A DNA stretch of 64,000 nucleotides, taken from assembly GCA_963682005.1 (NCBI GenBank), contig OY820914.1, forward strand, positions 4,964,979-5,028,978. The letters are read 5' to 3'. Numbering within the stretch: the first letter of the stretch is position 1; each line of letters opens with the position of its first letter. The notes beneath the pieces were generated by a model. That model saw only the letters and a program-made list of their open reading frames with translations, did no database searches and had not been told where the DNA came from. The stretch is from Bacteroidales bacterium. Its GTDB lineage: Bacteria; Bacteroidota; Bacteroidia; Bacteroidales; FEN-979. The position numbers and the translations under genes were made by a program. Below, piece after piece: positions 1 to 64,000 of this stretch.

Positions 1-93
1 TGGATGAGAGAGTATATTATTCCTGTAATTCCCGTAAAAAAAAGAATGTTAACAGGTGCCGGCCTAAGGTAAAAAAACGGTTCCGGTGAACAA

Positions 94-360
94 ATGACCC
101 CTGGGGCAACTAATACTAAGTGCAATCATACAAATATGTTACAAACCTTAAAACAAAACACAATGAAAAAGAACAGTATTGAAACCTGGTTAGATTCCGT
201 CAATGGATATTTTGAATGGACCAACAAAGAGAAGGAGATTTTTATCAAGGGTGTAAAAATCTTTAGCGGTTTGTCCCCGTTAAAAACGAAAGAAATAACA
301 GAGCAGATTTGTGCCTATATTGACGAAAACGCAATATTTGAGTATTCACCAAAATCTTAG
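94..360 (+). CDS. hypothetical protein (88 aa)
   Basis: ORF track only; no motif recognised. Confidence 0.3.
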   Translation: MTPGATNTKCNHTNMLQTLKQNTMKKNSIETWLDSVNGYFEWTNKEKEIFIKGVKIFSGLSPLKTKEITEQICAYIDENAIFEYSPKS

Positions 361-364
361 TACA

Positions 365-529
365 ATGAAAAAAAAGGAGCATGATCACAAAACGGCCAAC
401 GATTTTACTAAAATTGCAAAGGATTTGATAAAAGAACTAAATGGATTATCCTTTGTAGCTGCGAATCACGTATTAGACCTTGCGAAGGAATTGTTAACGG
501 GATCAACAATTAAAACAAGGCAAGATTAA
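365..529 (+). CDS. hypothetical small helical protein (54 aa, internal ATG of the 311..529 ORF)
   Basis: ATG at 365 just after the stop of the previous ORF; K/E-rich; no family recognised. Confidence 0.25.
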   Translation: MKKKEHDHKTANDFTKIAKDLIKELNGLSFVAANHVLDLAKELLTGSTIKTRQD

Positions 530-720
530 AAACCGCCAAATAATTGAAGAAGTAGGGAGTAGTCGGCAATAATAACAAAGGAAATAGACTTGCCGTCCTC
601 CCTAGTTTCCTTCATGGTTATTTTATAATTCCCATTACCGATGTCTTCCATTAATGCCACGGAGGTACGTGAGACAATTTTAGTGCCTTCATCTGAAGTT
701 AATGTAATAAATTCTTTCAT
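526..720 (-). CDS. hypothetical protein (64 aa)
   Basis: ORF track only. Confidence 0.3.
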   Translation of the reverse strand: MKEFITLTSDEGTKIVSRTSVALMEDIGNGNYKITMKETREDGKSISFVIIADYSLLLQLFGGF

Positions 721-879
721 GGCTGTGTGTTTTTAAGTTAATTACTTGATTTTCTTTAATATACCTACAAATGTATTAAAATTTTGTAAATATCAAATTA
801 GATTTCAGAAAATCTTACAAAGATTAACCATAAAAAACTAGAAACCCCTTGATACATCTAAATTTTAACGGTATTCCCT

Positions 880-908
880 CGCGCGCGCACGCGCACGCGC
901 GCGCATGT
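880..908. repeat. 29-nt perfectly alternating pyrimidine-purine tract (CGCGCGCGCACGCGCACGCGCGCGCATGT), Z-DNA-prone
   Basis: Read directly; a GC-only island in very AT-rich DNA, ~105 nt upstream of the ATG at 1012. Confidence 0.85.
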
Positions 909-1011
909 CCCTACTCCCCTTAGACTAAGAAGGCATTGAAAATTAATAAGGAAGTTAAAAAGATTTTTCATATTGTATTCATAAAGATATTTTATATTTG
1001 AGGAAAAAAAC

Positions 1012-1707
1012 ATGAAAAAATCTTTACTCATATTAGGATTCATATTACTTTGTGTTTTGGCTGAATCGCAAGATTTCATTTACTTTAAGGACAAATCTGT
1101 TATACCGGCTAAAGTATTAGAGGTAAAAGTTGACAGAATACTGTATAAGAGATTTGAAATGCCAAAGGGTCCGACATATGAGGTTTTAAAGAGTGATATT
1201 ATTAAGGTAAAATATTCAACGGGGATTGTTGATGTATATACAAAGTTAGAAATAACAGATTCATTGAAAAAGGCTATTGACAAGAAAAAAATTGATACAA
1301 CAAATTTTGCAACTATCTACATATTATTCAATGACAAACATGACGAGAGTCAATTGATGCCATTATATTTCAATGGTCATTATGTTATAACATTTCGGAA
1401 CCATATGAGATTGAAATATAAAATGTACTCTGAAGGTCAGTTAGTTATTCAAAGAAGGGGGAGAAATGCCTATAAAATGGGTCCAACATCAATATTTGAT
1501 ATAGAGTCCGGGAAATCATATGCCCTAAATATGATGGAACCAAATGCGGTTGCTCTCGATCCAAATACACGGTTTAAATTTGAAGTTATCAGTGATAGTT
1601 TAGAATTAGTTACTTTCCTTAAAGAAAAATTTTTTGGTTTTCAACCCTTTAAAGAATGGGACAAAGAAATGTTTGAAGAACAAAGTAATCCATTAATACA
1701 ATACTAA
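1012..1707 (+). CDS. secreted hypothetical protein (231 aa)
   Basis: N-terminal signal-like MKKSLLILGFILLCVLAESQ; no family recognised. Confidence 0.6.
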   Translation: MKKSLLILGFILLCVLAESQDFIYFKDKSVIPAKVLEVKVDRILYKRFEMPKGPTYEVLKSDIIKVKYSTGIVDVYTKLEITDSLKKAIDKKKIDTTNFATIYILFNDKHDESQLMPLYFNGHYVITFRNHMRLKYKMYSEGQLVIQRRGRNAYKMGPTSIFDIESGKSYALNMMEPNAVALDPNTRFKFEVISDSLELVTFLKEKFFGFQPFKEWDKEMFEEQSNPLIQY

Positions 1708-1721
1708 TAATAAAGAAAAAT

Positions 1722-2618
1722 ATGAGAACAAGAATTTTACTTATTCTTTTTGTTGTAATATCCTTTGGATCACGTTCCCAGGTCAATCAAGATAAAGATC
1801 TTATAATATCAGAAAATAACGACAGCATAAAATGTAAGATAATTACCACCGACAAAAAAAGTTTTACATGTAAAATAAATGGATACCTGTATTTTGGTTC
1901 CAAGAATAAATTGTCCATTGATCAAGAAAACAAATCCATAAAAGTTAAAGTTAAAAATCTTAAACTTTACGAAAATCCCGGATCCGATTTTACTACTAAG
2001 GATATATTTAATAAAATTGATTCCGTAATGAAACCAACCGTTAAATGGTCAGTAGATTATGAGAAAAATCTATATAACTATAAGAAATCTAATATATTAT
2101 ATAACAAAATATATTGGTACGGATTAGATTTTAGTCAAGTAAAAATTCAATTAGGAAAAGGCACAAGAACACAATTTTCACAGCCATTTTTTACAGACTG
2201 TAACGATTTTATCCTATCAACTAAGGAAATTCAAGAGTTTAGTAATGAGTTTAATTTTGTAATTGATACAGGTATTGTTATAAACAGAAATAATACAATG
2301 AATGTGTCAAAAATATACAATAAAGACAATAAAATACTGTCAATAGATTCAATTAGAACAATATTAAGGGATTTTCCTACCTCTAAACAGGGTATTGGGT
2401 TAATAGTGTTCCTTACAGCTATCAATAAAGAATTGGAAACGGTAACATATGTTGTTACTTTCTTTGATATAAGGTCAAAATCAGTTTTAGTTTGTTTATC
2501 AGAAACTTCAAAAACGTCCGGTATAGGAATGGCTAATCATTGGACAGCTCCAATTGCAGAATATCTTAATGACCTTTGGCATTATGATTCTTGGCGAGAA
2601 CTTTATTCAGGAAAATGA
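1722..2618 (+). CDS. secreted hypothetical protein (298 aa)
   Basis: N-terminal signal-like MRTRILLILFVVISFGSRSQ; 14 nt after the previous gene, so a likely operon. Confidence 0.6.
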   Translation: MRTRILLILFVVISFGSRSQVNQDKDLIISENNDSIKCKIITTDKKSFTCKINGYLYFGSKNKLSIDQENKSIKVKVKNLKLYENPGSDFTTKDIFNKIDSVMKPTVKWSVDYEKNLYNYKKSNILYNKIYWYGLDFSQVKIQLGKGTRTQFSQPFFTDCNDFILSTKEIQEFSNEFNFVIDTGIVINRNNTMNVSKIYNKDNKILSIDSIRTILRDFPTSKQGIGLIVFLTAINKELETVTYVVTFFDIRSKSVLVCLSETSKTSGIGMANHWTAPIAEYLNDLWHYDSWRELYSGK

Positions 2619-2734
2619 ATATTCTGACCTCAGTCAAACGATAAACACAATCAGAATCACTTTCACCTTCCCCCGGAAAAGAAAAACCCCGCTAAAACAC
2701 TTTTTAAAGTCCCCTCTACAGTCCCCCAATCAAA

Positions 2735-2765
2735 TAAAAACCCCGTAAGTCATTGACCTACGGGG
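2735..2765 (-). terminator. rho-independent terminator downstream of the displaced tRNA-Leu 3' fragment
   Basis: Stem CCCCGTA (2741-2747) / TACGGGG (2759-2765) followed on the minus strand by a T-run (plus-strand A-run 2736-2740). Confidence 0.5.
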
Positions 2766-2768
2766 AAT

Positions 2769-2831
2769 CATCGTACCCGGGGCGGGAATCGAACCCGCAC
2801 GCCCTCGACGGGCACAGGATTTTAAGTCCTG
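2769..2831 (-). repeat. displaced 3' portion of tRNA-Leu(UAA); element-distal att direct repeat
   Basis: 63 nt identical to 36831-36893 except 2808 (A vs T at 36870). Covers the anticodon stem through the 3' end; the tRNA 5' half is missing. Confidence 0.85.
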
Positions 2832-2896
2832 ACAACTTTCCAGAAATACCAATAGAATCAGCCTTTTCGTTCTTGCATTTTGATGCAAAACACGAC

Positions 2897-2922
2897 ATTT
2901 CCGCACCTCATTTCCGCACCTC
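2897..2922 (+). repeat. tandem 13-bp ATTTCCGCACCTC x2; candidate integrase arm-type sites (left end)
   Basis: Core TTCCGCACC also occurs twice at 36717-36741 near the other element end, in the same orientation. Confidence 0.5.
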
Positions 2923-3019
2923 GTCTACCCAAATTTTTTTAAAAATTATTCCTTAAAAGGATACCAATATTCTATTGCCCAAAAATTCACAAATATGTTA
3001 AACCTAAAATCGAAAAGTT

Positions 3020-3712
3020 ATGGAAACAAACAACACCAAGACTGTCTTCATTGAATACAGTTATGCCAAGAAAGGCCAGCATTTCATGACCGTGGTTCAA
3101 ACAGTAAACCACGAAAGAATAATAATCGGACGGATTTTCAGGGAATACAATCCTGAAATTAAAAAAACCTATTACGAAGCTTATGATTTTCAAGGTAACC
3201 GGATTTTCGGCGATGGCCTAGATATCAGCGAACTGAAAAATAAATTCAAGAAAAGCGGAAAGTTTCTATCTGATATGGTAATTGGAATCAGAAGAGCCAA
3301 CTTAAAAGTAAACCTCAAACCGCAAGTTAATCAGAAACCCGCCAGAGTCAATGATATAAAATCAATCCGGGATAAGAAGAATGGCAGAGATAAAGGAAAA
3401 ACAAAAGATCACGAAAAGGAAAAGGCAAGCGAAAAAACAAAACTGAATCAGATGGAAAAAGTACAGGACGAAAAAAATCATGTTCAATACAAGGATCTCG
3501 GCAATGTCATTGACAGAGAGCAGGAAAACAACAAGTCACATGAAGTACGTGAATCAACATCAAACCCGGAGAACACAAATCAAGCTGACCAGGAGGACGA
3601 GTCCCAGGAAACTGAAAAGTCTGACAGGGAAATGGAATTGGAAGAGATAAGAGCAGACAATGACGACAGGGAACAGGACATAGACGGACCAGACCAAGAT
3701 ATGGACCTCTAA
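3020..3712 (+). CDS. hypothetical protein with globular N-domain and long K/E/D-rich acidic tail (230 aa)
   Basis: ORF; the N-domain is paralogous to the next ORF (..IIGRIFREY...YYEAYDFQGN..). Confidence 0.55.
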   Translation: METNNTKTVFIEYSYAKKGQHFMTVVQTVNHERIIIGRIFREYNPEIKKTYYEAYDFQGNRIFGDGLDISELKNKFKKSGKFLSDMVIGIRRANLKVNLKPQVNQKPARVNDIKSIRDKKNGRDKGKTKDHEKEKASEKTKLNQMEKVQDEKNHVQYKDLGNVIDREQENNKSHEVRESTSNPENTNQADQEDESQETEKSDREMELEEIRADNDDREQDIDGPDQDMDL

Positions 3713-3722
3713 AAAAACTGAC

Positions 3723-4097
3723 ATGAAAAAGACAGTTGACGAAAGAACGCAGGTAAAGTTCAGCAATCCAGATCTTTCAACGAGCATTATCAAAGTATCA
3801 AGAGTACTACCTGATGGCTCCGAGGAATTCATTGGACAAGTTTATCCTGAAATTGGAAACGGGGAGGAGTCGATAATATACCGCTCTGTCGATAGGAACG
3901 GTGAAGAAACGTTGCCCCCTACTTCAGATTTTATCGAAATCGAAAAACAATATGAAAAAAACATCCAAAACGCTGTCGAAATATCTTACTTCCAAGATAT
4001 GGAATCAATTATAGATGAATATGAAAGGAGAGAAGACGAGATTAAAATCTTACGTCATGATAAACACAGAACTAAATTAAAATTACTTCACAGATAA
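3723..4097 (+). CDS. hypothetical protein, paralog of the N-domain of the 3020 ORF (124 aa)
   Basis: ..FIGQVYPEI...IYRSVDRNGE.. aligns with the upstream protein; 10-nt spacing. Confidence 0.5.
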   Translation: MKKTVDERTQVKFSNPDLSTSIIKVSRVLPDGSEEFIGQVYPEIGNGEESIIYRSVDRNGEETLPPTSDFIEIEKQYEKNIQNAVEISYFQDMESIIDEYERREDEIKILRHDKHRTKLKLLHR

Positions 4098-4123
4098 TTA
4101 TTCATTCATTAAAACCACAAATT

Positions 4124-5209
4124 ATGAAAACAAAAACCGTTACGTTACAGACCGGCAACATCTTCGATCCTGTATTGGAGGAAATGTTGCAGAAAAGAGA
4201 TGATGAAATCAAGGTCTTAGTTGAAAAGAATGCGAAAAACTTCGCTCAACGAAACCTCCCGGCTCTTAAAGGAGACAATCTTTTAAACTATATCGGCGAA
4301 CCAAAAGCCAGATATGAAAAGCTGGCGGCCGATGTATTCCATTATCTCCAACCCGAAGCGCATTTTCCAGAAGCAAAGGTAGATGCCGGCTACTTCAAAG
4401 AGAAGGTAAAAAACATAGATTTAGAGATGAATGATAAGGAGGCTAAGAACCAGCATGACGAGAATAACTTAAGAGATTTTGCAAGAAATAGTATCCCGTC
4501 ACGCATCACCTGGGCATTCGTAGCCACTCTTATCATTACCCTCGGTGAAATAACGTTCAATACCAAAGCCTTTCAGGTGACAGGGGAAAGTCTTCTTTTC
4601 GCCTTGATCCTGTCTGTCTGTATTTCTTTTGCAGTGTTTCTCTTTGCTCACATCACTCCAATGCTTTATAAAGGAGCGACAAATAAGCTTCAAAGGATAG
4701 GCATAGTATCCGGGGCGCTTGTTCTCGTAACCTGCTTATTTATCGCCTTAGCAATCTTTAGATCAAGCTACCTGGCTACCCATGATGTCCATATCAGCCC
4801 CACATATTTTGTGATAATAAATCTTTTCTTCTTCATTGTTTCCACCCTGGTTTCATTCTTTGTCCTGCCTTCCTGGCCAGAGATAAAAGAGAACGCTTTA
4901 CTACTGAAACTTCAGTATGTTGTAAAGAAACGGAAGAAGGAAATAGAAAAGTTAAAGTTAGAACGTGAGAAAATCATGTCAACAATCTTAGAGAGGACAA
5001 AAATCCGGATCAGAATAGCACATTACTCAAACTACGCCGCCGAAAGGATCAAAAAAATGTATTACGAATCAGTAGGCATGTTTAAAACCAACAACCTGAT
5101 TTTCCGTAATGACGGCACCCCTCCTGATTGTTTTTCTGACGACCCTCCCATCCCTGAAATTGACAACTTTTATTATTCGCTGATATCCACTAAAGACGAT
5201 CAACCATGA
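4124..5209 (+). CDS. multi-pass membrane protein with coiled-coil N- and C-terminal regions (361 aa)
   Basis: About 5 hydrophobic helices in the middle (ITWAFVATLIITLG.., LLFALILSVCISFAVFLFAHI.., IGIVSGALVLVTCLFIALAIF.., YFVIINLFFFIVSTLVSFFVL). Confidence 0.6.
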   Translation: MKTKTVTLQTGNIFDPVLEEMLQKRDDEIKVLVEKNAKNFAQRNLPALKGDNLLNYIGEPKARYEKLAADVFHYLQPEAHFPEAKVDAGYFKEKVKNIDLEMNDKEAKNQHDENNLRDFARNSIPSRITWAFVATLIITLGEITFNTKAFQVTGESLLFALILSVCISFAVFLFAHITPMLYKGATNKLQRIGIVSGALVLVTCLFIALAIFRSSYLATHDVHISPTYFVIINLFFFIVSTLVSFFVLPSWPEIKENALLLKLQYVVKKRKKEIEKLKLEREKIMSTILERTKIRIRIAHYSNYAAERIKKMYYESVGMFKTNNLIFRNDGTPPDCFSDDPPIPEIDNFYYSLISTKDDQP

Positions 5210-5928
5210 AAACAGCAATTTATTTAGGCTCAACCCTTCTCATAATACTTGCCGGTATAATTATTATGAGGAAATCGCCCGATCAGCATTTTACTTCTAC
5301 CGATATAACCGTTATGCGGGATATCACGGATACTCAAATCTCACAACCCAAACTGTCCGATGTTTCCACTCTTTTAGATCTCGATAATTCAAAATGGGAT
5401 GGCGCAAACTTCAAATTCGTCGATATAACTGACGTGAGCTACAATCATATTTATGAAACTAAGATTCTACCTGAAAATCAATGGCTGGGTAATGAGTTGG
5501 ATCGGGATGAGAAAGTGAAGAAGTTCTATACTGAAATCTCCCAAATCCTTACTAATGCTGACACAGAGAAGGTAGGGAAGGTCAATTCTTCGATATATAA
5601 ACCTATTGCCTCTGAATTAAACTGTCTCAGTCTAAGTGCTTCACAAAACAAATCATTATTGGTCTACAGTGATTTGGAAGAGAATACTGACAAATTTTCT
5701 TTTTATGATAAGAAAAAAATCATCCTGTTAAGAACGGAACCGGACAGCATCCGAAAATACTTTGAAGCCCTCTCTCCCTTAAAAAATCTGACAGGAATCA
5801 AAGTCTTTCTGATTTACCAACCAAAAAATAACGAAGCCGATGAACTGTATCAACTAATTGCCGGATTGTACAAAACTCTACTGGAAAGTAAAGGAGCAAA
5901 AGTTGAAATCACCGCAAACATTAACTAA
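5206..5928 (+). CDS. membrane-anchored hypothetical protein (240 aa)
   Basis: 4-nt overlap with the upstream gene; single N-terminal TM AIYLGSTLLIILAGIIIM. Confidence 0.55.
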   Translation: MKTAIYLGSTLLIILAGIIIMRKSPDQHFTSTDITVMRDITDTQISQPKLSDVSTLLDLDNSKWDGANFKFVDITDVSYNHIYETKILPENQWLGNELDRDEKVKKFYTEISQILTNADTEKVGKVNSSIYKPIASELNCLSLSASQNKSLLVYSDLEENTDKFSFYDKKKIILLRTEPDSIRKYFEALSPLKNLTGIKVFLIYQPKNNEADELYQLIAGLYKTLLESKGAKVEITANIN

Positions 5929-5956
5929 AAGATTCAAACCCATAAAATTTTTAAAA

Positions 5957-6106
5957 ATGAAAAAGCGTGTAATCTTTTGGAGAATCTTGAAATGGTTTTT
6001 AGTACTTGCCTTCAAGATATTTATCGTTCTGCTTTGGGGAACCTTGAGATTGATAGAAGTAATCCTACAAAACCTCAATCCCTATCTTAAAAAATTGATT
6101 ACCTAA
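5957..6106 (+). CDS. small membrane protein (49 aa)
   Basis: ATG at 5957 inside the 5858..6106 ORF; hydrophobic WRILKWFLVLAFKIFIVLLWG. Confidence 0.3.
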   Translation: MKKRVIFWRILKWFLVLAFKIFIVLLWGTLRLIEVILQNLNPYLKKLIT

Positions 6107-6123
6107 CCTTTAATTAAAACAAT

Positions 6124-7587
6124 ATGAAAGCAATTATCCAAATAATAACTTTAATCTTCGACCTTCTGAAAGGTATTTTTGACCTTCTATTTGAAGCGGG
6201 TGAATTTATCTTTCAAGCTTCAACTAAAAAAAAAGGATACCATTCCTCTTTTGCCTCCCAAGGGATCTTACTTTCCAGGTATAATAACGGATTCTGTTTG
6301 ACCGGCAGAAGAAACCTGAGCAAGAAAGATTGTTACCAAAATGCTTTAATAATCGGCGGAACCGGGACCGGTAAAACCAGTATTGTACTAATCCCTTCGC
6401 TATTTACCATGCAGGATAGCCTGGTGATTCATGATCCCTCTGGTGAACTCTATAACAAAAGTGCCGGCTATTTGAAACAAAGAGGCTTTGAAATCAAAGT
6501 TCTGAATTTTGCCAAACCTCAAAATTCATCTGGCTATAATCCTTTGATACGAGCACAGACTTCTTCCGACATTCAAAAAGTAGCCTCTTTGCTAATTGAT
6601 AATACATTAGGGAGTAAAGGGAAAGATCCCTTTTGGAACATCCAGGCAGTTTCGCTTCTAACCATGCTGATCACTATCTTAAAAAAACAACCCTTCGAAT
6701 ATCAAAATCTTTGCAATGTTCGCCAACTGCTCAACAGCCTTGGGGCCAATCCTGAATCAGTCGATACGCTATTCAGCGAATATGCCGATGATACTCTGTT
6801 TACAGAATACAAATCCTTTATTTCCTACGATGAAAAAGTAGTTAGCGGAGTAATCGCTACCTGCAAAGCAGCCCTTCAAATTTTCAATGATGAATATGTA
6901 GCCAAAGTGACCTCCTTCGACAATCTAGACCTGATGGAGTTCAGAAATAAGCCGACAGCTCTGTATATTCAAAATTCCATTGCCGACCAAAAATATTACA
7001 GTGTCCTGACTTCATTGTTCTTTGAGCAATTCTTTGCCTTTCTCTTAGGACGTTTTCCGGAGAAAAAGGAAAAAGACATTTTTCTCTTGATTGACGAAGC
7101 GGCTTCTTTAAACCTGCCCACTTTACCTTTGGCAGTTGCCAATGTTCGGAAACACCGTTCAGGCATTATGCTTTTGATTCAGGATTTTAATCAGTTGACA
7201 CATCATTACGGGAAATTTGATGCGGATGGCATTAAAGCGAATTGTTTTACCAAAATGTACTTCACCGGAGGATCTCTTGAAACTACCAAAGAACTTGAGC
7301 AAACCCTCGGGAAATATGAATATGAAGATAAGAAAAAAGGAATGGTGACCCGTTCATTAATGACCAATGACGAAATCCGAACTATGAAAATCAACAAAGC
7401 TTTACTCGTTTGCGGTCATCATCCACCGATCATAGCAAGATTGAAGCCTTATTATAAAAACAAGACTTATCTGCAATACAGCCAGCTCGAATCTCCGGAT
7501 ATTGAAACAGAGAAGCTTGCCTATGTCGTTCCATTATTACTCCTTGGATCTACCAAGAAATACCATGAAGAGAACCAGGAAGCATAA
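6124..7587 (+). CDS. type IV coupling protein (TraG/VirD4/MobC-type T4CP)
   Basis: N-terminal TM, Walker A GGTGTGKTS, Walker B-like IFLLIDEAASL; sits next to the relaxase. Confidence 0.85.
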   Translation: MKAIIQIITLIFDLLKGIFDLLFEAGEFIFQASTKKKGYHSSFASQGILLSRYNNGFCLTGRRNLSKKDCYQNALIIGGTGTGKTSIVLIPSLFTMQDSLVIHDPSGELYNKSAGYLKQRGFEIKVLNFAKPQNSSGYNPLIRAQTSSDIQKVASLLIDNTLGSKGKDPFWNIQAVSLLTMLITILKKQPFEYQNLCNVRQLLNSLGANPESVDTLFSEYADDTLFTEYKSFISYDEKVVSGVIATCKAALQIFNDEYVAKVTSFDNLDLMEFRNKPTALYIQNSIADQKYYSVLTSLFFEQFFAFLLGRFPEKKEKDIFLLIDEAASLNLPTLPLAVANVRKHRSGIMLLIQDFNQLTHHYGKFDADGIKANCFTKMYFTGGSLETTKELEQTLGKYEYEDKKKGMVTRSLMTNDEIRTMKINKALLVCGHHPPIIARLKPYYKNKTYLQYSQLESPDIETEKLAYVVPLLLLGSTKKYHEENQEA

Positions 7588-8074
7588 AGGGGCAATATGG
7601 GATTATCTCGAGACCTCCGGAGTACTTGAAAATGGCACAGATGAAGAGATAAAAGCGGCAAAAAAGGCATACAGAAAAGGATACTATCTAAGCTATAAAA
7701 GAAACCAACGTGCCAACAAGCCAGAGTTTATTATCAATTTTTCATCAGAGAATGGGGAGTATAGCAAGGTAAAGATGGCCGCAAAACATCATAAGATGAC
7801 CGTGACGGCCTTTATTCGATCATCAGTACTGGCATACCTGCAACAACGATTTCTCGTCCCTAATGCATTCCAAGTAGCCCATTTAGAGGAAACCCTCTCT
7901 CAATGTTTAAATGAAATACAAAAACTCGTCGGAGCTAAAGAAAAGTACTATTGGTCAAGAGAAGAAAAGTTTGAAGCAATTGAAAAAAGGATTGAAAAAC
8001 TTGAATATGACATAGATCAAGTATTTCGAAACCCTCCATTACTCCATCATGATAATCAAAATCAAATCCTTTAA
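7565..8074 (+). CDS. relaxosome accessory protein (RHH / MobA-MobC-like)
   Basis: Start taken at MKRTRKHKG. Contains a MTVTAFIRSSVLAYL ribbon-helix-helix-like segment. Overlaps the T4CP and relaxase genes. Confidence 0.55.
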   Translation: MKRTRKHKGAIWDYLETSGVLENGTDEEIKAAKKAYRKGYYLSYKRNQRANKPEFIINFSSENGEYSKVKMAAKHHKMTVTAFIRSSVLAYLQQRFLVPNAFQVAHLEETLSQCLNEIQKLVGAKEKYYWSREEKFEAIEKRIEKLEYDIDQVFRNPPLLHHDNQNQIL

Positions 8075-8891
8075 AAAGCCCGACTTCAAGAGACTGCTTG
8101 AATACATGCTCAATGATGAAAATCGCCTTTTTAACAGTAAAGACAAAAGTTTTTTTATCAGTCACAACTTAAAGGGAAGAAAGATTGATGGGCTGGTAAA
8201 GCAGTACTTGGAGAATGAAAAATTCCGTAAACGCAAAAGGAAAGACAGCGTAATTCTTACTCACGAAATTATTTCCTTTCATAAAGACGATTCAGATAAC
8301 ATTAACATCGAAAAACTGGAAGAAATCGCCAGGGAGTATATCAAACAAAGAAATAGCAGGGGAATATATGTAGCTGTCCCTCACTTTGATAAAGAACATT
8401 ACCATATTCATATCTGCGCTTCAGGCGTGGAATACCGGTTTGGGAAATCTCTGAGAATGTCCAAGGCAGGATTCCAGAAACTAAAAAAGGATATCCAAAA
8501 TTTTCAGATCGAACGGTTTCCGGAAATTTCCAAATCCTTGGTAGCTCATGATAAAAAAGGGAAGTCTCGACAAACGGAAAAGGAATACCAGCAAAAACTT
8601 AGAACCGGCAGGACTACTAAAAAAGAAAATGTCAGAGAAGCGATTGAGTCCTGTATAAAAACATCAAAATCAAAAAAAGAATTTTACACGAAGCTTAAAG
8701 AGTCTGGCTTTGAGATTTATAAAAGAAGCGGAAAGATCACCGGCGTTGTCTTGGACAAAATGAAGTTTCGCTTTGCTCGTCTCGGATTTACGGATGAAAG
8801 GTTTGAAGATCTGAATCAAGGCGATACACGAAGGAAAGACTTAAGTGAACTTAGAACGAAACGGGGAAAAACTATTATTCGCAACCGATAA
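8049..8891 (+). CDS. mobilization relaxase (MobA/VirD2 family)
   Basis: Histidine triad HFDKEHYHIHI; size and position typical of Bacteroidota mob relaxases. Confidence 0.8.
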   Translation: MIIKIKSFKKPDFKRLLEYMLNDENRLFNSKDKSFFISHNLKGRKIDGLVKQYLENEKFRKRKRKDSVILTHEIISFHKDDSDNINIEKLEEIAREYIKQRNSRGIYVAVPHFDKEHYHIHICASGVEYRFGKSLRMSKAGFQKLKKDIQNFQIERFPEISKSLVAHDKKGKSRQTEKEYQQKLRTGRTTKKENVREAIESCIKTSKSKKEFYTKLKESGFEIYKRSGKITGVVLDKMKFRFARLGFTDERFEDLNQGDTRRKDLSELRTKRGKTIIRNR

Positions 8892-8905
8892 CCTCTATTA
8901 ATCAC

Positions 8906-9889
8906 ATGCATCATATTAAAAATCAAGCTCCGCTTGATGTATACACAATTGTAACAAACAGAATAATTGAATTGCTTGAAAAAGGCGTCATTCCTTGGCA
9001 AAAACCCTGGACCGAAGCCGGAATACCCAAGAATTTGATTACCGGAAAGAATTACCGGGGAATCAATGTCTGGCTATTAAATTCCTTAAACTACGCACAA
9101 AACAGTTTTTTAACATTTAAGCAGGTGCAGGATTTAGGAGCTTCAATAAAAAAAGGTGAAAAAGCCAATTTGGTAGTTTTTTGGAAATGGCTTGAAAAAG
9201 AAAATAAAGAAACAAAGGAAGTTGAAAGAATACCTTTACTAAGGTATTACAATGTTTTCAACATTGATCAGTGTACCGGAATACCCAAAGAGAAATTACC
9301 CCAAGTTATTGAAAGTAAAATTGACCCAATTGAAGCATGCGAAAAGATTATCACAGAAATGCCTAAGCGACCTGATATTCGACATGTTGAACAAAGAGCA
9401 TATTACAATAGATTGGAAGACTACGTAAATTTACCTAGAACAGAAACCTTTAAAACCAGTGAAGCATATTATGCTACACTTTTTCATGAGCTAGTCCACA
9501 GCAGTGGACATCCCGATAGATTAAACAGAAGGGAACTGACGGATAGCAAAGGTTTTAACTCACAGGATTACGCCGTTGAAGAATTAACCGCTGAAATGGG
9601 AGCATCTTACCTCAAATCTTATGCAGGAATCCCTATCGAACAACTTGATAACAATGCAGCTTATATCCATACCTGGCTAGAAAGATTAAAAAATGACAAA
9701 CGGTTTATAGTTCATTCCAGCGCCCAGGCACAGAAGGCAACTGATTTTATCCTAAATATCAGGAATGAAGAAAAGGAATTGGATATTCCTGAGCAAGTTG
9801 AAGATCTTGATAAAAACACTGTAAGGGAAGGGGAATTGAAAGAAACAAGAGGAAAGGAAAAAGAAAAATCTTTCGGGATTCAAAAATAA
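8906..9889 (+). CDS. ardC: ArdC-like antirestriction protein (ssDNA-binding N-domain + zincin)
   Basis: N-terminal IPWQKPW / NYRGINVWLL pattern and C-terminal HELVHSSGH metalloprotease motif. Confidence 0.8.
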   Translation: MHHIKNQAPLDVYTIVTNRIIELLEKGVIPWQKPWTEAGIPKNLITGKNYRGINVWLLNSLNYAQNSFLTFKQVQDLGASIKKGEKANLVVFWKWLEKENKETKEVERIPLLRYYNVFNIDQCTGIPKEKLPQVIESKIDPIEACEKIITEMPKRPDIRHVEQRAYYNRLEDYVNLPRTETFKTSEAYYATLFHELVHSSGHPDRLNRRELTDSKGFNSQDYAVEELTAEMGASYLKSYAGIPIEQLDNNAAYIHTWLERLKNDKRFIVHSSAQAQKATDFILNIRNEEKELDIPEQVEDLDKNTVREGELKETRGKEKEKSFGIQK

Positions 9890-9926
9890 AGATCTAGCTA
9901 ACACAGAGAATTTTTAAAGACTTCTT

Positions 9927-12518
9927 TTATCCAGATTTGCATTTAGTAATAAAATCATCAAGTAATTTAAGTTCCGCCTCAAGCTTAGAATTTTTTGGTA
10001 CCGCTGGGTTTATCCCAGCTGCCATATCATGAAGCCAGTTTGAAGACTCAGTCATTCCATCATTTACGTCTTTAATTAAGGTTGGGTTTATATCAAGACT
10101 GTCTAATCTTTGAGTTTGCACACTTTTATTAAATCTTTGAACAACTCCTTTTAATAAACGCTCTTCAACAGCTCGTTCCCAAGCTTCTCTAAGGTATTCA
10201 TACCACCCTTTAACTTCTTTTCTGTATAGATCACGGTCGCCAGTCTCAAGCTTCTTTATTCTAACCAAATCGTTTCTTAAATAACCAACTCTGCTTTTTA
10301 CATTCAAAGCAAACCAAGGGAGTTCTTTTTTTGTTACGCCAATCCGGTCACCATTCTTGCTCATTGATAACGAAATTTGCTCAACGGATTGAGCTTTGGC
10401 ATAATTTTGTAATTCTAATAGAAAAACGATATCGTGGGTTAGAACGATAACTTGGCGTTCCCTTGCCTCTTTTACGAGTCTTTTTGCAATAGTACTTCTT
10501 CTTTCGTGATCAAGAGATGTGACAGGATCATCAAAAACAATTCCAGAATTATTTCTGTCCAATTTTGATTCTGTCAGGAAATCTGCCAAGGCACTAACAG
10601 TCTGTTCTCCTTCACTCAAAATATCGCTTGGATCATATCCTCGCGCAAATTCCAACTTAAGCCCTTTGACAGTAGTGGCATCCCGGCCATGAGACTCAAC
10701 TTTGAGTCCAAAATTGCAATCAAGTTCTTCCGTCTCTTTGTTAAAAATTTCGACATACCGTGATATTACCAGTTCACCCATAATTTCTGTCTTCTTTCTG
10801 GTAGTATTACCTCTTGCTGTTGCTAGATTTATGGGTACTACAGCATTTTCCCAACGCAACCATGCAATATGTTTTTTTATTTTAGAAAGTATTCTTGACG
10901 CCTGTAGTTTTTGTTCGAGACAAGTTATCTCCCCATTTAGAGACTTTATTTCAGGGGTAGGATCAACTAGCCCAGCTTCAGTTTTCTTTTTTAATTCAAT
11001 AAGTTTGTCTATCGGCTTTAAGTTTATCCCTGGATCAGAATAGCTAACTTTTTGCTCCTTCCCGACCATATCTATCCAGTTCAAAAGTTGAGTATTTAGA
11101 TCATGAAATCCTTTTATAATCTTTTCTAAATCTGTCGCAATATCTTTTTTAAGAATTTTTATGGCAATTTCAGTCTCTGAAAAGGCTGGCCAAGTCTTAT
11201 TTATTCGTTGCAGGTCTTCCACTGATGCTCTAAGTTCCTGCCTTGCTTTCGCCAGTTCGGTCTCTGCCGTACTCTTTAAAAAATCCCAGTAATTACTAAA
11301 TAATGTTTTTTCCTTCTCTTTAAGAGATTGCCTGCAAAGAAGACAATGTTCAGGCTTAACCCCAGAATTAGAAGCAGTTTCTTTTTCGTAGAGTTTTTGA
11401 GCTGCTATGATTAATGACTTCCATTCCGGACTGCCAATATTTTTAAAAGAAGCAAAATCAAAATTTTTAACGCTTAACTTATCGGCTATTTTAATTTTAT
11501 CTTGAATCTCCTTTACCAAATTATTGATCGTTTTGGCTTTTATTCCGCTCAGACATAAGCTTTTGGTAATGAGAGTCTTTTTAAATGTATCAAGATCGTT
11601 ACATTCATCAGTCAATTCCTTTTTTTGTTTTGGTACATCCTGCTTTAGTTTTTTTGCAACTAACCTTTTTTTCTCTTCAAGTACTGTTTTGTCGACCGGT
11701 GTAAATTTTAGAGCATTATCAATTTCCTTATCTGTAGTTTTATGAGACAACGAATCTAAGAATTCGGTGACAACAGATGTGCCTGTATAGAGACCTTCTA
11801 CCGGATTATCCTGCTGCCTTGCTTCTATTTCCTCAGTCAGTTTTGCCTCGATATTTACTATGCTCTTGAATACCTCATCAAAGATTTTTATCCTTGAAGG
11901 GACAAATTCAACTTTATTCTCACTATTTAGGTGGATCAAAGCACTTTCGTGATCGAAAACAGAAAAAGATTTAAGAGCCTCATGGGTCTGGCCTAGAATA
12001 TAGTTAATAATATGTGAACCTGAGTCATCGGATACATGAAAATCAGCTGTCGCCTTTTTCGCCCGATCAGAAGTGTTTCTTGCGTTTGGTAACAATTTTC
12101 TAGGTTTTCTTGAAAGACAAGCATTACTTAGAAGTCTTCCTATGCCTGATTTGCCTGTTCCATTGTCTCCGTAAATTATTGTCAAATTTTTACCAAACTC
12201 AAGAAAACAACCCTCGTCGACAGCATTTACATCTTTTAAGTTTTCAATTTTATCAAGTGAAATTTTTGCCTTTTGAGTATCGGCCCCATTTAAATCAAGA
12301 GTAGGAAAAACAATCTTAACTCTACCTGGTCCAACTTTTATCACGCCAGAATCTTCCAAGAGATACTTATAACATTTCAAAATATCTTCATCATCAAGAA
12401 TCTCTTTTGTCATGTGCAATTGCCACAAGTACTGTTCCCAATAAGGCTTGCTTTCCAGCCACATTTTAAGACTATCAACTTTTAGCCTTTTCATTTTTTT
12501 TCCAATTTCTTCACTCAT
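9927..12518 (-). CDS. AAA_13 / RloC-PrrC-like ABC-type ATPase with coiled-coil CxxC zinc hook and a C-terminal putative nuclease region
   Basis: Walker A GDNGTGKSG, CLLC hook (11334-11345) inside a long coiled coil, D-loop/H-loop VFDDPVTSLD..LTHD. C-terminal LREAWE...NWLHD resembles the PrrC R-x3-E...H arrangement. Start taken at the ATG at 12518. Confidence 0.6.
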   Translation of the reverse strand: MSEEIGKKMKRLKVDSLKMWLESKPYWEQYLWQLHMTKEILDDEDILKCYKYLLEDSGVIKVGPGRVKIVFPTLDLNGADTQKAKISLDKIENLKDVNAVDEGCFLEFGKNLTIIYGDNGTGKSGIGRLLSNACLSRKPRKLLPNARNTSDRAKKATADFHVSDDSGSHIINYILGQTHEALKSFSVFDHESALIHLNSENKVEFVPSRIKIFDEVFKSIVNIEAKLTEEIEARQQDNPVEGLYTGTSVVTEFLDSLSHKTTDKEIDNALKFTPVDKTVLEEKKRLVAKKLKQDVPKQKKELTDECNDLDTFKKTLITKSLCLSGIKAKTINNLVKEIQDKIKIADKLSVKNFDFASFKNIGSPEWKSLIIAAQKLYEKETASNSGVKPEHCLLCRQSLKEKEKTLFSNYWDFLKSTAETELAKARQELRASVEDLQRINKTWPAFSETEIAIKILKKDIATDLEKIIKGFHDLNTQLLNWIDMVGKEQKVSYSDPGINLKPIDKLIELKKKTEAGLVDPTPEIKSLNGEITCLEQKLQASRILSKIKKHIAWLRWENAVVPINLATARGNTTRKKTEIMGELVISRYVEIFNKETEELDCNFGLKVESHGRDATTVKGLKLEFARGYDPSDILSEGEQTVSALADFLTESKLDRNNSGIVFDDPVTSLDHERRSTIAKRLVKEARERQVIVLTHDIVFLLELQNYAKAQSVEQISLSMSKNGDRIGVTKKELPWFALNVKSRVGYLRNDLVRIKKLETGDRDLYRKEVKGWYEYLREAWERAVEERLLKGVVQRFNKSVQTQRLDSLDINPTLIKDVNDGMTESSNWLHDMAAGINPAVPKNSKLEAELKLLDDFITKCKSG

Positions 12519-12538
12519 AAAACTAACTTTAGAATAGA

Positions 12539-14239
12539 CTATGCCACGGCCCAAGTAGTTACGTTTTGATGAACAAGTTGTTGCCACTGTAATTCACCCT
12601 GTGAGGTTTGATTTGATTGCCATTGGTTTTCAAGCCAAGTCTTTAACAGACTTGAATTAGAAAAGTTATTTTCAACACCTACCTGTACAAACTCAATGAA
12701 TTTCTCCAAGGACAAAGGGATAATCCGAGTAGCACCACCATAAAGGTCAGTATAATTTTTATTAAGATTATAAAAGAAAGCCAACGTTCCTTGTGAAATA
12801 TTAGGAGCAATAAAAATACAATATGTATCTCTATTTACTAGGCGTTTAAAGTTTCCATAATGCCTCGGAACAGAATCTCCTTCCATTTTAAATTGAGTTT
12901 CTCCAGAGGAAAGGGTAACTTCACCCATGATAGCAAAATCATCAAATTCAATTTCTAAATCAGGTTTATTGCCCGGTGCAGTATTCAAAGGCATTCCATC
13001 CAAATCCATAATAAAATTACCATCTATGCGTCTAGCGTAATTTAGCATTACAAACGAGCGCCAAGTATTCCATTCAAGGAATAAAGATGGATCAGGAGCA
13101 TCCTTATCAATAATACTCTGGAATACATCAAGTATATCCTGAAATTCTTTGCGACTGCGTAATTCGATCTTTTTTTCCTCTATATTCTTCTTCTGGGTGG
13201 TTATCTTAAGATCATCAAAAATGTTCTTTAATTCTTCAATCCCCAAATCCAATTCTCCAGGTCCAAATTTCTTCAATCCTTCAATTTTGTGAATTAACAT
13301 AGTCTTGTCATCTGAAAGGAGGGGAATAGAATAAGGATTAAACATATATTCCTTGAATTCGCTCAAGGTTTTATATTCTGTAGGTTCTCTATTAATATTA
13401 GAAAGGATAAATTGAACCTCTTCAGTTTTATACGGTGAAATAATCAACCTTAAAGTTTTTTTCTCAAATGTAACTAATTCAGTGGCACGCACATATCTAA
13501 TAATTGCGTCAGCATAATCTTTCATATTTGACTTCTTCGTTCTGATAAATTCCTTCAAGGACGAATCTTCACTTTCCCTTGTAGCTGTATCACCTCGCTC
13601 AATTTCATTACCATAGATTTCTAGAATTTCTCTTTCAAAAACCTCATGTACATACATTTTTCTACTTCCAGGATACGATCTGCTACCTTCCCTAAAAGCT
13701 ATAATTTTTTTAATGATCACGTCATATTTGGAAATATTTACCAATTGCAAAAAGAAAATAGCTAATTCAGTCTTTGAAAGACTACCGAGATCGAGTATCA
13801 ACCTAATCAATTCCAGGTAAGGTTTAACAAAAAAGTTAGTGGTTCTTGATTGTAAATGATATGGAGATGGAAGCTGAAACTTTAACAATTGACGAGTGAA
13901 CGTTTCATCTATACGTTTCTCCGTTAGCAATAATTTTCCAGCAGAGGTGAGATTTATTACCGGTTTCAAGTCAATAAAACCTAACGCTTGTGGGGCTCTC
14001 GTAATTCTATCTCGAGCTGCAAAAGCAGGATCAGATGGGTAATTCTCACCTTCATAAAAAGAAGAGTGAAATAACTGATCAAAAAATTCAGCCTGTAATT
14101 CCTGATTTCCAGACCATACCTTGCCTTCAAAACTTGAACACAACAATCCAATCTCTGGAATGATTTTACTTATTGTCCTTGGAGAAGTAAAACCGAAAAT
14201 AGTTTTTGATTTACTTAGATTAGCCATATTTATTCCCAA
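12539..14239 (-). CDS. AlwI/PleI/MlyI/N.BstNBI-family type IIS restriction endonuclease
   Basis: SPRTISKIIPEIGLL..FEGKVW..RDRITRAPQALGFI at the N-terminus and PDLEIEFDDFAIMGEVTLSSGETQFKMEGDSVPRHY..RIIPLSLEKF at the C-terminus match my memory of this family. Confidence 0.8.
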   Translation of the reverse strand: MGINMANLSKSKTIFGFTSPRTISKIIPEIGLLCSSFEGKVWSGNQELQAEFFDQLFHSSFYEGENYPSDPAFAARDRITRAPQALGFIDLKPVINLTSAGKLLLTEKRIDETFTRQLLKFQLPSPYHLQSRTTNFFVKPYLELIRLILDLGSLSKTELAIFFLQLVNISKYDVIIKKIIAFREGSRSYPGSRKMYVHEVFEREILEIYGNEIERGDTATRESEDSSLKEFIRTKKSNMKDYADAIIRYVRATELVTFEKKTLRLIISPYKTEEVQFILSNINREPTEYKTLSEFKEYMFNPYSIPLLSDDKTMLIHKIEGLKKFGPGELDLGIEELKNIFDDLKITTQKKNIEEKKIELRSRKEFQDILDVFQSIIDKDAPDPSLFLEWNTWRSFVMLNYARRIDGNFIMDLDGMPLNTAPGNKPDLEIEFDDFAIMGEVTLSSGETQFKMEGDSVPRHYGNFKRLVNRDTYCIFIAPNISQGTLAFFYNLNKNYTDLYGGATRIIPLSLEKFIEFVQVGVENNFSNSSLLKTWLENQWQSNQTSQGELQWQQLVHQNVTTWAVA

Positions 14240-15042
14240 AATTTATTTTCATCAACGGATGCAGATTTAGGTTGCAGAATATCCTTACCAGTTAATTTGT
14301 ATTCTACTATTCGTTTTTTTGAAATTTCAAGTGCTTTTTCCGATATATCACATCCAACAAAGGTGCATTTGTTTTTTAGGGCTGCTATCGCTGAGGAAGC
14401 ACTACCTAAGAATGGATCGCAAACAGTAAAATTCTTATCTCCACTTGCAAATATCATTGCTTGGAATACTTCAACTGGTTTTTGCGTTGGATACTTGCTC
14501 GCGTGTATTCTTTTGAACCTCCAAACGTCAGGAAAGGTCCTATTTCGTATATGACGGTTATTACCATTAGTAGCAAAGATAATATATTCATGCCGTCGTC
14601 TAAAGTAATGCCCCATCCCAATATTCACCTTATCCCAAGTAATTAAATTTTTTACATCAAAGTACTCTCTTACTAGATGACCAAGGCTAAGCATGGAAAA
14701 TGAATCAAACATGATATAGATGTGTCCTGTCGAGGGTTTAAGGACCCGTTTACATTGTGTTAAAAACAATCTATAGTTCTCAGCCGAATCTTCAAACTCA
14801 CCAAACCATTTTCCGTTCTCCTTGCCTTTGTCTGAATATTGACCAACTATTCTACCTTTACCAAGCATAAGTTTATTGTTCATTCCAGAATAAGCTGGAT
14901 CAGTGACAATAATGTCTACACTTTGATCTGGTAATTTGCTTAGAAACGAGATCGCATCATCTCTAAATATCTTAACAGAGTTATCAGAGGATGAATAATA
15001 TAAGGTTTTTTTTGGGCGTACTTTTGGGCTACTCTTAGTCAT
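14230..15042 (-). CDS. beta-class N6A/N4C DNA methyltransferase
   Basis: Motif IV-like TDPAYSG lies N-terminal to motif I CDPFLGSASS; 10-nt overlap with the endonuclease gene. Confidence 0.85.
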   Translation of the reverse strand: MTKSSPKVRPKKTLYYSSSDNSVKIFRDDAISFLSKLPDQSVDIIVTDPAYSGMNNKLMLGKGRIVGQYSDKGKENGKWFGEFEDSAENYRLFLTQCKRVLKPSTGHIYIMFDSFSMLSLGHLVREYFDVKNLITWDKVNIGMGHYFRRRHEYIIFATNGNNRHIRNRTFPDVWRFKRIHASKYPTQKPVEVFQAMIFASGDKNFTVCDPFLGSASSAIAALKNKCTFVGCDISEKALEISKKRIVEYKLTGKDILQPKSASVDENKFWE

Positions 15043-15400
15043 AAAAATTTCTAATTCAACAATATATCAATGCTCGTAATAAATTCATTTGTATTCATTG
15101 TACACGATTCAAGCGTATTTTCAAGCTCCTTCGAACAAAGGTAAAAAAAAGGACTTCTGCAACGGCCTTTTATCTTATTTAAGGACCAACAAAGGATCGT
15201 TAACGAAATCAAAACTGAGTTAGATTTACAAGAAGAAACAACAATTCAAATAGAAGCGAAGAGGAACAAGATTGCCAAAATTATTGAAAAAGCAATAAAA
15301 GCGTTAGCCATCCATAGGAGATTAATGATGATTTTTGGGCTTGTTATTTTACATATTATGTATATTTACATGAGTTATTCATACCCAAATTTATTATCCC

Positions 15401-16288
15401 ATGAAAAAGCCAGCTTCTGAACCTAAATCAAAAGCTCAAAATCTAAGCTTTAACGTTTTGAATATTCGTCTTCATTCAAACTCAAGAACGGGCCCCAATG
15501 CTTATTTTGAAATTTTTGAAAAAATTGCTGATTCAAGAACAGTTGTGCAAGTTTCGATTGATAGATTTATAATCTTAAGGACAAAGTTTGTCACAGAAAT
15601 TTCAGGACAAAAGATTATTTATGGTAAAATTGCCGGATTCACAAAAATTTCAGAAACCAATTGGCTAAATATTAATAATTTAGAGGTGGAATCAGTCGTA
15701 ATTCCCGCTGATCATTTTCCTAATATTCGTGAAACAGACTATATATTCATTCCGGCTGCACATAGAATTGCTATTGTTAAATCTCCCCAATTCGGACTCT
15801 ACAATGCAATTAAATTCTTGAACGAATCATTACTAAAAGTAATTGGTAGTGATGAACAAATAGACGTTATTATTGAGCAAAGTTCTGATATTTTCAAGGA
15901 AATTATGGAGGCTCCAATTATCAGGAGTCTTGACATTGAAATATCCTATAGTAATGCTGATATTAAACATGGTGAATATTATAAATGGCTTGATGATGAA
16001 TTAAGGGAAGCCGAAGTCGGAAATATTAAGCTCTCAATCCGGCCAGATCAAAATAATGAAATAAAAATTGATAACAGCCAACTTATCAAGGGCGCATTAA
16101 GCGTTGCGCAAAGTAATGGTTCTGTGTCAGCTACTATTATTACACCTGAGAGAAAGAGAAAAAAAATAATTACAAAGTTTCACCCTGAGATATTTCGGAG
16201 AAAGATAGATCATCCCGATGAAAAAAATCCAAGTATTTTTGCAATGATAATGGAACGGTTTAGAAATAAGTCACATGAAGGAAACTGA
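15401..16288 (+). CDS. hypothetical soluble protein (295 aa), first gene of an unassigned two-gene cassette
   Basis: ORF; no catalytic motif recognised. N-terminal FNVLNIRLHSNS..YFEIFEKI pattern only vaguely reminiscent of a DUF family. Confidence 0.6.
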   Translation: MKKPASEPKSKAQNLSFNVLNIRLHSNSRTGPNAYFEIFEKIADSRTVVQVSIDRFIILRTKFVTEISGQKIIYGKIAGFTKISETNWLNINNLEVESVVIPADHFPNIRETDYIFIPAAHRIAIVKSPQFGLYNAIKFLNESLLKVIGSDEQIDVIIEQSSDIFKEIMEAPIIRSLDIEISYSNADIKHGEYYKWLDDELREAEVGNIKLSIRPDQNNEIKIDNSQLIKGALSVAQSNGSVSATIITPERKRKKIITKFHPEIFRRKIDHPDEKNPSIFAMIMERFRNKSHEGN

Positions 16289-16922
16289 CCCTGTAAAAGC
16301 TAGACATAAAAAGGGCATTATTGGAATCATCCAGTCATATGGATTAAGCAATATTATATGGAGCTTCCCCTCAATTACTAGCTTATTGCTCTCGATTTTG
16401 GTTGTGGGTTTTCTATATTTTAATCAACAGTATAATAGTCATGATATATTAATAAAATTGTCAGACTTATCACTTTTAATATATCCAAGTCTGCTGGGTT
16501 TCAGTTTAGGTGGCTATGCTTTAATTATTGGATTTGGTAATACTTCCTTACTAAAATCAATGACTCGAACCAAAACAGATAAAGATTTCACAATCTTTCA
16601 AAGGATGAACGGGATATTTGCTTTCGGACTACTATTACAAGTGCTCGAACTAATATTCGCCTTTATTATTAAATTTACGAACATTCTCGAAGGATCCAAC
16701 AGAATTTCTTTTTTCCTCACACATCCCAATATTAGCCAGATATTAAATTTAGGTGGCAACTTTCTGCTTTTATGGTGGGCTTGTTGGAGTCTAATTATGA
16801 TCCCTTTCATTGTGTCAAATGTTTTCTTATTCGGACAAATGCACCATCTATACTTGACGAAACAAAGAATGATAGAGGACAGACAAAAGGAGGCTGAGAA
16901 ACAAAAAGAGCCGAAGGCCTAG
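16275..16922 (+). CDS. 4-5 TM membrane protein (215 aa), second gene of the cassette
   Basis: 14-nt overlap with the upstream ORF; hydrophobic segments SLLLSILVVGFLYF, LGFSLGGYALIIGFG, IFAFGLLLQVLELIFAFII, LLLWWACWSLIMIPFIVSNVFLF. Confidence 0.6.
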   Translation: MKETDPVKARHKKGIIGIIQSYGLSNIIWSFPSITSLLLSILVVGFLYFNQQYNSHDILIKLSDLSLLIYPSLLGFSLGGYALIIGFGNTSLLKSMTRTKTDKDFTIFQRMNGIFAFGLLLQVLELIFAFIIKFTNILEGSNRISFFLTHPNISQILNLGGNFLLLWWACWSLIMIPFIVSNVFLFGQMHHLYLTKQRMIEDRQKEAEKQKEPKA

Positions 16923-16936
16923 CTTCTGCTCACTAC

Positions 16937-16961
16937 AGCCAACAATAACTTGTGGCTTTTT
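16937..16961 (+). terminator. weak rho-independent terminator after the membrane-protein gene
   Basis: AGCCA(A)CA ... TGTGGCT stem followed by TTTTT. Confidence 0.4.
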
Positions 16962-17053
16962 CATTCTTTTCGCTACGCTTCATTCAATAAATAATCACAA
17001 TCCACAAGCTGACAATAATATAGTAGGGTAGTAATTCCGAATTTAGGGGGTAC

Positions 17054-17165
17054 GGGGGACAACGTCCCTCGCAAGATTGCGTGTGGCGGTTTACGAAGTT
17101 TACCGTCCACACGCAATCTTGCTATTGAGCCGGCGAGCTTGAATTTAGCTGTGCCGAAGGCTCAA
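17054..17165. other. compact triple-hairpin structured element between convergent genes
   Basis: Hairpins at 17054-17070, 17071-17122 and 17125-17165. The middle one is 20 bp with one bulged T at 17106. No T-run follows. Confidence 0.6.
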
Positions 17166-17192
17166 CAATGGGTGACTATATACGAGATGGGA

Positions 17193-17498
17193 TTAGTTCT
17201 CACCCAGGAAACCCGAAAGATACTTTCTACATCGTGTACTAAGTTCATCAGCGATTATACTTAGAGTGTCTCCCATGAAACCATCTTCTTCTGCTCTTGC
17301 TAATGTACCCCTTGCTCCTTCATATAAACGTTTAGTTAAGTCTATAATGTCTCTAAGGTATGAGGTACTTAATATTCTCGCACCATCCTTTTCGGGGTTA
17401 ATAAATTTAGCCTTTTTATCAGCCATTTCATTTATAAAACCAAAATAGATGTCATCTATTTTTTCAAGTTCTTCAGATAAAAATTGAGAAAGTTCCAT
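17193..17498 (-). CDS. hypothetical protein (101 aa)
   Basis: ORF only; helical, acidic. Confidence 0.45.
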   Translation of the reverse strand: MELSQFLSEELEKIDDIYFGFINEMADKKAKFINPEKDGARILSTSYLRDIIDLTKRLYEGARGTLARAEEDGFMGDTLSIIADELSTRCRKYLSGFLGEN

Positions 17499-17902
17499 AA
17501 TCCTGTGTTTTGATGAATAACAAATATACGGAGTTCAACAGGTCGAAAAAGAAAAGAAGTTGGGAAAATATAAATTTGTTATTGTATAATGGCTTCCCCC
17601 TTAGTGACTATAATAGAAAAACCTCTTCTATAAAAGAAATTTTAAAAAGAACCAAAAACAAAGTATTTGTAATTGTATTGTGTCGATGTTAATTGGGAGA
17701 TAACCTCTTTAAAGCCTGTGTGTGAGGCGTTATCCTCAATTAATATCGAAATTATTGTCACTTTTTTGTTGACTTATATGAAAAAACTCATTAAAGACAT
17801 TGATAATAAAGTAAATAACCATAGAATTGAACTCCTCTTTTGATGATCAGAATAGTTTAACCTTTTTATGTTACCCACTCAAAATTACAAAGTGACTTTA
17901 TA

Positions 17903-17930
17903 AAAGCCCAATGCAAATGCATTAGGCTTT
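17903..17930 (-). terminator. terminator downstream of the radC-like gene
   Basis: AAAGCCCAATGCA / TGCATTAGGCTTT stem (1 mismatch) followed on the minus strand by TTTTAT. Confidence 0.55.
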
Positions 17931-17939
17931 TATTGTTAG

Positions 17940-18428
17940 CTAAAGTAACCCTTCGTCAGCAAAAGTAAAATAAGCACCGCTTGATGCGATGATTAAATGA
18001 TCGAGAACTTTTATATCCAAAAGACTCCCAGCTTCTTTCATTCTCTTTGTCAATGTTATATCCGATTCACTAGGTTGAATATTCTGTGAGGGATGATTAT
18101 GACAAAGTATCAAATTACTTGCATTTGTCTGAAGCGCAAGCATAAAAACGATTTTTACATCGACAACGGTTCCACTTGTACCTCCTGAACTTAGTCTAAA
18201 CCAGCCCAGGATGTTGTTAGCCCTATTGAGAAGGAGCAAATAAAACTCTTCCTTAAGCTCAATGGTGTTTATATCAAAAAGGGGATAGAGAGCATTAAAT
18301 GCATCTCTGGAATTCAAAATCTTCGTTTTGTTGCTCGATTTTGTTTTATAACTCACAAAAATTTCGGCAAGCCCGGGACTTTTTTCACTTGTGCTTGCCT
18401 CAATGACATTTTTCATATTCCTGTTCAT
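17940..18428 (-). CDS. radC: RadC-like JAB/MPN domain protein
   Basis: JAMM motif HNHPSQNIQPSESD; start taken at MNRNMKN (the upstream ORF extension has no ATG). Confidence 0.8.
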   Translation of the reverse strand: MNRNMKNVIEASTSEKSPGLAEIFVSYKTKSSNKTKILNSRDAFNALYPLFDINTIELKEEFYLLLLNRANNILGWFRLSSGGTSGTVVDVKIVFMLALQTNASNLILCHNHPSQNIQPSESDITLTKRMKEAGSLLDIKVLDHLIIASSGAYFTFADEGLL

Positions 18429-18557
18429 ACTTTCTTTTTTAAAATGATTACTTTTTTCTATTCGGTTTTCAAAAACCAGTTCTGTCGAGGAGTATAGCGA
18501 CTGATAATTAAAAATCAAGATTGACAAAAAAACATGGAAATGTGGAATAAAATCAGA

Positions 18558-18573
18558 GTATTGTGCGACATGG
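18558..18573 (-). repeat. left copy of the TGTCGCAYAAT motif (inverted relative to the two right copies)
   Basis: GTATTGTGCGACATGG; its reverse complement CCATGTCGCACAATAC matches 19842-19854 and 19932-19945. Confidence 0.6.
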
Positions 18574-18812
18574 GGGTATTGACATTGTGGATAACTTGGT
18601 ATATACTCTTCTCATTACAATTTAATAACAGAGTCGTTGTCCCTTTAATGGGACTCTCCTTAACCGGAGCGGAACGAAACAACGGTGTCTGTGTTTAAAA
18701 GCATTCTTACTGGCATTTTAAAGTATTCGTGTTAAGATTGCTTTTGGAGGTTTTATTTAGAAACTTCCAAAAGCCATTTTATACCATTTACCGGTAAATA
18801 ATGTGCTTACAC

Positions 18813-18842
18813 AAGACCCGCAGGTTCGTTCCGGCGGGTCTT
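18813..18842 (+). promoter_or_regulatory. 9-bp perfect hairpin ending 7 nt before the recombinase ATG
   Basis: AAGACCCGC (18813-18821) / GCGGGTCTT (18834-18842) with a 12-nt loop. Confidence 0.45.
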
Positions 18843-18849
18843 ATGTATT

Positions 18850-19728
18850 ATGAAAGAAAAAATAAAAAAGTATTTAGAGTGGAAGGGGACTTATGCCCCA
18901 CGTGCCAGTGAAAATTATAAGATCTGGTTGGATAGATTTATTGAAATATGCGGTGACAAGCCCATACAAAAATATCAGATCGGGGACTACGTGAAATATC
19001 AGAGTTGGATAGAATCTCATTTTAGCTCATATTGCGTGCAATATTCGACTGTCATTATCAAAAACTTCTTCAAATTCTACCGTGATCAGAATATTAAATG
19101 TATGTCGCCATCGTTTATAAAAATTCCTCGTGCTCACAGGAATTCACACCGGGCTATTAATGAGGAAGAGTATAGAAAAACAATATCAGGAATACCAAGT
19201 AATAACTTTCGCTCATTGCGGGACCTTTTAATAATCCGTTTTCTTTGGGATACCGGTGTGCGTGTCTCGGAACTTTGCGATCTAAACATCTCTCAGATAA
19301 ATGAGAACAGTAGCTCTTGTGCTATCTATACTAAAAAGAACGGAAACCCGCGTATTATTGTTTGGTCCGAAGAAACACACAGGTATCTGATAAAATACCT
19401 TTCCATTCGCCTTGAATTGGACAAGGTACATCATTCCTCCGCTCTTTTTCCCGGCTTAGGTATAGATCATTGTTGGAAAGGAAGGATAACATCCCGAAGT
19501 GTACAGAGAATTATAAAAATAAATGTCAGTAACGCAGGCATAAAAGAAAAAATCACCCCTCACAGTTTTCGTCATGGATGGGCACATATGCGAAGGGACC
19601 AAAACGCACCCCTGGCCTTCATTCAGAGGGGACTAGGGCACGTCAGCCCAACATCGACCTTTATTTATGAGCAGTATAACGATAATGAATTTGTAAAAAA
19701 TGCCAATGTCTATTTTAGCCCAGCTTAG
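18850..19728 (+). CDS. small tyrosine recombinase (XerC/D-like, 292 aa)
   Basis: DTGVRVSEL (Arg), HSFRHGWA (HxxR), LGHVSPTSTFIY (His/Tyr). Confidence 0.85.
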   Translation: MKEKIKKYLEWKGTYAPRASENYKIWLDRFIEICGDKPIQKYQIGDYVKYQSWIESHFSSYCVQYSTVIIKNFFKFYRDQNIKCMSPSFIKIPRAHRNSHRAINEEEYRKTISGIPSNNFRSLRDLLIIRFLWDTGVRVSELCDLNISQINENSSSCAIYTKKNGNPRIIVWSEETHRYLIKYLSIRLELDKVHHSSALFPGLGIDHCWKGRITSRSVQRIIKINVSNAGIKEKITPHSFRHGWAHMRRDQNAPLAFIQRGLGHVSPTSTFIYEQYNDNEFVKNANVYFSPA

Positions 19729-19841
19729 TGGTTTTCCACTTGCAACCGTAAATTGTCTATGCTACGCTTTTATGAGTGTTTTTTCGTTCGTTAACAACAA
19801 AGCAGAAAGTGGTGAGCAGCTTCACTTTATAGAAAACACCT

Positions 19842-19854
19842 CATGTCGCATAAT
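19842..19854 (+). repeat. right copy 1 of the TGTCGCAYAAT motif
   Basis: CATGTCGCATAAT, 114 nt after the recombinase stop. Confidence 0.6.
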
Positions 19855-19931
19855 GTTTGTTGGAAAGACAGGGAAGGGTATGTTAAAACGGCCTTAATTC
19901 ACAAGATTTTATCTTGTGCTTGAAGTATTTA

Positions 19932-19945
19932 GTGTCGCACAATAT
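19932..19945 (+). repeat. right copy 2 of the TGTCGCAYAAT motif
   Basis: GTGTCGCACAATAT. Confidence 0.6.
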
Positions 19946-20034
19946 ATCCTGTAAGGAACTCACAATTTTACCTTGTAAAACAAGGATATTTTCTCAATCA
20001 ACAAACAACATTTTCTTAATCTAAGCAACTTGTA

Positions 20035-20227
20035 CACAGTGGTCTGTGGAATTGCCAGGTCATTTTGAATTGATATTCAATCTACCGGCAAAATCAGTCT
20101 TGCCCTAGACAAGGGCCTTTCAACCTCTCTCGAAACGGAACGAACAGGACTGAAAAGAGAATTTCTGAATGGTACAAACATAGAAGTACCAGGGATTCCA
20201 TAGACCGCTGCGTGTAGGTTTACGCAG
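20035..20227 (+). other. candidate structured RNA / leader upstream of the 67-aa ORF and rep-like gene
   Basis: Long-range helix 20035-20052 / 20195-20214 (15 of 16 positions pair, 2 of them G-U on the plus strand) encloses hairpins at 20065-20080 and 20170-20191. An alternative hairpin at 20208-20227 overlaps the right arm. Confidence 0.3.
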
Positions 20228-20264
20228 TAAAAGGTCAATATTATTAATAATTAAGAAAAATAAC

Positions 20265-20468
20265 ATGAGACTATTTGATATATGCACCAGAAAGTTTTAT
20301 GAAAAAGAAGGTGAGAAAAAAGTGAAGTGGTATCGGGCAGGCATAATGAAAGAAACGGATCAGGGAACGAGATTCCTTCGTCTTTTTCACCAGCCGGAAA
20401 CCGACTTTTTCGTTTATGAAAAGGTGGAGCCGGAGAAAAAAGAGGAAGATAGGGTAATAAAATATTAA
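20265..20468 (+). CDS. hypothetical protein (67 aa)
   Basis: ORF only; 18 nt upstream of the rep-like gene start. Confidence 0.35.
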   Translation: MRLFDICTRKFYEKEGEKKVKWYRAGIMKETDQGTRFLRLFHQPETDFFVYEKVEPEKKEEDRVIKY

Positions 20469-20486
20469 AAGTCATTTTTGAATTTT

Positions 20487-20553
20487 ATGAGTCAACCACG
20501 CACCACGCCTGTTCCCAATATCATTTTTGATAGACACATGAAGGATCTTAATC
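20487..20553 (+). pseudogene. 5' fragment of the rep-like winged-helix gene, cut by IS66 insertion
   Basis: MSQPRTTPVPNIIFDRHMKDLN| joins in frame to |LAELKVLLVVIRQTLGW at 22833 once the IS and one TSD copy are removed. Confidence 0.8.
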
Positions 20554-20621
20554 GTAAGCCTTCGGCCACGAGCATCTTGTGTAGTTGATCGATCCTGACC
20601 AACTTGCTGCCAAAAACTTTT

Positions 20622-20903
20622 ATGACTCTTCATGATAAGCGTTCACAGATGATCACGATGGTTGATCTGTGGCAGCAAAGTGGTCTTAGCCAGGCAGAAT
20701 TTTCCCGGGCACAGAATGTCAAACTAGCGACCTTACGTTATTGGATCCATAAGCACCGACATGGCGATACAACCGGCTCAGGGTTTATACAACTGACCGG
20801 GATAACATCACCGGGCATCAGTATTCGTTATCCCAACGGTGTTGAACTGCTTCTACCCGTTCAGGCGCCGGCCGGGTATATAAAAATGCTGATCAGCCTT
20901 TAG
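20622..20903 (+). CDS. tnpA: IS66 accessory protein TnpA (orf1)
   Basis: HTH-like LSQAEFSRAQNVKLATLRYWI; first gene of the IS66 triad. Confidence 0.75.
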   Translation: MTLHDKRSQMITMVDLWQQSGLSQAEFSRAQNVKLATLRYWIHKHRHGDTTGSGFIQLTGITSPGISIRYPNGVELLLPVQAPAGYIKMLISL

Positions 20904-20908
20904 GTCGG

Positions 20909-21277
20909 ATGTTTTCCCTTGGCGCTGCCCGATATTACCTGTACCGGGAACCAACCGATATCCGCAGGAGTTTTGACGGTCTGTGCGGTCTGGTCACAGA
21001 ACGGTTGGGTCAGAATCCCATGAGCGGGGATGTGTTCATCTTCATCAACAAGCCACGTAACCGGATGAAATTGCTCAAATGGGAACCGGGAGGGTTCGTG
21101 CTGTTCTATAAGCGACTTGAACGAGGCACCTTTGAAATTCCCAGTACATCTTTTCAAGGGCTTTCCCATCAGATCGGCTATGGGGAACTGACCATGATGG
21201 TCACTGGTATATCAATGAAATATACAAAAAAAAGAAGGCGTTTTTTGTCACAAAATGATGTTGATAAATATCGCTGA
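20909..21277 (+). CDS. tnpB: IS66 accessory protein TnpB (orf2)
   Basis: YLYREPTDIRRSFDGLCGLV..DVFIFINKPRNRMKLLKWE matches the IS66 Orf2 signature. Confidence 0.85.
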   Translation: MFSLGAARYYLYREPTDIRRSFDGLCGLVTERLGQNPMSGDVFIFINKPRNRMKLLKWEPGGFVLFYKRLERGTFEIPSTSFQGLSHQIGYGELTMMVTGISMKYTKKRRRFLSQNDVDKYR

Positions 21278-21318
21278 AATAGTGATTTAGCAAGAGTTTT
21301 TCATGATAAATTTGAATC

Positions 21319-22779
21319 ATGGAAAGCACAGAAATGGTCACCATCAGTAAAGCAGATTTTGAGGCTCTCAAATCAGAAAATGCCTGGCTCAAACATCAGC
21401 TTTCCGAACTGAAACGTCTGATCTACGGAGCCAAAAGTGAGCGTTTCATTGCCGTCAATCCGGATCAGGCTACCTTGTTCGATCTCCCAGCAGAACAACC
21501 ATCAGAAACGCCCACAGAAGAAATCACCTATACACGCAACAAACCACAACAGGAGAAAAAGCAGCCACTTCGTCTGGAACTGCCTGCTCACCTGGAACGT
21601 CGGGAAGAAATAATCGAGCCGGAAAACCTTCCTGCCAATGCAAAGAAGATTGGTGAAACTGTTACCGAAATTTTGGAATATGAACCGGCCAGCGCTTATG
21701 TTCGTCGCATTGTCCGTCGCAAGTACATTGTGGAGCAGACCGATGAAGAGACCCGCATCGTCATTGCACCGTTACCTACCTTGCCAATACCCAAAGGCAA
21801 TGCCGGAGCCAGCATGATCGCCCATCTTCTGGTGAGCAAATTTGTCGATCATCTTCCGTTCTACCGCCAGGTCCAGATGTTCAAACGCCAGAGGCTCGAA
21901 ATCGCCGAATCGACCATTAACGGTTGGTTCAATGGAGGGTGTGATTTGATAGAGCCGCTATACCAGGCACTGAAGTCAAGAATGTTGGCATCTGATTATC
22001 TCATGGCCGATGAAACCCCGATCCCAGTGCAGACCAAGGACAAGCCCGGGGCCACACACAAAGGTTTTCACTGGGTCTATTACGATCCCGGCAACAAATT
22101 GGTGCTGTTCGATTACCGGAAAACCCGGGGGAAAGAAGGACCCGATGAACTGCTGAAGAACTACGCCGGGTATCTGCAAACCGATGGCTATACTGCCTAC
22201 AACCACCTTGAAAACACAAACAACATCACTCTTCTGGCCTGTATGGCGCATGCCCGGCGCAAGTTCGAGCATGCACAGGAGAATAATCCCACGCTAGCCG
22301 CCCAGGCATTGAAAATGTTCCAGGCCTTGTATGACATTGAACAGGACATCCGGGAAAAAGAACTGGGACCCGACGTCACCCAAATACTGCGTCAGGAAAA
22401 ATCAAAACCTACTCTCGATCGGATGGAAGCCTGGCTTAAGGAACAGATTATTGTCGTACCCCCAAAAAGCGCTATCGGAGTGGCCATTGCATACACGCTC
22501 AATCTCTGGCCTCGGCTGACCCGGTATATCGATGACGGACGCTTCCACATCGACAATAACCTAATCGAAAACAGCATCCGGCCGGTGGCGCTTGGACGCA
22601 AGAACTACCTCTTTGCCGGTTCCCATGAAGCCGCCCAACAAGCAGCTGTGATCTACTCCATCCTGGCTACATGCAAGCTACACCAGGTGGAACCCTTCGC
22701 CTATCTCACCAAAATCTTGTCCATCATCCCCGACTTCCCGGCCAATCAACTGCACACACTTCTGCCAGGGCAAAAATAG
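21319..22779 (+). CDS. tnpC: IS66-family DDE transposase TnpC
   Basis: N-terminal leucine-zipper-like region and YLMADETPIPV, YLQTDGYTAY, NNLIENSIRPVALGRKNYLFAGS motifs. Confidence 0.9.
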   Translation: MESTEMVTISKADFEALKSENAWLKHQLSELKRLIYGAKSERFIAVNPDQATLFDLPAEQPSETPTEEITYTRNKPQQEKKQPLRLELPAHLERREEIIEPENLPANAKKIGETVTEILEYEPASAYVRRIVRRKYIVEQTDEETRIVIAPLPTLPIPKGNAGASMIAHLLVSKFVDHLPFYRQVQMFKRQRLEIAESTINGWFNGGCDLIEPLYQALKSRMLASDYLMADETPIPVQTKDKPGATHKGFHWVYYDPGNKLVLFDYRKTRGKEGPDELLKNYAGYLQTDGYTAYNHLENTNNITLLACMAHARRKFEHAQENNPTLAAQALKMFQALYDIEQDIREKELGPDVTQILRQEKSKPTLDRMEAWLKEQIIVVPPKSAIGVAIAYTLNLWPRLTRYIDDGRFHIDNNLIENSIRPVALGRKNYLFAGSHEAAQQAAVIYSILATCKLHQVEPFAYLTKILSIIPDFPANQLHTLLPGQK

Positions 22780-22832
22780 CAATCATATCTCGTTGGAAAA
22801 AGATGCTCGTGGCCGAAGGGTTACTCTTAATC

Positions 22833-23230
22833 TAGCAGAGCTTAAGGTTCTTCTCGTTGTCATCCGACAAACTCTTGGCTGGGCTGACAGGCGTGGAATG
22901 TATGGAAGAAAAGAAACTGATTGGATTTCTGGTAGCCAACTAAGAGAAAAAACCGGAAGCTCTGAACGAGCTATCACTTCGGCGATAGAAACACTGGTAA
23001 TGAAAAGATTAATCGAAGTTCATGATGATAGGGGACACAAACTTTTATATTCAAAGAATAGACAAGGGAAGATCCGCCTGTATTACAGTCTGCACCCTTC
23101 TGTTTTTAATACTGTGGATAACTCCCTGAAAAGCCCTCTAACTTCTGCAAATTTTGCGGAGGACTTCCGCAAAAATTACGGAACACTTCTGCAAAAAATG
23201 CGGATAACAAAAGAAACTCTACAAAACTAA
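22833..23230 (+). pseudogene. 3' fragment of the rep-like winged-helix gene
   Basis: Continues the 20487 reading frame. The ATG of the tracked 22793 ORF lies just upstream of, and its first codons run through, the IS66 right IR, so it is chimeric. Confidence 0.8.
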
Positions 23231-23240
23231 CTCTTACAAA
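22941..23240 (+). repeat. direct repeat copy 1 (rep 3' end) flanking the Rhs cassette
   Basis: Aligns with 30531-30829; the last ~110 nt are nearly identical and the upstream part is more diverged. Confidence 0.8.
23143..23204 (+). repeat. three 18-bp imperfect palindromes TTCYGCAAAWWWTRCGGA at exact 22-bp spacing (iteron/operator-like)
   Basis: Starts at 23143, 23165 and 23187; the same triplet is conserved in copy 2 at ~30731-30794. Confidence 0.6.
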
Positions 23241-23334
23241 GAGGAAGGAGATTAAGTTTATTCAAGACATTAAATCCTATTACTAATCCCAAAAGAGGTT
23301 CTTTCCAACGTTCTGAATTCATATTTTTATTGTT

Positions 23335-23577
23335 TTACGAACTTAGAAATTTAATAGCGACAATAATCATTATTGCTCCAAATGCGATACCAAAACTTGA
23401 AATAGTTCTAAGCATAGGATTTTTTATAGAACGACTTGTGATCAATAATGATGATTCCTCTTTAATTTTCTTATCAATTTTCCAATGCAAGTAAGCAGAC
23501 AACGAAACTATTATTAAACCTATTGCTAATCCTAAGAGAGGTTGTATATGATAAGCTATGTATCCAATCATTTTCAT
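23335..23577 (-). CDS. small 2-TM membrane protein, candidate immunity protein (80 aa)
   Basis: Paralog of the 87-aa ORF (IQPLLGLAIGLIIVSL vs WQPLSGLIIGLLLVTL); downstream of the rhs toxin. Confidence 0.55.
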   Translation of the reverse strand: MKMIGYIAYHIQPLLGLAIGLIIVSLSAYLHWKIDKKIKEESSLLITSRSIKNPMLRTISSFGIAFGAIMIIVAIKFLSS

Positions 23578-23583
23578 AAATTC

Positions 23584-23847
23584 TTATAGAACTCCTAAAT
23601 AAAGAAGTGCTAAAACAATCCATAACCCACCTATCATAGGAATGAAACTAATTAAAACATTATACAAACCATTTGCGGACTTTTCACTCATAAATTGATT
23701 TCTGAAAATATGCTTTGAAATCCATTCAACTGGTTTTTTTCTCCAACGTGTATAAAGAAAGCAAAACAGAGTTACTAATAGTAGCCCAATTATTAGACCT
23801 GATAATGGTTGCCAATATTTTATTACATATAACATAAAATTATTCAT
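23584..23847 (-). CDS. small 2-TM membrane protein, candidate immunity protein (87 aa)
   Basis: See the paralog above; 6-nt spacing. Confidence 0.55.
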   Translation of the reverse strand: MNNFMLYVIKYWQPLSGLIIGLLLVTLFCFLYTRWRKKPVEWISKHIFRNQFMSEKSANGLYNVLISFIPMIGGLWIVLALLYLGVL

Positions 23848-23874
23848 GATATTTATTTTATAATATTTTATTTA

Positions 23875-24399
23875 TCATTGCCCTAGTATTTTAGTTCTAT
23901 ACGTACCTTCAAGTATCAGCCTGGCAAGATCATCCTCAACTTTTATGTTTGGGTTTATTCTCAATATCTCTTTCATAATAGCTTGTAGATCTTTAGAATT
24001 GAAGTGACCATAAGGTATAAGATACCTCACAAAAATACCCTTGGGTTCTTTGTAGTCAAATCCAAGATAGTTAGTATATGGAGTTTTCTTTTGTTTAACC
24101 GATACAAAGTCTAATATCTCTCCTGATTTTGCACCATTGAAATAACTAATTATAGTACTATCTTTAAACTCAATACGATCATAAAGAATAGTCCAAACAT
24201 CTAACATTAATTTAACCACCCATAGAACTAAAAGAACTATCCAAAATTCTTGATTCTTTAAAGTAGTCATTATTCTGAAATTATGCATTAGCAGAAGAAG
24301 ACAAATCGACATTACAATTGCCCAGGGCAATGTACTTTTGAATACTATTTTTTTATCTACTCTAAATATTTTATCTGGCAATGTTTTTTGTGTTTTCAT
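23875..24399 (-). CDS. 2-TM membrane protein with cytosolic domain, candidate cognate immunity protein (174 aa)
   Basis: Starts 9 nt after the rhs stop; hydrophobic helices WAIVMSICLLLLM and FWIVLLVLWVVKLML. Confidence 0.55.
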   Translation of the reverse strand: MKTQKTLPDKIFRVDKKIVFKSTLPWAIVMSICLLLLMHNFRIMTTLKNQEFWIVLLVLWVVKLMLDVWTILYDRIEFKDSTIISYFNGAKSGEILDFVSVKQKKTPYTNYLGFDYKEPKGIFVRYLIPYGHFNSKDLQAIMKEILRINPNIKVEDDLARLILEGTYRTKILGQ

Positions 24400-24408
24400 A
24401 TTTAATGT

Positions 24409-27400
24409 TTATTTCTTCTTGTTAGTTCCAGAACTAATAATACTCATTGGTGCTTCTACCGTCCAGCCAATTTTGCTTAATCCATATTGTTGGGCAGCGT
24501 ATGTACCAAGGTTTAATGTACTGCCAGCAAAGCTACCAACCCATGAACCAAATCCCGAACCCAATATTGAACCAGCAACTTTTACTGGATTTACACTATG
24601 ATCCCCAGTAGCTACTTGTGTAGATAAATTAGTTGCACCAGCTATTCCCATAGCGAATTTTATGCTTATATCTGGTCCTGTCATTGCTCCACCAGCATAA
24701 CTAAGACCTACAATTTTAGCATAATCACCAAACGAAGTTTGTTTATTTTGCATTTGATCTTCCAATATCTGACTACCAACATTGAATGTTGTATTTATTG
24801 TTCCTCTAACTACGGCTTGTGAATTAAATAATGTGTTAGCTACTGTACTTGCAACACTGCTCCCTGCAATCATAGCTCCACCTACTGCAGTTGCTCCACC
24901 AACCACTCCAATGGCTGCTCCCGTGGCATATGGGTGATCCATAGCCATCTGCCAACCACCTCCCATATATTGGGCCGCTTGTCCAACTTCTCCTGAAAAA
25001 TTATTCCATGATTGTGTACCAGACAAGTATTCTCCAAACCATTTTCCACTCGGATCACTTAGTATAATCGGATTGTTTCTGGCATAACTATAACTATTTA
25101 ACTGTTGTGGATCATTTAAAAATTTATCTGGATTCCAGAACACCGGATCCTCTGAAATAAACCTCCCAGCCGTGCTTTGATGATAACGGGCGTTTAGATA
25201 GTTTAAGGAAGTGTCTGGGTCATAATGTTGACCGATGTATTGTTTCTGATTCGTGTGGCTCCCAGAGGAGATTCTTTGTGAACCAAAGGGGTAGTAATCG
25301 AGTAATTCTACTTGTCCTCCATTTGAATCTGAAACGACATTGGTTGAACCAAGATGGTCTGGGTGGATATAGTATGGAGTAACGACAGAATTAGCTGTTT
25401 CAATGGTTGACACTAATTGATTACCCGCATATATGTTCTTGGTCTTTTTGGATCCTCCATAGTTGTAATACTGATTTGGATATTCTGTTGTCAGAGTGCC
25501 ATTACTAGATAATACCCTATTACCTTGTTCGTCGTAAAGGTACTCTCGAGTAAATGTTCCGTTAGTGGTTTCAGTCAGTTGATTTTTGTAATTCCAGGTG
25601 TTGGTGAGGGTACCGTCGTCAGTATTGTTACCATTGTGATCGTAGGTGTTTGTGACACTGTTAATTGAAGTGGCAGCGTGGGGGTTAGCGTAGTTGGTGC
25701 CACTGTTTCCTGCGTAAGTATAACTTCCCACTGGACCTGAAGTGATATTTCCAATTGCGTTGTAGGTAAAATTTTGAGTGTAAGGAGTCTGACCAAATGG
25801 CACATCGGTGATAGTGGCAGAAGTCAGACGATTTAGATCGTCATAGGTATAATCGGCTGTCTTGGATCCGCTTGTGCTTGAATCATCCACGATTTCAGTA
25901 ATGTTGCCATCAGCATCATACTCGTATGTGGTCTTTTGAAGACTTGTTGGTACTTGGTTGGTCGTTGATTTGTCAGTTACTCTGTATAAATTATTTGGGT
26001 CGTATGTATTCGTAGTCGTTACTCTATTGGCATAATTTATTTCTGTTGGTTGGTCAGTCGGCGCATAATCAAAATTCGAAATAACATCGGTGAAAGATCC
26101 TCCGCTTTCTTTATATTCTATTTTTTCCAGTAACCCAGCCGAATTGTAAACATAAAGAACTTGAGCATTGTCGGGATAAGTAATTACTAGCATATTACTC
26201 TGGCGATCATGAGTGTATGAAGTGGTGTAAATATTTTTGGTGACAGTTTTTTCCTCACTTGCGACATTCCCATCTGCGTCATATGTGTAATCCGTTTCCA
26301 CTCCACTTAGCATAACCGCGGAACATAGTTTTCCTATACCGTCTGAACATGAATCATAAGTATAGATAATATCTGTGCCAGTTGTTCCTGTAGAATCTTC
26401 AGTTAGTTTTCTGTTTACATCATCATAGGTATAGTCCACCGTATCGCCGTTAGGATTTATGCTTTCCGTCAAATTACCTGAATCATCATAGGTATATGCC
26501 CATGTTCCATAAGTTGCATCATTTTGCGCATGAAGATCTTCAGCCGTTAAACGATGTCCCAAATTATCATAGGTAAAATTCCGGACATTGCCAAGCGCGT
26601 CAGTTGTATTTATTAGATTGCCATTTAGATTCCAAGTGTAGTACGTGGAGTAAGTATAAGAGCCAGTTCTTTCGTCAACTCTCACCAAATTTTTATACGC
26701 ATCGTAGTAATAATTTTTGACTTTTCCACGTGGGTCACTCACGTCAATTTCCCATGGAGTGTAAGAATAAGCGGTAACACCTGACGCGTTGGTCAATGTA
26801 TGAATACGCTGCACGGGATCATAGGCGTATGTCGTATATAATGCTGTGGTTGTAGTTGGAGAAGTCTTGGATGATCCACTCCCTGTATATGGTAAAGATT
26901 CTTTTTGTACCAAACCAAGATTATTGTAAACAGTGTCTTTGACATTAAAGTTGCCAGAAGTTTCTGCCTCTTTTCTCTCTTGAATTAAACGTCCAAGCCC
27001 ATCAAAATATTGATAAGTATTAGCTGTGGTTGAAGAATTAAGATAGTTAACTTTTTGTACAGAGACTGCATTTGAAGTATCTGTATAGACATAAGCAGTT
27101 TTAGCGTCCAAAGTTGAAGGTGATGTTAGATCAGGAATTTTTTCGGTTAGCACTCGTCCAAGCCCATCGTAAGTTGTCTCTTTCGTTAACCCATTTGGAT
27201 CAGTAGTATCTATCACTTTGCCAGTTGAATAGTCATAGGTATATTCTGTGCTATTTGAAAGGGGATCGGTTATTGTGGTTGGGTAAAGGTGATATGTATC
27301 GTAAGAATAGGATGTTGTTTTTCCTCGTTCGTCAGTGGAAGTAATGGGAATACCATAGGTTGTATAGTATGATTTTTGAGTATTAACATTACGTGTCACA

Positions 27401-30400
27401 GAAGCCATTTTTTCAATTTCAGTTGGATTCCCTGCGCCGGTGGTACCAAATGTAAGTTCGTCATAATACGTTCTTGTATCCTGAATTGTTGTCGCGTTTT
27501 GGTCTTGGATAATATCATCGGAGAGTAAACCGATAACATTTTCACCGTCAGAGGCGTAAGAGAAAGACTCCGTTAACATATCATTCCCTGTGTCGGCAAA
27601 TGATCCATCACTACTTCCCGTTACTTCTCCCCAATCAATTTTTTGAGTTAAATTGCCATTAGTATCGTCATAGGTATATTCTTGTGCCGTGTCTTTGTGG
27701 TTATTAGTGCCATCGTAGGTAAGTGTAGTGGTGCGAGTAAGTTTTACAAAATCATGTCCTGTACCAATGTTGTATGAATCCCATTTATTTATTATGTCAG
27801 CATACAAATTATCAGCACCGTCATATTGTTCGACACGATATGGTTTTCCAATTTTTGCGTACGAATCGCTGTATTCACCTAGCGAAGAATTTGTACCATC
27901 TCCTTGATGAAAATATGTTTTTTTTACGTTTCCAACATCATCTGTCACAGAAGTTGAAGCAAAACCTGCAAACTTGCGAGTAAGATAATCATCAAAATAA
28001 TATTTACCTCCTTGGTAAGAATAATTATTAGTTTCCGAATTTCCTAAACCATCATTATTGGTGATCTGAGAAACAACATCTATGGACATAGGTAAATTTG
28101 GATTTAGGAGGTTACTCGATCCATCTTTGAATAACTGTGTTGCTTTGTAAGTTATTTGAGTATTACCACCTTCGGGATATGTAATTTGAGTCAAGTTATT
28201 CACTCTGGAATTTGTCGTATTATTCAAATACACGTAATGTAATCCATCACTGCCTGCTCTAACCAGGTCCACTAAATTATCTCCATTAACATCAATTAAC
28301 TGGAGGCCATGATTTTGATAGTTACTTTGGATAAAAAACTCTTTGTTTCCAGATGAATCTACCTTGTCCGGCATCGTCCAAGTGGAAGAAACATCTGTCC
28401 ATCCAGAACCATTGTTTAAGTAAATTTTAGGAGCATTGATGGAACATGGGACAGCAGTAGGATAAGCAAAATCATTGGCACACACGAAATCAGGTAATCC
28501 ATCGCCATTGATATCTGTCATTCTTACGCCATAATCTCTGTTTGGGGGACCAACCACAAATTGCATCGGAACAGATGCCGACCAAGTAGAATCATAAGTC
28601 CAACCAGAACCGTTGTTTAAATACACATAATGCAATTCGTCATTGCCAGCTCGTACAAGATCAGCTAAATTATCTCCATTGACATCGATTAACTGGAGAC
28701 CATAAACTTGATAATTGCTGATTACAAAATATTCTTTGTTCCCAGATGAATCTATCTTGTCCGGCATCGTCCAAGTGGAAGAAACATCTGTCCATCCAGA
28801 ACCATTGTTTAAGTAAATTTTGGGATCGTTAATATGACATTGAGAAGGAGCACCACCAGTTGGAATATTATTCGCACAAACGAAATCAGGTAGTCCATCC
28901 CCGTTGATGTCTGCCGTTCTAACTCCCTGATCTCTGAAATTGCTACCTGTAAGCAGGAATTGCATTGGAACAGCCGAAGACCATGTGGAATTATAAGTCC
29001 AACCAGAACCGTTGTTTAAATACACATAATGCAATCCATCATTACCGGCTCGTACGAGGTCAGTCAAATTATCTCCATTGACATCGATTAATTCAAGACC
29101 TTGGTTTTGATAGGAACTATTTATAAAATATTCCTTATTCCCCGATGAATCAACTTTGTCCGGCATCGTCCAGGTAGAAGAAACATCCGTCCAGCCAGAG
29201 CCAGTATTTAAATAAATTTTGGGAGCATTGATGGAACATGGGACAGCAGCAGGATAAGCAAAATTATTGGCACATATGAAATCAGGCAGTCCATCTCCGT
29301 TGATGTCTGCCGTTCTTGTACCATAATCCTTGGTGGGAATACCAAGTAAAAACTGCAACGGAACAGCCAAGGACCAGGTGGAGTCATAAGTCCAGTTTGC
29401 CGTTGACGTTTTATAATCAAAATCTGTAGCGGGAAGAACAGTAACATTGTTTGACCCATCCTGACCTGATTCAATTATCGTCTCCAAAAGAGAACCGGTG
29501 CCATTGTCGGCTGTGGTATAAGTAAAATCATATTTTTCTGCCCAGACACTATTTATTTTGGTATTGATTTCACTAATTACATAATTTGATTTAACCGAAA
29601 ACCCAGTAGAATAGGAAATTGGACCGCCTGTTCGACTAGCGGTCGTAAAATTAACTTCAAAAATTCCATCAGTAGTTCCATTCCCGGTATAAACTATTTG
29701 TAATGGATATATCTGACCTGCGTCTTTGTAGTAGGTATAAGAAATATAATTATCGTTAGTATCTCTCACCTCTTCCAGCATCCATTTATAAATATGAGAC
29801 GAATTATTTGGATCATCTTGCCTGGCTTGGGCATTGGCTCCAAAAATATATTGAGTGCCGTCTTTACTTGTAACTACCCAACCACTTCCTGATTTTTCGT
29901 ATTTAATAAAATCACCCAATTCATCCTTGGCTCTGTAATTTGTGGAATCAAGGGCAATTAATTCTCCTGAAAGAGATGAAGAATAATAGTCTTCGGAGAA
30001 AAGCTCTTGGCTTCCTGTTTTATTAATTCTCTCTATACTCGGAATATCTATTGACCAACCAGATCCGATAACTGAATCCAAAACAGAATTGGAACTATTG
30101 TACATTAAAGTTACATCGGGAGTCATTTTATTTCTTCCTGGTGGCACGTTAATGGAATATTTATAAATCATGGCACCAGTAGAATTATCAACATCAGTGG
30201 TAAGACGAGCTTTTTTAGTAGTATTACTATTTAAAATTGGATTTTCTTCAAAATCTTCAGTCAAGGTTTCTAGGTTTTGTTCAATTTGAGGTCCTGATTG
30301 AATATTTGTTTCACCATTATTAACAACTTGGTTGCCTTGATCTATGGTTTCTTCTTCCGCAAATACTTTGACTATAGGATAAATTATAATAAAAAAAGCC

Positions 30401-30471
30401 ACTAAAATAGATAGTGACTGAACCAATGCGCGAACCAAAAAACTTTTTGGTGGCAAAATATTGTTTTTCAT
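24409..30471 (-). CDS. SpvB/TcdB-N + FG-GAP x3 + RHS/YD-repeat polymorphic toxin with glycine-zipper C-terminal domain (2020 aa)
   Basis: N-terminal signal-anchor. GSGWSIDIPSIER (SpvB-like). DINGDGLPDF/VNGDNLxDLV FG-GAP units. Many YD repeats (YTYDxxGN). RHS core end YARNNPIILSDPSGKW, then a 209-aa Gly/Ala-rich tail (24412-25038). Confidence 0.9.
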   Translation of the reverse strand: MKNNILPPKSFLVRALVQSLSILVAFFIIIYPIVKVFAEEETIDQGNQVVNNGETNIQSGPQIEQNLETLTEDFEENPILNSNTTKKARLTTDVDNSTGAMIYKYSINVPPGRNKMTPDVTLMYNSSNSVLDSVIGSGWSIDIPSIERINKTGSQELFSEDYYSSSLSGELIALDSTNYRAKDELGDFIKYEKSGSGWVVTSKDGTQYIFGANAQARQDDPNNSSHIYKWMLEEVRDTNDNYISYTYYKDAGQIYPLQIVYTGNGTTDGIFEVNFTTASRTGGPISYSTGFSVKSNYVISEINTKINSVWAEKYDFTYTTADNGTGSLLETIIESGQDGSNNVTVLPATDFDYKTSTANWTYDSTWSLAVPLQFLLGIPTKDYGTRTADINGDGLPDFICANNFAYPAAVPCSINAPKIYLNTGSGWTDVSSTWTMPDKVDSSGNKEYFINSSYQNQGLELIDVNGDNLTDLVRAGNDGLHYVYLNNGSGWTYNSTWSSAVPMQFLLTGSNFRDQGVRTADINGDGLPDFVCANNIPTGGAPSQCHINDPKIYLNNGSGWTDVSSTWTMPDKIDSSGNKEYFVISNYQVYGLQLIDVNGDNLADLVRAGNDELHYVYLNNGSGWTYDSTWSASVPMQFVVGPPNRDYGVRMTDINGDGLPDFVCANDFAYPTAVPCSINAPKIYLNNGSGWTDVSSTWTMPDKVDSSGNKEFFIQSNYQNHGLQLIDVNGDNLVDLVRAGSDGLHYVYLNNTTNSRVNNLTQITYPEGGNTQITYKATQLFKDGSSNLLNPNLPMSIDVVSQITNNDGLGNSETNNYSYQGGKYYFDDYLTRKFAGFASTSVTDDVGNVKKTYFHQGDGTNSSLGEYSDSYAKIGKPYRVEQYDGADNLYADIINKWDSYNIGTGHDFVKLTRTTTLTYDGTNNHKDTAQEYTYDDTNGNLTQKIDWGEVTGSSDGSFADTGNDMLTESFSYASDGENVIGLLSDDIIQDQNATTIQDTRTYYDELTFGTTGAGNPTEIEKMASVTRNVNTQKSYYTTYGIPITSTDERGKTTSYSYDTYHLYPTTITDPLSNSTEYTYDYSTGKVIDTTDPNGLTKETTYDGLGRVLTEKIPDLTSPSTLDAKTAYVYTDTSNAVSVQKVNYLNSSTTANTYQYFDGLGRLIQERKEAETSGNFNVKDTVYNNLGLVQKESLPYTGSGSSKTSPTTTTALYTTYAYDPVQRIHTLTNASGVTAYSYTPWEIDVSDPRGKVKNYYYDAYKNLVRVDERTGSYTYSTYYTWNLNGNLINTTDALGNVRNFTYDNLGHRLTAEDLHAQNDATYGTWAYTYDDSGNLTESINPNGDTVDYTYDDVNRKLTEDSTGTTGTDIIYTYDSCSDGIGKLCSAVMLSGVETDYTYDADGNVASEEKTVTKNIYTTSYTHDRQSNMLVITYPDNAQVLYVYNSAGLLEKIEYKESGGSFTDVISNFDYAPTDQPTEINYANRVTTTNTYDPNNLYRVTDKSTTNQVPTSLQKTTYEYDADGNITEIVDDSSTSGSKTADYTYDDLNRLTSATITDVPFGQTPYTQNFTYNAIGNITSGPVGSYTYAGNSGTNYANPHAATSINSVTNTYDHNGNNTDDGTLTNTWNYKNQLTETTNGTFTREYLYDEQGNRVLSSNGTLTTEYPNQYYNYGGSKKTKNIYAGNQLVSTIETANSVVTPYYIHPDHLGSTNVVSDSNGGQVELLDYYPFGSQRISSGSHTNQKQYIGQHYDPDTSLNYLNARYHQSTAGRFISEDPVFWNPDKFLNDPQQLNSYSYARNNPIILSDPSGKWFGEYLSGTQSWNNFSGEVGQAAQYMGGGWQMAMDHPYATGAAIGVVGGATAVGGAMIAGSSVASTVANTLFNSQAVVRGTINTTFNVGSQILEDQMQNKQTSFGDYAKIVGLSYAGGAMTGPDISIKFAMGIAGATNLSTQVATGDHSVNPVKVAGSILGSGFGSWVGSFAGSTLNLGTYAAQQYGLSKIGWTVEAPMSIISSGTNKKK

Positions 30472-30530
30472 AATATTAGAAGTATATCACTCCAAATAAT
30501 TTTTAAAAGTAAAAAGGTGGAAAAGTCAAT

Positions 30531-30819
30531 TAGGAGAAAAGACTGGAAGCTCTAAACGTGCATCACTTCTGCAATAAAGACACTGGTAATGAAAAAATTA
30601 ATCGAAGTTAATGATGACAGGGGACACAGACTTTCATATTCCAGGGATCGACAGGGGAAATCCAGGCTCTATTTCAGCCTTACCCCTACTGTCCTAAACC
30701 CTGTGGATAACCCGCTCAAAAGCCCCTTAACTTCCGCAAATTTTGCGGAGGACTACCGCAAAAATTACGGAACACTTCTGCAAAAAATGCGGATAACAAA
30801 AGAAACTCTACAAAATTAA
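30531..30819 (+). pseudogene. truncated, frameshifted second copy of the rep-like gene 3' end (direct repeat copy 2, 30531-30829)
   Basis: 76-aa ORF 30589-30819 is homologous to the C-terminus of the 22833-23230 product. Upstream homology continues to ~30531 with a 1-nt indel. Confidence 0.75.
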
Positions 30820-30979
30820 CTCTTACAAATATAAGCATTAGGCTTATCATCCACCTGACAAATTGACATAATATAAAAACCGGTATAACATTTGAATATT
30901 AGGAGTCCTCTCCTTACCCCAAAGTGCGATGGGTCGATAGGATAGAATATAAATGTTTTATTAACGAATATTAAATACC

Positions 30980-31234
30980 ATGGAAAAAAATCTAAAAAAG
31001 GATGTGACTATAATTGTCAATGGCGAACAAAAAGTGGTCCCAAAAGATGAGATAACCTATGAAGAGGTCGCAACTTTAGCGTTCCCTGATTTCGCAAATC
31101 ATCCAGAGCGAACATACGCCATTACTTATGAACGAGGACAAGGAAATAAACCTCAGGGAATTTTGTCACCTGGGGATAGTGTTAAAGTTAAAGATGGGAT
31201 GATATTTCATGTTAGAATCACTGGCCAGTCATAA
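30980..31234 (+). CDS. ubiquitin-like beta-grasp protein ('multiubiquitin'-type single domain, 84 aa)
   Basis: VTIIVNGEQKVV..ITYEEVATLAF...YAITYERGQGNKPQGILSPGDSVKVKDGMIFHVRITGQS matches the remembered family pattern. Confidence 0.65.
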   Translation: MEKNLKKDVTIIVNGEQKVVPKDEITYEEVATLAFPDFANHPERTYAITYERGQGNKPQGILSPGDSVKVKDGMIFHVRITGQS

Positions 31235-32375
31235 TCCTGACATTGAAAGATTACGGCAAAAAGGATATGCAATATCTTTTGATAGTAACTATTTAGTTAT
31301 CCGTGATATCTCATACTTAGATAATAATAAGAATCTACAACAAGGTGCTATTGTTTCTAAGGTTGTCTTTATTGATAACGAGCATGTCAAACAAGAAGAT
31401 CATCAAATTTTCTTTTGTGGCTCTCATCCCCACCAAGCGGACGGAAATCCAATAAAAAATTTTGGTGGAGGTGAGGTTAACTTGCAATTATCATCACCCG
31501 ATCTAGTTGTTCAAAGATCATTTTCTAATAAACCTGCTGCGGGGTACGAGGATTTCTTTGATAAAATTGAGACATATGTCACAATAATTTCCGGACCGGC
31601 TATGCAACTCTTTGGAGAAGAGGCAAACCCTTTTACCTTCCGCTCAATTCTAGGAACAACTGAGTCAGTTTTTAAATGTCATGACACATTGACTTCTAGA
31701 GCAGAGATAGGTGATTTAGCGCTAAAATTCAAAGACGATGTAATTGCCATAATCGGACTTGGGGGAACAGGTTCATATCTCCTCGATTTTTTAGTTAAAA
31801 CACCTGTTAAAGAAATTCGGGCATTTGATTGCGATAAGTACCATGTACATAATGCTTTTCGTAGTCCCGGAAAACTGGAGATATCAGAACTAGGTAAACC
31901 TAAGACTAACGTCTATCAATCCAGGTATGAAAATTTCAGAAATGGCCTCAGTTTTTATAATAAATATATTCAGTCTGATTCTATGTCGGATTTAGAAGGG
32001 GTAACATTTGCTTTTGTATGTGTAGATAAGGGAACTGCACGCAAAGAGATTTTTGACCTTCTTTTTAAAATGAATATTTCTTTCATTGATGTAGGTATGG
32101 GTCTTGACAGAATGCAAGGAATTCTTTCGGGAATTTTGCGTACTACATATTTCTCAAATGAAACAGCCCAAGAACTAATCAAGAAAAACTATGTCCCGCT
32201 AACTGATATTAATGATGAGGAATATCGTAATAATATTCAGATTTCTGAACTTAATGCTTTAAATGCTTGTATAGCAGTAATCAAGTATAAGAAAATTCGT
32301 GGTTTCTATGTAGAAGATGATTCTTTCCACCAAATGCTTTTTACCATTGATACGCTATCTCACCTTGGAGAATGA
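31209..32375 (+). CDS. ThiF/E1-like adenylyltransferase with an extra ~170-aa N-terminal domain (388 aa)
   Basis: Rossmann IAIIGLGGTGSYLLDFL, FDCDKYHVHNAFRSPG, FVCVDKGTARKEI. 26-nt overlap with the Ubl gene. Confidence 0.75.
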   Translation: MLESLASHNPDIERLRQKGYAISFDSNYLVIRDISYLDNNKNLQQGAIVSKVVFIDNEHVKQEDHQIFFCGSHPHQADGNPIKNFGGGEVNLQLSSPDLVVQRSFSNKPAAGYEDFFDKIETYVTIISGPAMQLFGEEANPFTFRSILGTTESVFKCHDTLTSRAEIGDLALKFKDDVIAIIGLGGTGSYLLDFLVKTPVKEIRAFDCDKYHVHNAFRSPGKLEISELGKPKTNVYQSRYENFRNGLSFYNKYIQSDSMSDLEGVTFAFVCVDKGTARKEIFDLLFKMNISFIDVGMGLDRMQGILSGILRTTYFSNETAQELIKKNYVPLTDINDEEYRNNIQISELNALNACIAVIKYKKIRGFYVEDDSFHQMLFTIDTLSHLGE

Positions 32376-32809
32376 TAAAAAAAATTAAATTAATAAAAGT
32401 TCAATATATCCCAGGTCAACTCGAAGAAGGAACTTTATATCTTTCAGAAGAATATAAGGTTGCAGTTCATTTGTGTCCGTGTGGTTGTGGTAACAAAGTT
32501 GTAACTCCTCTTGGTCCAACTGATTGGTCATTCAAAGAGGTTGATGGTCAACCTTCACTTTATCCTTCAATTGGAAACTGGCAAATACCATGTAGATCCC
32601 ATTATTTTATCATTAACGGGATTATTGAATGGTCATATCAATGGACTAAAGAAGAAATTGAAACAGGAAGAAAAATCGAAGACTTGCAGAGAACACAGTA
32701 CTACAATGATCTGCCTCATTTCCAAAAAAAACAACACTTAATTATTAGAATTTTTAACCGATTAATGAGAATTTTTAAGAACCGAACTAACCAGAGAAAA
32801 AAAGGATGA
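32372..32809 (+). CDS. Cys-rich small protein (DUF6527-like), third gene of the Ubl operon (145 aa)
   Basis: HLCPCGCGNKV ... IPCRSHY Cys/His cluster; 4-nt overlap with the E1 gene. Confidence 0.55.
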   Translation: MIKKIKLIKVQYIPGQLEEGTLYLSEEYKVAVHLCPCGCGNKVVTPLGPTDWSFKEVDGQPSLYPSIGNWQIPCRSHYFIINGIIEWSYQWTKEEIETGRKIEDLQRTQYYNDLPHFQKKQHLIIRIFNRLMRIFKNRTNQRKKG

Positions 32810-32823
32810 TAATATTAATATTT

Positions 32824-34413
32824 TTATTTTATGTTGAACTCTTCATTAAAACTCTTCTTCCTGAGTTCAGGATTTAATTTCGCAGCTTTATTATAGTACT
32901 TTTTCGCAATTTTTCTATCTTTTAATCTTTTCTCATAAAAATACGAATACGCCCAATAAACATACCATGTATCTGGTTCAATCTCCTGGGCTTTATCATA
33001 ATGTTGCTTTGCTTTTTCGAAATCGTTTTCTGCACCTAACATGGCAGCATAATTAATATTAAATTTCGCACTATTTGGATTGATTTCCAATGCTTTCTCA
33101 TAATGTATTTTTGCTTCTTTAAAATTTTTCAACTTTGTCCATAGAAAAGACGCATAACACTCATGAAACTCTGGATTGTTAGGACTCATTTCCACGGCTT
33201 TCTCATAGTGCATCTTTGCTTCTTCATTTTTTTCTAAATCTCTTTCTAATAATTTTCCAAAATAATAATGTATTATATCTCTTGGGTTCAGATTAATCGT
33301 TTTTAAGTAGTACGTTTCAGCATCTCTATACTTTTTAAGTTCTTCAAGAACAAGGGCTGCATAAAAATATCCCTTATAATAATCAGGCCTTACCTCAATA
33401 CACCTCTGATAATATGATAATGCAGTAACATAATCTTTTCGTTGAAACAATATTAAATTTCCATATTTAAGGTTTCCCCAGAAATTATTTGGGTTTAGTT
33501 CTAACCCGGTTCTGTATAGTTCTTCACTTTTATTGAAATCTTTTAGATTGTAATAGCAGTCCCCTGCTAGTATATGAATATTTTCATTGAAATATACTTC
33601 ATTTGCTATTTTATTTATATTCTCGATTGCTTTTTTATCATCACCTTCCAAATAGAACTTATTTGCTAAAAACCAAAAAATTACATTTTCGATTTCTAAC
33701 TTGACCTCTCCTTCCGAAAGTTCTACAAGTCTTAAAATTTCTAATTTTTTTGTTTTTCCAGGTGACTTAATAAATTCTTTTGATTCATTGTTAGGGTCGA
33801 GATAATGAAAATATACTTGGTGGGATAGGTCTCTAGGTTTAGAATCAATACCCCAAATAACCATATTAGTGTTTGGAATTTGCTTCCCAATATCCTCAGC
33901 CATTTTAGAAGTGTTGTCAAAAGTACTGTAGATTAAGTATTCTATTTCTAATCCATTCTTAACTAAATCAACATTCTCAAGCAATCTTCTTTTCAATTCA
34001 AAACCTGCAAGAGTTTCAACTGGATATTCTTCAGGGTTATAAAATGGTAGAATAAGAATACTATATTTTTTAGGATCAAATAATATCTTATTGAAAGATT
34101 GTTCTTTAATACTCTCAGGCTGCTTATCTCTTACAACAATCAGTTTATTAAGATTGACTGTTTTTTTGACATCTTCGATGTATTGTAGGATTATTTTAAT
34201 GGTTCTGTCATGATGACCAACTATTTTCGGATCGAAAAAATTCAACAAAGTACCTTGTGCGAGATATTTCTTTGTTTTTAGATAAATTTCATCTCTAAGG
34301 GCGTCAAAGGATTTGCTATTCTTGCTTAGGGTGGTTATTAATTCTTTTCTCGTACTGTCCATATAAGCCTGTCGAACTTGCTCACGTAAAGATTCTAAAG
34401 AAATTCCTTCCAT
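32824..34413 (-). CDS. TPR-repeat protein with unassigned ~250-aa N-terminal domain (529 aa)
   Basis: C-terminal half is repeated A..Y...L..NP.. TPR units; stop lies 15 nt from the stop of the Ubl operon (convergent). Confidence 0.7.
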   Translation of the reverse strand: MEGISLESLREQVRQAYMDSTRKELITTLSKNSKSFDALRDEIYLKTKKYLAQGTLLNFFDPKIVGHHDRTIKIILQYIEDVKKTVNLNKLIVVRDKQPESIKEQSFNKILFDPKKYSILILPFYNPEEYPVETLAGFELKRRLLENVDLVKNGLEIEYLIYSTFDNTSKMAEDIGKQIPNTNMVIWGIDSKPRDLSHQVYFHYLDPNNESKEFIKSPGKTKKLEILRLVELSEGEVKLEIENVIFWFLANKFYLEGDDKKAIENINKIANEVYFNENIHILAGDCYYNLKDFNKSEELYRTGLELNPNNFWGNLKYGNLILFQRKDYVTALSYYQRCIEVRPDYYKGYFYAALVLEELKKYRDAETYYLKTINLNPRDIIHYYFGKLLERDLEKNEEAKMHYEKAVEMSPNNPEFHECYASFLWTKLKNFKEAKIHYEKALEINPNSAKFNINYAAMLGAENDFEKAKQHYDKAQEIEPDTWYVYWAYSYFYEKRLKDRKIAKKYYNKAAKLNPELRKKSFNEEFNIK

Positions 34414-34943
34414 ATAGTGTAAGTCTTTATTTTATTACGCTAATCTATTTTTCAGAATCTTGGTCAAATTTGGCTAAACTCTTGGTCAATTTTGGCTGCG
34501 CTTCTGGCTCAATCCTTACCTTCCCTTATTGTTTCTTTGCGCTTCTAAGAGCAAATATAGCTCAAAATAAATTGTTCTTTGAAAAAAGCCCTATTTCCGG
34601 TAAAAGCGGAAATAAGGCCAAGCCCTCAAGTAATGATTGCAGTCACTACCGAGGTAAAAGTAGTATACACCTTTGGGATACAATGTCAAGCTAACCTTCC
34701 AGGTTTCCCAATCCTTTTACTCCCTTATTCAGCTTTCATTCCTTGGGATTTCTAAAAATAATTAGAAACCTAATTCTAATGTTATGAACTTAGAACTTAA
34801 TGCGGAAAGGCGAATACAGGAGTGGTACTTGCAAAATTCACCTGATTATTTAAAAAATAAGCCGTCAAGCTATCCTGAAAAGGATTGCGAGCCTTTACCC
34901 AAGAAACCTCTTGGACCAAAACCAATCCTAAAAGCTATATTTT

Positions 34944-35258
34944 ATGTTCACGGAGAGATTATACCTTGAAGAGATACAAAAATTACTTCATTATCGTGAC
35001 CGAAGATCGATAAGACGATGGTGCAGGAATAACCACGTCCGGATTTTATCCGATAATGGCAGTAATAAGCAATTTGTATTAAGGGATGAATTTGAAAGAG
35101 AATTAAATAACCTCCATTCCAAAAGCCCAGTGGAAAAGAAATTCTACAAGAGAATGTTAAAAAGGAATCTCATAGACAAGGTGAAAAGAGCTGCGAAATA
35201 CAGGCCACAAGGGGAATACGAAAAAGATTTCTTGTCAATATTTACAAATCTATTATAA
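34944..35258 (+). CDS. excisionase-like HTH DNA-binding protein (104 aa)
   Basis: LYLEEIQKLLHYRDRRSIRRWCRNNHVRIL HTH-like segment; ends 8 nt upstream of the integrase gene. Confidence 0.5.
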   Translation: MFTERLYLEEIQKLLHYRDRRSIRRWCRNNHVRILSDNGSNKQFVLRDEFERELNNLHSKSPVEKKFYKRMLKRNLIDKVKRAAKYRPQGEYEKDFLSIFTNLL

Positions 35259-35265
35259 AGGGACT

Positions 35266-36699
35266 ATGATACCCACGATGGAATACAAACCCTTGATAAT
35301 CCCAGAATCAAAAAGATGGAAGGGGTTGAAGGTTTTCTGTTATGAATGCGGAACAAGCGTATCAGATATTTGTAAAAGTTCGGGTAACCCGATATCACAA
35401 TGCAAGCATGGAGATCAACATGTATTCAAAGTTGTTGTCCACGTGCCAGGAACTAAAAATCAGAGAAGAACAAAAAAATTAGAAACACGAGATGTAAACG
35501 AAGCGATAGCCCAGGCAATCGAATTTGAGAAAGAAGCCAAGAGCGAAGCCTACGAGAGTCCAAGGAAAAAGATTCAAAAGAAAGAAATAGAAAAGGAAGA
35601 CCTGGATGAAAGCAAGCCGTATCTCTTAATCCATGCGCTTGCCAGATATATAGGCTGGCTAAACAACGAAGGTGTACCGGCACATTTGATAAAGGTAAGG
35701 AGTAGGGAACATATAAAGGATGTAGAACGTGCCCTAAAAAGTCTCATTGAGTGCTTAAAAGATAATGACTACCATCTTCCGACTTTTACGATGGAAGACA
35801 TTAATAATAATATGGTGGGAAAGGTTTTCCTTTTTTTAGAAAAGAGAAGGTTTGCTTCCAGAACATTTAATAAGTACCTCAGTTATTACACCTCTTTCCT
35901 AAGCTGGTATGCCGAGGAATATGATTTCCCCATCCGAAATTATTTTGAAAAAGTCAAAAGGAAGAACTTGAATCCAAAGCCTCAAGCGATAACACTTCCA
36001 GAGTATCAAGCTCTATTGGAAATCATCAACCCCGAGAATGGCATTAAGGAATATAAAAATGGAGTAAAGGAGAAAAGGAATTTCTATCGACCCTGGCTTG
36101 TCGATGGTTTCCGTCTTGCTCTTGAAACAGGAAGACGAAGGGAAGAGATCATAAACTTAAAATGGAACTACATCGAGGAAAGTAATGGCATACCATATAT
36201 AAAGGTAGAGGACTTCAAAGTTAATCGGATTCAAAACCGGCTTTCTGAAGACGAAAAGAAGTTCAACTATATTCCTATCACAGAATCCTTAGCGAAGCTC
36301 CTTAAAGATTTAGGTCAGGACCAATACGCCAACACGGACAATTTTATCTTGGCTCCCGAGATTTCAATAAGTCGTAAAAGGGTGATGGCAGATACTTTGA
36401 GCCGGGGCTTCTCCCATTATTATAACCAGCTTAAAACGGGAAGGAGGCTCACTTTCAAATGTTTAAGAAAAACCTATATAACGAATCTTGAGATTTTCAT
36501 GGGTAGAGGACATACGAGGGATGTTACCGGACATACCAATGATCAAGTGATAGAAAGAAGCTACTTAGACAAGCGAGAGATAGCAAAAGCAGCTCATGGA
36601 TTTCAGGTATTCCCCGATGAACCCCAGCGTAACCAAGAATTAAAGGAGATCAGAGATGAAAGAGAAAAGAACAATGAACCAAAAAGCCTAGAGGTATAA
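35266..36699 (+). CDS. int: tyrosine integrase of the element (477 aa)
   Basis: ETGRRREEI, KCLRKTYIT, TGHTNDQVIERSY catalytic-type motifs; N-terminal Cys/His cluster CYECG..C..C.H; ends 137 nt from tRNA-Leu. Confidence 0.85.
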   Translation: MIPTMEYKPLIIPESKRWKGLKVFCYECGTSVSDICKSSGNPISQCKHGDQHVFKVVVHVPGTKNQRRTKKLETRDVNEAIAQAIEFEKEAKSEAYESPRKKIQKKEIEKEDLDESKPYLLIHALARYIGWLNNEGVPAHLIKVRSREHIKDVERALKSLIECLKDNDYHLPTFTMEDINNNMVGKVFLFLEKRRFASRTFNKYLSYYTSFLSWYAEEYDFPIRNYFEKVKRKNLNPKPQAITLPEYQALLEIINPENGIKEYKNGVKEKRNFYRPWLVDGFRLALETGRRREEIINLKWNYIEESNGIPYIKVEDFKVNRIQNRLSEDEKKFNYIPITESLAKLLKDLGQDQYANTDNFILAPEISISRKRVMADTLSRGFSHYYNQLKTGRRLTFKCLRKTYITNLEIFMGRGHTRDVTGHTNDQVIERSYLDKREIAKAAHGFQVFPDEPQRNQELKEIRDEREKNNEPKSLEV

Positions 36700-36716
36700 A
36701 ATGGAAGAATTTAAGA

Positions 36717-36741
36717 TTTTCCGCACCCAAATTCCGCACCT
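36717..36741 (+). repeat. two TTCCGCACC repeats; candidate arm-type sites (right end)
   Basis: TTTTCCGCACCC and ATTCCGCACCT; the same core as 2897-2922. Confidence 0.5.
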
Positions 36742-36792
36742 TGAACAAATTTTTCTTCTATCCTGCGGTTTCCTTGACTTCCTCTTGGATAT

Positions 36793-36833
36793 AAAAAAAT
36801 GCCGAAACGCTTATTTATCTAGCATTTCGGCAT
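36793..36833 (-). terminator. element-encoded terminator for the reconstituted tRNA-Leu
   Basis: ATGCCGAAA (36799-36807) / TTTCGGCAT (36825-36833) followed on the minus strand by T7. Confidence 0.6.
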
Positions 36834-36835
36834 CG

Positions 36836-36920
36836 TACCCGGGGCGGGAATCGAACCCGCACGCCCTCGTCGGGCACAGGATTTTAAGTCCTGCGTGTCT
36901 ACCAGTTCCACCACCCGGGC
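36836..36920 (-). tRNA. tRNA-Leu(UAA)
   Basis: Reverse complement GCCCGGGTGGTGGAACTGGTAGACACGCAGGACTTAAAATCCTGTGCCCGACGAGGGCGTGCGGGTTCGATTCCCGCCCCGGGTA. Long variable arm, anticodon loop CTTAAAA, close to E. coli leuZ. CCA not encoded. Confidence 0.95.
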
Positions 36921-36978
36921 AAAAAATGGTTTTGTTTTTTGTGTGTGTTTTCTGCGTGTGATCCGGTATTTACCAGAA

Positions 36979-37005
36979 TAAAAAACCCTCGGTAATTTGA
37001 GGGTT
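36979..37005 (-). terminator. terminator downstream of tRNA-Gly
   Basis: AACCCTC / GAGGGTT stem with an 8-nt loop, then a T-run on the minus strand. Confidence 0.6.
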
Positions 37006-37011
37006 CTTTTG

Positions 37012-37084
37012 AGCGAAAGACGGGATTCGGACCCGCGACCCTAACCTTGGCAAGGTTATGCTCTACCAGCTGAGCTACTTTCGC
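37012..37084 (-). tRNA. tRNA-Gly(GCC)
   Basis: Reverse complement GCGAAAGTAGCTCAGCTGGTAGAGCATAACCTTGCCAAGGTTAGGGTCGCGGGTCCGAATCCCGTCTTTCGCT; anticodon loop TTGCCAA. Confidence 0.95.
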
Positions 37085-37139
37085 GTGGTAATTTTGGGAT
37101 TGCAAATTTATAAAAATTTAAAAGGATATTCCAAAAAAA

Positions 37140-39812
37140 TTATTTTCCCAGTAATTTTTTTATTTCATTTAGTTTCATCAGGGCTTCTACAGGCGTTAAA
37201 GTATTTATATCCGTGTTCAGGATATCTTCCTTTATCTGCTCCAGCAGGGGATCATCAAGCTGGATGAAACTAAGCTGGAACTGATCGTCTGTAACCCCTT
37301 TTTGTGTTCCCGGATGTGAACTTCCTGTACGTCCGCGTTGCCCATGTTTGCGTGCAAACTTTGAAGGTCTTCCAAGTTCTTCCGACTTATGCGAAGCTTC
37401 AAGCTGCTGCAACATTTGTTCGGCATTCTCAATAACAGTGGAGGGCATCCCTGCCATTTTCGCGACATGGATCCCGAAGCTGTGCTCGCTTCCGCCTGGT
37501 ATGAGCTTCCGGAGGAATATGACCCTGTTATTGATTTCCTTGATCGTGATGTGGTAATTTTTTATCCGCTGGAACAGGTCGGTCATCTCATTCAACTCGT
37601 GATAATGTGTGGCAAACAACACCCGGGCCTTGAACATGGGATGCTCATGAATGAATTCGGCGATCGCCCATGCGATGGAGATCCCGTCATAAGTACTTGT
37701 ACCGCGTCCAATCTCATCGAGCAGGATCAGGCTCCTGGTTGAAATGTTGTTTAATATGCTTGCTGTCTCATTCATTTCAACCATGAAAGTCGATTCTCCG
37801 GATGAAATGTTATCGGAGGCGCCTACCCGTGTGAATATTTTATCCGTAATCCCCAGGGTGGCCGATTCAGCGGGAACAAAACACCCCATCTGAGCGATGA
37901 GCGTAATTAATGCTGTTTGCCTCAATAAAGCCGATTTCCCTGACATATTCGGTCCTGTAATGATCAGTATCTGTTGCGTGGCATCATCGAGATATACATC
38001 ATTAGCGATATACTGCTCCCCGGGTTTCATCTGTTGTTCGATGACCGGATGCCGGCCTCCCCGGATATCAAGGCAGTAAGAGTCATTCAGAACAGGTCGG
38101 ACATACTGGTGCTTTTTCGTGATGAGAGCGAAGGAGGTCAGTACATCAAGCCTGGCGACCATCGCCGCGTCCAGCTGGACAGGACCAATGAAATCCGAAA
38201 GAAAAAGGAGCAGGTCATTGTAACTCCTTAGTTCAATCTCAAGGATCTTCTCCTCTGCCCCAAGGATTTTCTCCTCATATGTCTTCAGCTCTTCGGTGAT
38301 ATACCGCTCGGCATTGACCAGTGTCTGTTTTCGTGTCCAGTCTCCGGGGACTTTATCTTTGTGTGCATTGGTAACTTCCAGATAATACCCGAATACATTG
38401 GTATAGCCAATCTTCAGCGAAGTAATGCCGGTATTCTCAATTTCACGCTGCTGTATCTTTACCAGGTAATCTTTCCCTGAATAGGCCATTTGCCGGAGTT
38501 CGTCAAGTTCAGGATTGACACCTTGCTTAATAATGTTCCCCTTATTGGCCAATGCTGGGGGATCAGGATTAACCTCATTTCCGATCCGCTCCCTGGCCAG
38601 GTTACAAAAGTTCAACTGTTCGCCGATCTTCTGCAATCCCTGGCTTCCGGACCTTTCACAAGCCTGTTTCAGTACTTCAATTGAATCCAGGCCTTTTTTC
38701 AGATGAATGATCTCACGGGGATTTACCTTTCCTACAGAAACTTTGGAAATCAGTCTTTCAAGGTCACCTATCAATTGAACCTGGTGACGGATCAGCTCCA
38801 TTTCCTCAGCATGTTCAAGGAAATACTCCACCATGTCAAGACGCTCCTCAATGGGTTGACGGTTCTTCAGAGGTAGAATGATCCACCTTCGGAGGAGCCG
38901 TGATCCCATCGGCGTGACAGTCTGATCCATGATACTTAGGAGCGTAGCGCCATTGCTGTTGGCAGACTGTATCAATTCCAGGTTCCGGATGGTGAACCGG
39001 TCAAGCCAGACATAATGATCCTCTTCGATCCTTGTCAGTTTGGAGATATGACGTACTTTATCATGCTGGGTTTCCGCAAGGTAGTGAATCGCTGCACCGG
39101 CCGCAATAACAGCCTGATCCAGTCCCTCCACCCCGAAACCTTTCAGGGATGTTGTTCCAAAATGCTGTAAAAGGACACTGTTTGCAAAATCACTTGAAAA
39201 TACCCAATCGTCAAATGTGTTGATGTAGAATTTCTGTCCGAAAAGTTCCGAAAATTTCTGACGTTTGTTTTTCTGGATAATGACCTCTGTTGGATGAAAA
39301 CTCTGGATCAGCTTGTCGATATATTCTGTTGTTCCCTGGGCAAGGTAAAATTCCCCGGTGGAGATATCGAGAAATGATAAGCCGGATATTTTTGGCTCAA
39401 GATGTATGCTTGCAAGAAAATTGTTTTCTTTTTGTTCCAGGATCTTATCGTTGTAAGAAACACCGGGAGTTACAAGTTCCGTGACTCCCCGTTTTACGAT
39501 GGTCTTGGTAAGTTTCGGATCTTCCAACTGGTCGCAGATAGCCACCCTGAGGCCCGACCTGACCAATTTAGGGAGGTAGGTATCAAGCGAATGATGAGGA
39601 AATCCGGCCAGTTCAATATACGTAGCGACACCATTGGCCCTCCGTGTAAGTACGATACCCAGAATGTTTGACGCCCTGATCGCATCATCCCCAAAGGTTT
39701 CATAAAAGTCACCCACCCTGAACAGCAGCAATGCATCAGGATATTTAGCCTTGATGGCATTGTACTGTTTCATTAAAGGAGTTTCTGCTGCCGGTGTTTT
39801 TTCTTTCCCCAC
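37140..39812 (-). CDS. mutS: DNA mismatch repair protein MutS
   Basis: [31 protein letters not shown]-terminus, Walker [20 protein letters not shown]. Probable GTG start. Confidence 0.95.
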
Positions 39813-39931
39813 GGAAGATTCTTTGGTGATTAATGATGTTAACCGTTCGACTGTACCTTTGATTTGCTAATTTTGCCACCCTTTCTGTACAGTTTTACAA
39901 AAGTAAAAATCTTTTGTTCTCCATTGCCATC

Positions 39932-40468
39932 ATGAGAAAACTTAAAACATCCGAATTGAACCGCCTGACAGTCGTGGAATTCAAAGCAGCATCGAAGTTA
40001 CCTGTTGTTGTTGTCCTCGATAACATCCGAAGCCAGAATAACGTAGGCTCAATCTTCAGGACAGCAGATGCATTCCGTTGTGAAGCCGTTTTTTTATGTG
40101 GTATAACGGCAGTTCCTCCCCACAGAGAGATCCACAAATCAGCACTCGGGGCTACTGAATCCGTTGACTGGTCCTATTTCCCTTCGACAGCGGAAGCCCT
40201 GGAAGAACTCCGGAAACAGCATTTCCTTGTGTATGCCCTTGAGCAAACCGACAGGAGTATTTCGCTGGAATCCTTCGATTTCCCATCCAAGGAAAAAGTA
40301 GCTTTTATCCTTGGTAATGAAGTTTCTGGGATTGACGACCAACTGCTTGACAAAGTTGACGGATGCCTGGAAATCCCCCAGTTCGGAACAAAGCATTCAC
40401 TGAACGTTTCAGTCGCTGCAGGTATACTGTTGTGGAATGTTTTCCAGCAAGCCAGATTATTTTCCTGA
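39932..40468 (+). CDS. SpoU/TrmH-family RNA 2'-O-methyltransferase
   Basis: NVGSIFRTADAF, LGNEVSGI, IPQFGTKHSLNVSVAAGILLW motifs; ATG at 39932. Confidence 0.8.
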   Translation: MRKLKTSELNRLTVVEFKAASKLPVVVVLDNIRSQNNVGSIFRTADAFRCEAVFLCGITAVPPHREIHKSALGATESVDWSYFPSTAEALEELRKQHFLVYALEQTDRSISLESFDFPSKEKVAFILGNEVSGIDDQLLDKVDGCLEIPQFGTKHSLNVSVAAGILLWNVFQQARLFS

Positions 40469-40703
40469 AAAATGCAACCAATCCGAAAATGACGCGTAAA
40501 ACTTGAAAATCATTGACTGGACGCAGAAAATTTCTTAAACAATAAAAGATTTTGTAATTTTACCGGCAAAATTTAGGATATATTCGCATAATATTTTATC
40601 AATCAGATTATTATAATTAGCGGTATATTTAAATACGGTCTTAATAACAAGGAAATGGTGAAAAAAACTTGGGTTTCCGTGTTGTTTTTTGTGTTTTAAT
40701 AAA

Positions 40704-40711
40704 TATATTTG
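40704..40711 (+). promoter_or_regulatory. Bacteroidota -7 box TATATTTG (TAnnTTTG)
   Basis: Consensus match 54 nt upstream of the ATG at 40765. Confidence 0.4.
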
Positions 40712-40764
40712 TAAAATCAGTAAACAAAATTATAATTCATAACACATAACTAAAATTCAGAAGT

Positions 40765-43350
40765 ATGGAAAAGTTGTATAAATTGTTGTCGAAGGCATTG
40801 ATAGTCATCCTTGTGACGCTCATACCCTTTGTTTCTTTCGCGCAGTCTAATCAAACGAAATCGTCCACTCCCGCCACCACGGATAAAAAGACTGAGCAAA
40901 CCAAAAAAGAAGAACCAAAAGGGAAGAAAAATCCAGCCCCATCACATTGTTACTGGTCAGTGACAGCATGGGGTGCCGCCAACCAGTTCAACGGTGACCT
41001 TTCCAAAAACCTGTTGTGGAATGATAAATGGACCATTGGCGCTGGCGCAATGCTCACCAGGCAATTCACAAGAGTTATTGGTGCAAGAGGCAGGATAGGA
41101 TGGGTCCCTATGGCAAGCTCTGTTGAGAATAAATTCATTGAAGGAAACTATGTCAGTGATGGTTTTAAATCATGGGTGATTGAAGCTGACCTGCATGCCA
41201 CCATCAATTTTGTCAACTGGATCATGGGATATAAGCCGGACCGCTTTTTCTCTTCATATCTTATTGCAGGTGTTGGTATGGACCATACACAAGGTGTTAA
41301 ATATAATCTTGATAATCCCGATGTGATTACAGGATACCTGGGTTACAAAACCCACAAAGGCAATGAAAATCTGGGATTCGGCAACAACAGCGGAATCGGT
41401 GGCTGGAACCTCGAGTTCAAAGGTGTTGCCGGTATCGGTTTTGATTTCAACCTGAACAAGCATTGGTCGATCAATCCTGAAATTTTATGGAGAATGCGGG
41501 ATGGTGATGTCCTCGACCTTACACACGGCGGTGCAAAAGCAGTGAAACCTGACATGTACAGTTCCGGTTCAATTGGTCTTACCTATAAGTTTGCCTATTG
41601 CGGCTGCAACCTTAAAGACATGGAAAAGAATTACAGCCTTGTAACTTATGAAGTAACGCCAAAAGTACTTGAGGAAAAAGGTGACTCTGTCATGGTTACC
41701 GTTAAAGGATCTGTTCCTCCGAAATATTTCTGCCCGAATGCAGTCATGTATTTTGAACCAAAAATCACCTATGCTGGCGGTTCATATACACTGAAACCAA
41801 TGAATATCCATGGAGAAAACGTCCAGGGCGACGGCACCATGATCAAATACAAAGAAGGCGGAACATTCACTTACGTCACTGTATTCCCGTACAAACCCGA
41901 AATGAATACATCTGAACTTGTTGTTGCCCCGATAATTTATGAAGCAAAAGACAAGAAAGTTCTTACCAAAGACGAGATCAAGAATGCCAAGAACATCCAG
42001 CTGCCTTCAAGGGATCTTGCACCTGGAATCATCTATACAGCAACAAGAGCTATCATGGATCAGGCTCCGTTACTGGCAGATCATGGATATCAGAAAGAAG
42101 TTATCCAGTCAAAATCAGGCATCATTTATTTCAAGATCAATTTATTCAACCTCGATCTTAAGTTTGGCCTGAACAAAACACCTGCTGCACAGGATCAACT
42201 TGGCCAGCTTGCTACTTTCTTACAACAAGGATGGAAGATAAAAGACATCACCATCAATGGCTATGCTTCACCCGACGGGGAAGAAACATTCAATGTCGGA
42301 CTTTCCGAAAACCGTGCAAAGACCGGGAATACATATATGATCGACCAGTTCCAAAAATGGGTCAAGGAAAAGGAAAAAGCCAACAAGGACAAGAAAGCTG
42401 TTAAAACAATGGTTGATGCTGCAGGAAAAGATGTCAATTTTGTGATCGATCATCATGGTCCGGACTGGAATGGATTCCTGAAGGAAGTACAGGGCAGTTC
42501 AGTAAAAGATAAAGACAAGATCCTGAATGTTATCAACTCATCCGGTGACAATAAAAAGAAAGAACAGGAAATCCGCAATATGATCCTGATCTACCCGGAA
42601 CTCGAAAAAGACCTCCTTCCTCCGTTAAGAAGGGCTGAGATCACTGCCAATGTTTATGAGCCAAGAAAAACCGATGCTGAACTGAGTCAACTTGCGATAT
42701 CAAATCCTGACCAGTTAAAGGTTGAAGAACTTCTTTATGCAGGCACACTGACGAATGACAATGATGCCAAACTGACAATCTATGATAATGCTGCAAAACT
42801 CTTCCCGAACAACTGGAAAGCACTTAACAATGCTGCTTATATCAACATCCTGAAAGGCAATAATGACAAAGCTGGCAACTACCTGCAGAAAGCTGCCGGA
42901 ATTGCCGCAAATAACGGCATTATTGAGCACAACATCGGTGTTGTCGCAGCCAGAACAGGCGATCTGAAGAAAGCCGAATCCCAGTTCAAGAAAGCACAGC
43001 AGCTTGGCGAAAAAGAAGACTATAACCTTGGCGTCCTTATGATAAAGAAGGGTGACTACCAAAAAGCCCAGACCAGCATGGCAAATGCAAAATGTACATA
43101 CAACCTTGGGTTAGCTCAGCTGGTAGGCGGAAATGTCACCGCAGCACAAACTACCCTGCAGTGTGCACCGCAAACTCCGGAAACTTTTTACCTGCTTGCA
43201 ATTTGCGGAGCCCGCACCAACAATGCTAAAAATCTTTATGATAACCTCACCAAAGCCGTGACCGATCCTAAACTGAAAGAACAGGCAAGGGGCGACAGGG
43301 AATTCTACAATTTCATGAATACACAGGATTTTAAAAATATCGTGAAATAA
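40765..43350 (+). CDS. OmpA-family outer-membrane protein with C-terminal TPR-like region (861 aa)
   Basis: Signal peptide, beta-barrel-like N-domain, OmpA-like INGYASPDGEETFNVGLSENRA. Confidence 0.7.
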   Translation: MEKLYKLLSKALIVILVTLIPFVSFAQSNQTKSSTPATTDKKTEQTKKEEPKGKKNPAPSHCYWSVTAWGAANQFNGDLSKNLLWNDKWTIGAGAMLTRQFTRVIGARGRIGWVPMASSVENKFIEGNYVSDGFKSWVIEADLHATINFVNWIMGYKPDRFFSSYLIAGVGMDHTQGVKYNLDNPDVITGYLGYKTHKGNENLGFGNNSGIGGWNLEFKGVAGIGFDFNLNKHWSINPEILWRMRDGDVLDLTHGGAKAVKPDMYSSGSIGLTYKFAYCGCNLKDMEKNYSLVTYEVTPKVLEEKGDSVMVTVKGSVPPKYFCPNAVMYFEPKITYAGGSYTLKPMNIHGENVQGDGTMIKYKEGGTFTYVTVFPYKPEMNTSELVVAPIIYEAKDKKVLTKDEIKNAKNIQLPSRDLAPGIIYTATRAIMDQAPLLADHGYQKEVIQSKSGIIYFKINLFNLDLKFGLNKTPAAQDQLGQLATFLQQGWKIKDITINGYASPDGEETFNVGLSENRAKTGNTYMIDQFQKWVKEKEKANKDKKAVKTMVDAAGKDVNFVIDHHGPDWNGFLKEVQGSSVKDKDKILNVINSSGDNKKKEQEIRNMILIYPELEKDLLPPLRRAEITANVYEPRKTDAELSQLAISNPDQLKVEELLYAGTLTNDNDAKLTIYDNAAKLFPNNWKALNNAAYINILKGNNDKAGNYLQKAAGIAANNGIIEHNIGVVAARTGDLKKAESQFKKAQQLGEKEDYNLGVLMIKKGDYQKAQTSMANAKCTYNLGLAQLVGGNVTAAQTTLQCAPQTPETFYLLAICGARTNNAKNLYDNLTKAVTDPKLKEQARGDREFYNFMNTQDFKNIVK

Positions 43351-43365
43351 TAAATTTGAACTTCA

Positions 43366-43401
43366 TAAAAAAACCCTGGCAGTTTGCCGGGGTTTTTTTT
43401 T
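43366..43401. terminator. bidirectional terminator between convergent genes
   Basis: CCCTGGCA / TGCCGGGG stem flanked by an A-run and T9. Confidence 0.7.
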
Positions 43402-43416
43402 CACTTTCAGACCAGT

Positions 43417-44049
43417 TCAAACCTCGATCCGGTGAATCCCTATATCATATTCTGCATTCACGACTGCGACCATCTTGTCATAATCATCACTATTATGAAC
43501 AAAATCAAGATGGTTTGAATCTACGATCACGATCCTCATTTGCTGCTGTTGCTTAAGGTAGTCAAGGTAACCAGTCTGAATCTTCTCCAGGTATGCAAAA
43601 TCGATATTCTGCTCATAGGAACGGCCTCTCTTTTGAATATTACGCTTCAGGTTTTCCAGGTTCACATAAAGATAGACGACCAGTTCGGGCCGCGGAATCT
43701 TTGATTCTATAATATTAAACAGTCGGGCATATAAGCTGAACTCATCCGGCTCCAGGTTTTTACTTGCAAAGATCAGCGACTTGTGCAGGAAGTAATCTGC
43801 AATGGTAAAATCTGTAAAAAGGTCCTGCTTCGACAAGGGATCTTTCAATTGCTGATATCGTTCGGCAAGGAATGACAGTTCCAGCGGAAATGCATATTTG
43901 GAAGGGTCTTTATAGAATTTCGGGAGGAAGGAGTTCTCTTCAAACTGCTCCAGGATAAGTTTTGCATTGAATTGGGCAGCAATTTTGGTGGCAAGCGACG
44001 TCTTGCCTGCGCCTATATTCCCTTCAATGGCTATATAATTATAATGCAT
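43417..44049 (-). CDS. deoxynucleoside kinase
   Basis: IAIEGNIGAGKTSLA P-loop, ERS-like FLAERY, size 210 aa. Confidence 0.8.
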   Translation of the reverse strand: MHYNYIAIEGNIGAGKTSLATKIAAQFNAKLILEQFEENSFLPKFYKDPSKYAFPLELSFLAERYQQLKDPLSKQDLFTDFTIADYFLHKSLIFASKNLEPDEFSLYARLFNIIESKIPRPELVVYLYVNLENLKRNIQKRGRSYEQNIDFAYLEKIQTGYLDYLKQQQQMRIVIVDSNHLDFVHNSDDYDKMVAVVNAEYDIGIHRIEV

Positions 44050-44131
44050 TTGCTAATTAGACTGATCAGGGAGTAAAGATAAAAAGTAAAAAATCGCTTC
44101 AAAGAAAAATAATCTCAGATTTTATCCCAAG

Positions 44132-44638
44132 TTATTGACCATTCCGGTTACCTGTTCTCCAAACGGCGGTTTTGTCAGAACATTCAAGCAGTAACGCTCC
44201 TACCGTTTTTTTCAGAACGGGATGAATGAAAAAACCGGCAATTTCAGCCAGGGGCTCCAAAACAAACTTTCGCTGGTGCATCAGCGGATGGGGAATTTTC
44301 AGTGATTCCGTTTCGATGATCTCATTGTTGAAGAAAAGGATATCGATGTCGATGGTCCGGGATTCATACTTATTCCCTGTTCTTTTTCTGCCAAGCCATT
44401 CCTCAACTGCATTCAATGTCTTTAATAACTCTTCAGGTGACTGTTCCGTCCGGATCTCAATAGCCTGGTTAAGGAAATTTTGTTCATCAGAAAAACCCCA
44501 TGGTTCGGTTTCATACACTGATGATTGCTGAAACACGTTCCCCGCATGAAGCGACACCAGTTCGATGGCCTTTGCAAGGTATTCCCAACTATTGCCACGA
44601 TTGCTGCCCAGCAGAATGTAAACCTGATTATATTCCAT
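44132..44638 (-). CDS. folK: 2-amino-4-hydroxy-6-hydroxymethyldihydropteridine diphosphokinase
   Basis: LGSNRGN, SSVYETEPWG, RTIDIDILFF, IPHPLMHQRKFVLEPL. Confidence 0.9.
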   Translation of the reverse strand: MEYNQVYILLGSNRGNSWEYLAKAIELVSLHAGNVFQQSSVYETEPWGFSDEQNFLNQAIEIRTEQSPEELLKTLNAVEEWLGRKRTGNKYESRTIDIDILFFNNEIIETESLKIPHPLMHQRKFVLEPLAEIAGFFIHPVLKKTVGALLLECSDKTAVWRTGNRNGQ

Positions 44639-44748
44639 GTGATTTGAATAAACAACAAAGATATTCAGAGTTTTAATGGGATTTCAGAACTCCAGGGCAA
44701 TTTATCAGTTCTGAAAAATAATTTAAACCATAGATCATTCATAATAAC

Positions 44749-44756
44749 TAATTTTG
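44749..44756 (+). promoter_or_regulatory. Bacteroidota -7 box TAATTTTG
   Basis: TAnnTTTG match 24 nt upstream of the ATG at 44780. Confidence 0.45.
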
Positions 44757-44779
44757 CATGAAAATAAATTCCATTTGTT

Positions 44780-46537
44780 ATGAAAGGTTTCTTTAAATTC
44801 ATGTTTGCGTCGATGCTCGGCACATTCCTGACCATTGTCATCCTTCTTTTCATCATGTTCATGGTAATTGTTTCCGTTGTTTCTTTCAACCTGAGCAAGG
44901 AAGTAACTGTATCAGACAATTCACTTTTGCATGTGACACTTGACAAACCCATCTTTGACAGGTCCCCCAAACTTCCTTTCTTTGTTGATGAATCTTCCCG
45001 GATGGGCCTGAATGACATAATAAAGAATATCAGGAAAGCCAAGAATGATCCATCGATCAAAGGAATATACCTTGACATTAGCTATATTCCTGCAGGACTT
45101 GCTACCCTTGAGGAGATACGTGACGTATTGACCGACTTTAAAACGTCAGGCAAACCGGTTGTTTGTTACAGTGAATATTATGCGCAATCAGCTTATTATT
45201 TAGCGTCGGTAGCGGATAAAATCTATATTCAGCCCGAAGGTGCCATCCTGTTCAAGGGAATTAATGCAGAGATGTTCTTCCTGAAAGGTGCACTGGACAA
45301 GCTCGGGATCAAAATGCAGGTGATCCGTCATGGCAAGTTCAAAGCAGCAACCGAACCATTCTTCCTCGACAGGATGAGCCCTGAGAACAGAATCCAGGTG
45401 ACCGCGCTGATTAAAAATGAATGGAATAAAGTGCTGGAAGATATTTCCGTTTCCAGAAAGATCTCAGTATCCAGGCTTAACGAAATTGCTGACAGTCTTA
45501 ATGCCCAGGATCCGCAGGCTGCATTAAAGAATGGCCTGGTTGACCATATTGCATACAAAGATCAGTTTCTTTCAGATGTCAAGAAAATGATGAACCTGGC
45601 CGAGGATCAGGAAATAAGCATGGTGAGCCTGGAAAAATATTCAAGTGTCGTAACCAAACAGAAGACCAAAGCACTGGCTGCCGATCGAATTGCCATTATC
45701 TATGCCTCAGGGAATATTGTAGACGGGAATGGCAATGATCAATCCGTAGGTTCTGAGAAATTTGCTAAAGCCATTCGGAAGGCCAGGAAAGACAGCAAGA
45801 TCAAAGCAATTGTCCTGCGGGTAAATTCCCCCGGAGGAAGCGCCCTCGCCTCGGATGTGATCTGGAGGGAGGTGTCATTGACCGCAAAAGAGAAACCAGT
45901 CGTTGCTTCTTTCGGAGATGTAGCGGCATCGGGGGGGTATTACATTTCATGTCCTTCCACGAAAATCATTGCAGAACCAACGACTATTACAGGATCAATA
46001 GGGGTATTCGGGGTTATTCCCGACATGAAAGGATTTTTTAATTCGAAACTTGGGATAACCTTCGATAATGCAAAAACGAATGCCAATTCCGATTACATTT
46101 CAATCACAGGGCCACTTTCAACATACCAGTCAATGAAACTGCAGGCTGAAATTGAGAAGATCTATTCTTCCTTTGTCTCCAAAGTCGCTGAAGGCAGGCA
46201 TTTATCAAAAGAAAAAGTCGACAGTATTGGCCAGGGGCGTGTCTGGAATGCAAAAGATGCAAAATCTATCGGACTTATCGATGATTTCGGAGGTCTTGAC
46301 AAAGCAGTAGAGATCGCTGCGGAACTCGCAAAAATCAAGGACTACAGGATCATCAACCTTCCCGAACAGAAAGATCCTTTTGAAGAATTCATCGATCAGG
46401 TCACAGGCAATGAAAGTTTTTCAAAAGTCCTTGAAAAGGAACTCGGTGAAGATTACCGTTATATAAGGTTATTACAGGAGCTTCGTGAAATGAAAGGCGT
46501 TCAGGCAAGAATGCCGTTTGAATTAATCCTTAATTAG
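44780..46537 (+). CDS. sppA: signal peptide peptidase SppA (67K type)
   Basis: N-terminal TM, duplicated ClpP-like domains, VNSPGGSALASD, AASGGYYIS. Confidence 0.9.
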   Translation: MKGFFKFMFASMLGTFLTIVILLFIMFMVIVSVVSFNLSKEVTVSDNSLLHVTLDKPIFDRSPKLPFFVDESSRMGLNDIIKNIRKAKNDPSIKGIYLDISYIPAGLATLEEIRDVLTDFKTSGKPVVCYSEYYAQSAYYLASVADKIYIQPEGAILFKGINAEMFFLKGALDKLGIKMQVIRHGKFKAATEPFFLDRMSPENRIQVTALIKNEWNKVLEDISVSRKISVSRLNEIADSLNAQDPQAALKNGLVDHIAYKDQFLSDVKKMMNLAEDQEISMVSLEKYSSVVTKQKTKALAADRIAIIYASGNIVDGNGNDQSVGSEKFAKAIRKARKDSKIKAIVLRVNSPGGSALASDVIWREVSLTAKEKPVVASFGDVAASGGYYISCPSTKIIAEPTTITGSIGVFGVIPDMKGFFNSKLGITFDNAKTNANSDYISITGPLSTYQSMKLQAEIEKIYSSFVSKVAEGRHLSKEKVDSIGQGRVWNAKDAKSIGLIDDFGGLDKAVEIAAELAKIKDYRIINLPEQKDPFEEFIDQVTGNESFSKVLEKELGEDYRYIRLLQELREMKGVQARMPFELILN

Positions 46538-46542
46538 GAAAA

Positions 46543-46583
46543 TAAAAAATGGCCTATCCGGGAACCCGAATAGGCCATTTTTG
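46543..46583. terminator. bidirectional terminator
   Basis: AATGGCCTAT (46548-46557) / ATAGGCCATT (46570-46579) flanked by A- and T-runs. Confidence 0.7.
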
Positions 46584-46631
46584 TAAGTTTCTTGGATTTA
46601 TTATCTCGCTCAGTATCTCAGCATCTAATTC

Positions 46632-47645
46632 CTACCGGATGGGGTATCTCTTGAAGATCTCTTCTGACTTCATCAGGATATCAACGTACTGCGCTCTTTT
46701 GTAAACAAAAGGATCTTTAAGCTGCTTTTTAGACAGTTTCCCCCGGAATTCATCAATAGTCTTATAGTTTTTGCTTTCCATCCATTGATCCAGATCATTC
46801 AGCATTTTCCCGATCTGGTCAGGTCCATGTTTATAAATGGTACTTACAACCTGTACACAATCGGCTCCGGCCAACAACATTTTCACCACATCTTCCCCTG
46901 TAAATATGCCGGTATTTGTACAAATGGATCCGCGGATCTCTCCATAGAGCAAACCGGCGAAACGCAATGCCAGCCTGTTATCCTCTTCGTTGCTCAGGTG
47001 ATATGGAAAATGATGTTCCTCCTTGTCAATATCAATATCAGGCTGGAAAAGGCGGTTAAATAATACGAATCCGTCTACTCCTTCATAATACATCACCTGG
47101 ATCAGGTTCAGTACATTTGTATAGAAGGGGCTCAGTTTGACACTTACAGGTATCTTCAGATTTTTCTTCACATGGTTGATCACGTCGAGCTGCTCATTGA
47201 TGATGCTTTTCTCTTCCTTCTTGAAATCGCCCGGCACTGCATAAAAATTAAGCTCAATGGCATTGACACCGGTTTGCTCGATTGCTTTGGCATATTCAAG
47301 CCAGGTTTCTTCAAAAATACAATTCAGACTGGCGATCACGGGGATATGAACGCTTTCAACAATTTTTCTCAGCCTCATCAAATGTTCCGTCGGACCTGCA
47401 TGTTCAATATCCGGGAAAAGGCTTATCATTTCAGCATGTCGTTCATTATACTGATTCAGTTCTTCTGATAACTGAAGCCGTTCCAATTCGATCTGCTCCT
47501 CAAAAAGTGTTTTGTAAACAATAGCCGCAGCGCCTGAATCCTCAAGCTTCTTTATTACATCCTGTTCCTTAACAAGATTACTTGCACCGACGATAATGGG
47601 GTTCTTCAGATTGAGTCCCATGTACTTTGTTGAAAGATCTGCCAT
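46632..47645 (-). CDS. dihydroorotate dehydrogenase-like protein (class 1 DHOD/PreA fold)
   Basis: YMGLNLKNPIIVGASNL, TIM-barrel flavoprotein pattern; sits next to PFOR. Confidence 0.65.
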   Translation of the reverse strand: MADLSTKYMGLNLKNPIIVGASNLVKEQDVIKKLEDSGAAAIVYKTLFEEQIELERLQLSEELNQYNERHAEMISLFPDIEHAGPTEHLMRLRKIVESVHIPVIASLNCIFEETWLEYAKAIEQTGVNAIELNFYAVPGDFKKEEKSIINEQLDVINHVKKNLKIPVSVKLSPFYTNVLNLIQVMYYEGVDGFVLFNRLFQPDIDIDKEEHHFPYHLSNEEDNRLALRFAGLLYGEIRGSICTNTGIFTGEDVVKMLLAGADCVQVVSTIYKHGPDQIGKMLNDLDQWMESKNYKTIDEFRGKLSKKQLKDPFVYKRAQYVDILMKSEEIFKRYPIR

Positions 47646-47696
47646 GTTGTTTTACTTTTTATGATATTACTTGGGTTAACAAAGTTATTCTTTTTT

Positions 47697-47768
47697 GATG
47701 CTGGATCCTGGATGCCGGATGCCGGATATTTTATCAATATTTTTATCTAGCATCCAGCATCCGGTATC
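47697..47768. repeat. oligomer-repeat hairpin: (CTGGATS)n arm, AT loop, (CATCCRG)n arm
   Basis: GATGCTGGATCCTGGATGCCGGATGCCGGATA ... TAGCATCCAGCATCCGGTATC; lies between the PFOR stop and the DHOD-like start. Confidence 0.8.
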
Positions 47769-47773
47769 TGAAA

Positions 47774-50700
47774 TCATTTCGAAAAATCCATCTCTGACAT
47801 CCGTTTGTAATTTTTCCATCTGTTGATAGCATTTACCTCCGCTGCTTTAAAAAGGATCTCAGCCTCCGCCGGGAACATTTTCTGCAGGGAAGTATAACGG
47901 ATCTCGCTGTTCAGGAATTCCTGGAATTTTGTCCAGTCGGGTTCTTTTGAATCGAGGAGGAACGGGTTCTTTCCTTCATGCATCAGCAGCGGATTGTAGC
48001 GGTATAATTGCCAGTAACCAGCCTGCACGGCACGATCCATTTCATCCTGGGTTTTACCCATTCCAAGCCTGATACCATGGTTAATACATGGAGCATAAGC
48101 GATGATCAGGGATGGACCATGATATGCTTCAGCTTCTTTCATTGCACGGAACAGCTGGCTGTTATTGGCTCCCATTGCAACCTGTGCGACATACACGTAT
48201 CCGTATGTCATGGCCATGGCACCAAGATCTTTCTTTCCAACTTTTTTCCCTGAAGCAGCAAATTTTGCTACTGCTCCTGCCGGAGTTGATTTAGAGGACT
48301 GTCCTCCTGTATTGGAATAAACTTCTGTATCAAGAACGAGAAGGTTGATATCTTCACCAGATGCAAGGACATGGTCAAGACCGCCATAGCCAATATCGTA
48401 GGCCCAACCGTCTCCGCCAATCACCCATACCGATTTCTTTACAAAATATTGCTTCAATAGGAGGAGTTCCTTTGCCAGGTCATTCTTTTCCTTTTCAAGC
48501 AAGGGGATCATCTTATCGGTTGCGAGCTTTGATTTCTCAGCATCATCCACTCCTTCGATCCATTCCTTGAAGGCGTCCAGGACTGCACTTGACATCAGGT
48601 TTTCCTTGATGGCTACCCGCATTTTCTGAACCATTCTTTTCCGAAGAACGTTAACGCCGGTGACCATTCCAAAGCCATATTCGGCATTGTCTTCAAAAAG
48701 TGAATTCGCCCAGGCCGGTCCTTGTCCATGCTCATTTGTGGTATACGGACTGTAAGGAGCTGTTCCTCCATAAATCGAAGAGCAACCGGTTGCATTGGCG
48801 ATCATCATCCGTTCACCAAATAATTGAGTAATGAGTTTGATATAAGGTGTTTCACCACAACCTCCGCAGGCACCCGAAAACTCAAACAAAGGCTTTACGA
48901 ACTGTGAATTTTTAAAAGTCTTTGAACGCGGGGCAACATCTGGTTTATATGTCACTTTATTGATAACGTAATCCCAATTTTTTGTTTCAACCATCTGTGT
49001 ACCCAGCGGTTTCATTTCAAGCGCTTTCACTTTTGCAGGGCAAACATCCACACAGTTTCCACAACCGGTGCAGTCAAGCACGCTTACCTGGATCCTGAAT
49101 TCAAGACCGGTAAGTTCTTTGCCGATTGCTTTCAGGGTAATCATATCTCCGGCAGCACTGGCTTTTTCTTTCTCATTAAGCAGGAATGGTCTGATCACTG
49201 CGTGAGGACAAACATAAGCACATTGATTGCACTGGATACAATTGCCCGGGATCCATTCTGGCACATTGACAGCAATTCCTCTCTTTTCAAGGACAGTAGT
49301 TCCGGCAGGAAATGTTCCATCTTCTCTACCCAGGAAGGCACTTACAGGGATGTCATCTCCTTTCATGTGGTTGACCTGGTCGAAGATCTGTTTGACAAAA
49401 TCCGATTTTGACGGATCATCAGCCTGAGGCTTTAGCTTGATCTTCGCCCATTCAGCTGGCACATCAATCTTTTCGGCCTCTCCTCCTCGGTCAATGGCCT
49501 GGTAATTCATCGTGACGATATCCTCGCCTTTACGGCCGTAAGTCTTATATACGGCATGTTTCATTTCCTTAACCGCGAGGTCAAATGGAATCACCTCTGA
49601 AACTTTAAAGAATGTTGATTGCATAATGCTGTTGGTCCTGTTCCCAAGGCCTATCTCTTCTGCAATCTTGGTCGCATCAATGATGTAGAAGTTGATCTTG
49701 TGCTCTGCCATGTACTTTTTCATGTGATCTGGCAGCCTCTTAACGGTTTCTTCCGCATTCCATATGCTGTTCAACAGGAAGGTTCCTCCATCTTTAAGCC
49801 CCTTCAACATATCATATTTCTCAAGGTAAGCCGGCACGTGACATGCAACAAAGTCAGGCGTATTGACAAGGTACGGAGAACGGATCGGCATATCTCCAAA
49901 ACGGAGGTGCGACACTGTAATCCCTCCTGATTTCTTTGAATCGTATGCAAAATAAGCCTGTGCATATTTATCGGTAGATTCGCCTATGATCTTGATCGAA
50001 TTCTTGTTTGCCCCAACCGTACCGTCAGATCCGATGCCATAGAATTTCCCCGAGAACGTTCCTTTTGGGTCGGTAACTATTTCCGGGATCAGCGGGAGTG
50101 AATGGAAAGTTACATCATCGATGATGCCAACCGTGAAATGATCTTTCGGCTCCTTCGCCTTCAGGTTGTTATAAACAGAAAGGATCTGTGCCGGAGTGGT
50201 ATCCTTTGAGCTAAGGCCGTATCTTCCGGCCAGGATCATTGGCCTTGAAGACCTGTCGTAGAAAATATCGCGGATATCGAGATAGAGGGGATCATTTGCT
50301 CCCGGCTCTTTTGTCCTGTCAAGAACAGCAATCCTTTTTACAGTGGCAGGAAGGACATTAAAGAAATATTTTGCGGAGAAAGGTCTGTAGAGGTGTACCG
50401 AGATCAAACCAACTTTTTCACCTTTTTCCTTGAGGTAATCGATCACTTCTTTGGTAGTATCAGTGATGGACCCCATGGCAACAATGATATTTTCAGCATC
50501 CGGTTCACCATAATATGTAAAGGGATGGTACTCTCTTCCCGTCAGTTTGGTGATTTCATTCATATATGCTTCAACAATATCAGGGATCGGTTCGTAAAAC
50601 CGGTTCACTGCTTCCTTTGCCTGGAAAAAGATATCGGGGTTCTGGGCTGTTCCGCGGGTCACGGGATGCTCAGGATTGAGCGCCCTGTCGCGGAATTCCT

Positions 50701-51307
50701 GCAAAGCCTTATAATCGATCAGCTTCTCCATATCCTCATTTTTAAAAGCTTCGATCTTTTGTATTTCATGAGAGGAACGGAACCCGTCGAAGAAATGCAG
50801 GAATGGAACTCTTGATTTTATTGCGCTGAGGTGAGCAATGCCTGCAAGGTCCATAATTTCCTGGATGCTTCCACTGGCCAGCATAGCGAAGCCGGTCTGA
50901 CGGGTTGCATAAACATCAGAATGGTCTCCGAAGATCGAAAGAGCATGCGCAGCGACAGTCCTGGCACTAACATGGAATACGGCAGGCAGAAGTTCACCGG
51001 CCATTTTGTACATATTGGGGATCATCAGCAAAAGACCCTGGGAAGCCGTAAACGTCGTTGTGAGCACACCCGCTTGCAGTGAACCATGAACAGCACCTGC
51101 GGCACCGGCTTCTGATTGCATCTCAACAACTTTCACTTCATCACCGAAAATATTTTTCCTGCCATGGGCAGCCCATTCATCAACATTTTCGGCCATATTT
51201 GAGGAAGGAGTGATCGGGTAAATAGCAGCTACTTCACTGAACATATAAGCCATATGTGAAGCTGCCTGGTTACCGTCGCATGTAAGAAAATTTACATTTT
51301 TTTTCAT
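47774..51307 (-). CDS. nifJ: pyruvate:ferredoxin (flavodoxin) oxidoreductase
   Basis: 1177 aa; two 4Fe-4S motifs CIQCNQCAYVCP and CTGCGNCVDVCP; TPP-domain GGDGWAYDIG. Confidence 0.95.
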   Translation of the reverse strand: MKKNVNFLTCDGNQAASHMAYMFSEVAAIYPITPSSNMAENVDEWAAHGRKNIFGDEVKVVEMQSEAGAAGAVHGSLQAGVLTTTFTASQGLLLMIPNMYKMAGELLPAVFHVSARTVAAHALSIFGDHSDVYATRQTGFAMLASGSIQEIMDLAGIAHLSAIKSRVPFLHFFDGFRSSHEIQKIEAFKNEDMEKLIDYKALQEFRDRALNPEHPVTRGTAQNPDIFFQAKEAVNRFYEPIPDIVEAYMNEITKLTGREYHPFTYYGEPDAENIIVAMGSITDTTKEVIDYLKEKGEKVGLISVHLYRPFSAKYFFNVLPATVKRIAVLDRTKEPGANDPLYLDIRDIFYDRSSRPMILAGRYGLSSKDTTPAQILSVYNNLKAKEPKDHFTVGIIDDVTFHSLPLIPEIVTDPKGTFSGKFYGIGSDGTVGANKNSIKIIGESTDKYAQAYFAYDSKKSGGITVSHLRFGDMPIRSPYLVNTPDFVACHVPAYLEKYDMLKGLKDGGTFLLNSIWNAEETVKRLPDHMKKYMAEHKINFYIIDATKIAEEIGLGNRTNSIMQSTFFKVSEVIPFDLAVKEMKHAVYKTYGRKGEDIVTMNYQAIDRGGEAEKIDVPAEWAKIKLKPQADDPSKSDFVKQIFDQVNHMKGDDIPVSAFLGREDGTFPAGTTVLEKRGIAVNVPEWIPGNCIQCNQCAYVCPHAVIRPFLLNEKEKASAAGDMITLKAIGKELTGLEFRIQVSVLDCTGCGNCVDVCPAKVKALEMKPLGTQMVETKNWDYVINKVTYKPDVAPRSKTFKNSQFVKPLFEFSGACGGCGETPYIKLITQLFGERMMIANATGCSSIYGGTAPYSPYTTNEHGQGPAWANSLFEDNAEYGFGMVTGVNVLRKRMVQKMRVAIKENLMSSAVLDAFKEWIEGVDDAEKSKLATDKMIPLLEKEKNDLAKELLLLKQYFVKKSVWVIGGDGWAYDIGYGGLDHVLASGEDINLLVLDTEVYSNTGGQSSKSTPAGAVAKFAASGKKVGKKDLGAMAMTYGYVYVAQVAMGANNSQLFRAMKEAEAYHGPSLIIAYAPCINHGIRLGMGKTQDEMDRAVQAGYWQLYRYNPLLMHEGKNPFLLDSKEPDWTKFQEFLNSEIRYTSLQKMFPAEAEILFKAAEVNAINRWKNYKRMSEMDFSK

Positions 51308-51600
51308 GTGTTATTATTTTAATTTTTAAGGACATATGTCTGCCGGTTGGCAGGCACGGAATATCCCAATGCAAATTATTCAGTTTGAGTGAAAAATTTA
51401 CACTGGATATTTCATAATATACTGATAGTTAAATACCTAAATATCTTTTTGTGAATCGGTTAACAAGCCGCAAAGGTACGATTTCTTTTCATAGCAGAAT
51501 AATTTTTTGCCATTAATTTATCTCGGAAGAGGCCTTGTTATCCAACTGACAAGGACAAGGGACTGGCATTCTTTAACGAACGGTGCTTCCTGTGAATTCA

Positions 51601-51608
51601 TACCTTTG
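51601..51608 (+). promoter_or_regulatory. Bacteroidota -7 box TACCTTTG
   Basis: TAnnTTTG(CA) 15 nt upstream of the mutS2 ATG. Confidence 0.5.
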
Positions 51609-51622
51609 CAAAAATATTCAAT

Positions 51623-53944
51623 ATGGTTTTTCCACCCAATTTTGAACAAAAACTCGGCTTTGACTCCATCCGCCACATCCTGACCGAAAATTGTCTTTGT
51701 CAGCTAGGCAGACAGTATATAAGCGAAATCAGTTTTTCCTCCGATAAAGAGTCCATTTCCTCATCGCTTTTGTTTACCGAGGAATTCCGCAAGGTTTTGT
51801 TGTTTGACGAAGGATTTCCATCGCAGGATTACTATGATATGGTGCAGGAGATCCTGCATATCCGTATTGAGGGAACCTATATGGAACCGGAACGTCTTTC
51901 GGAGCTGAAGCTTTCGCTAGCATCCATCTTTCAGATCATCTCATTCTTCAGGACAAGGTCTGCAGATAAGTATCCTGCATTATTTGCAAAAACTGAAAAC
52001 ATCATCATCGACCCTGCAATCCTGAAGAAGATCGAGAAGATCATTGATGACCGTTCCAATATAAGGGATGACGCATCTCCTGTCCTGAAAAAGATCAGGA
52101 AAGAAAAGGCATCCAAACTGGCCTCTGTGGAAAAAAAGATCGCACAGAGCCTCAAGGCTGCAAGCAAAGCCGGATGGACTCCGGACGATGCAGGAGTCAC
52201 CGTAAGGAACGGAAGGCTTGTGATTCCGTTGTTGGCAAAATTCAAGCGTCAGTTAAGTGGCTTTATTCATGACGAATCCTCAACGGGACAAACCGTATAT
52301 ATGGAACCAGCCGACGTCCTGGAAACGAACAATGAGATAAGAGAACTTGAATATGCAGAAAGACGGGAGATCATCCGGATTCTCATTGAGTTTGCAGACT
52401 TCCTGCGGCCTTTCTGCGATGATCTTCTGCATGCGTACCAGTTTCTTGGATTCATTGATTTTGTGCGTGCAAAAGCATTGTTCGCCATCAGTATTAATGG
52501 CTGCTACCCTTCAAAACTCCTGGATGCACCTTATATCTCCTGGAATGATGCCATCCATCCGTTATTGTACCTCTCCCATTCAAAACAGAACAAGCAGGTT
52601 GTTCCGATGACCTTGTCGCTGAACAGTGGAAACAGGATTCTTGTCATTTCCGGACCGAATGCCGGGGGGAAATCTGTTTGCCTGAAAACGGCGGGGTTGC
52701 TCCAGTATATGCTGCAGTGCGGACTACTCCCGTCCGCCAGGGAAGATTCCGAGTTCGGCATTTTTCATCATCTATTCGTAGATATCGGTGATGAACAGTC
52801 GCTGGAGAATGACCTCAGCACTTACACATCAAAGCTTTTGAACATGAAGTATTTCCTTGAAAACATGGATGCCCGGTCTTTATTCCTTATCGATGAATTC
52901 GGAACTGGTACTGATCCCGGCTTAGGCGGAGCCATGGCTGAAGCTGCACTTATCCGGTTTAATGAAATGAGAGGGTTTGGTGTTGTCACAACACATTATT
53001 CGAACCTGAAGCTCTTAGGAGGAAATGTTGAAGGGATCATAAATGGTGCGATGCTTTTCGATACCCGGAAGATGAAACCCCTCTACCAGCTTAAAACCGG
53101 AAAACCGGGAAGTTCATTTGCCTTTGAGATCGCAAACCAGATAGGCTTTCCGAAAGATGTTCTGAAAAAAGCTTCGGAGCTGACAGGCACCAGGCAGTTG
53201 GATTTTGACCGGCAGATCCAGGAAGTCGAGGTGGAAAAAAATGAATTGGCAAAAAAAACAATGGAAATGAAAGTGGCGGATGAATTCCTCGATGAGATTA
53301 TTAAAAAATACCAGAAGCAGACCGAAGAGCTGGAACGATCCAGGAAGGAGATCCTTGTGAAAGCCCGCGAAGATGCCATGAAATTATTCAATGACACCAA
53401 CCGTCTGATTGAAAAGACCATCAAGGAGATCAGGGAAAGTCAGGCAGATAAAGAAAAGACAAAAAAGCTCAGGGAAGAATTGAATGCTGAGAAGGAAAAG
53501 TTGCAGTTGATGACCGGAGGTCAGAAGTCAGAGGTCAGAAGTCAGCAGTCAACAAACTTAATCCCTTCGACTTCCGACCCCCGACCTCTGATCTCTGAGG
53601 CTAACAGCCAGCATCCAGCATCCGACATCCAGCATCCGGTATCCCGTCCTCCGACTCCCTACCAGGGTTATATAGACGACCTTCACCGTAAGCTGGCCGC
53701 ATTTGAAATGACCCTCGACCTGAGAGGCAACCGTGTGGATGAAGCATTATCCTTATTACAAAGGTATATTGATGATGCGATCATCCTTAACATTTCTGAG
53801 GTCCGGATACTTCATGGCAAGGGTAACGGAGTGCTCCGGCAGGTGACAAAAGATTATCTCAGGTCAGTAAAAGAAGTAAAAAGCCATCACGACGAGGCAC
53901 TGGAACGCGGCGGTCCGGGTGTGACCGTGGTTTCTTTTAAGTAG
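51623..53944 (+). CDS. mutS2: endonuclease MutS2 (Smr domain)
   Basis: Walker A GPNAGGKS, DEFGTGTDP, coiled-coil, C-terminal Smr LDLRGNRVDEAL..ILHGKGNGVLR. Confidence 0.93.
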   Translation: MVFPPNFEQKLGFDSIRHILTENCLCQLGRQYISEISFSSDKESISSSLLFTEEFRKVLLFDEGFPSQDYYDMVQEILHIRIEGTYMEPERLSELKLSLASIFQIISFFRTRSADKYPALFAKTENIIIDPAILKKIEKIIDDRSNIRDDASPVLKKIRKEKASKLASVEKKIAQSLKAASKAGWTPDDAGVTVRNGRLVIPLLAKFKRQLSGFIHDESSTGQTVYMEPADVLETNNEIRELEYAERREIIRILIEFADFLRPFCDDLLHAYQFLGFIDFVRAKALFAISINGCYPSKLLDAPYISWNDAIHPLLYLSHSKQNKQVVPMTLSLNSGNRILVISGPNAGGKSVCLKTAGLLQYMLQCGLLPSAREDSEFGIFHHLFVDIGDEQSLENDLSTYTSKLLNMKYFLENMDARSLFLIDEFGTGTDPGLGGAMAEAALIRFNEMRGFGVVTTHYSNLKLLGGNVEGIINGAMLFDTRKMKPLYQLKTGKPGSSFAFEIANQIGFPKDVLKKASELTGTRQLDFDRQIQEVEVEKNELAKKTMEMKVADEFLDEIIKKYQKQTEELERSRKEILVKAREDAMKLFNDTNRLIEKTIKEIRESQADKEKTKKLREELNAEKEKLQLMTGGQKSEVRSQQSTNLIPSTSDPRPLISEANSQHPASDIQHPVSRPPTPYQGYIDDLHRKLAAFEMTLDLRGNRVDEALSLLQRYIDDAIILNISEVRILHGKGNGVLRQVTKDYLRSVKEVKSHHDEALERGGPGVTVVSFK
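53517..53645 (+). repeat. oligomer-repeat element embedded in frame in mutS2
   Basis: GGTCAGAAGTCAGAGGTCAGAAGTCAG arm, GACTTCCGACCCCCGACCTCTGATC arm, then CAGCATCCAGCATCCGACATCCAGCATCCGGTATC. Encodes GGQKSEVRSQQS...HPASDIQHPVS. Confidence 0.8.
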
Positions 53945-53950
53945 TCCTTT

Positions 53951-54112
53951 AGCTATTGGGTTTTGGCCTTTGGCTTCTTTCATTGGAATCTTGATAACTG
54001 GAAATTTTCATTCCATCACTATCTACATTCAAGGAAACCAACACTAAAATCTACCAGGCTAAAAGCTAACAGCCAAAAGCCAATAGCCAAAAGCCAATAG
54101 CCAATAGCCAAT
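53951..54112. repeat. oligomer-repeat inverted arms (TTGGSYTT / AGCCAAW) with an ~80-nt spacer
   Basis: AGCTATTGGGTTTTGGCCTTTGGCTTC (53951-53977) vs GGCTAAAAGCTAACAGCCAAAAGCCAATAGCCAAAAGCCAATAGCCAATAGCCAAT (54057-54112). Confidence 0.8.
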
Positions 54113-54140
54113 TTAGTTTGTATTTTAATAATTTGAATTG

Positions 54141-54148
54141 TACCTTTG
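54141..54148 (+). promoter_or_regulatory. Bacteroidota -7 box TACCTTTG
   Basis: TAnnTTTG(CA) 23 nt upstream of the ATG at 54171. Confidence 0.5.
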
Positions 54149-54170
54149 CACGTTTTTGAAAAATTGATTT

Positions 54171-55718
54171 ATGAGTTTACGACAAAAATCGAATGAACTG
54201 AAAAGAAGGATGCAGGAAGCCTTCAAAGGTGGTGGCGAACAAGCGACCGAGAAGCAGAAAGCATCGGGTAAAATGACGGCCAGGGAAAGGATCCTTGCGC
54301 TCCTTGATCCCAACACTTTTCATGAGTATGATCTTTTTGTCAAGCATGCAGGCGTTGATTTTGAGATGGATAAGAAATACCTTCCGGGGGATGGTGTAAT
54401 TACAGGGACCGGTTCAATAAACGGATGGCCTGTTTGCATTTTCGCCCAGGATTTCACTGTCGCAGGTGGTTCTTTAGGGTATATGCATGCGAAGAAAATT
54501 TCGAAGATCATGGACCATGCCATGAAAATGAAGGTTCCTTTGATCGGTATCAATGATTCAGGTGGCGCCCGTATCCAGGAAGGGGTTAATTCACTGGCCG
54601 GATATGGAGAAATATTTTATAGAAACACCCAGGCTTCCGGTGTGATCCCGCAAATTTCGGTGATCCTTGGCCCCTGTGCAGGCGGGGCAGTGTATTCCCC
54701 TGCTTTGACGGATTTTGTATTTGTGGTGGACAAAATATCCAAGATGTTCATTACAGGCCCTGAAGTGATAAAGACAGTTCTCGGCGAAGAGATATCCATG
54801 GAAGACCTTGGAGGTGCGCGCGTACATGCCGAAATTACCGGGAATGCCCACTTCTTTGCTGAAAGCGAGGCTGAATGTTTTGAGCAGATCAAACAGCTTG
54901 TCAGTTTCATTCCATGGAACAATGAGAAGAAAGCCGAAACGTTCCCGAAAAAGGCACCAAAGTCGAGAAATTTCAAGATCGATCAGATCTTCCCTACAAA
55001 TCATATGGAGTCTTATGATGTCAGGGGAGTCATTAAAGCCATCGTGGATGATTCGGAATTCTTTGAAGTGCATGAACACTGGGCACAAAATATTATCATA
55101 GGTTTTGCAAGGCTTGACGGGCAAACCGTAGGTTTTGTTGCAAATCAGCCCATGGTGCTTGCTGGCGTACTGGATGTGGACTCCTCCGACAAGGCCGCCC
55201 GTTTTATCCGTTACTGCGACGCCTTCAATATTCCGCTTGTTACCCTCGTTGACCTTCCGGGATACCTCCCTGGCGTGGACCAGGAGCATGCCGGTGTTAT
55301 CCGTCATGGTGCTAAAGTACTTTATGCCTATTCAGAGGCCACCGTTCCAAAACTGACGGTTATCCTGAGAAAAGCTTATGGCGGAGGATACATTGCCATG
55401 TGCTCGCATCATCTGAGGGCTGATTTTGTCTTTGCCTGGCCAACTGCTGAAATTGCAGTCATGGGACCCGAAGGCGCAGCGAACATTATTTTCAGGAATG
55501 AGATCAAATCCTCTGAAAATCCTGAAGAGACCCGTAAGAAACTTATCGAGGACTACCGTACAAAATTTGCGAACCCTTATGTTGCTGCCGCATACGGTTA
55601 CGTCGATGCTGTTATAGAACCGAATGAAACCAGGAATTTTCTGATCCATTCCCTCAATATTGCCACCCATAAACGCGAACCAGTCCCATTCAAAAAACAC
55701 GGTATTCCCCCATTCTGA
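54171..55718 (+). CDS. acyl-CoA carboxyltransferase (methylmalonyl-CoA decarboxylase alpha / propionyl-CoA carboxylase beta type)
   Basis: KMTARERILALLDPNTFHEYD, GGARIQEG, typical 515-aa carboxyl transferase. Confidence 0.9.
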   Translation: MSLRQKSNELKRRMQEAFKGGGEQATEKQKASGKMTARERILALLDPNTFHEYDLFVKHAGVDFEMDKKYLPGDGVITGTGSINGWPVCIFAQDFTVAGGSLGYMHAKKISKIMDHAMKMKVPLIGINDSGGARIQEGVNSLAGYGEIFYRNTQASGVIPQISVILGPCAGGAVYSPALTDFVFVVDKISKMFITGPEVIKTVLGEEISMEDLGGARVHAEITGNAHFFAESEAECFEQIKQLVSFIPWNNEKKAETFPKKAPKSRNFKIDQIFPTNHMESYDVRGVIKAIVDDSEFFEVHEHWAQNIIIGFARLDGQTVGFVANQPMVLAGVLDVDSSDKAARFIRYCDAFNIPLVTLVDLPGYLPGVDQEHAGVIRHGAKVLYAYSEATVPKLTVILRKAYGGGYIAMCSHHLRADFVFAWPTAEIAVMGPEGAANIIFRNEIKSSENPEETRKKLIEDYRTKFANPYVAAAYGYVDAVIEPNETRNFLIHSLNIATHKREPVPFKKHGIPPF

Positions 55719-55782
55719 TCAGAAACAGCCTGAATAAACATCCGAAAATTATTAACCAGGAAGATCCATAAATACAATTTCC

Positions 55783-56109
55783 ATGGAGAATGAAGAACCC
55801 AAGCCTGAATTGCACATATTCAACTTTGAAAATGTTGAATACAAGACGCGGTACACGAAAAAATTTGAAAACAGAAAACCCTATACTATCCCGGATCCCA
55901 AAAAGATCTATGCTTTTATCCCTGGCCAGATCCTGAAAGTTTTCGTCAAAGAGGGACATAAGGTTAAGAAAGGCGACCCATTACTCATTCTTCAGGCGAT
56001 GAAAATGAACAATATCCTGTTAGCACCCATTAATGGTGTCATAAAAACAATCTATGTAAAAGTCGGGGAAACCGTTCCAAAATCTCAAATGCTTGTGGAA
56101 CTGAAGTAG
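55783..56109 (+). CDS. biotin carboxyl carrier (biotinyl-lipoyl domain) protein
   Basis: Biotinylation motif LQAMKMNN. Confidence 0.85.
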   Translation: MENEEPKPELHIFNFENVEYKTRYTKKFENRKPYTIPDPKKIYAFIPGQILKVFVKEGHKVKKGDPLLILQAMKMNNILLAPINGVIKTIYVKVGETVPKSQMLVELK

Positions 56110-56137
56110 AAAATATTTCAGGATTCAATTAATATGT

Positions 56138-56145
56138 ATATCTTT
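56138..56145 (+). promoter_or_regulatory. Bacteroidota -7 box TATCTTTG
   Basis: TAnnTTTG(CA) upstream of rpsT. Confidence 0.45.
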
Positions 56146-56211
56146 GCACACTTTTTTGAAATTCCTGCATTAAAATAAAACATATAACACAGTTAAGAAA
56201 AAATCAGAGAA

Positions 56212-56475
56212 ATGGCAAACCATAAATCATCAGAAAAACGCATCCGTTCTACCAAAACAAAACAAAAACTGAATAAATATCAGGGAAAAACCGTTCGTAA
56301 TGCGATTAAAACGATACGGGCAACAGACGACAAGGCAGAATTTGTAAAGAATCTCCCTGCAGTCATTTCCAAAGTTGACAAATTAGCCAAGAAGAGCGTT
56401 ATTCATAAGAACAAAGCGTCAAACCTCAAGTCAAAGCTGATGAAAAAAGCCAATGCTGAAAAGGCTCAGGCTTAA
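56212..56475 (+). CDS. rpsT: 30S ribosomal protein S20
   Basis: [25 protein letters not shown]-terminus, 87 aa, basic. Confidence 0.93.
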
Positions 56476-56626
56476 TCTTTAGTTAAAGGTATTTCATTTT
56501 CAGGCACCACTGGTCCTGCAGCAGTTCATAAGAATGCTGTATGTCCGGTGGTGTTCTTTTTTGTAATTTTGTTTCGGCTCCAATCTTTGTACTGCGGGTC
56601 CCTGGCTAAAAGTTTATGAATGTAGG

Positions 56627-56668
56627 TTTTTTACTTTTGATTTTTCACTTTTGACTTTTGACTTTTTC
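56627..56668. repeat. tandem CTTTTGA-type oligomer array
   Basis: TTTTTACTTTTGATTTTTCACTTTTGACTTTTGACTTTTTC directly upstream of the ATG at 56670. Confidence 0.7.
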
Positions 56669-56669
56669 A

Positions 56670-57551
56670 ATGACTGAATCCCGGGAAATATCCGAACACT
56701 TCATCGACACGGAAAAATTATTCCGGGATAAAAATCCCAGGCTGCACAGGCTAATCCCGGGCTTTCTGTTTCGTATGCTCCGAAGGCTCATTCATGAGGA
56801 TTTTATTAATACGATGATCTATAAGCACCGGGATAAAACAGGGTTGGCTTTTGTATCATCAGTTATTGAGGATTTTGGAGTTAAAATAGAGGTCTTCCGT
56901 TCATCATCACAAAAATTTTCAGCCGGTAATCCTCATCATAGTGTGACAAATGATCTTTTCCCTTCATCGGGAAGATACATTATTGCAGCCAACCATCCTC
57001 TCGGAGGACTCGACGGACTGGCTCTTATCGAAACAGCTGGCAAGATCAGGCCCGATATCATCTTTCCGGTCAATGACCTTCTTATGTATGTTCCCGGACT
57101 CAAACCTTTGTTCATTCCCATAAACAAGCACGGGAGAAACACTGAAAACGTACAGATCATTGATGAAACATTTGCCGGGGAAAAGCTGATCCTTTTCTTT
57201 CCTGCAGGACTTGTATCCCGCAAGCAAGGGAAAAATATCAAAGATCTTGAATGGAAGAAAACCTTCATCACCAGGGCAAAAAAATATCAGAGGGACATTA
57301 TTCCGGTCTATATCTCCGGACAGAATTCCGGGTTCTTTTACAACCTCTCAAACTGGAGAAGAAGATTGAGAATAAAAGCAAATATCGAAATGCTTTTCCT
57401 TCCTGATGAAATGGTTAAACAAAAAGATAAAACGATCACCATTGTTTTTGGCGATCCGATCCCGTATACCCTGTTCGACAAAACAAAAACGGATCAACAA
57501 TGGGCTGAAGTGATTAAAAAGAAGGTATATAAAATGGGAAAACTTGTATGA
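56670..57551 (+). CDS. lysophospholipid/1-acyl-glycerol-3-phosphate acyltransferase-family protein (GlsA/OlsA-like)
   Basis: HX4D motif NHPLGGLDG; ATG at 56670 preferred over the tracked non-ATG start. Confidence 0.7.
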   Translation: MTESREISEHFIDTEKLFRDKNPRLHRLIPGFLFRMLRRLIHEDFINTMIYKHRDKTGLAFVSSVIEDFGVKIEVFRSSSQKFSAGNPHHSVTNDLFPSSGRYIIAANHPLGGLDGLALIETAGKIRPDIIFPVNDLLMYVPGLKPLFIPINKHGRNTENVQIIDETFAGEKLILFFPAGLVSRKQGKNIKDLEWKKTFITRAKKYQRDIIPVYISGQNSGFFYNLSNWRRRLRIKANIEMLFLPDEMVKQKDKTITIVFGDPIPYTLFDKTKTDQQWAEVIKKKVYKMGKLV

Positions 57552-57574
57552 GGATTTTATTGTAATTTTGGGCT

Positions 57575-57668
57575 CATTGATGAGGTGATGAGGTGATGAG
57601 GTGAAAGATAATTGGCTATGTGACTTGATCACTCCATCACTTCATCACTTCATCACTCCATCACTTGA
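57575..57668. repeat. oligomer-repeat hairpin (GATGAGGT)x3 / (TCACTYCA)n
   Basis: TCATTGATGAGGTGATGAGGTGATGAGGTGA ... TCACTCCATCACTTCATCACTTCATCACTCCATCACTTGA. Confidence 0.85.
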
Positions 57669-57708
57669 AAATCATCAAGCAAAATATGAATAGTGCGTTT
57701 TGAGAAGT

Positions 57709-58680
57709 ATGGAGACCATTATACCACCGGTAGACACGAGATTGCTGGAAAATGAGCTTGGCGATCATAAGTTCGTCCGTAATACGAATAATGGGAACAA
57801 TAAGATCTATATGTTCACCGCACACGAATCTCCGAACCTCATGCGGGAAGTCGGCCGGTTACGGGAGATCACGTTCCGGGATGCCGGTGGCGGAACAGGC
57901 AAGGCTGTGGATATTGACGAATTTGACCTTGCTTCCAAGCCATTCCATCAACTTATAGTCTGGAATCCGAAGGAAAAAGAAATTGTCGGAGGATACCGCT
58001 TTATCCTGGGGAAAGATATTCCCTGCGACCAGAAAGGCTGTCTTAACAGCGCAACAGCCGAACTTTTCAGTTTCTCTGAAAAATTCGTTCGCGATTACCT
58101 GCTGAATTCAATAGAACTTGGACGATCCTTTGTCCAGCCCGAATACCAGCCAACCGTCAACCTGAAAAAAGGGCTCTATTCACTCGATAACCTTTGGGAT
58201 GGCCTCGGAGCAATGATCATCGATTATTCTGAAGTAAAGTATTTTTTCGGAAAAATGACCATGTTCCCGGATTATAATAAAACCGCCCGGGATATCATCC
58301 TGTTTTTCCTTGCAAAATACTTTCCTGACCGCGAAAATCTCCTCACCCCGATATACCCGATATTAGCAGAAACCGACAGAGAAGTACTTTCAGGTATTTT
58401 TTCCGGCCTGACTTATGAAGAGAATTATAAGATCCTGATCCACGAGATCAGAAAGCACAATGAGCACATTCCTCCGCTTGTAAATGCGTACATGAATTTA
58501 TCACCGACGATGAGGACATTTGGCACCTCGTTAAACGCCGAGTTTGGTAATGTGGAAGAAACCGGCATCATGATCAATATTGAAGACATCTACCAGCGAA
58601 AAAAAGAACGGCACCTCGCTTCCTATATTCGAAGGATCTCTTCACTGACCAACCTGAAACTAAGAAGAAAAAGAGGATGA
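57709..58680 (+). CDS. GNAT-family N-acyltransferase ('hemolysin'-like; GlsB/OlsB-like lipoamino-acid synthase)
   Basis: REVGRLREITFRDAGGGTGK..DIDEFD pattern typical of OlsB/GlsB-type proteins; next to the acyltransferase. Confidence 0.65.
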   Translation: METIIPPVDTRLLENELGDHKFVRNTNNGNNKIYMFTAHESPNLMREVGRLREITFRDAGGGTGKAVDIDEFDLASKPFHQLIVWNPKEKEIVGGYRFILGKDIPCDQKGCLNSATAELFSFSEKFVRDYLLNSIELGRSFVQPEYQPTVNLKKGLYSLDNLWDGLGAMIIDYSEVKYFFGKMTMFPDYNKTARDIILFFLAKYFPDRENLLTPIYPILAETDREVLSGIFSGLTYEENYKILIHEIRKHNEHIPPLVNAYMNLSPTMRTFGTSLNAEFGNVEETGIMINIEDIYQRKKERHLASYIRRISSLTNLKLRRKRG

Positions 58681-59279
58681 ACCTGATAAAAGCAGAATTT
58701 ATTACCAGCTCCGCAAACCTGAAATCTTGCCCGCCGATGAATACACCGGAATTTGCTTTCATCGGTCGCTCCAATGTTGGAAAATCATCCCTGATCAACT
58801 TCATCACCAACCGGAAAAAGCTGGCCAAAGTTTCTCAAACTCCTGGCAAGACCAGGCTCATCAATCATTTCCTTATCAATGATCAGTGGTACCTTGTCGA
58901 TCTGCCCGGCTATGGATTTGCAAGATTATCCAGATCTGAAAGAGAAAGCCTTGAAAAACTGATCTACAGCTATTTTTCCGAAAGGAAGAATATCGAACAC
59001 ACCTTTGTTCTTGTCGATTCAAGACTGGAACCACAGGTAAATGACATTTCATTCATGGCCTGGCTGGCTTCCAGGAAGATCGGGTTCACTATCGTTTTTA
59101 CGAAATCTGACAAGCTCTCCAAAGGGAAGCTTGCAAAAAACATGACCCATTATATGACTTATCTTACAGAATTCCGGCCATATGCAACAGAGATCATTCC
59201 ATCCTCTATCCTCGATCATTCAGGGAAAGAGGAGATACTGGAAGTCATTGCAAACTATCTTGATGAGCCATCTTCTTAA
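58677..59279 (+). CDS. engB: ribosome biogenesis GTPase YsxC/EngB
   Basis: GRSNVGKSSLIN, DLPGYG, TKSDK. Confidence 0.9.
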   Translation: MNLIKAEFITSSANLKSCPPMNTPEFAFIGRSNVGKSSLINFITNRKKLAKVSQTPGKTRLINHFLINDQWYLVDLPGYGFARLSRSERESLEKLIYSYFSERKNIEHTFVLVDSRLEPQVNDISFMAWLASRKIGFTIVFTKSDKLSKGKLAKNMTHYMTYLTEFRPYATEIIPSSILDHSGKEEILEVIANYLDEPSS

Positions 59280-59301
59280 CGAATAAATCCTATTCCTGAT
59301 T

Positions 59302-60354
59302 ATGAAAATTGTTTCAATAGTCGGTGCACGCCCCCAGTTCATCAAAGCCGCCACCGTCTCCCGTTTCTTTCGGTCAAACCCTGACATCCGGGATATCCTG
59401 GTTCATACAGGGCAACACTATGATAAAAACATGTCTGATGTTTTTTTTTCAGAGCTTGATATTCCGGAACCGGATTATAATCTTGGTGTCGGTTCCGGTA
59501 GTCATGCGGATCAGACAGGCAAAATGATGGTAAAGATCGAGGATCTCCTTCTAAAGGAAAAACCGGACTGGACTCTTGTTTACGGCGATACGAATTCGAC
59601 CATTGCCGGAAGCCTGACGGCTGTAAAACTTCATATACCCGTTGCCCACATAGAATCAGGCCTGCGCAGCTTCAACCGCAGGATGCCCGAGGAGATCAAC
59701 CGGATCATCACCGACAGGATCTCCGACCTGCTCTTTGCTCCTACCCTGACGGCCATGAAGAACCTTGAAACTGATGGTTTGAAAAACATTTCAGTATTCA
59801 CCGGCGATGTTATGTATGATTCCATTCTATTCTACCAGAAGCTGATCGCTGAACATGAAGAAAAATACAGGACACCGGGCATTCCGGCACAGTACCTGCT
59901 GGCCACGGTCCATCGTGCAGAAAACACCGATAACCCCGGAAATATAAGCCAGATCTTTGAAGCCTTCTCGGGAGCGGGATATCCTGTTGTATTCCCTGTT
60001 CATCCGCGAACAAGGAAGATCCTTAAAACTATGCGGGCATTCCCGAAAAATGTAATCGTGATCGATCCTGTGGGGTACCTCGAAATGTTGAAGCTTATCA
60101 TGGATTCAACGAAAGTGCTCACCGATTCAGGCGGACTCCAGAAAGAGGCGTATTTCCTGGGAAAGCAATGCATTACCTTGCGCACTGAAACGGAATGGAT
60201 TGAAACTGTCCATGATGGATGGAATACCATTACAGGTACCGACAAGGAACAAATCCTGGCTGCGATCCGGTCTCCCCTTCCTTCTGCACCGCGCAAAAAT
60301 GAATTCGGGGATGGAAAAGCAACTGAAATTATCGTGAACAACCTTTTAAAATAA
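59302..60354 (+). CDS. wecB: UDP-N-acetylglucosamine 2-epimerase (non-hydrolysing)
   Basis: GARPQFIK, HTGQHYD, GDTNST, EEINR, SDSGGLQKEA. Confidence 0.9.
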   Translation: MKIVSIVGARPQFIKAATVSRFFRSNPDIRDILVHTGQHYDKNMSDVFFSELDIPEPDYNLGVGSGSHADQTGKMMVKIEDLLLKEKPDWTLVYGDTNSTIAGSLTAVKLHIPVAHIESGLRSFNRRMPEEINRIITDRISDLLFAPTLTAMKNLETDGLKNISVFTGDVMYDSILFYQKLIAEHEEKYRTPGIPAQYLLATVHRAENTDNPGNISQIFEAFSGAGYPVVFPVHPRTRKILKTMRAFPKNVIVIDPVGYLEMLKLIMDSTKVLTDSGGLQKEAYFLGKQCITLRTETEWIETVHDGWNTITGTDKEQILAAIRSPLPSAPRKNEFGDGKATEIIVNNLLK

Positions 60355-60465
60355 CCACCAGGATGCCAATACGCAAAAAAATTTGCGAATCAATTTCTTA
60401 GCATCTTTGCAGTGGAAAAGAGGATATCAAAAATCTAAACATACTTTCTTTGAATCACCTGTTTA

Positions 60466-60999
60466 ATGGATCATTCGAAAAAAAAAATCCCCATTAAAAG
60501 TTGGTATCCCGTTTATACCACCCCTCGGGCTGAAAAGAAAGTTCATGCCCGGTTGCAGGAGAAAGGGATCGAATCCTATTTGCCCCTGCAACGGGTTTTG
60601 AAGCAATGGACCGATCGCAAAAAATGGGTGGAAGAACCTTTTTTCCGTTCATATGTATTCGTCCATATCAATATTCTGGACCAGGCCAGCATCCTCCAGG
60701 TCCCGGGCGTCGTGCGTTTCATCTATTTCTCAGGAAAACCTGCAGCCATCAGGGACGACCAGGTAAGATTGCTGAAAATACTGACAACATCCAATGAACA
60801 TTTTATCGCTACACAAGAGGCATTCGGGGTTGGGGAATCTGTTGAAATCACAGGCGGTCCTTTTGCAGGTTTTACCGGCGAACTCATTGCATGTAAAGGA
60901 CAACGGTTGCTGATCATCAGGCTTACCGAGATCAATTATAACCTCCTGCTTGAGATCGACCCTGCATTGGTGAAAAAGAAAACTACTGGTGAGAGATAA
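60466..60999 (+). CDS. UpxY-family (NusG-like) transcription antiterminator
   Basis: WYPVYTTPRAEKKV..LQEKGIESYLPL, KOW-like GESVEITGGPFAGFTGEL; heads a polysaccharide locus. Confidence 0.85.
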   Translation: MDHSKKKIPIKSWYPVYTTPRAEKKVHARLQEKGIESYLPLQRVLKQWTDRKKWVEEPFFRSYVFVHINILDQASILQVPGVVRFIYFSGKPAAIRDDQVRLLKILTTSNEHFIATQEAFGVGESVEITGGPFAGFTGELIACKGQRLLIIRLTEINYNLLLEIDPALVKKKTTGER

Positions 61000-61022
61000 G
61001 AAGTGAGATATGAAGGGTCTAA

Positions 61023-61090
61023 TGACCCTGTGACCCTGTGACCCTGTGACCTTGTGACTTGGTGACCAGGTGACTTTGTGACCTTGTGGC
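61023..61090. repeat. tandem 8-mer array TGACCYTG x ~8.5
   Basis: TGACCCTG x3, TGACCTTG, TGACTTGG, TGACCAGG, TGACTTTG, TGACCTTG. Flanked by GTGAGATATG / CATCATCTCAC. Confidence 0.9.
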
Positions 61091-61158
61091 CCAATCACCA
61101 TCATCTCACAAATTTTTCCTAAATTGCGCCACGATTTTAAGCTTCATTTACCATTAAT

Positions 61159-61188
61159 TGTTCACTATTCACTTTTCACTATTCACTG
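61159..61188. repeat. tandem TTCACTATTCACT x2
   Basis: Ends 6 nt upstream of the ATG at 61194. Confidence 0.75.
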
Positions 61189-61193
61189 ATAAC

Positions 61194-62489
61194 ATGAGTA
61201 TTTACGAAAAATTATTAAAGAAAGAAACCAAATTATCCGTGATCGGATTAGGTTATGTCGGGTTACCGATTGCATTGGAATTCGCACGGAAGATCTCCGT
61301 TGTTGGGTTTGATATTAAAGAAGACCGCGTTCAGCTGATGCGGAAAAAGATTGACCCCAGTGAAGAACTGCCAACGGAGGCCTTTGAAGGCTGTGACATT
61401 GTTTATACAAGCAATCCGGCTGATTTGAAGGATTGTACCTTTCACATTGTGGCTGTTCCGACTCCGGTTGATAAGCACAACCTTCCTGACCTGAGTCCTT
61501 TGATCGCGGCAACCCGGACTGTCGGAAAGATCCTGAAGAAGGGCGACTATGTCGTTTATGAGTCAACGGTTTATCCCGGAGCTACAGAAGAAGATTGTGT
61601 TCCGGTGCTTGAAGAATTATCAGGATTGAAGTTCAATGCCGATTTTAAAGTCGGATTCTCACCGGAAAGGATCAATCCTGGTGACAGGGAACATACCCTG
61701 ACTACCGTAGTAAAGATTGTTTCCGGCTCCGATGCAGAGTCGCTCGAACAGGTAGCCAAAACATATGAACTTGTTGTTAAAGCCGGGGTTCACAGGGCAC
61801 CGACGATCAAGGTGGCTGAAGCCGCTAAAATCATCGAGAATTCGCAGCGTGATATCAATATTGCCTTCATGAACGAGCTTTCCCTTATTTTTGGAAGAAT
61901 GGGGATCAATATTTATGATGTAATCGATGCTGCAGCCACGAAATGGAACTTTCTGAAATTCTATCCCGGTTTGGTTGGAGGCCATTGCATTGGTGTCGAT
62001 CCATATTACCTGACCTATAAAGCGGAAGAATACCGGTATCACGCAAGGGTGATCAATGCAGGTCGTTATGTAAATGATTCAATGGGGTTTTATGTGGCGA
62101 AACAAACGGTAAAAAAGCTGATATTTGCAGAAAAGAACGTACTGAAGGCCAAGGTGCTGGTCATGGGTGCAACCTTTAAGGAAAATGTAAGCGATATCCG
62201 TAATTCGCGGGTTGCAGATCTCATTAATGAGCTGAAATCTTATGGCATTCAAGTCGATATAGTTGACCCCTACGCCGATAGCAAGGAACTGATGCATGAA
62301 TACGGATTCGGACTGACAACCAAACTCCGCAATGATTATGATGCCGTTGTCGTTGCTGTAAGTCATAAGCCATACCTTGACCTGGATGAAACCTATTTCA
62401 CATCAATAACCAAAGATAAAGGCATCCTGATCGATGTCAAAGGACTTTACAGGAAGAAGGTGAAAAGTATGATCTATTGGAGCCTTTAG
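61194..62489 (+). CDS. nucleotide-sugar dehydrogenase (UDP-ManNAc / UDP-GlcNAc 6-dehydrogenase type)
   Basis: VIGLGYVGLP Rossmann, catalytic GGHCIGVDPYY. Confidence 0.85.
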   Translation: MSIYEKLLKKETKLSVIGLGYVGLPIALEFARKISVVGFDIKEDRVQLMRKKIDPSEELPTEAFEGCDIVYTSNPADLKDCTFHIVAVPTPVDKHNLPDLSPLIAATRTVGKILKKGDYVVYESTVYPGATEEDCVPVLEELSGLKFNADFKVGFSPERINPGDREHTLTTVVKIVSGSDAESLEQVAKTYELVVKAGVHRAPTIKVAEAAKIIENSQRDINIAFMNELSLIFGRMGINIYDVIDAAATKWNFLKFYPGLVGGHCIGVDPYYLTYKAEEYRYHARVINAGRYVNDSMGFYVAKQTVKKLIFAEKNVLKAKVLVMGATFKENVSDIRNSRVADLINELKSYGIQVDIVDPYADSKELMHEYGFGLTTKLRNDYDAVVVAVSHKPYLDLDETYFTSITKDKGILIDVKGLYRKKVKSMIYWSL

Positions 62490-62490
62490 G

Positions 62491-62584
62491 AGGTGGTGAA
62501 CTGGTGAACTGGTGAGTTGGTGAGTGATTAAAGGTCAAAGGTCAGATTATCATAATTCATAATTCAAACTCATAATTCATAATT
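62491..62584. repeat. three adjacent oligomer arrays: (GGTGARYT)x4, (AAGGTCA)x2, (CATAATT)n
   Basis: GGTGGTGAACTGGTGAACTGGTGAGTTGGTGAGTG; AAGGTCAAAGGTCA; CATAATTCATAATTCAAACTCATAATTCATAATT. Confidence 0.85.
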
Positions 62585-62586
62585 AA

Positions 62587-63579
62587 ATGAATTTATTGAA
62601 TAAAAGCGTCCTTATAACAGGAGCAGATGGTTTCATCGGATCTCACCTGACTGAAGCACTGGTAAATAAGGGATGCCGTGTCAGAGCGCTGTCATATTAC
62701 AACTCCTTCAATTACCAGGGTTGGCTGGAAGATATACCATGCAGGACTGATGTGGAAATCTTGTCGGGGGATGTCCGTGATCCTGAATATTGCAGGAAGA
62801 TCACGAAGGATATTGACATTGTATTCCACCTGGCAGCACTGATCGCTATCCCCTATTCATACCATGCTCCCAACTCATATATTGATACGAATGTCAAGGG
62901 AACCCTCCACATATGCCAGGCTGCCATGGACAATGGAGTTGCCCGTGTCATTTCCACATCCACCAGCGAGGTATACGGAACCGCGAAATATGTTCCGATT
63001 GATGAGAACCACCCGTTGCAGCCTCAATCGCCATACAGTGCCAGCAAGATCGGCGCAGATGCGATTGCCATGAGCTTTTTCAATGCATTCAGCCTGCCCG
63101 TCACGATTGTCAGGCCGTTCAATACCTTTGGCCCGCGCCAGTCGGCCAGGGCCGTGATACCAAACATCATTTCACAGATCGCGGCCGGCAAAAATTCCAT
63201 CGATCTCGGGGACACATCCCCGACACGTGATTTTTCCTTCGTAAAAGATACCTGTAAAGGTTTTATCCTTGCAGCCGAATCAGACAAAACCAACGGTGAG
63301 ATCCTGAACATCGGCACAGGCACAGAATTCAGCATTGAAGAAACATTCAACCTGATCCGGAAACTGATGAGTTCCGACGTGTCGCTCCATGTTGATGAGC
63401 AAAGACTGAGACCCCGGAAATCAGAGGTATTCCGGCTTTTATGCAACAATGAGAAAAGTCGGAAACTCATCGGCTTTAACCCTGACTACACCTTTGAACA
63501 AGGACTTATCAAAACCATTGCCTGGTTTGAGAACCCGGAGAATCTTAAGAAATATAAAACCAATATTTATAATCTTTAG
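62587..63579 (+). CDS. NAD-dependent sugar-nucleotide epimerase/dehydratase (extended SDR)
   Basis: GADGFIGSH, YxxxK as YSASK. Confidence 0.85.
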   Translation: MNLLNKSVLITGADGFIGSHLTEALVNKGCRVRALSYYNSFNYQGWLEDIPCRTDVEILSGDVRDPEYCRKITKDIDIVFHLAALIAIPYSYHAPNSYIDTNVKGTLHICQAAMDNGVARVISTSTSEVYGTAKYVPIDENHPLQPQSPYSASKIGADAIAMSFFNAFSLPVTIVRPFNTFGPRQSARAVIPNIISQIAAGKNSIDLGDTSPTRDFSFVKDTCKGFILAAESDKTNGEILNIGTGTEFSIEETFNLIRKLMSSDVSLHVDEQRLRPRKSEVFRLLCNNEKSRKLIGFNPDYTFEQGLIKTIAWFENPENLKKYKTNIYNL

Positions 63580-63581
63580 TG

Positions 63582-64000: not shown

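Follow-up and report, generated by a model that had tools for sequence, protein, structure and literature searches.

The closest described relatives of the locus presented here are the Bub systems, whose chemistry was published between 2024 and 2026 (Ye et al., bioRxiv 10.1101/2024.11.21.623953 and NSMB 2026; Gong et al., Structure 2025). A Type II Bub operon encodes a ubiquitin-like protein (Ubl), an E2-E1 fusion and a DUF6527 protein, without a JAB peptidase, and formerly went under the names "6E.2" and "DUF6527" (10.1101/2024.11.21.623953). In the Bub family, the Ubl is conjugated through oxyester intermediates on tyrosine and serine, and not through cysteine thioesters; ATP-dependent conjugation via these oxyesters, together with deconjugation by BubE, has been demonstrated only with the proteins of E. 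coli and Citrobacter (10.1101/2024.11.21.623953). The catalytic residues of E. coli BubBD are S106, R219 and Y342, plus a Lys and a His, and Citrobacter BubE is a protease that has a Ser-His dyad and a structural C4 zinc site: it cuts a BubA-GFP fusion and strips conjugates in cells, and the substitutions S92A and H102A abolish both activities (10.1101/2024.11.21.623953). The operons reside in mobile elements at tRNA genes, and only a fraction of them is accompanied by CapW, CapH+CapP or CapK+CapS regulators (10.1101/2024.11.21.623953).

An operon of this kind is found in the window analysed here, a 64-kb stretch of DNA from a Bacteroidota host. Three genes on the forward strand make it up: bubA (30980..31234), coding for an 84-aa ubiquitin-like protein of the Ubl1 class, which has a single beta-grasp domain; bubBD (31209..32375), coding for a 388-aa protein in which an E2-like domain is fused to a ThiF-type E1; and bubE (32372..32809), coding for a 145-aa DUF6527 protein that is predicted to be a serine protease. 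Taken together, the ORFs and their Pfam domains give the architecture of a Type II Bub, i.e., free Ubl, E2-E1 fusion and DUF6527, and the Pfam scan detected no JAB/JAMM domain in the operon. With high confidence, the locus is an intact Type II Bub operon, carried as cargo by an integrative mobilizable island of ~34 kb at a tRNA-Leu gene. The first-pass annotation knew of no mechanism for such a gene set, a statement that no longer holds because oxyester conjugation by Type II Bub (6E.2) is published (10.1101/2024.11.21.623953). The machinery is already known, and the operon adds a member to the published family; its proteins are only 37-40% identical to those of the E. coli ES2 Bub, and the orthologous E. 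coli operon already carries ubiquitination-like system naming in RefSeq.

The three genes are tightly packed. The bubA/bubBD overlap (31209..31234, forward strand) spans 26 nt and places the bubBD start codon within the last bubA codons, while bubBD and bubE overlap by 4 nt; the ORF list agrees here with the positions given in the first-pass annotation. The longer overlap probably reflects translational coupling. It recurs across phyla in 61 of 77 related loci, where bubBD starts with ATG (49), GTG (11) or TTG (1), and RefSeq annotates it for E. coli ES2, too. Conservation of the gene neighbourhood, which the first-pass annotation had proposed to examine, is extensive: the order bubA-bubBD-bubE is kept in 76 of 80 related genome loci, and the three-gene synteny spans Bacteroidota, Pseudomonadota, Chloroflexota, Acidobacteriota, Actinomycetota and other phyla.

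As for BubA, its tentative placement among the beta-grasp "multiubiquitin" proteins proved right, for residues 9-79 match Pfam Multi_ubiq (PF14452) with an E-value of 2.8e-15. The protein also matches the third domain of the E. coli ZDHYS365 Ubl3 (PDB 9CD2; E 2.3e-9), in an alignment that extends to within one residue of both C-termini, and it shares 40% identity with BubA of E. coli ES2. The genome-encoded C-terminus reads ...HVRITGQS, with T81-G82-Q83-S84 followed by the stop codon. The ending ITGQS in place of GG had been pointed out as a peculiarity, and it is indeed present, but it is not aberrant: a terminal Ser occurs in 75 of 77 BubA relatives, with TDKS as the tail in 32 and TGQS in 30. 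The pattern T-[G/D]-[Q/K]-S-stop, derived from these relatives and absent from the main text of the preprint, is the conserved C-terminus of Type II BubA.

BubBD belongs to a large family. It has more than 5,780 homologues and scores 610 bits against NCBIfam PRK06153.1-2 (cut-off 419), while its scores against the ThiF/MoeB NCBIfam models are far below their cut-offs. Its N-terminal E2-like domain (residues 1-165; 31209..31703, forward strand) matches Pfam DUF6791 with an E-value of 1.1e-43, and its C-terminal, ThiF-like adenylation domain (31704..32375, forward strand) matches ThiF (PF00899) with an E-value of 6.8e-11. A ThiF/E1 module behind an additional N-terminal domain had been anticipated from the motifs GLGGTGSYLLDFL, FDCDK, VCVDKGTAR and FFCGSHPHQADG, all present in the 388-aa protein, and both Pfam matches bear this out.

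The residues expected for oxyester transfer can be located in a set of 134 diverse homologues, 33-56% identical to the query. In the E2-like domain, the predicted nucleophile is S106 (31524-31526, forward strand), conserved in 133 of 134 sequences; its partners would be K108 (31530-31532, forward strand; 120 of 134) and H65 (31401-31403, forward strand; 134 of 134). The likeness of this region to the HPN loop of E2 enzymes is only partly upheld: the stretch FFCGSHPH is conserved within the E2-like domain (H65, G71, P74, G79), but the candidate nucleophile is S106, not a Cys or the histidines of HPH, and C70 is not conserved among the 134 homologues. In the E1 domain, the Arg finger R218 (31860-31862, forward strand) and the crossover-loop Y339 (32223-32225, forward strand) are each present in 134 of 134 sequences. 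More broadly, the Gly-rich loop (G183/G185/G186/G188), D207, R218, K232, D273 and Y339 are 97-100% conserved, and none of the five Cys is conserved across the 134 homologues. The catalytic set of E. coli BubBD thus has its equivalents here in S106, R218, Y339, K108 and H65, 90-100% conserved in the same homologues.

Structural comparisons lead to the same family. The best PDB sequence match of the BubBD family profile is Citrobacter BubCD (E 8.8e-12), and the full-length AF2 model (pLDDT 90.3), in which Y339 sits in a loop of lower pLDDT (residues 331-340), has Citrobacter BubCD as its top seven Foldseek matches (E 3.8e-14); the entries matched by the profile or the model are 9EA4/9EA5/9EA8/9EAE/9EAV. 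The E2-like domain is more elusive. Its own AF2 model (pLDDT 88.8) has a helix, beta-meander, long-helix layout, and its best Foldseek match in the PDB is the E2 Atg10, which at an E-value of 0.16 is not significant; Citrobacter BubB was not retrieved. Searching the sequence profile of this domain against PDB chains gave noise only (E >= 0.34).

The genomic setting is that of a mobile element. An intact tRNA-Leu(TAA) gene, located by ARAGORN and by repeat alignment on the reverse strand (36835..36920), serves as the integration site. Its 3' part is overlapped by the proximal att-like direct repeat (36831..36893), at the near end of the island, and is partially copied in the distal one (2769..2831), at the far end. 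The two repeats are 63 bp long, identical at 62 of 63 positions, and enclose a ~34-kb island with an integrase, a T4SS coupling protein and a relaxase, so that the mobilizable element announced in the first-pass annotation is confirmed. The tyrosine integrase (35266..36699, forward strand; Phage_integrase E 6.1e-10, Phage_int_SAM_5) adjoins the 3' end of the tRNA gene. This setting, of which ArdC, RM and PDC-S06 are also part, accords with the published placement of Bub operons (10.1101/2024.11.21.623953); the E. coli ES2 Bub likewise adjoins an integrase and a tRNA-Leu.

Which of the neighbouring genes belong to the system? RHS, TPR, integrase and RM genes surround the operon, and the gene of a TPR protein (32824-34413) abuts it convergently. 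This TPR protein, an upstream 76-aa ORF without a Pfam family, a 104-aa ORF, a 174-aa ORF and the integrase were all considered as parts of the system and rejected because they have zero matches in 83 related loci. Regulators were searched as well. No CapH- or CapP-like ORF was found by jackhmmer profiles anywhere in the 64-kb window, and the Pfam scan of the flanking genes gave no WYL (CapW-type), STAS or GHKL-kinase (CapK+CapS-type) domains. The scan for promoters and terminators returned consensus-level matches only, with a promoter model unsuited to Bacteroidota.

What is the operon for? As cargo of a mobile island rich in defence genes, it may act in stress or in anti-phage or inter-element conflict. 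This role is the weakest part of the explanation because phage protection is not known for any Bub operon. The same fact lends weight to a different role for the same machinery, namely a general stress-response module or one that serves the mobile element, for example by modifying proteins of the host or of competing elements, rather than anti-phage immunity. In its favour, BubBD homologues are found on 130 plasmids, of which 97 are mobilizable or conjugative, and in 0 of 50,697 phage records; in addition, the present copy lacks DNA-damage-responsive regulators and resides on a mobilizable island. Against it speak the neighbours, which are defence-type genes (a type II RM system, PDC-S06, DUF4747 and ArdC) and which agree with the conflict-system context suggested in the first-pass annotation. 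Moreover, CapH+CapP-like pairs, the controllers of known immune operons, lie beside Bub in about 50 of 83 relatives, and Bil and CBASS, which are related systems, act against viruses. A non-immune role is therefore a substantial possibility, albeit not the favoured one. A narrower version of it appears improbable: that this regulator-less Bub with a single beta-grasp domain serves the island itself, being constitutive or controlled by the element, and tags proteins of the host or of competing elements, with the TPR protein (32824-34413) perhaps as substrate or adaptor. The TPR gene is not conserved beside Bub in the 83 related loci.

Could the operon be a decayed or silent passenger? The absence of an associated regulator in the CapH+CapP search would fit such a reading, as would the IS66 element and the second integrase that the island carries. 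A few relatives are visibly broken (e.g., L025 and L033-L034), and BubBD itself departs from the consensus at S35 (Pro in 96% of the relatives) and by one inserted residue each at D98 and G136. However, the three ORFs are full length, every catalytic and structural invariant is intact, the 26-nt and 4-nt coupling overlaps are retained, and the identical operon is present in independent metagenome assemblies. A non-functional remnant is, on this evidence, very unlikely.

The third gene was central to the first-pass annotation, which took the operon for a minimal Ubl/E1 system without a peptidase. It described a Cys-rich protein with the motif CPCGCG...PCRSH, named DUF6527 among the families to search, and saw no JAB domain; the motif and the family are both there (Pfam DUF6527, PF20137, E 3.7e-24), and newer precomputed Pfam tables name PF20137 "BubE". 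The protein shares 39% identity with BubE of E. coli ES2, whose RefSeq name is "ubiquitination-like system serine protease family protein". Within 32372..32809 (forward strand), the predicted zinc ligands C35, C37, C39 and C74, the predicted catalytic S66 (32567-32569) and the predicted catalytic H77 (32600-32602) are invariant in 80 of 80 sequences, and the C4 set, S66 and H77 are also invariant in a second alignment (A4). All six protease and zinc residues of the Citrobacter type are in this way kept, although the spacing from S66 to C74 is one residue longer than that from S92 to C99 in Citrobacter, so that the equivalence of S66 and S92 assumes a one-residue indel. The C-terminal tail (residues ~120-145) is basic and amphipathic, and its end, ...HLIIRIFNRLMRIFKNR, aligns with the R-x-W-x-W-L-x-x-L-F tails of the relatives, in keeping with the extension at the N- or C-terminus, rich in exposed hydrophobic residues, that belongs to BubE of Type II Bub.

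By this homology, the Cys-rich DUF6527 protein is predicted to be the peptidase of the operon, BubE, and for that reason the peptidase-less reading is wrong. One may still picture the protein as an E2/E3-like zinc-ribbon transfer factor in a system of no known mechanism: the operon has no JAB/JAMM domain, neither the Ubl nor the DUF6527 proteins are modelled in PADLOC 2023, and Ye et al. themselves first considered, and then tested, a Ubl-transfer role for BubE (10.1101/2024.11.21.623953). Nevertheless, the protease activity of Citrobacter BubE depends on S92/H102, and the Ser, His and C4 residues are preserved here; the E2 role is already taken by the DUF6791 domain with S106; and this architecture is the one explicitly assigned to Type II Bub (10.1101/2024.11.21.623953). 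A transfer factor in place of a protease has a slim chance of being correct.

Measured against the known systems, the E. coli Type II Bub is the nearest. The ZDHYS365 operon has the same gene order and domain content, no JAB and a Ser-terminated Ubl; E. coli Type II Bub also shares the Ser, Lys and His of the E2, the Arg finger and crossover Tyr of the E1, the C4 and Ser/His sets of BubE, the 26-nt bubA/bubBD overlap and an integrase-bearing island at a tRNA gene. One difference lies in the Ubl, which in ZDHYS365 has three beta-grasp domains, whereas the 84-aa BubA has one, so that the domain 1-2 filament and the Ca2+ module are absent here. Type I Bub (6E.1), known from BubAB/BubCD/BubE of Citrobacter sp. 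RHBSTW-00271, has the E1 that is the closest solved structure, and both types have the BubE protease and make use of oxyesters, with Tyr on E1 and Ser on E2. Its parts are combined differently: a Ubl-E2 and a JAB-E1 fusion, as opposed to a free Ubl, an E2-E1 fusion and no JAB. JAB cleavage leaves the Type I Ubl with a terminal Gly, where BubA has its genome-encoded Ser, and Type I pairs the Ser of its E2 with His and Asp instead of Lys and His.

Other systems are more distant. Bil (bacterial ISG15-like, BilABCD) resembles the locus as a cassette of Ubl, E2 and E1 in defence islands without an E3, but it relies on Cys thioesters, a JAB deubiquitinase, an E2 that is a protein of its own and an IAD-AAD-CYS E1 (tandem adenylation domains and a catalytic Cys domain); the present operon has none of them. 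The E2-E1 fusion recalls Cap2/Cap3 of Type II CBASS (related to the Pycsar/MBL 6A systems); however, Cap2 has catalytic Cys residues and conjugates a CD-NTase, not a Ubl, and Cap3 is a JAB peptidase. CBASS was considered and rejected: the E1-E2 models of PADLOC-DB 2023, a release that holds no Bub models, match the Rossmann residues ~152-326 weakly (best E 1e-7), the weak NCBIfam matches are confined to the Rossmann region as well, PADLOC found no CD-NTase or JAB, the E2 part has no sequence match to Cap2, and there is no effector. As for ThiF/ThiS and MoeB/MoaD, they likewise pair a beta-grasp carrier with a ThiF-fold adenylating enzyme, and the present operon departs from them by its extra E2 and protease and by having no GG, sulfur-transfer partners or biosynthetic context.

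Least probable is that the operon encodes a ThiS/MoaD-type sulfur carrier, another metabolic adenylation or an MccB/PaaA-like peptide modification instead of protein conjugation: the E1 domain does match ThiF, MoeB, TcdA and MccB weakly and the carrier ends in a non-Gly residue, like MccA, but BubCD structures rank above ThiF, MoeB and MccB, the tail is TGQS and not GG, no thiamine, molybdopterin, rhodanese or cysteine-desulfurase genes occur nearby in the window or in those gene tables that were consulted for relatives, the invariant Tyr339 and Ser106 and the dedicated protease are hallmarks of conjugation, ATP-dependent BubA-BubA conjugates are formed by the E. coli homologue (10.1101/2024.11.21.623953), and, on the points that the first-pass annotation held decisive, the beta-grasp fold and the E1 residues are present and none of 83 loci is embedded in a sulfur pathway.

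For the Type II Bub operon, a mechanism in five steps can be proposed, of which the first four are inferred from sequence conservation, with the biochemistry coming from the E. coli and Citrobacter homologues (Ye et al.). BubA would be made in its mature form, with Ser84 as the reactive C-terminus; since Ser84 directly precedes the stop codon, JAB processing is not needed. The E1 domain of a BubBD dimer would then bind BubA and ATP and adenylate the C-terminus of BubA, using the Gly-rich loop, D207, R218 and D273. Tyr339, on its flexible crossover loop, may attack the adenylate to form a BubA~Tyr oxyester, from which BubA would pass to the E2-like part of the fusion, onto a Ser106 that K108 and H65 activate; cysteine thioesters would play no part. 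In the fourth step, the E2 domain would place BubA onto a target lysine. Finally, BubE, as a zinc-stabilised Ser66-His77 protease, would take BubA off the targets and so restrain the pathway, and its amphipathic tail may keep it at the membrane. Conjugation, oxyester chemistry and proteolysis are in this scheme extrapolated from homologues that are 37-40% identical.

Since its machinery is known, the operon no longer qualifies as an uncharacterised system. What value it retains lies in a question that concerns the whole family: what does Bub modify, and why? To this end, the locus provides a Type II operon that is compact, of the Ubl1 type and from a Bacteroidota host, a cleanly delimited mobilizable island at tRNA-Leu with RM, PDC-S06, DUF4747 and RHS genes, and a copy of Bub that, unlike many relatives, is without DNA-damage regulators. 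Two of its features, the genome-encoded Ser C-terminus (75 of 77 relatives) and the conserved 26-nt bubA/bubBD overlap, may also aid annotation and construct design.

The three-gene operon of the window is a further member of the published Bub (bacterial ubiquitination-like) family, a name given to the bioinformatically defined "6E/DUF6527" operons (10.1101/2024.11.21.623953, 10.1101/2024.11.21.623966). The family is described by Ye, Gong, Chambers and Corbett (bioRxiv 10.1101/2024.11.21.623953; cited in PMC13373217 as Nat Struct Mol Biol 2026, 33:71) and in a second paper (Gong et al., bioRxiv 10.1101/2024.11.21.623966; Structure 2025), and the architecture of the window operon is exactly the published Type II (6E.2) one. 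In precomputed Pfam tables PF20137 is now labelled "BubE", and for an orthologue from E. coli RefSeq has the name "ubiquitination-like system serine protease family protein".

All three genes lie on the forward strand and are clearly real, as Pfam, NCBIfam and homologue counts attest: bubA (30980-31234; 84 aa; Multi_ubiq, E 2.8e-15), bubBD (31209-32375; 388 aa; DUF6791, E 1.1e-43, over residues 10-160, and ThiF over residues 173-297) and bubE (32372-32809; 145 aa; DUF6527, E 3.7e-24). Their overlaps of 26 nt (bubA/bubBD) and 4 nt (bubBD/bubE), and every motif quoted from them, are as the first-pass annotation described, and the BubA-BubBD-BubE order recurs in 76 of 80 related genome loci from many phyla. 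The 388-aa protein scores 610 bits against NCBIfam PRK06153.1-2; a large protein collection holds over 5,780 homologues, and 1,542 cluster representatives match as well.

The end of BubA, singled out earlier for being ITGQS rather than GG, is real but typical of the family. Ser comes last in 75 of 77 related loci, with TDKS in 32 and TGQS in 30, and the pattern T-[G/D]-[Q/K]-S is followed directly by the stop codon; judged from these sequences, ITGQS is the family signature of Type II BubA. Because the tail ends directly at the stop, the mature C-terminus would be genome-encoded, which agrees with there being no JAB peptidase to process it. In vitro, the E. coli homologue was active with no protease present (bioRxiv 10.1101/2024.11.21.623953). 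The 26-nt overlap, too, recurs across phyla (61 of 77 related loci; bubBD start codons ATG in 49, GTG in 11 and TTG in 1) and RefSeq annotates it in E. coli ES2 too; where it is kept, as in the window (31209-31234), the bubBD start codon arises within the BubA tail at an x-Val codon junction. Neither the terminal Ser nor this overlap is mentioned in the preprint's main text (10.1101/2024.11.21.623953).

What, then, of the enzymes? Neither the E1 nor the E2 of Bub has a catalytic cysteine; the Ubl forms oxyesters with a Tyr of the E1 crossover loop and with a Ser of E2, and conjugation by E. coli BubBD is abolished by R219A, Y342F and S106A (10.1101/2024.11.21.623953). The window BubBD was aligned with 133 full-length cluster representatives, 33-56% identical to it, giving counts out of 134. 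In the E2-like domain H65 and Y123 are invariant (134/134), S106 is kept in 133 and K108 in 120; in the E1 domain R218, K232 and Y339 are invariant (134/134), and the Gly-rich loop, D207 and D273 are conserved. Of the five cysteines, none is kept across this alignment. The Ser, Lys and His, the Arg finger and the crossover Tyr are thus the same as in published Bub, with almost equal residue numbers.

Structural comparison leads to the same proteins. The best PDB sequence match of the BubBD family profile is Citrobacter BubCD (E 8.8e-12), and in a Foldseek search with the AF2 model of the full-length protein (pLDDT 90.3), all seven best matches belong to the five Citrobacter BubCD entries (lowest E 3.8e-14), and ThiF, UBA5 and MccB rank below them. 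The N-domain, whose UBC fold is putative, gave a confident model by itself (pLDDT 88.8) but no significant Foldseek match in the PDB: Atg10 came first at E 0.16, and UEV and Ubc8 lay near E 1. The C-terminus of BubA is in register with that of its PDB match 9CD2.

The third gene decides another point. The published work shows that DUF6527 acts as a serine protease: it uses a Ser-His dyad, has a C4 site for zinc (in Citrobacter S92/H102 and C57/C59/C61/C99, respectively) and removes Ubl-target conjugates (10.1101/2024.11.21.623953). The corresponding residues of the window BubE (C35, C37, C39, C74, S66 and H77) are invariant in 80 of 80 relatives, and its amphipathic C-terminal tail matches the hydrophobic extension described by the same authors. 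The first-pass annotation was right about the domains and the conflict-system flavour, whereas its "peptidase-less" falls with BubE, and its lack of a known mechanism with the published oxyester chemistry, whose residues (S106, K108, H65, R218, Y339) are present here.

The operon's gene content, the identity of its domains and the retention of all catalytic and structural residues are established. By analogy with characterised homologues, BubBD dimers would adenylate Ser84 of BubA; Y339 would accept the Ubl as an oxyester and hand it to S106 of the fused E2 domain, helped by K108 and H65; the Ubl would finish on a target lysine, from which BubE, through S66/H77 and its zinc site, could release it. 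This sequence, from adenylation through Tyr and Ser oxyesters to lysine and reversal, is most likely how the operon works.

Bub operons are located in mobile elements at tRNA genes (10.1101/2024.11.21.623953), and the island setting at tRNA-Leu fits this remark. A 63-bp direct repeat of the 3' part of tRNA-Leu(TAA), 62/63 identical, at 2769-2831 and 36831-36893, bounds a ~34-kb integrative mobilizable element (~2.8-36.9 kb) that carries the operon. It encodes an integrase adjoining the tRNA (35266-36699), a T4SS coupling protein (6124-7587), a MobA-type relaxase (8049-8891) and ArdC (8906-9889); its GC is ~0.31-0.40, the IS66 segment at 20-23 kb excepted, whereas the mutS flank has 0.43-0.47. 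Beyond the distal repeat, to its left (1-2768), GC is likewise low (~0.32) and the ORFs at 1012-1707 and 1722-2618 have no Pfam or PADLOC matches; this stretch may belong to another island, placed in tandem at this tRNA.

Among relatives, the operon of E. coli ES2 (locus L084; NZ_CM184352.1, 4056730-4062097) adjoins a tyrosine integrase and tRNA-Leu, beside IS1; matching Type II operons occur in only 3 of 5,426 complete E. coli genomes. Among PLSDB plasmids, 130 carry BubBD homologues (97 of these plasmids are mobilizable or conjugative); among 50,697 phage records, none does. A CapH/CapP-like HTH and M78 peptidase pair is present in ~50 of 83 related loci, and both genes are divergent and just upstream in 29 of the 74 having upstream sequence. 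The window has no such pair, and Pfam scans of the genes adjoining the operon gave no WYL, STAS or GHKL-kinase domains (CapW, CapK+CapS types).

Other neighbours, including a 76-aa upstream ORF, are not conserved with Bub in the 83 related loci. This holds for the TPR gene (32824-34413, reverse strand; 529 aa, with ~250 N-terminal residues without an assigned domain and a C-terminal TPR array), convergent with bubE, their ends 14 nt apart; absent from those loci, it accompanies the operon in metagenome contigs with identical BubBD or MutS proteins. Immediately upstream, on the opposite strand, is an RHS/YD-repeat toxin gene (24409-30471; 2,020 aa; SpvB, FG-GAP and DUF6443 regions, C-terminal tip without assignment), followed by a 174-aa ORF without family (23875-24399, reverse strand), a candidate immunity gene.

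The island has further cargo. A three-gene defence cluster lies at 9927-15042 on the reverse strand: an 886-aa AAA_13/SMC-like ATPase (PADLOC candidate system PDC-S06, E 4e-175), whose gene overlaps that of an AlwI-family type II restriction endonuclease (12539-14239), and its methylase partner, an N6/N4 DNA methyltransferase (14230-15042). At 15401-16922 the genes of a DUF4747 protein (295 aa) and of a 215-aa protein without family are translationally coupled; PMC13373217 cites DUF4747 as the prophage system 'CarolAnn', and the pair has no match in PADLOC 2023. RadC (17940-18527) and a second tyrosine recombinase (18850-19728) follow. An IS66-family element (20909-22779; TnpB-like Orf2 and DDE transposase) lies where GC rises locally to 0.45-0.49 within the otherwise low-GC island, and this peak points to recent insertion.

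The literature to mid-2026 holds no Bub operon with demonstrated phage protection. What Bub does is a family-wide question, which this copy does not make notably more tractable.

Follow-up and report, generated by a model that had tools for sequence, protein, structure and literature searches.

The STRR heptamers of heterocystous cyanobacteria, reportedly described by Mazel et al. in 1990, consist of tandem 7-nt units at many, mostly intergenic loci, fall into genome-specific unit families, and often form stem-loops. The canonical STRR1–3 units are CCCCAGT, TTGGTCA, and CAACAGT, and we know of no function of these cyanobacterial repeats. Dispersed hairpins of another kind, the REP/BIME/REPIN elements, are reportedly linked to RAYT genes (by Nunvar in 2010 and by Bertels and Rainey in 2011), and the clue to this link was the RAYT gene flanked by inverted REP copies.

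Heptamer arrays are also described outside these groups. The Xanthomonas GGGAATC heptamers are paired and convergent, with 70–75 cases of inverted pairs able to form stem-loops, and Nostoc carries GGGGAYT repeats; length and sequence vary among close relatives and most repeats are transcribed (Rehm 2015, PMC4692102). In Coxiella, the stem of the intervening sequence (IVS) of the 23S rRNA is cut by RNase III, and tandem GACAGAT heptamers, whose copy number varies between strains, lie upstream of its S23p ORF (PMC4990558). Finally, TAACTGA direct repeats occur in Beggiatoaceae, cyanobacteria, and five Bacteroidetes (MacGregor 2015, PMC4679880); heptamer direct repeats were thus already on record in a few Bacteroidetes, although the initial annotation of the present locus knew of no such description in the phylum.

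How does the Bacteroidales locus compare? The window, i.e., the whole 64,000-nt stretch of DNA analyzed here, was scanned with TRF, and the sequences were also read directly. All seven short-unit tandem repeat loci that the initial annotation had listed between 47.7 and 62.6 kb were recovered (Table 1), and 13 arrays are present in ~37 kb of this genome's native sequence. The description of the arrays as intergenic stands for the majority—65% of 413 arrays in the survey described below sit in the non-coding 25% of the sequence—and fails for MutS2, where two arrays that had been missed (53517–53551 and 53604–53644) lie in frame in ORF 51623–53944. At least 12 related genomes also carry in-frame MutS2 arrays. 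In the MutS2 alignment, the array-encoded residues form a lineage-specific insertion ahead of the Smr domain; such in-frame insertions are seen in the ATPase domain and in the linker, and the blastn alignments of the window to its relatives break at ~53455–53660. All copies in the window lie between or inside protein-coding genes. At the Rfam 15 gathering score, the window contains no rRNA, its arrays match no family, and only two tRNAs (36.8–37.1 kb) are matched. Between 1 and 47.6 kb, TRF finds no array of period 7–8 with at least three copies: the conjugative element (1–36.7 kb) is free of them, and so is the 11-kb native stretch at 36.8–47.7 kb, so that the suggested use of the arrays as marks of native versus foreign DNA is consistent with the data but weak.

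Table 1. Short-unit tandem arrays of the window, with the predicted fold of the indicated region
Feature	Position	Strand	Units and copies	Gene context	Fold (MFE, kcal/mol; z)	Evidence
Gene-less stem-loop, loop 22 nt	47692..47773	.	G-rich arm 47697-47727, GATGCYG/GATCCTG, 4.4; C-rich arm 47750-47770, CATCCRG, ~3	4 nt from PFOR stop codon (47774-51307, minus strand); ~50 nt upstream of DHODH-like gene start (46632-47645, minus strand)	47690-47775: -33.4 minus strand, -37.2 plus strand; z = -6.3 and -6.7	TRF, sequence, fold, strict reverse-complement partner
In-frame array hairpin	53517..53600	+	5' arm (G-rich) 53517-53551, GTCAGAR, 4.6; complementary arm ~53567-53600	MutS2 linker	53512-53602: -35.4; z = -3.7	TRF, sequence, fold
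Solo C-rich array, in frame	53604..53644	+	CCAGCAT / CATCCRG, 4.3	MutS2		TRF, sequence
Gene-less stem-loop, loop ~65 nt	53951..54112	+	G-rich arm 53951-53980, TTGGSYTT; C-rich arm 54044-54112, AGCCAAW, 6-7	Begins 7 nt past MutS2 stop codon; upstream of conserved TAnnTTTG-type promoter box of carboxyltransferase gene (54171-55718)	53945-54120: -46.8; z = -3.9	TRF, fold
Solo G-poor array	56627..56669	+	CTTTTGA, 5.6 (TRF 56628-56669)	Stops 1 nt before acyltransferase ATG (56670)	-2.4; z = +0.8	TRF, sequence
Gene-less stem-loop	57575..57668	+	G-rich arm 57578-57604, unit TGATGAGG (TRF), arm unit GATGAGGT, 3.4; C-rich arm 57623-57665, ATCACTYC, 4.8		57570-57672: -44.3; z = -5.5	TRF, fold, arm alignment
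Solo array	61023..61092	+	TGACCYTG, 8.8	24 nt past stop codon of NusG-like gene		TRF, sequence
Solo G-poor array	61159..61188	+	TTCACTA, 3.9 (TRF 61161-61187)	Stops 5 nt before UDP-glucose dehydrogenase ATG (61194)	0; no predicted structure	TRF
Three consecutive arrays occupying entire spacer	62490..62584	+	62490-62524, GGTGARYT, 4.4; 62530-62544 (middle), AAGGTCA, 2.1; 62550-62584, CATAATT, 5.1	Begins directly past stop codon 62487-62489; stops 2 nt before ATG 62587	z = 0.08	TRF, sequence

The arrays take two forms: inverted pairs with a 25–35-bp stem just past stop codons, and solo, G-poor, unstructured arrays at start codons. The earlier claims that several arrays form hairpins and that a varying unit goes with a constant architecture are borne out: at four loci the stem is predicted with z-scores, computed against dinucleotide shuffles, of -3.7 to -6.7, while the start-abutting arrays are unstructured (z ≥ 0, MFE 0 to -2.4 kcal/mol). 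The pairs have a fixed polarity, the 5′ arm being nearly always the G-rich one. Related loci contain 43 inverted array pairs; the G-rich arm leads in 28 pairs versus 6 (p = 2e-4), and it also leads in all plasmid cassettes (see below) and in all four window hairpins. The sense strand is the stabler in 20 stems and the antisense strand in 12 (p = 0.57); stability is thus alike on both strands, and folding does not demonstrate selection at the RNA level.

We surveyed 162 sequences (2.45 Mb), comprising the window and related Bacteroidales loci at ~20 kb per genome. Counting rows with at least three copies, TRF returns 353 for period 7 and 85 for period 8, versus 2 for period 6 and 18 for period 9, and block-shuffled copies of the same sequences yield one row in total; the arrays are accordingly long SSRs in the sense of 5–11-nt units above compositional expectation. 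Nor are they confined to the 15-kb stretch in which they were first noticed, since another pair lies 2.5 kb past the window end and dozens of related genomes have arrays. Array density is clade-specific, with values between 0 and 2 per kb along the carboxyltransferase tree; L002, the sister locus, lacks arrays throughout 14 kb of syntenic DNA. The proposed GGTGA/TCACC core is real, as 36 of 180 distinct units contain GTGA, where 12 would be expected (z = 7.5), and 15 contain GGTGA, where 3.6 would be. The change of unit from locus to locus is also real, yet the units are not independent: 9.2% of same-genome array pairs more than 1 kb apart share an identical unit, versus 0.7% between genomes. 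A genome may use the same unit, or the same composite junction, more than once. In the window's genome, CATCCRG recurs at 47.75 and 53.63 kb, with the 18-nt string catccagcatccggtatc common to the 53604..53644 array and the right hairpin arm (47750–47769), and ATCACTYC recurs at 57.63 kb and at ~66.9 kb window-equivalent (L162 14292–14347). L047 carries composite modules with an identical junction at three loci.

What accompanies these arrays? New here is the finding that they serve as arms to cassettes with a PF05635 gene inside (the 23S rRNA IVS/four-helix-bundle, Avd-like family). First, the 160 related loci hold 25 PF05635 genes, 23 of them in 576 kb of array-rich and 2 in 1779 kb of array-poor sequence (locus-level Fisher p = 1e-8). 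Second, an inverted complementary array pair flanks 13 of the 23 versus 5 of the 402 remaining genes of those loci (odds ratio 103, p = 4e-15), and one further PF05635 gene is flanked by 9-nt units, giving 13–14 of 23. Third, arm and protein divergence are correlated (Spearman r = 0.23, permutation p = 0.0005), with an arm 4-mer Jaccard of 0.40 above 60% protein identity versus 0.03 below 45%, and part of this co-divergence stems from orthologous cassettes in related genomes. Finally, L056 contains a cassette with its arms where L059 has a 15-nt spacer; this sole filled/empty site pair shows no target-site duplication.

The window itself contains no PF05635 gene; its genome does, in L162 at 13914–14291 (E = 1.8e-35), ~9 kb from the 57.6-kb hairpin, and both arms of that hairpin match the arms of the L162 cassette (13902–13922 and 14292–14347). 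Moreover, in the syntenic genome L191, the spacer orthologous to the 61023..61092 array contains a complete PF05635 cassette. Because no PF05635 remnant is detectable in the empty window loops (all E > 1), it is the arm sequence by itself that suggests that the empty hairpins may descend from full cassettes.

The association extends to other phyla. A tblastn search of 72,556 plasmids matched 40 records, nearly all cyanobacterial plus Riemerella; in the 16 cyanobacterial/Riemerella regions examined, a flanking 7–8-nt array is present in every one and an inverted pair in 14. A 102-kb Riemerella record has no such arrays apart from the arms around its PF05635 gene, and the same holds for a 50-kb Picosynechococcus stretch. 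Flanking arrays appear again in eleven further contexts of homologues of the PF05635 protein of the window's genome. In Bacteroidales, Flavobacteriales, and Cyanobacteria alike, arrays and PF05635 genes are linked both physically and in their evolution.

Next, we compare the arrays with the known systems. The initially noted resemblance to STRRs is apt: both have tandem 7-nt units, dispersed and mostly intergenic loci, genome-specific unit families, and stem-loops, and in Nostocales (Nostoc, Calothrix, Anabaena, Aulosira, and Tolypothrix), as in Bacteroidales, PF05635 genes lie between the same inverted heptamer arms. The window arrays differ in their uncultured Bacteroidales host, in the common 8-nt and occasional 9-nt units, in the in-frame copies inside conserved genes, and in the unit sequences, the canonical STRR1–3 units being absent; TGACCYTG and AAGGTCA merely resemble STRR2. 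With REP/BIME/REPIN elements they share dispersed intergenic hairpins often just past genes, mosaic combinations, and an associated gene flanked by inverted copies; the array units themselves recur within genomes. REPs, however, are 20–40-nt imperfect palindromes in hundreds of near-identical copies, while the modules here are tandem 7–8-mers that flank PF05635 and not RAYT. RAYT is a Y1 transposase of known chemistry; for PF05635, a small helical bundle, no enzymatic activity is known to us. The inverted arms recall MITEs; no duplication was seen at the L056/L059 site, no transposase accompanies the modules, and the analysis turned up no mobility enzyme or mechanism. Rickettsia palindromic elements, which Ogata et al. 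are said to have described in 2000, are also hairpin repeats in frame in conserved protein genes, where the extra peptide loop is tolerated, but are 100–150 bp long and fixed in sequence rather than 7–8-mer arrays.

The Xanthomonas repeats are likewise intergenic heptamer arrays in inverted pairs; in that genus, a single G-quadruplex-prone unit dominates each genome, whereas the Bacteroidales here have many units per genome, and the text of that study reports no PF05635 link and does not mention S23 (PMC4692102). TAACTGA repeats are similarly mostly intergenic heptamers, often a few nt before start codons and patchy over the same phyla, but that study concerns a single unit with essentially no inverted pairs, and the PF05635 link was outside its scope (PMC4679880). 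The 23S IVS of Leptospira and Coxiella resembles the complete cassette: terminal inverted repeats form a long stem, a PF05635 (S23p) ORF lies in the loop, heptamers occupy the purine-rich 5′ arm, and ORF-less short versions occur alongside (PMC4990558). The IVSs lie in helices 9, 25, or 45 of 23S rRNA and are experimentally RNase III-excised, whereas the cassettes here lie between or inside protein-coding genes. The window hairpins share the long inverted-repeat stem and have neither an ORF in the loop nor a 23S rRNA location.

With moderate confidence, we favor the reading that the window arrays belong to a genome-wide, lineage-specific, STRR-like family built on an inverted-pair module, with PF05635 in the loop when complete. 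The basic module comprises a G-rich array, a loop, and a complementary C-rich array that together form the 25–35-bp stem, and the complete module adds the PF05635 gene in the loop and so has the architecture of an ORF-bearing 23S rRNA IVS. The window hairpins would be gene-less copies and the solo arrays half-modules or spin-offs. Counting against this reading, arrays outnumber PF05635 genes ~16 to 1 (413 versus 25).

Could the arrays instead be ordinary, neutral long SSRs made in place by slippage with a 7-nt bias, their proximity to PF05635 incidental because both occupy permissive spacers? Among the long SSRs of many bacteria, those with heptanucleotide units are the most frequent, and an origin by slippage has been proposed for them (Mrazek 2007, via PMC4679880 and PMC4692102). 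In line with this, copy number differs between the orthologous arrays of L016 and L055 (4.7 versus 4.4 and 6.6 versus 4.9) as it does between Coxiella strains; spacers carry ~0.12–0.13 arrays whether co-directional, convergent, or divergent; arrays inside genes persist solely in frame and in variable loops; and the same spacer has different units across genomes, as at 53951..54112, where a conserved ‘tacctttgcac’ box follows downstream. Slippage in place nevertheless leaves unexplained why otherwise array-free replicons have arrays just as a pair around a PF05635 gene, the odds ratio for such pairs, the arm sequences that follow the protein phylogeny, and the identical units and composite junctions at unlinked loci of one genome, and it predicts neither the G-first polarity nor the enriched GTGA core. 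We regard it as a doubtful account of the family.

A role as host regulatory elements, with the hairpins as terminators, attenuators, or mRNA stabilizers and the solo G-poor arrays before start codons as unstructured leaders for translation or binding sites of an RNA-binding protein, appears quite improbable. Its appeal lies in placement: hairpins begin within a few nt of stop codons, many arrays overlap the stop, and the start-abutting arrays are G-poor (12% G), contain ATG in 1 of 38, and are unstructured, which suits the Bacteroidota because they start translation without Shine-Dalgarno pairing. Furthermore, deletion of a heptamer repeat alters expression in Nostoc reporter work (bioRxiv 10.1101/2022.06.06.494920), and a translational role has been proposed for the TAACTGA repeats (PMC4679880). 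The terminator function suggested at the outset finds no support, however, as the intrinsic terminator scan of the window reports no array hairpin and no T-run follows the hairpins, though a classical hairpin-plus-T terminator is present in the same genome at 46545–46582, and divergent spacers carry arrays as commonly as convergent ones. Arrays also occur inside coding sequence, match no Rfam family, and turn over wholesale among relatives, the sister genome lacking them across the same operons.

The arrays are real, and the chance that they are metagenome assembly artefacts is practically nil: short-read contigs do break within them (at window 61052 and 62558), but identical arrays are present in an independent long-read-style ENA contig (L162, 99.98% identical) and an independent short-read Logan assembly (L081, 100% identical)—the retrieved copies being identical, with no conspecific of the window's genome among the 160 related loci—and arrays of this kind turn up in over 80 independent MAGs as well as in finished Nostoc, Anabaena, Kaistella, and Riemerella genomes.

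Returning to the inverted-pair module, we propose the following course. Modules would spread by copying within the genome, and array length would shift by slippage. Selection would keep modules only where they are tolerated, i.e., right past stop codons, before start codons if G-poor and unstructured, or, provided that the reading frame is kept, within disordered loops of proteins. By analogy with the 23S IVS stems, transcribed long stems may be cut by RNase III, and the cut stems would then be sites at which mRNA is processed or insulated, and not terminators. The function of the modules may thus lie in RNase III processing, or their persistence in selfish spread. The link between arrays and PF05635 gives the long-unexplained puzzle of the cyanobacterial repeats a concrete, testable handle.

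TRF recovered, at the same coordinates, every array that the initial annotation had listed between 47.7 and 62.6 kb, and each was confirmed by reading the sequence. Two further arrays both lie within a 773-aa ORF, which is MutS2, because its MutS_V and Smr domains share a single frame. The housekeeping genes neighbouring the arrays stand in conserved order: S49 peptidase, DHODH-like gene, PFOR, MutS2, carboxyltransferase, BCCP, S20, two acyltransferases, GTPase, UDP-GlcNAc 2-epimerase, NusG-like gene, UDP-glucose dehydrogenase, and epimerase. Between 1 and 47.6 kb, TRF found no period 7–8 array with at least three copies. Positions 1–36700 belong to an integrative conjugative or mobilisable element, which contains no 7–8-nt arrays; sequence L164 extends it 5.8 kb to the left, and a second integrase is encoded beyond the left end of the window. 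The ~100-bp direct repeat flanking a toxin-like gene here is composed of a 22-mer (2.9 copies) and a 14-mer (2.3 copies).

Coordinates of features in the window and in compared loci (L-numbers)
Sequence	Positions	Strand	Feature	Remark
Window	6124-7587		T4SS coupling protein	conjugative element
Window	8906-9889		ArdC	conjugative element
Window	9927-12587	minus	SMC-like ATPase	conjugative element
Window	12539-14239	minus	AlwI-type restriction enzyme	conjugative element
Window	21319-22779		IS66 transposase	conjugative element
Window	23141-23240, 30730-30829		~100-bp direct repeat	flanks toxin-like gene
Window	24409-30471	minus	RHS/SpvB/FG-GAP toxin-like gene	2020 aa
Window	28226-29316		399-bp tandem repeat in toxin-like gene	2.8 copies, 79% match
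Window	31209-32375		ThiF/DUF6791 gene	conjugative element
Window	35266-36699		tyrosine integrase	adjoins two tRNA genes, 36836-36920 and 37012-37084
Window	46545-46582		bidirectional hairpin-plus-T/A-run terminator	between convergent genes
Window	51623-53944		MutS2 ORF	773 aa
Window	53517-53551		array in MutS2	(GTCAGAR)4.6
Window	53604-53644		array in MutS2	(CCAGCAT)4.3
L056	8840-8910		MutS2 ATPase-domain hairpin pair	in frame
L115	8617-8699		MutS2 ATPase-domain hairpin pair	in frame
L117	6844-6949		MutS2 ATPase-domain hairpin pair	in frame
L119	4088-4181		MutS2 ATPase-domain hairpin pair	in frame
L047	3429-3582, 5656-5756, 9243-9319		composite module	both orientations
L170	649-680		left arm	GTCAGGA unit
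L178	651-680		left arm	GTCAGGA unit
L189/L190	4776-4991		very long arm beside PF05635 gene, polysaccharide locus	(GATGAAGT), 27 copies
L189/L190	7550-7957		very long arm beside PF05635 gene, polysaccharide locus	(GTTTCAGG), 53 copies, 408 nt

The arrays are not confined to the 15 kb in which they were first noticed: L162, an ENA contig of the same genome, is 99.98% identical to window 52587–64000 and carries a further octamer pair in the 9.6 kb by which it runs on. Logan short-read contigs from the same sample are identical to the window, and their ends fall inside arrays; such breakage of short-read assemblies in operon spacers bears on MAG quality. In the UDP-GlcNAc 2-epimerase gene, two single-base gaps separate the window (59302–60354) from L162 (6716–7769, where there are two ORFs), probably an indel error of long reads in one assembly.

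A carboxyltransferase scan with one genome per GTDB species yielded 80 syntenic loci, all from uncultured Bacteroidales (some carry the label Prolixibacteraceae or Draconibacterium), and a metagenome scan yielded 80 more, giving 2.45 Mb in total. At a minimum of three copies, TRF returned 353 rows of period 7 and 85 of period 8, with 2 of period 6 and 18 of period 9, and one row in all from shuffled copies of the same DNA. Array density tracks the carboxyltransferase tree. At a sampling of ~20 kb per genome, ~60 outgroup loci (80–84% identity) are essentially array-free, most ingroup clades have 0.2–2 arrays per kb, and one ingroup clade of 17 loci has nearly none; L002, the closest relative of the window, has no array at all across 14 kb of synteny. 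Neither the genome scan nor the metagenome scan gave a conspecific for a comparison of copy number, the best hit having 95% amino-acid and 70–80% nucleotide identity, and the matches from exact-protein look-ups were all identical copies of the window's genome (L081, L162, L163).

Where do the arrays lie relative to genes? With genes taken as ORFs conserved between loci, 270 of 413 arrays fall in non-coding DNA, which makes up 25% of the sequence. The first ORF-based count of coding arrays was too high, because spurious ORFs arise from stop-free arrays; the conserved-ORF filter leaves 115 of 413 in coding sequence, which is still an upper bound. Co-directional, convergent and divergent spacers contain 0.13, 0.13 and 0.12 arrays each. 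Arrays frequently start at −8 to +5 nt of a stop codon, where the sense strand is 25% G versus 13% C, or end within a few nucleotides of a start codon, where it is 12% G and ATG is present in just 1 of 38 units. Inverted pairs number 43, with loops of either 5–35 nt or ~350–600 nt, and the G-rich arm is on the left in 28 versus 6 (p = 2e-4). This polarity is strand-symmetric: transcription of either strand yields a G-rich 5′ arm.

The arrays are coupled to PF05635 genes. To our knowledge, the DGR accessory protein Avd is the only understood relative of this very large family—thousands of members in our protein search—and the 23S rRNA intervening sequence (IVS) was the only context known before. 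Where the related locus L059 has a 15-nt spacer, its close relative L056 has a 488-nt segment consisting of (GTTGTAA)n, a 122-aa ORF and (AACTTAC)n. Using jackhmmer, we found 25 PF05635 genes in all loci, 23 of them in 576 kb of array-rich loci and the other 2 in array-poor loci totalling 1779 kb (p = 1e-8). In the array-rich loci, an array lies within 200 nt of 22 of the 23, and an inverted complementary pair flanks 13 of the 23, versus 5 of 402 other genes (p = 4e-15); one additional PF05635 gene has arms of 9-nt units. Moreover, arm similarity grows with protein identity among 37 cassettes (Spearman r = 0.23, permutation p = 0.0005). Just past the window end, an octamer pair brackets a PF05635 ORF (E = 1.8e-35; the bAvd match is weak), which may be N-terminally truncated, and its arms align with both arms of the window hairpin at 57575–57668. 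The window contains no PF05635 gene, and no PF05635 remnant is detectable in its empty loops (E > 1); the same search gave only a marginal hit in L041 (E = 0.08). Many close PF05635 homologues lie on contigs of 550–1000 bp, barely longer than the gene, which fits short-read assemblies breaking within the flanking arrays; one such contig (L192, 929 bp) starts inside the left arm of its cassette.

The coupling extends to other groups. A tblastn search of 72,556 plasmids with a PF05635 protein matched 40 records, from Nostoc (16), Calothrix, Aulosira, Trichormus, Tolypothrix, Scytonema, Anabaena, several non-heterocystous cyanobacteria, and Riemerella. In all 16 plasmid regions examined a 7–8-nt array lies next to the gene; in 14 of them the arrays form inverted pairs, the G-rich arm coming first in every one. 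In a 102-kb Riemerella record the sole strong heptamer array, and in 50 kb of a Picosynechococcus plasmid the sole array of period 7–9, is the pair around the PF05635 gene; therefore, the arms come with the gene. Eleven further contexts of homologues (57–77% identity) of the window genome's protein—including Acetobacteroides, Kaistella and several MAGs—again have flanking arrays, mostly with (GTGATGRR)-type arms, and in one of the loci (L191) the cassette occupies the spacer orthologous to window 60999–61194. Two plasmid cassettes lie within CRISPR-cas operons: the one in Picosynechococcus PCC 7003 (L177/L184) separates cmr3 from cas10, and the one in Anabaena sp. 90 pANA02 (L172) separates cas6 from cas4 and has a left (GGTGACA/GGGAACA) array spanning ~270 nt. 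PF05635 genes have already been noted in cas loci and rRNA insertions (PMC3936711; bioRxiv 10.1101/2024.02.27.582315), and the Coxiella 23S IVS has a 28-bp, RNase III-cut stem and three strain-variable GACAGAT heptamers preceding its S23p ORF (PMC4990558). A general link between heptamer arrays and PF05635 cassettes was not found in the literature searched, which is not proof of novelty. A reading of the UDP-glucose dehydrogenase gene as a cassette with nested inverted arms (TGACCYTG and TTCACTA versus GGTGAACT and AAGGTCA) was rejected, since the family-wide GTGA/GTCA cores explain the apparent complementarity and the polarity would be the wrong way round.

The coding arrays in MutS2 are solid cases. 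In the orthologue alignment, array-encoded residues are lineage-specific insertions at three sites: an N-terminal loop; the ATPase domain, as a 20–30-aa insert (L056, L115, L117, L119); and the linker before the Smr domain (window, L029, L041, L076, L119). Several are hairpin pairs, and they are kept only in frame. The ATPase-domain inserts lie between the NLKLLA and GIINGAMLFD motifs, in one clade only. The unit of the window array at 53517–53551, read as GTCAGRA, equals the left-arm unit (GTCAGGA) of the Nostoc punctiforme and Aulosira plasmid cassettes, and purine-rich units of similar kind recur across phyla, such as GACAGAT in the Coxiella IVS. Array insertion adds peptide loops to conserved proteins such as MutS2, which matters for MAG quality and annotation.

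Cyanobacterial STRR heptamer repeats have been known since 1990, and we know of neither an origin nor a function for heptamer repeats of this kind. The best-supported reading is that the window arrays belong to an STRR-like dispersed repeat family organised as IVS-like stem-loop cassettes; the PF05635 coupling, the arm–protein co-divergence, the polarity, the reuse of units within a genome, and the positional filtering are shown by the data. A cassette would run from a G-rich array through a loop, with or without the PF05635 gene, to a C-rich array. Modules would spread by copying and change length by slippage, and selection may confine the copies to stop-proximal spacers, G-poor unstructured leaders, and in-frame disordered loops. 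Long perfect duplexes are established substrates of bacterial RNase III, and cleavage has been demonstrated for IVS stems; the long stems, once transcribed, would probably be processed by this enzyme.

Did the arrays merely grow in place? Slippage in situ alone is possible, at a lower probability. Among long SSRs, those with heptanucleotide units form the most frequent class in many bacteria, with slippage as the proposed origin (Mrazek 2007, as related in PMC4679880); TAACTGA and other heptamers have been reported from Beggiatoaceae, cyanobacteria and five Bacteroidetes (PMC4679880), and paired convergent GGGAATC arrays abound in Xanthomonas (PMC4692102). Our loci hold 180 distinct units, among which GTGA, GGTGA, GTGAC and GTCA are over-represented (z = 4.6–7.5), and in the spacer upstream of the carboxyltransferase gene almost every genome has a unit of its own, beside a conserved TAnnTTTG-type promoter box. 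Identical units in arrays more than 1 kb apart are 13 times more frequent within a genome than between genomes, and in L047, a related locus, the composite module (GGGTTTCA)n-(CTATTGC)n has the identical junction 'attgcctgttttggtttcag' at all three of its positions. Modules have therefore probably been copied, not merely grown in place. The arrangement of the L047 modules is mosaic and recalls BIMEs.

Dedicated regulation by the host likewise has a lower probability. In Nostoc, heptamer repeats have an effect on the expression of reporters (bioRxiv 10.1101/2022.06.06.494920). In the window, complementary arrays pair into long stems at four loci (z −3.7 to −6.7 versus dinucleotide shuffles), and three arrays ending 1–5 nt before a start codon are essentially unstructured. 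Terminator and Rfam scans returned nothing at the arrays, and the array hairpins are not canonical terminators; that conventional intrinsic terminators coexist with them in this genome is evident from the classical one lying between the genes for the S49 peptidase and the DHODH-like protein. Stops in every frame are unsupported as a selected trait of the G-rich post-gene arrays, a stop triplet occurring in 58 of 108 units versus 57.3 ± 4 expected from shuffled units. Stem stability in sense versus antisense RNA (p = 0.57) does not separate RNA-level from DNA-level selection. An origin of the GGATG and GGTGA cores as type IIS restriction sites (FokI, HphI; the window encodes an AlwI-type enzyme) was dropped because the units are too diverse and cut distances do not give a 7–8-nt period.

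Beyond the dispersed family of stem-loop cassettes, we tentatively raise a rather unlikely extension: the arrays and the PF05635 gene might constitute a self-propagating element of a class not recognised before. In it, an Avd-like PF05635 pentamer would recognise the arms of its own cassette and help them to be copied or maintained, the part that RAYT plays for REPINs, and the gene-less hairpins and solo arrays would be non-autonomous progeny. If true, a single mechanism would cover the cyanobacterial STRRs, the ORF-bearing 23S rRNA IVSs, and the Bacteroidota and Xanthomonas arrays. The coupling, co-divergence and polarity in Bacteroidales, Flavobacteriales and Cyanobacteria turn two problems of unknown function into one testable hypothesis.

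Follow-up and report, generated by a model that had tools for sequence, protein, structure and literature searches.

The mutS2 gene of this Bacteroidales bacterium contains a stretch of heptanucleotide repeats (53517-53645) that probably represents a lineage-specific, in-frame expansion of 7-nt units, tolerated and probably neutral, in a probably unstructured tether of the MutS2 protein. Within the element, (GTCAGAR)x5 precedes an arm that is complementary to it but degenerate, and (CAGCATC)n follows; all positions refer to the window, i.e., the whole stretch of 64,000 nucleotides that was analysed. A preliminary description of this DNA had reported a repeat stretch of 129 nt in frame between the MutS2 coiled coil and the Smr domain, and the sequence, the open reading frame and the domains were all found as described. 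The location it gave (53517-53645) is right but lies one base off the codon boundaries, the 43 residues GGQKSEV...QHPVS corresponding to residues 632-674, i.e., to 53516-53644. The 43-residue linker that it proposed is indeed in frame, but the net gain amounts to some 21 residues (63 nt) since the relatives already possess a tether of about 27-35 residues. Similarly, its view of a tolerated repeat insertion or expansion can be kept as regards the lineage-specific and tolerated character of the element, but not as regards one inserted unit.

The encoded protein associates the MutS domain V ATPase (Pfam MutS_V, E 4.9e-26) with a C-terminal Smr domain (E 2.6e-22), the combination that defines a MutS2, and both domains occur in all 120 homologues among the matches listed, with Smr in frame in every case. 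It resembles the MutS2 of B. subtilis (lever, KOW, SMR) by its ATPase core, coiled coil, C-terminal Smr and flexible linking loops (PMC10897456), but the MutS2 proteins of the query clade have no KOW/MSSS domain and a low-complexity tether alone joins the coiled coil to Smr. This tether, which encloses the whole element, is probably disordered according to the AlphaFold model. The protein is devoid of mismatch-recognition domains, and B. subtilis MutS2 acts in ribosome rescue, on collided ribosomes (PMC10897456), so that the label of DNA-repair gene previously attached to mutS2 is too narrow. The repeat stretch is not an assembly artefact, because the independent Logan assembly L001 encodes an identical MutS2 protein.

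Table 1. Features of the mutS2 gene, of its repeat element and of the related intergenic elements (window positions).
Feature	Position	Strand	Remarks
mutS2 open reading frame, 773 aa	51623-53944	+	MutS_V ATPase residues 341-520, Smr residues 698-773
Long predicted helix (coiled-coil/lever), residues 511-625	53153-53497	+	AlphaFold; ends just 5' of the element
Tether, residues 623-678	53489-53656	+	AlphaFold pLDDT <50, without secondary structure; contains the whole element
Arm 1, five GTCAGAR-type heptamers	53517-53551	+	Perfect 14-mer GAGGTCAGAAGTCA x2; encodes GGQKSEVRSQQS
Spacer (loop) between the arms	53552-53568	+
Arm 2, four degenerate heptamers GACTTCC GACCCCC GACCTCT GATCTCT	53569-53598	+	77-81% complementary to arm 1
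3' array, GCTAACAGC then (CAGCATC/CATCCNG)n	53600-53644	+	Encodes ANSQHPASDIQHPVS
Arm-2-like direct repeat CGTCCTCCGACTCCCTACC	53645-53663	+	79% identical to 53568-53586
Smr domain	53714-53941	+	Pfam; in frame 3' of the element; confident in the AlphaFold model
Intergenic hairpin, (GATGCYG)n + (CAGCATC)n arrays	47692-47773	.	Sole window locus significantly matching the element
Intergenic hairpin, (ATTGGSY)n + (AGCCAAW)n arrays	53948-54112	.	Directly 3' of mutS2; same architecture, other unit
Intergenic arms-plus-loop element	57578-57664

Within the element, TRF identifies (GTCAGAA)x4.6 at 53520-53551 with a perfect 14-mer x2 at 53517-53545, and (CCAGCAT)x4.3 at 53608-53637 with a 21-mer x2 at 53604-53644. 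Such tandem 7 nt units, in at least about three copies, correspond to the heptanucleotide LSSR/STRR type of repeats, defined by units of 5-11 nt. The 3' array belongs to the GGATGCN/CATCCNG unit family, whose units also make up the intergenic hairpin at 47697-47768 and recur at many loci of the relatives, and is flanked on both sides by the copies of a 19-nt direct repeat (53568-53586 and 53645-53663; 79%). The arms, 81% complementary over 27 nt (53517-53543 and 53569-53595) and separated by a gap of 25 nt, form internal tandem arrays as opposed to termini.

Both strands of the element are predicted to fold more stably than each of 200 dinucleotide shuffles, the + strand at -48.3 kcal/mol (z -3.7) and the - strand at -71.2 kcal/mol (z -4.8). 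The better fold of the - strand results from arm 2, where C replaces the T of a perfect complement at four of the five mismatches to arm 1, because these T -> C changes give G.U pairs on that strand. In part, the reading frame imposes these changes, one of which converts into CGA the in-frame TGA that a perfect arm 2 would contain; two others replace Leu by Pro. The degeneracy of arm 2 would thus follow from the persistence of only those versions that are free of stops and a multiple of three in length; the arm 1 unit has no stop in any of its three frames. Simple slippage does not account for the complementary arm 2, a point that stands against the explanation preferred here. An antisense-RNA reading, based on the better fold of the - strand, was rejected since the three intergenic hairpins of the window display no consistent strand preference. 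No terminator-like site (G+C-rich stem followed by a U tract) was detected in the element on either strand in a scan of 53200-54300, the promoter scan found no promoter inside the element, and Rfam at the gathering threshold yielded only two tRNA matches in the window.

It is very doubtful that ribosomes are slowed by the sense-strand hairpin on their way from the ATPase core to Smr, in aid of co-translational folding or of a regulation by MutS2, a sensor of ribosome collisions, of its own mRNA. Such a role would agree with the significant stability of the sense fold, with the strong sense hairpins also occurring in the tethers of the relatives L083, L085 and L086, and with the collided ribosomes that B. 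subtilis MutS2 takes as its target (PMC10897456), but it is contradicted by the tethers of L082, L084, L087, L088 and L089, none of which has a significant sense hairpin, and by the short repeat-free tethers of most homologues. Covariation lends the proposed role no support, and A.C mismatches destabilize the query hairpin on the mRNA strand, the antisense strand folding better. The hairpin is not conserved, significant sense hairpins being recorded in only four of the nine tethers examined. Several relatives were selected on account of tether peptides that already had a repeat-like appearance, which weighs against the preferred explanation; free of this bias, clear 7/8-aa periodicity is observed in only 9 of 94 tethers.

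With respect to the intergenic repeats, the likeness of architecture previously noticed is borne out by the three intergenic elements of Table 1, whose arms of 27-29 nt, 76-88% complementary, follow the same arms-plus-loop design as the mutS2 element. Altogether, nine period-7/8 arrays are distributed over six intergenic spacers of the window, in keeping with the many, mainly intergenic loci of LSSR/STRR repeats, and the mutS2 element is the only array occurring in coding sequence. That mutS2 alone among the coding sequences of the window carries arrays makes a site-specific role possible, and this also counts against the preferred explanation. The claimed tie to 47751-47768 proved exact, the 18-mer CATCCAGCATCCGGTATC being identical in both places with 0 matches expected; in addition, thirteen consecutive 11-mers of the element map to the same place, and a 31-nt match at 84% links the element to 47697-47768. 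The second tie, to a repeat at 54066, has to be abandoned: the 11-mer GCTAACAGCCA does occur both in the element and at 54065, but isolated matches of 11 nt do not rise above the chance level (5 observed versus a mean of 3.1 for shuffled elements). According to blastn, the matches of the element in the 64-kb window are limited to its 3' array and do not exceed 34 nt, the hairpin part having no further copy there. The unit CATCCNG is common to the window and to L083, L085 and L086 at non-homologous sites, as expected from LSSR units shared among loci and genomes, a sharing not found for GTCAGAR, which is unique to the mutS2 site among the sequences examined.

These relationships bear on the idea that the whole 129 nt were transposed in frame into mutS2 from an intergenic copy, as a MITE- or RPE-like mobile palindromic element, which we consider unlikely. 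The hairpin architecture, the exact 18-mer together with the 31-nt match, the imperfect 19-nt direct repeats around the CAGCATC array and the in-frame palindromic insertions known from Rickettsia (PMC10969869) are all in line with a transposition. However, only the 3' array matches elsewhere in the window, GTCAGAR has no counterpart in the sequences examined, the intergenic elements are alike in design and not in sequence, and the near-identical full-length copies that characterize MITEs and RPEs do not occur within the 64-kb window. Neither terminal inverted repeats nor a target-site duplication could be clearly recognized at the element, its alignment with the relatives being too poor to define the junctions. 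Moreover, the relative L092 exhibits a single CCGGTCAGAA at the site of the query arm 1 array, and the notion of a single inserted unit fails on this still single arm 1 seed as well as on the restriction of the intergenic match to the CAGCATC array. The Rickettsia palindromic elements offer a real likeness, namely a palindrome of an intergenic family read in frame and giving a peptide at a permissive site of a housekeeping protein (PMC10969869). Each of them, however, is a unit of ~150 bp whose sequence is conserved and which recurs in many near-identical copies (PMC10969869), whereas the mutS2 element is built from 7-nt tandem units, occurs nowhere else in the window at full length and appears at least partly grown in place.

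The expansion preferred here affects a site that is special, because the clade has lost the MSSS/KOW-like SH3 domain normally located there. In Pfam searches, neither the query nor L082 gives a match to PF20297 (MSSS SH3), which is present at residues 675-713 in L026, and the MutS2 of Tangfeifania has an MSSS SH3 at the tether position. Nearly all of the 80 more distant Bacteroidota loci have a GDxVRIxGQ...GEV... domain at the tether position, which the query clade, L010 and L040 lack. A link between KOW loss and repeat proliferation found no support: L010 and L040, without KOW, have no arrays in 10 kb, and some loci that do possess KOW have a few arrays.

Depending on the homologue, the tether measures 27-75 aa (median 35 among 94 homologues) and its sequences are not alignable; that of the closest relatives (69-71% identity) is 21 aa, i.e., 63 nt or nine heptamers, shorter than that of the query. 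The comparison of orthologues called for in the preliminary description supports a lineage-specific origin, no homologous tether sequence of similar length being present in the repeat-free L010 and L040 or in the closest relatives (P0002/P0003 = L082, L092). The codons were compared by eye, DNA alignments of two and of three sequences being unreliable in the low-complexity tether; this unreliability likewise weighs against the preferred explanation. A scan of GTDB genomes yielded relatives of 41-56% identity among the matches listed, and a scan of metagenome loci provided five loci, including L092 and two duplicates of L087. The persistence in L092 of a single CCGGTCAGAA / GGTCAGAA seed suggests, from the sequence comparison, that arm 1 has grown in situ from a single-copy GGTCAGAA seed.

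Selection for a longer tether after the loss of KOW, so that Smr reaches its target, with the repeats as the source of length, seems highly improbable. The absence of MSSS/KOW from the clade and the wide variation of the tethers, several of which are lengthened by arrays, are compatible with such an adaptation, but the median tether has 35 aa, the closest relatives manage with ~30 aa, the lengths reveal no trend towards a preferred value, and arrays are also found at two other sites of MutS2 and in other proteins.

A phase-variable switch, in which slippage by one or two heptamers would shift the frame and turn Smr off while keeping the ATPase core, is most unlikely too. In its favour, a unit of 7 nt is not a multiple of three, simulated changes of +/-7 or +/-14 nt in either array lead to a stop within 12-60 codons with loss of Smr, and Haemophilus provides a case of phase variation mediated by heptanucleotide repeats (PMC2651432). 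Nevertheless, the arrays are short and interrupted, perfect only as the 14-mer x2, Smr remains in frame in all of the homologues mentioned above, and the Logan assembly agrees exactly with the window. As for the polymorphism of length among strains, which had been proposed as a check, none was seen in one relative, its repeat-bearing tether being identical in three independent samples (L087, L090, L094); for the query, an exact scan with the 24-nt upstream flank gave 0 JGI metagenome matches, the protein forms a one-member cluster and the Logan contig is identical. The SSR contingency loci of Haemophilus influenzae also have non-triplet units within open reading frames, where a change of one unit causes a frameshift, but they possess long perfect tracts with documented on/off length variants (PMC2651432), in contrast to the short, interrupted tracts of mutS2, for which no variants were seen.

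The event in the mutS2 tether is recurrent and belongs to a genome-wide phenomenon, since unrelated 7-8 nt arrays occur in the same tether and at two other MutS2 sites of the relatives. In these genomes, most intergenic spacers contain 7-8 nt arrays, which also occur in further coding sequences and at three hot spots of MutS2; at one of these, the tether, the units are GGATACA, AAATCTS, ATCCCGG, TAATTCC, AATCCCS and one 16-mer. Their density reaches ~1 per kb in relatives and is zero in 61 of 90 sequences (89 loci plus the window); 64 canonical units were counted among the loci examined, and complementary pairs of arrays able to fold into hairpins are frequent in the clade. This shared vocabulary of units at non-homologous sites, the frequent complementary pairing and the presence of arrays behind almost every gene are the reasons for also considering that the 7-8 nt arrays are not products of passive slippage and that an active process with sequence specificity (for example, templated synthesis or hairpin-primed copying) writes them, although we hold this to be improbable. 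In coding DNA, the same process would repeatedly have reached three sites of MutS2 that are permissive; the hairpin of the tether would be its recent footprint and might in turn act back on MutS2, a protein dealing with branched nucleic acids or with stalled ribosomes.

Among known repeats, the arrays come close to the heptanucleotide LSSRs, of the cyanobacterial STRR type, exemplified by GGGAATC / GGGGAYT of Xanthomonas and Nostoc (Mrazek 2007, via PMC4679880; Rehm 2015, PMC4692102). LSSRs similarly consist of 7 nt units in short tandem arrays, occupy many loci per genome, mostly intergenic and near gene ends, use a small set of units common to loci and related genomes, occasionally form inverted stem-loop arrangements, and are fewer in coding regions than expected. 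The present arrays differ from them by their Bacteroidales lineage, by their many different units (the 64 canonical ones), by the commonness of paired complementary arrays and by their translation inside conserved housekeeping proteins. The TAACTGA direct repeats of Beggiatoaceae, Cyanobacteria and some Bacteroidetes (MacGregor 2015, PMC4679880) are also mainly intergenic heptamer arrays, a minority of which lie in open reading frames, peripheral to or outside functional domains, and encode 7-aa repeats; the stop-containing orientation is kept out of coding sequence. They have, however, one unit sequence, a location near start codons and no hairpin pairing, whereas the present units are different and the element has a mid-protein position, between two domains.

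Taken as a whole, the preferred expansion would have proceeded as follows. After the domain loss, the tether would have been left without detectable constraint on sequence or length. Growth of repeats, probably by replication slippage from the local GGTCAGAA seed, would have produced arm 1, and the spread of the CATCCNG unit family would have added to it, for a net gain of nine heptamers (63 nt), i.e., 21 polar, Pro/Ser-rich residues. Only stop-free versions with a total length that is a multiple of three would have persisted, the encoded peptide would lengthen the flexible tether and do nothing more, and the hairpin potential would be a by-product instead of a conserved signal. We infer the neutrality and the stability of the element from these comparisons.

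For mutS2 itself little changes, its flexible tether being about 21 residues longer, and the element, which looks tolerated and not functional, adds a coding-region example to a known kind of heptamer repeats. The context is more useful, since it points to a Bacteroidales lineage rich in heptamer arrays, present in most spacers examined and repeatedly translated in conserved proteins, where they give motifs such as HPASSIQ and DAGYRIQ and where stop codons appear to have been purged by selection. For annotation, the lesson is that where these proteins differ in length or contain low-complexity inserts, repeats are the source and no new domain is present. The lineage offers a natural system for the origin and spread of short tandem repeats and of their inverted copies, for the protein sites that tolerate repeats, and for a MutS2 working without its KOW-like domain.

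The mutS2 ORF (51623-53944, + strand) encodes a 773-aa protein in which Pfam places MutS domain V (residues 341-520) and Smr (residues 698-773), and the repeat element is located between the two without breaking the reading frame, its translation GGQKSEV...QHPVS corresponding to residues 632-674 (53516-53644). The element folds at -48.3 kcal/mol on the plus strand (z -3.7) and at -71.2 kcal/mol on the minus strand (z -4.8), each strand beating 200/200 dinucleotide shuffles. Together with the arrays and arms listed in the table, this fold and the identical MutS2 protein encoded in an independent Logan assembly confirm the repeat stretch that a first reading of the sequence alone had recognized. 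Rfam returned no match for the element, and a scan detected no promoter-like or terminator-like sites within it. The CAGCATC array is bracketed by the two copies of a 19-nt direct repeat (CGACTTCCGACCCCCGACC and CGTCCTCCGACTCCCTACC, 79% identical), which might point to the insertion of this array into a (CCGACNN)n tract that predates it.

Coordinates and composition of the repeat features and associated genes
Feature	Sequence	Position	Description
(GTCAGAA)x4.6 array	window, mutS2	53520-53551	Tandem Repeats Finder
Perfect 14-mer x2	window, mutS2	53517-53545	within GTCAGAA array; Tandem Repeats Finder
Second arm	window, mutS2	53569-53598	77-81% complementary to first array, 27-30 nt, gap 18-25 nt
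(CCAGCAT)x4.3 array	window, mutS2	53608-53637	Tandem Repeats Finder
21-mer x2	window, mutS2	53604-53644	other reading of CCAGCAT array; Tandem Repeats Finder
19-nt direct repeat	window, mutS2	53568-53586, 53645-53663
Intergenic array	window	47697-47768	array + complementary array (hairpin 47692-47773)
Intergenic array	window	53948-54112	array + complementary array hairpin
Intergenic array	window	56628-56669	period 7/8
Intergenic array	window	57578-57665	array + complementary array hairpin
Intergenic array	window	61023-61187	period 7/8
Intergenic array	window	62490-62584	period 7/8
Tether array	L083		(GGATACA)x10 + (ATCCTGC/ATCCTGG) arms; sense-strand fold -93 kcal/mol
Tether array	L084		~20 copies AAATCTS
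Tether array	L085		(GGATACR)x5 + (ATCCCGG)x4
Tether array	L086		TCCCGCA arrays
Tether array	L087		GGCGATC + TAATTCC arrays
Tether array	L088		21-mer of AATCCCS units
Tether array	L089		16-mer x5
Translated arrays, conserved genes	L083	10366-10489, 11028-11159, 15870-16459, 17029-17146
Translated arrays, conserved genes	L086	14904-14992, 16238-16668
Translated arrays, conserved genes	L087	16353-16733
(AATTAGG)n array in mutS2	L085	10434-10465
(AATTAGG)n array in mutS2	L086, L087	10362-10394 (both)
Inserted small genes	L083	9480-9851
Inserted small genes	L086	9345-9758, 20104-20469
Inserted small genes	L087	9471-9842, 20814-21179
~165-nt direct copies	window	23081-23245, 30670-30835
2020-aa ORF	window	24409-30471 (-)
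399-nt tandem repeat x2.8	window	28226-29316	inside 2020-aa ORF

In the AlphaFold model, built on 38 homologues, a single long helix (residues 511-625) is followed by a coil with pLDDT <50 (residues 623-678) and by a confidently modelled Smr domain (residues 681-773). At the position of this tether, almost every MutS2 from 80 more distant Bacteroidota loci possesses a small domain with the motif GDxVRIxGQxxxGEVxE...FG, identified by Pfam in the Tangfeifania MutS2 as MSSS, the 'MutS2 and Smr-associated SH3 domain'. Pfam detects no such domain in the query and its closest relative; in the query clade, the folded domain is thus replaced by a bare tether. In a comparison with L002-L081, the MSSS/KOW-like domain is missing from an entire clade of Bacteroidales MutS2 proteins (window, L010, L040 and L082-L089) and present in nearly every other MutS2 of Bacteroidota. 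The equivalent domain of Bacillus subtilis MutS2, KOW, binds uS10 and contributes to recruiting the protein to collided ribosomes; the C-terminal domains are linked there by flexible loops (PMC10897456). The tethers of the 94 homologues in which they could be delimited range from 27 to 75 aa (median 35) and are not alignable, and P0002 and P0003, the two relatives nearest to the query (70-71% identity), fall 21 residues short of it exactly at this place. The repeat-free relatives L010 and L040, devoid of the domain, have tethers of 54 and 34 aa unrelated to that of the query and thus carry no homologous linker, the finding that would have spoken against the repeat insertion or expansion put forward in the preliminary description.

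The comparison of codons with L082, the locus of the closest relative (71% identity), and L092, a relative from metagenome loci (69% identity), bears on how the element arose. L092 reads ACT TCC GGT CAG AAT and the query ACC GGA GGT CAG AAG TCA GAG GTC AGA AGT CAG; the relative thus has one copy of the GGTCAGAA seed, which is tandemly multiplied in the query. The query exceeds L082 by 63 nt, i.e., nine heptamers, matching the sum of arm 1 (35 nt) and arm 2 (28 nt). This is suggestive of an expansion of arm 1 in place, a reading held at that strength because low-complexity DNA aligns unreliably, and it does not account for the complementary arm 2. As for a mobile element, no full-length copy was found in the window.

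Period-7/8 arrays with differing units occupy six intergenic spacers, all within the window's final quarter. Three of the six contain an array and its complement as a hairpin (arms of 27-29 nt, 76-88% complementary), so that the architecture common to the mutS2 element and the intergenic repeats is borne out. The claimed sequence tie to this family holds for the 3' array only: its 18-mer CATCCAGCATCCGGTATC recurs exactly at 47751-47768 (0 expected by chance), and blastn aligns the array over 31 nt (84%) with the opposite arm of the 47697-47768 hairpin. The hairpin part (53517-53598) has no further copy in the 64-kb window by blastn. A second proposed match, GCTAACAGCCA at 54065, is present but weightless, isolated 11-mer matches numbering 5 observed against 3.1 expected. 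No canonical terminator U-tract follows the hairpins 47692-47773 (by eye) and 53948-54112 (by scan). Elsewhere in the window, two direct copies of ~165 nt, ~7.6 kb apart on either side of a 2020-aa ORF, are close to 90% identical as read from the alignment (mean over all 226 columns, 88%), each comprising three 22-nt near-palindromic units (ACTTCYGCAAAwwTTrCGGAA) and a 14-mer x2.3. The ORF itself contains a 399-nt tandem repeat (79% identity, minus strand), presumably encoding a repeated 133-aa domain.

Arrays of other units fill the tethers of relatives L083-L089. Most of the eight relatives whose DNA was compared (L082-L089) were picked for repeat-like tether peptides and form a biased sample; the unbiased protein-level estimate is lower, with clear 7- or 8-aa periodicity in 9/94 tethers. 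In the L082-L089 genomes arrays occur in nearly every spacer, and their density reaches ~1 per kb in relatives, but 61 of the 90 sequences (89 loci and the window) have none. Other coding sequences of relatives contain arrays as well, among them those of acyltransferase PF19576, an MMR_HSR1 GTPase, a NusG-like protein and HPPK. MutS2 itself has two more such sites, following query residues ~126 and ~299, e.g., PVSSIQYPASSIQHP... in the homologue P0100. The arrays translated in the acyltransferase, the GTPase and the further MutS2 sites are tabulated for L083, L086 and L087; 7-aa repeats from relatives' translated arrays include HPASSIQ and PVSSIQY. A limited vocabulary of units, CATCCNG/GGATGCN, AATTAGG, CGATAGG and ACGGATG among them, recurs at non-homologous sites across genomes; the query CAGCATC array belongs to it, whereas the GTCAGAR array does not. 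In relatives, the interval between PFOR and mutS2 and other parts of the syntenic block contain inserted small genes of the PF05635 '23S rRNA IVP'/bAvd-like or PDDEXK_3 type; in the window, just a 315-nt gap separates PFOR from mutS2.

As a feature of the tether, the mRNA hairpin is not conserved, since sense-strand z-scores are significant for the window, L083, L085 and L086 and not for L082, L084, L087, L088 and L089. Phase variation would require slippage to switch the protein, and in simulations a slip by +/-7 or 14 nt does cut MutS2 off before Smr; yet the tracts are short and interrupted, Smr is in frame in 120/120 homologues listed, and one relative's tether, with its array, does not differ between three independent samples (L087, L090, L094).

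Because 7 and 3 have no common factor, a heptamer array within a reading frame passes through all three phases. Neither GTCAGAR nor CAGCATC has a stop codon in any of them, and the complement of GTCAGAR contains TGA. In the gene frame, the exact complement of arm 1 would read ACT TCT GAC CTC TGA, as against ACT TCC GAC CCC CGA in the real arm 2. Four of the five arm mismatches have C in place of the T of a perfect complement, one of them abolishing a stop codon and two turning Leu into Pro; judged from the sequence, these changes may reflect selection that kept the frame open. They give A.C mismatches in the mRNA and G.U pairs on the antisense strand, hence the better antisense fold, for which an antisense RNA need not be invoked. 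The intergenic hairpins have no consistent strand preference. In three relatives, the (AATTAGG)n array within mutS2 remains open only through altered units (AATGAGG), a perfect array containing an in-frame TAG.

Among the long SSRs of many bacteria, the heptanucleotide class is described as the most abundant; its members are mainly intergenic and under-represented within genes (Mrazek 2007, in the summary of PMC4679880; PMC4692102). Inverted arrangements are on record for Xanthomonas (PMC4692102), arrays of TAACTGA occur occasionally within ORFs, at protein peripheries and with the stop-containing orientation excluded (PMC4679880), and in-frame palindromic insertions in Rickettsia are the classic case (PMC10969869). 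The mutS2 element fits this kind. No paper on such a repeat system in Bacteroidales was found in the literature covered, to which most subscription journals do not belong. The element is likely a tolerated, probably neutral, in-frame heptamer-repeat expansion in a probably disordered tether, a real feature that is ordinary within its own genome. Its novelty lies in the host lineage, the hairpin-of-heptamers form within an ORF and the placement in a tether that remained after a domain was lost, and the lineage-wide repeat system represents a more interesting lead than the mutS2 element.
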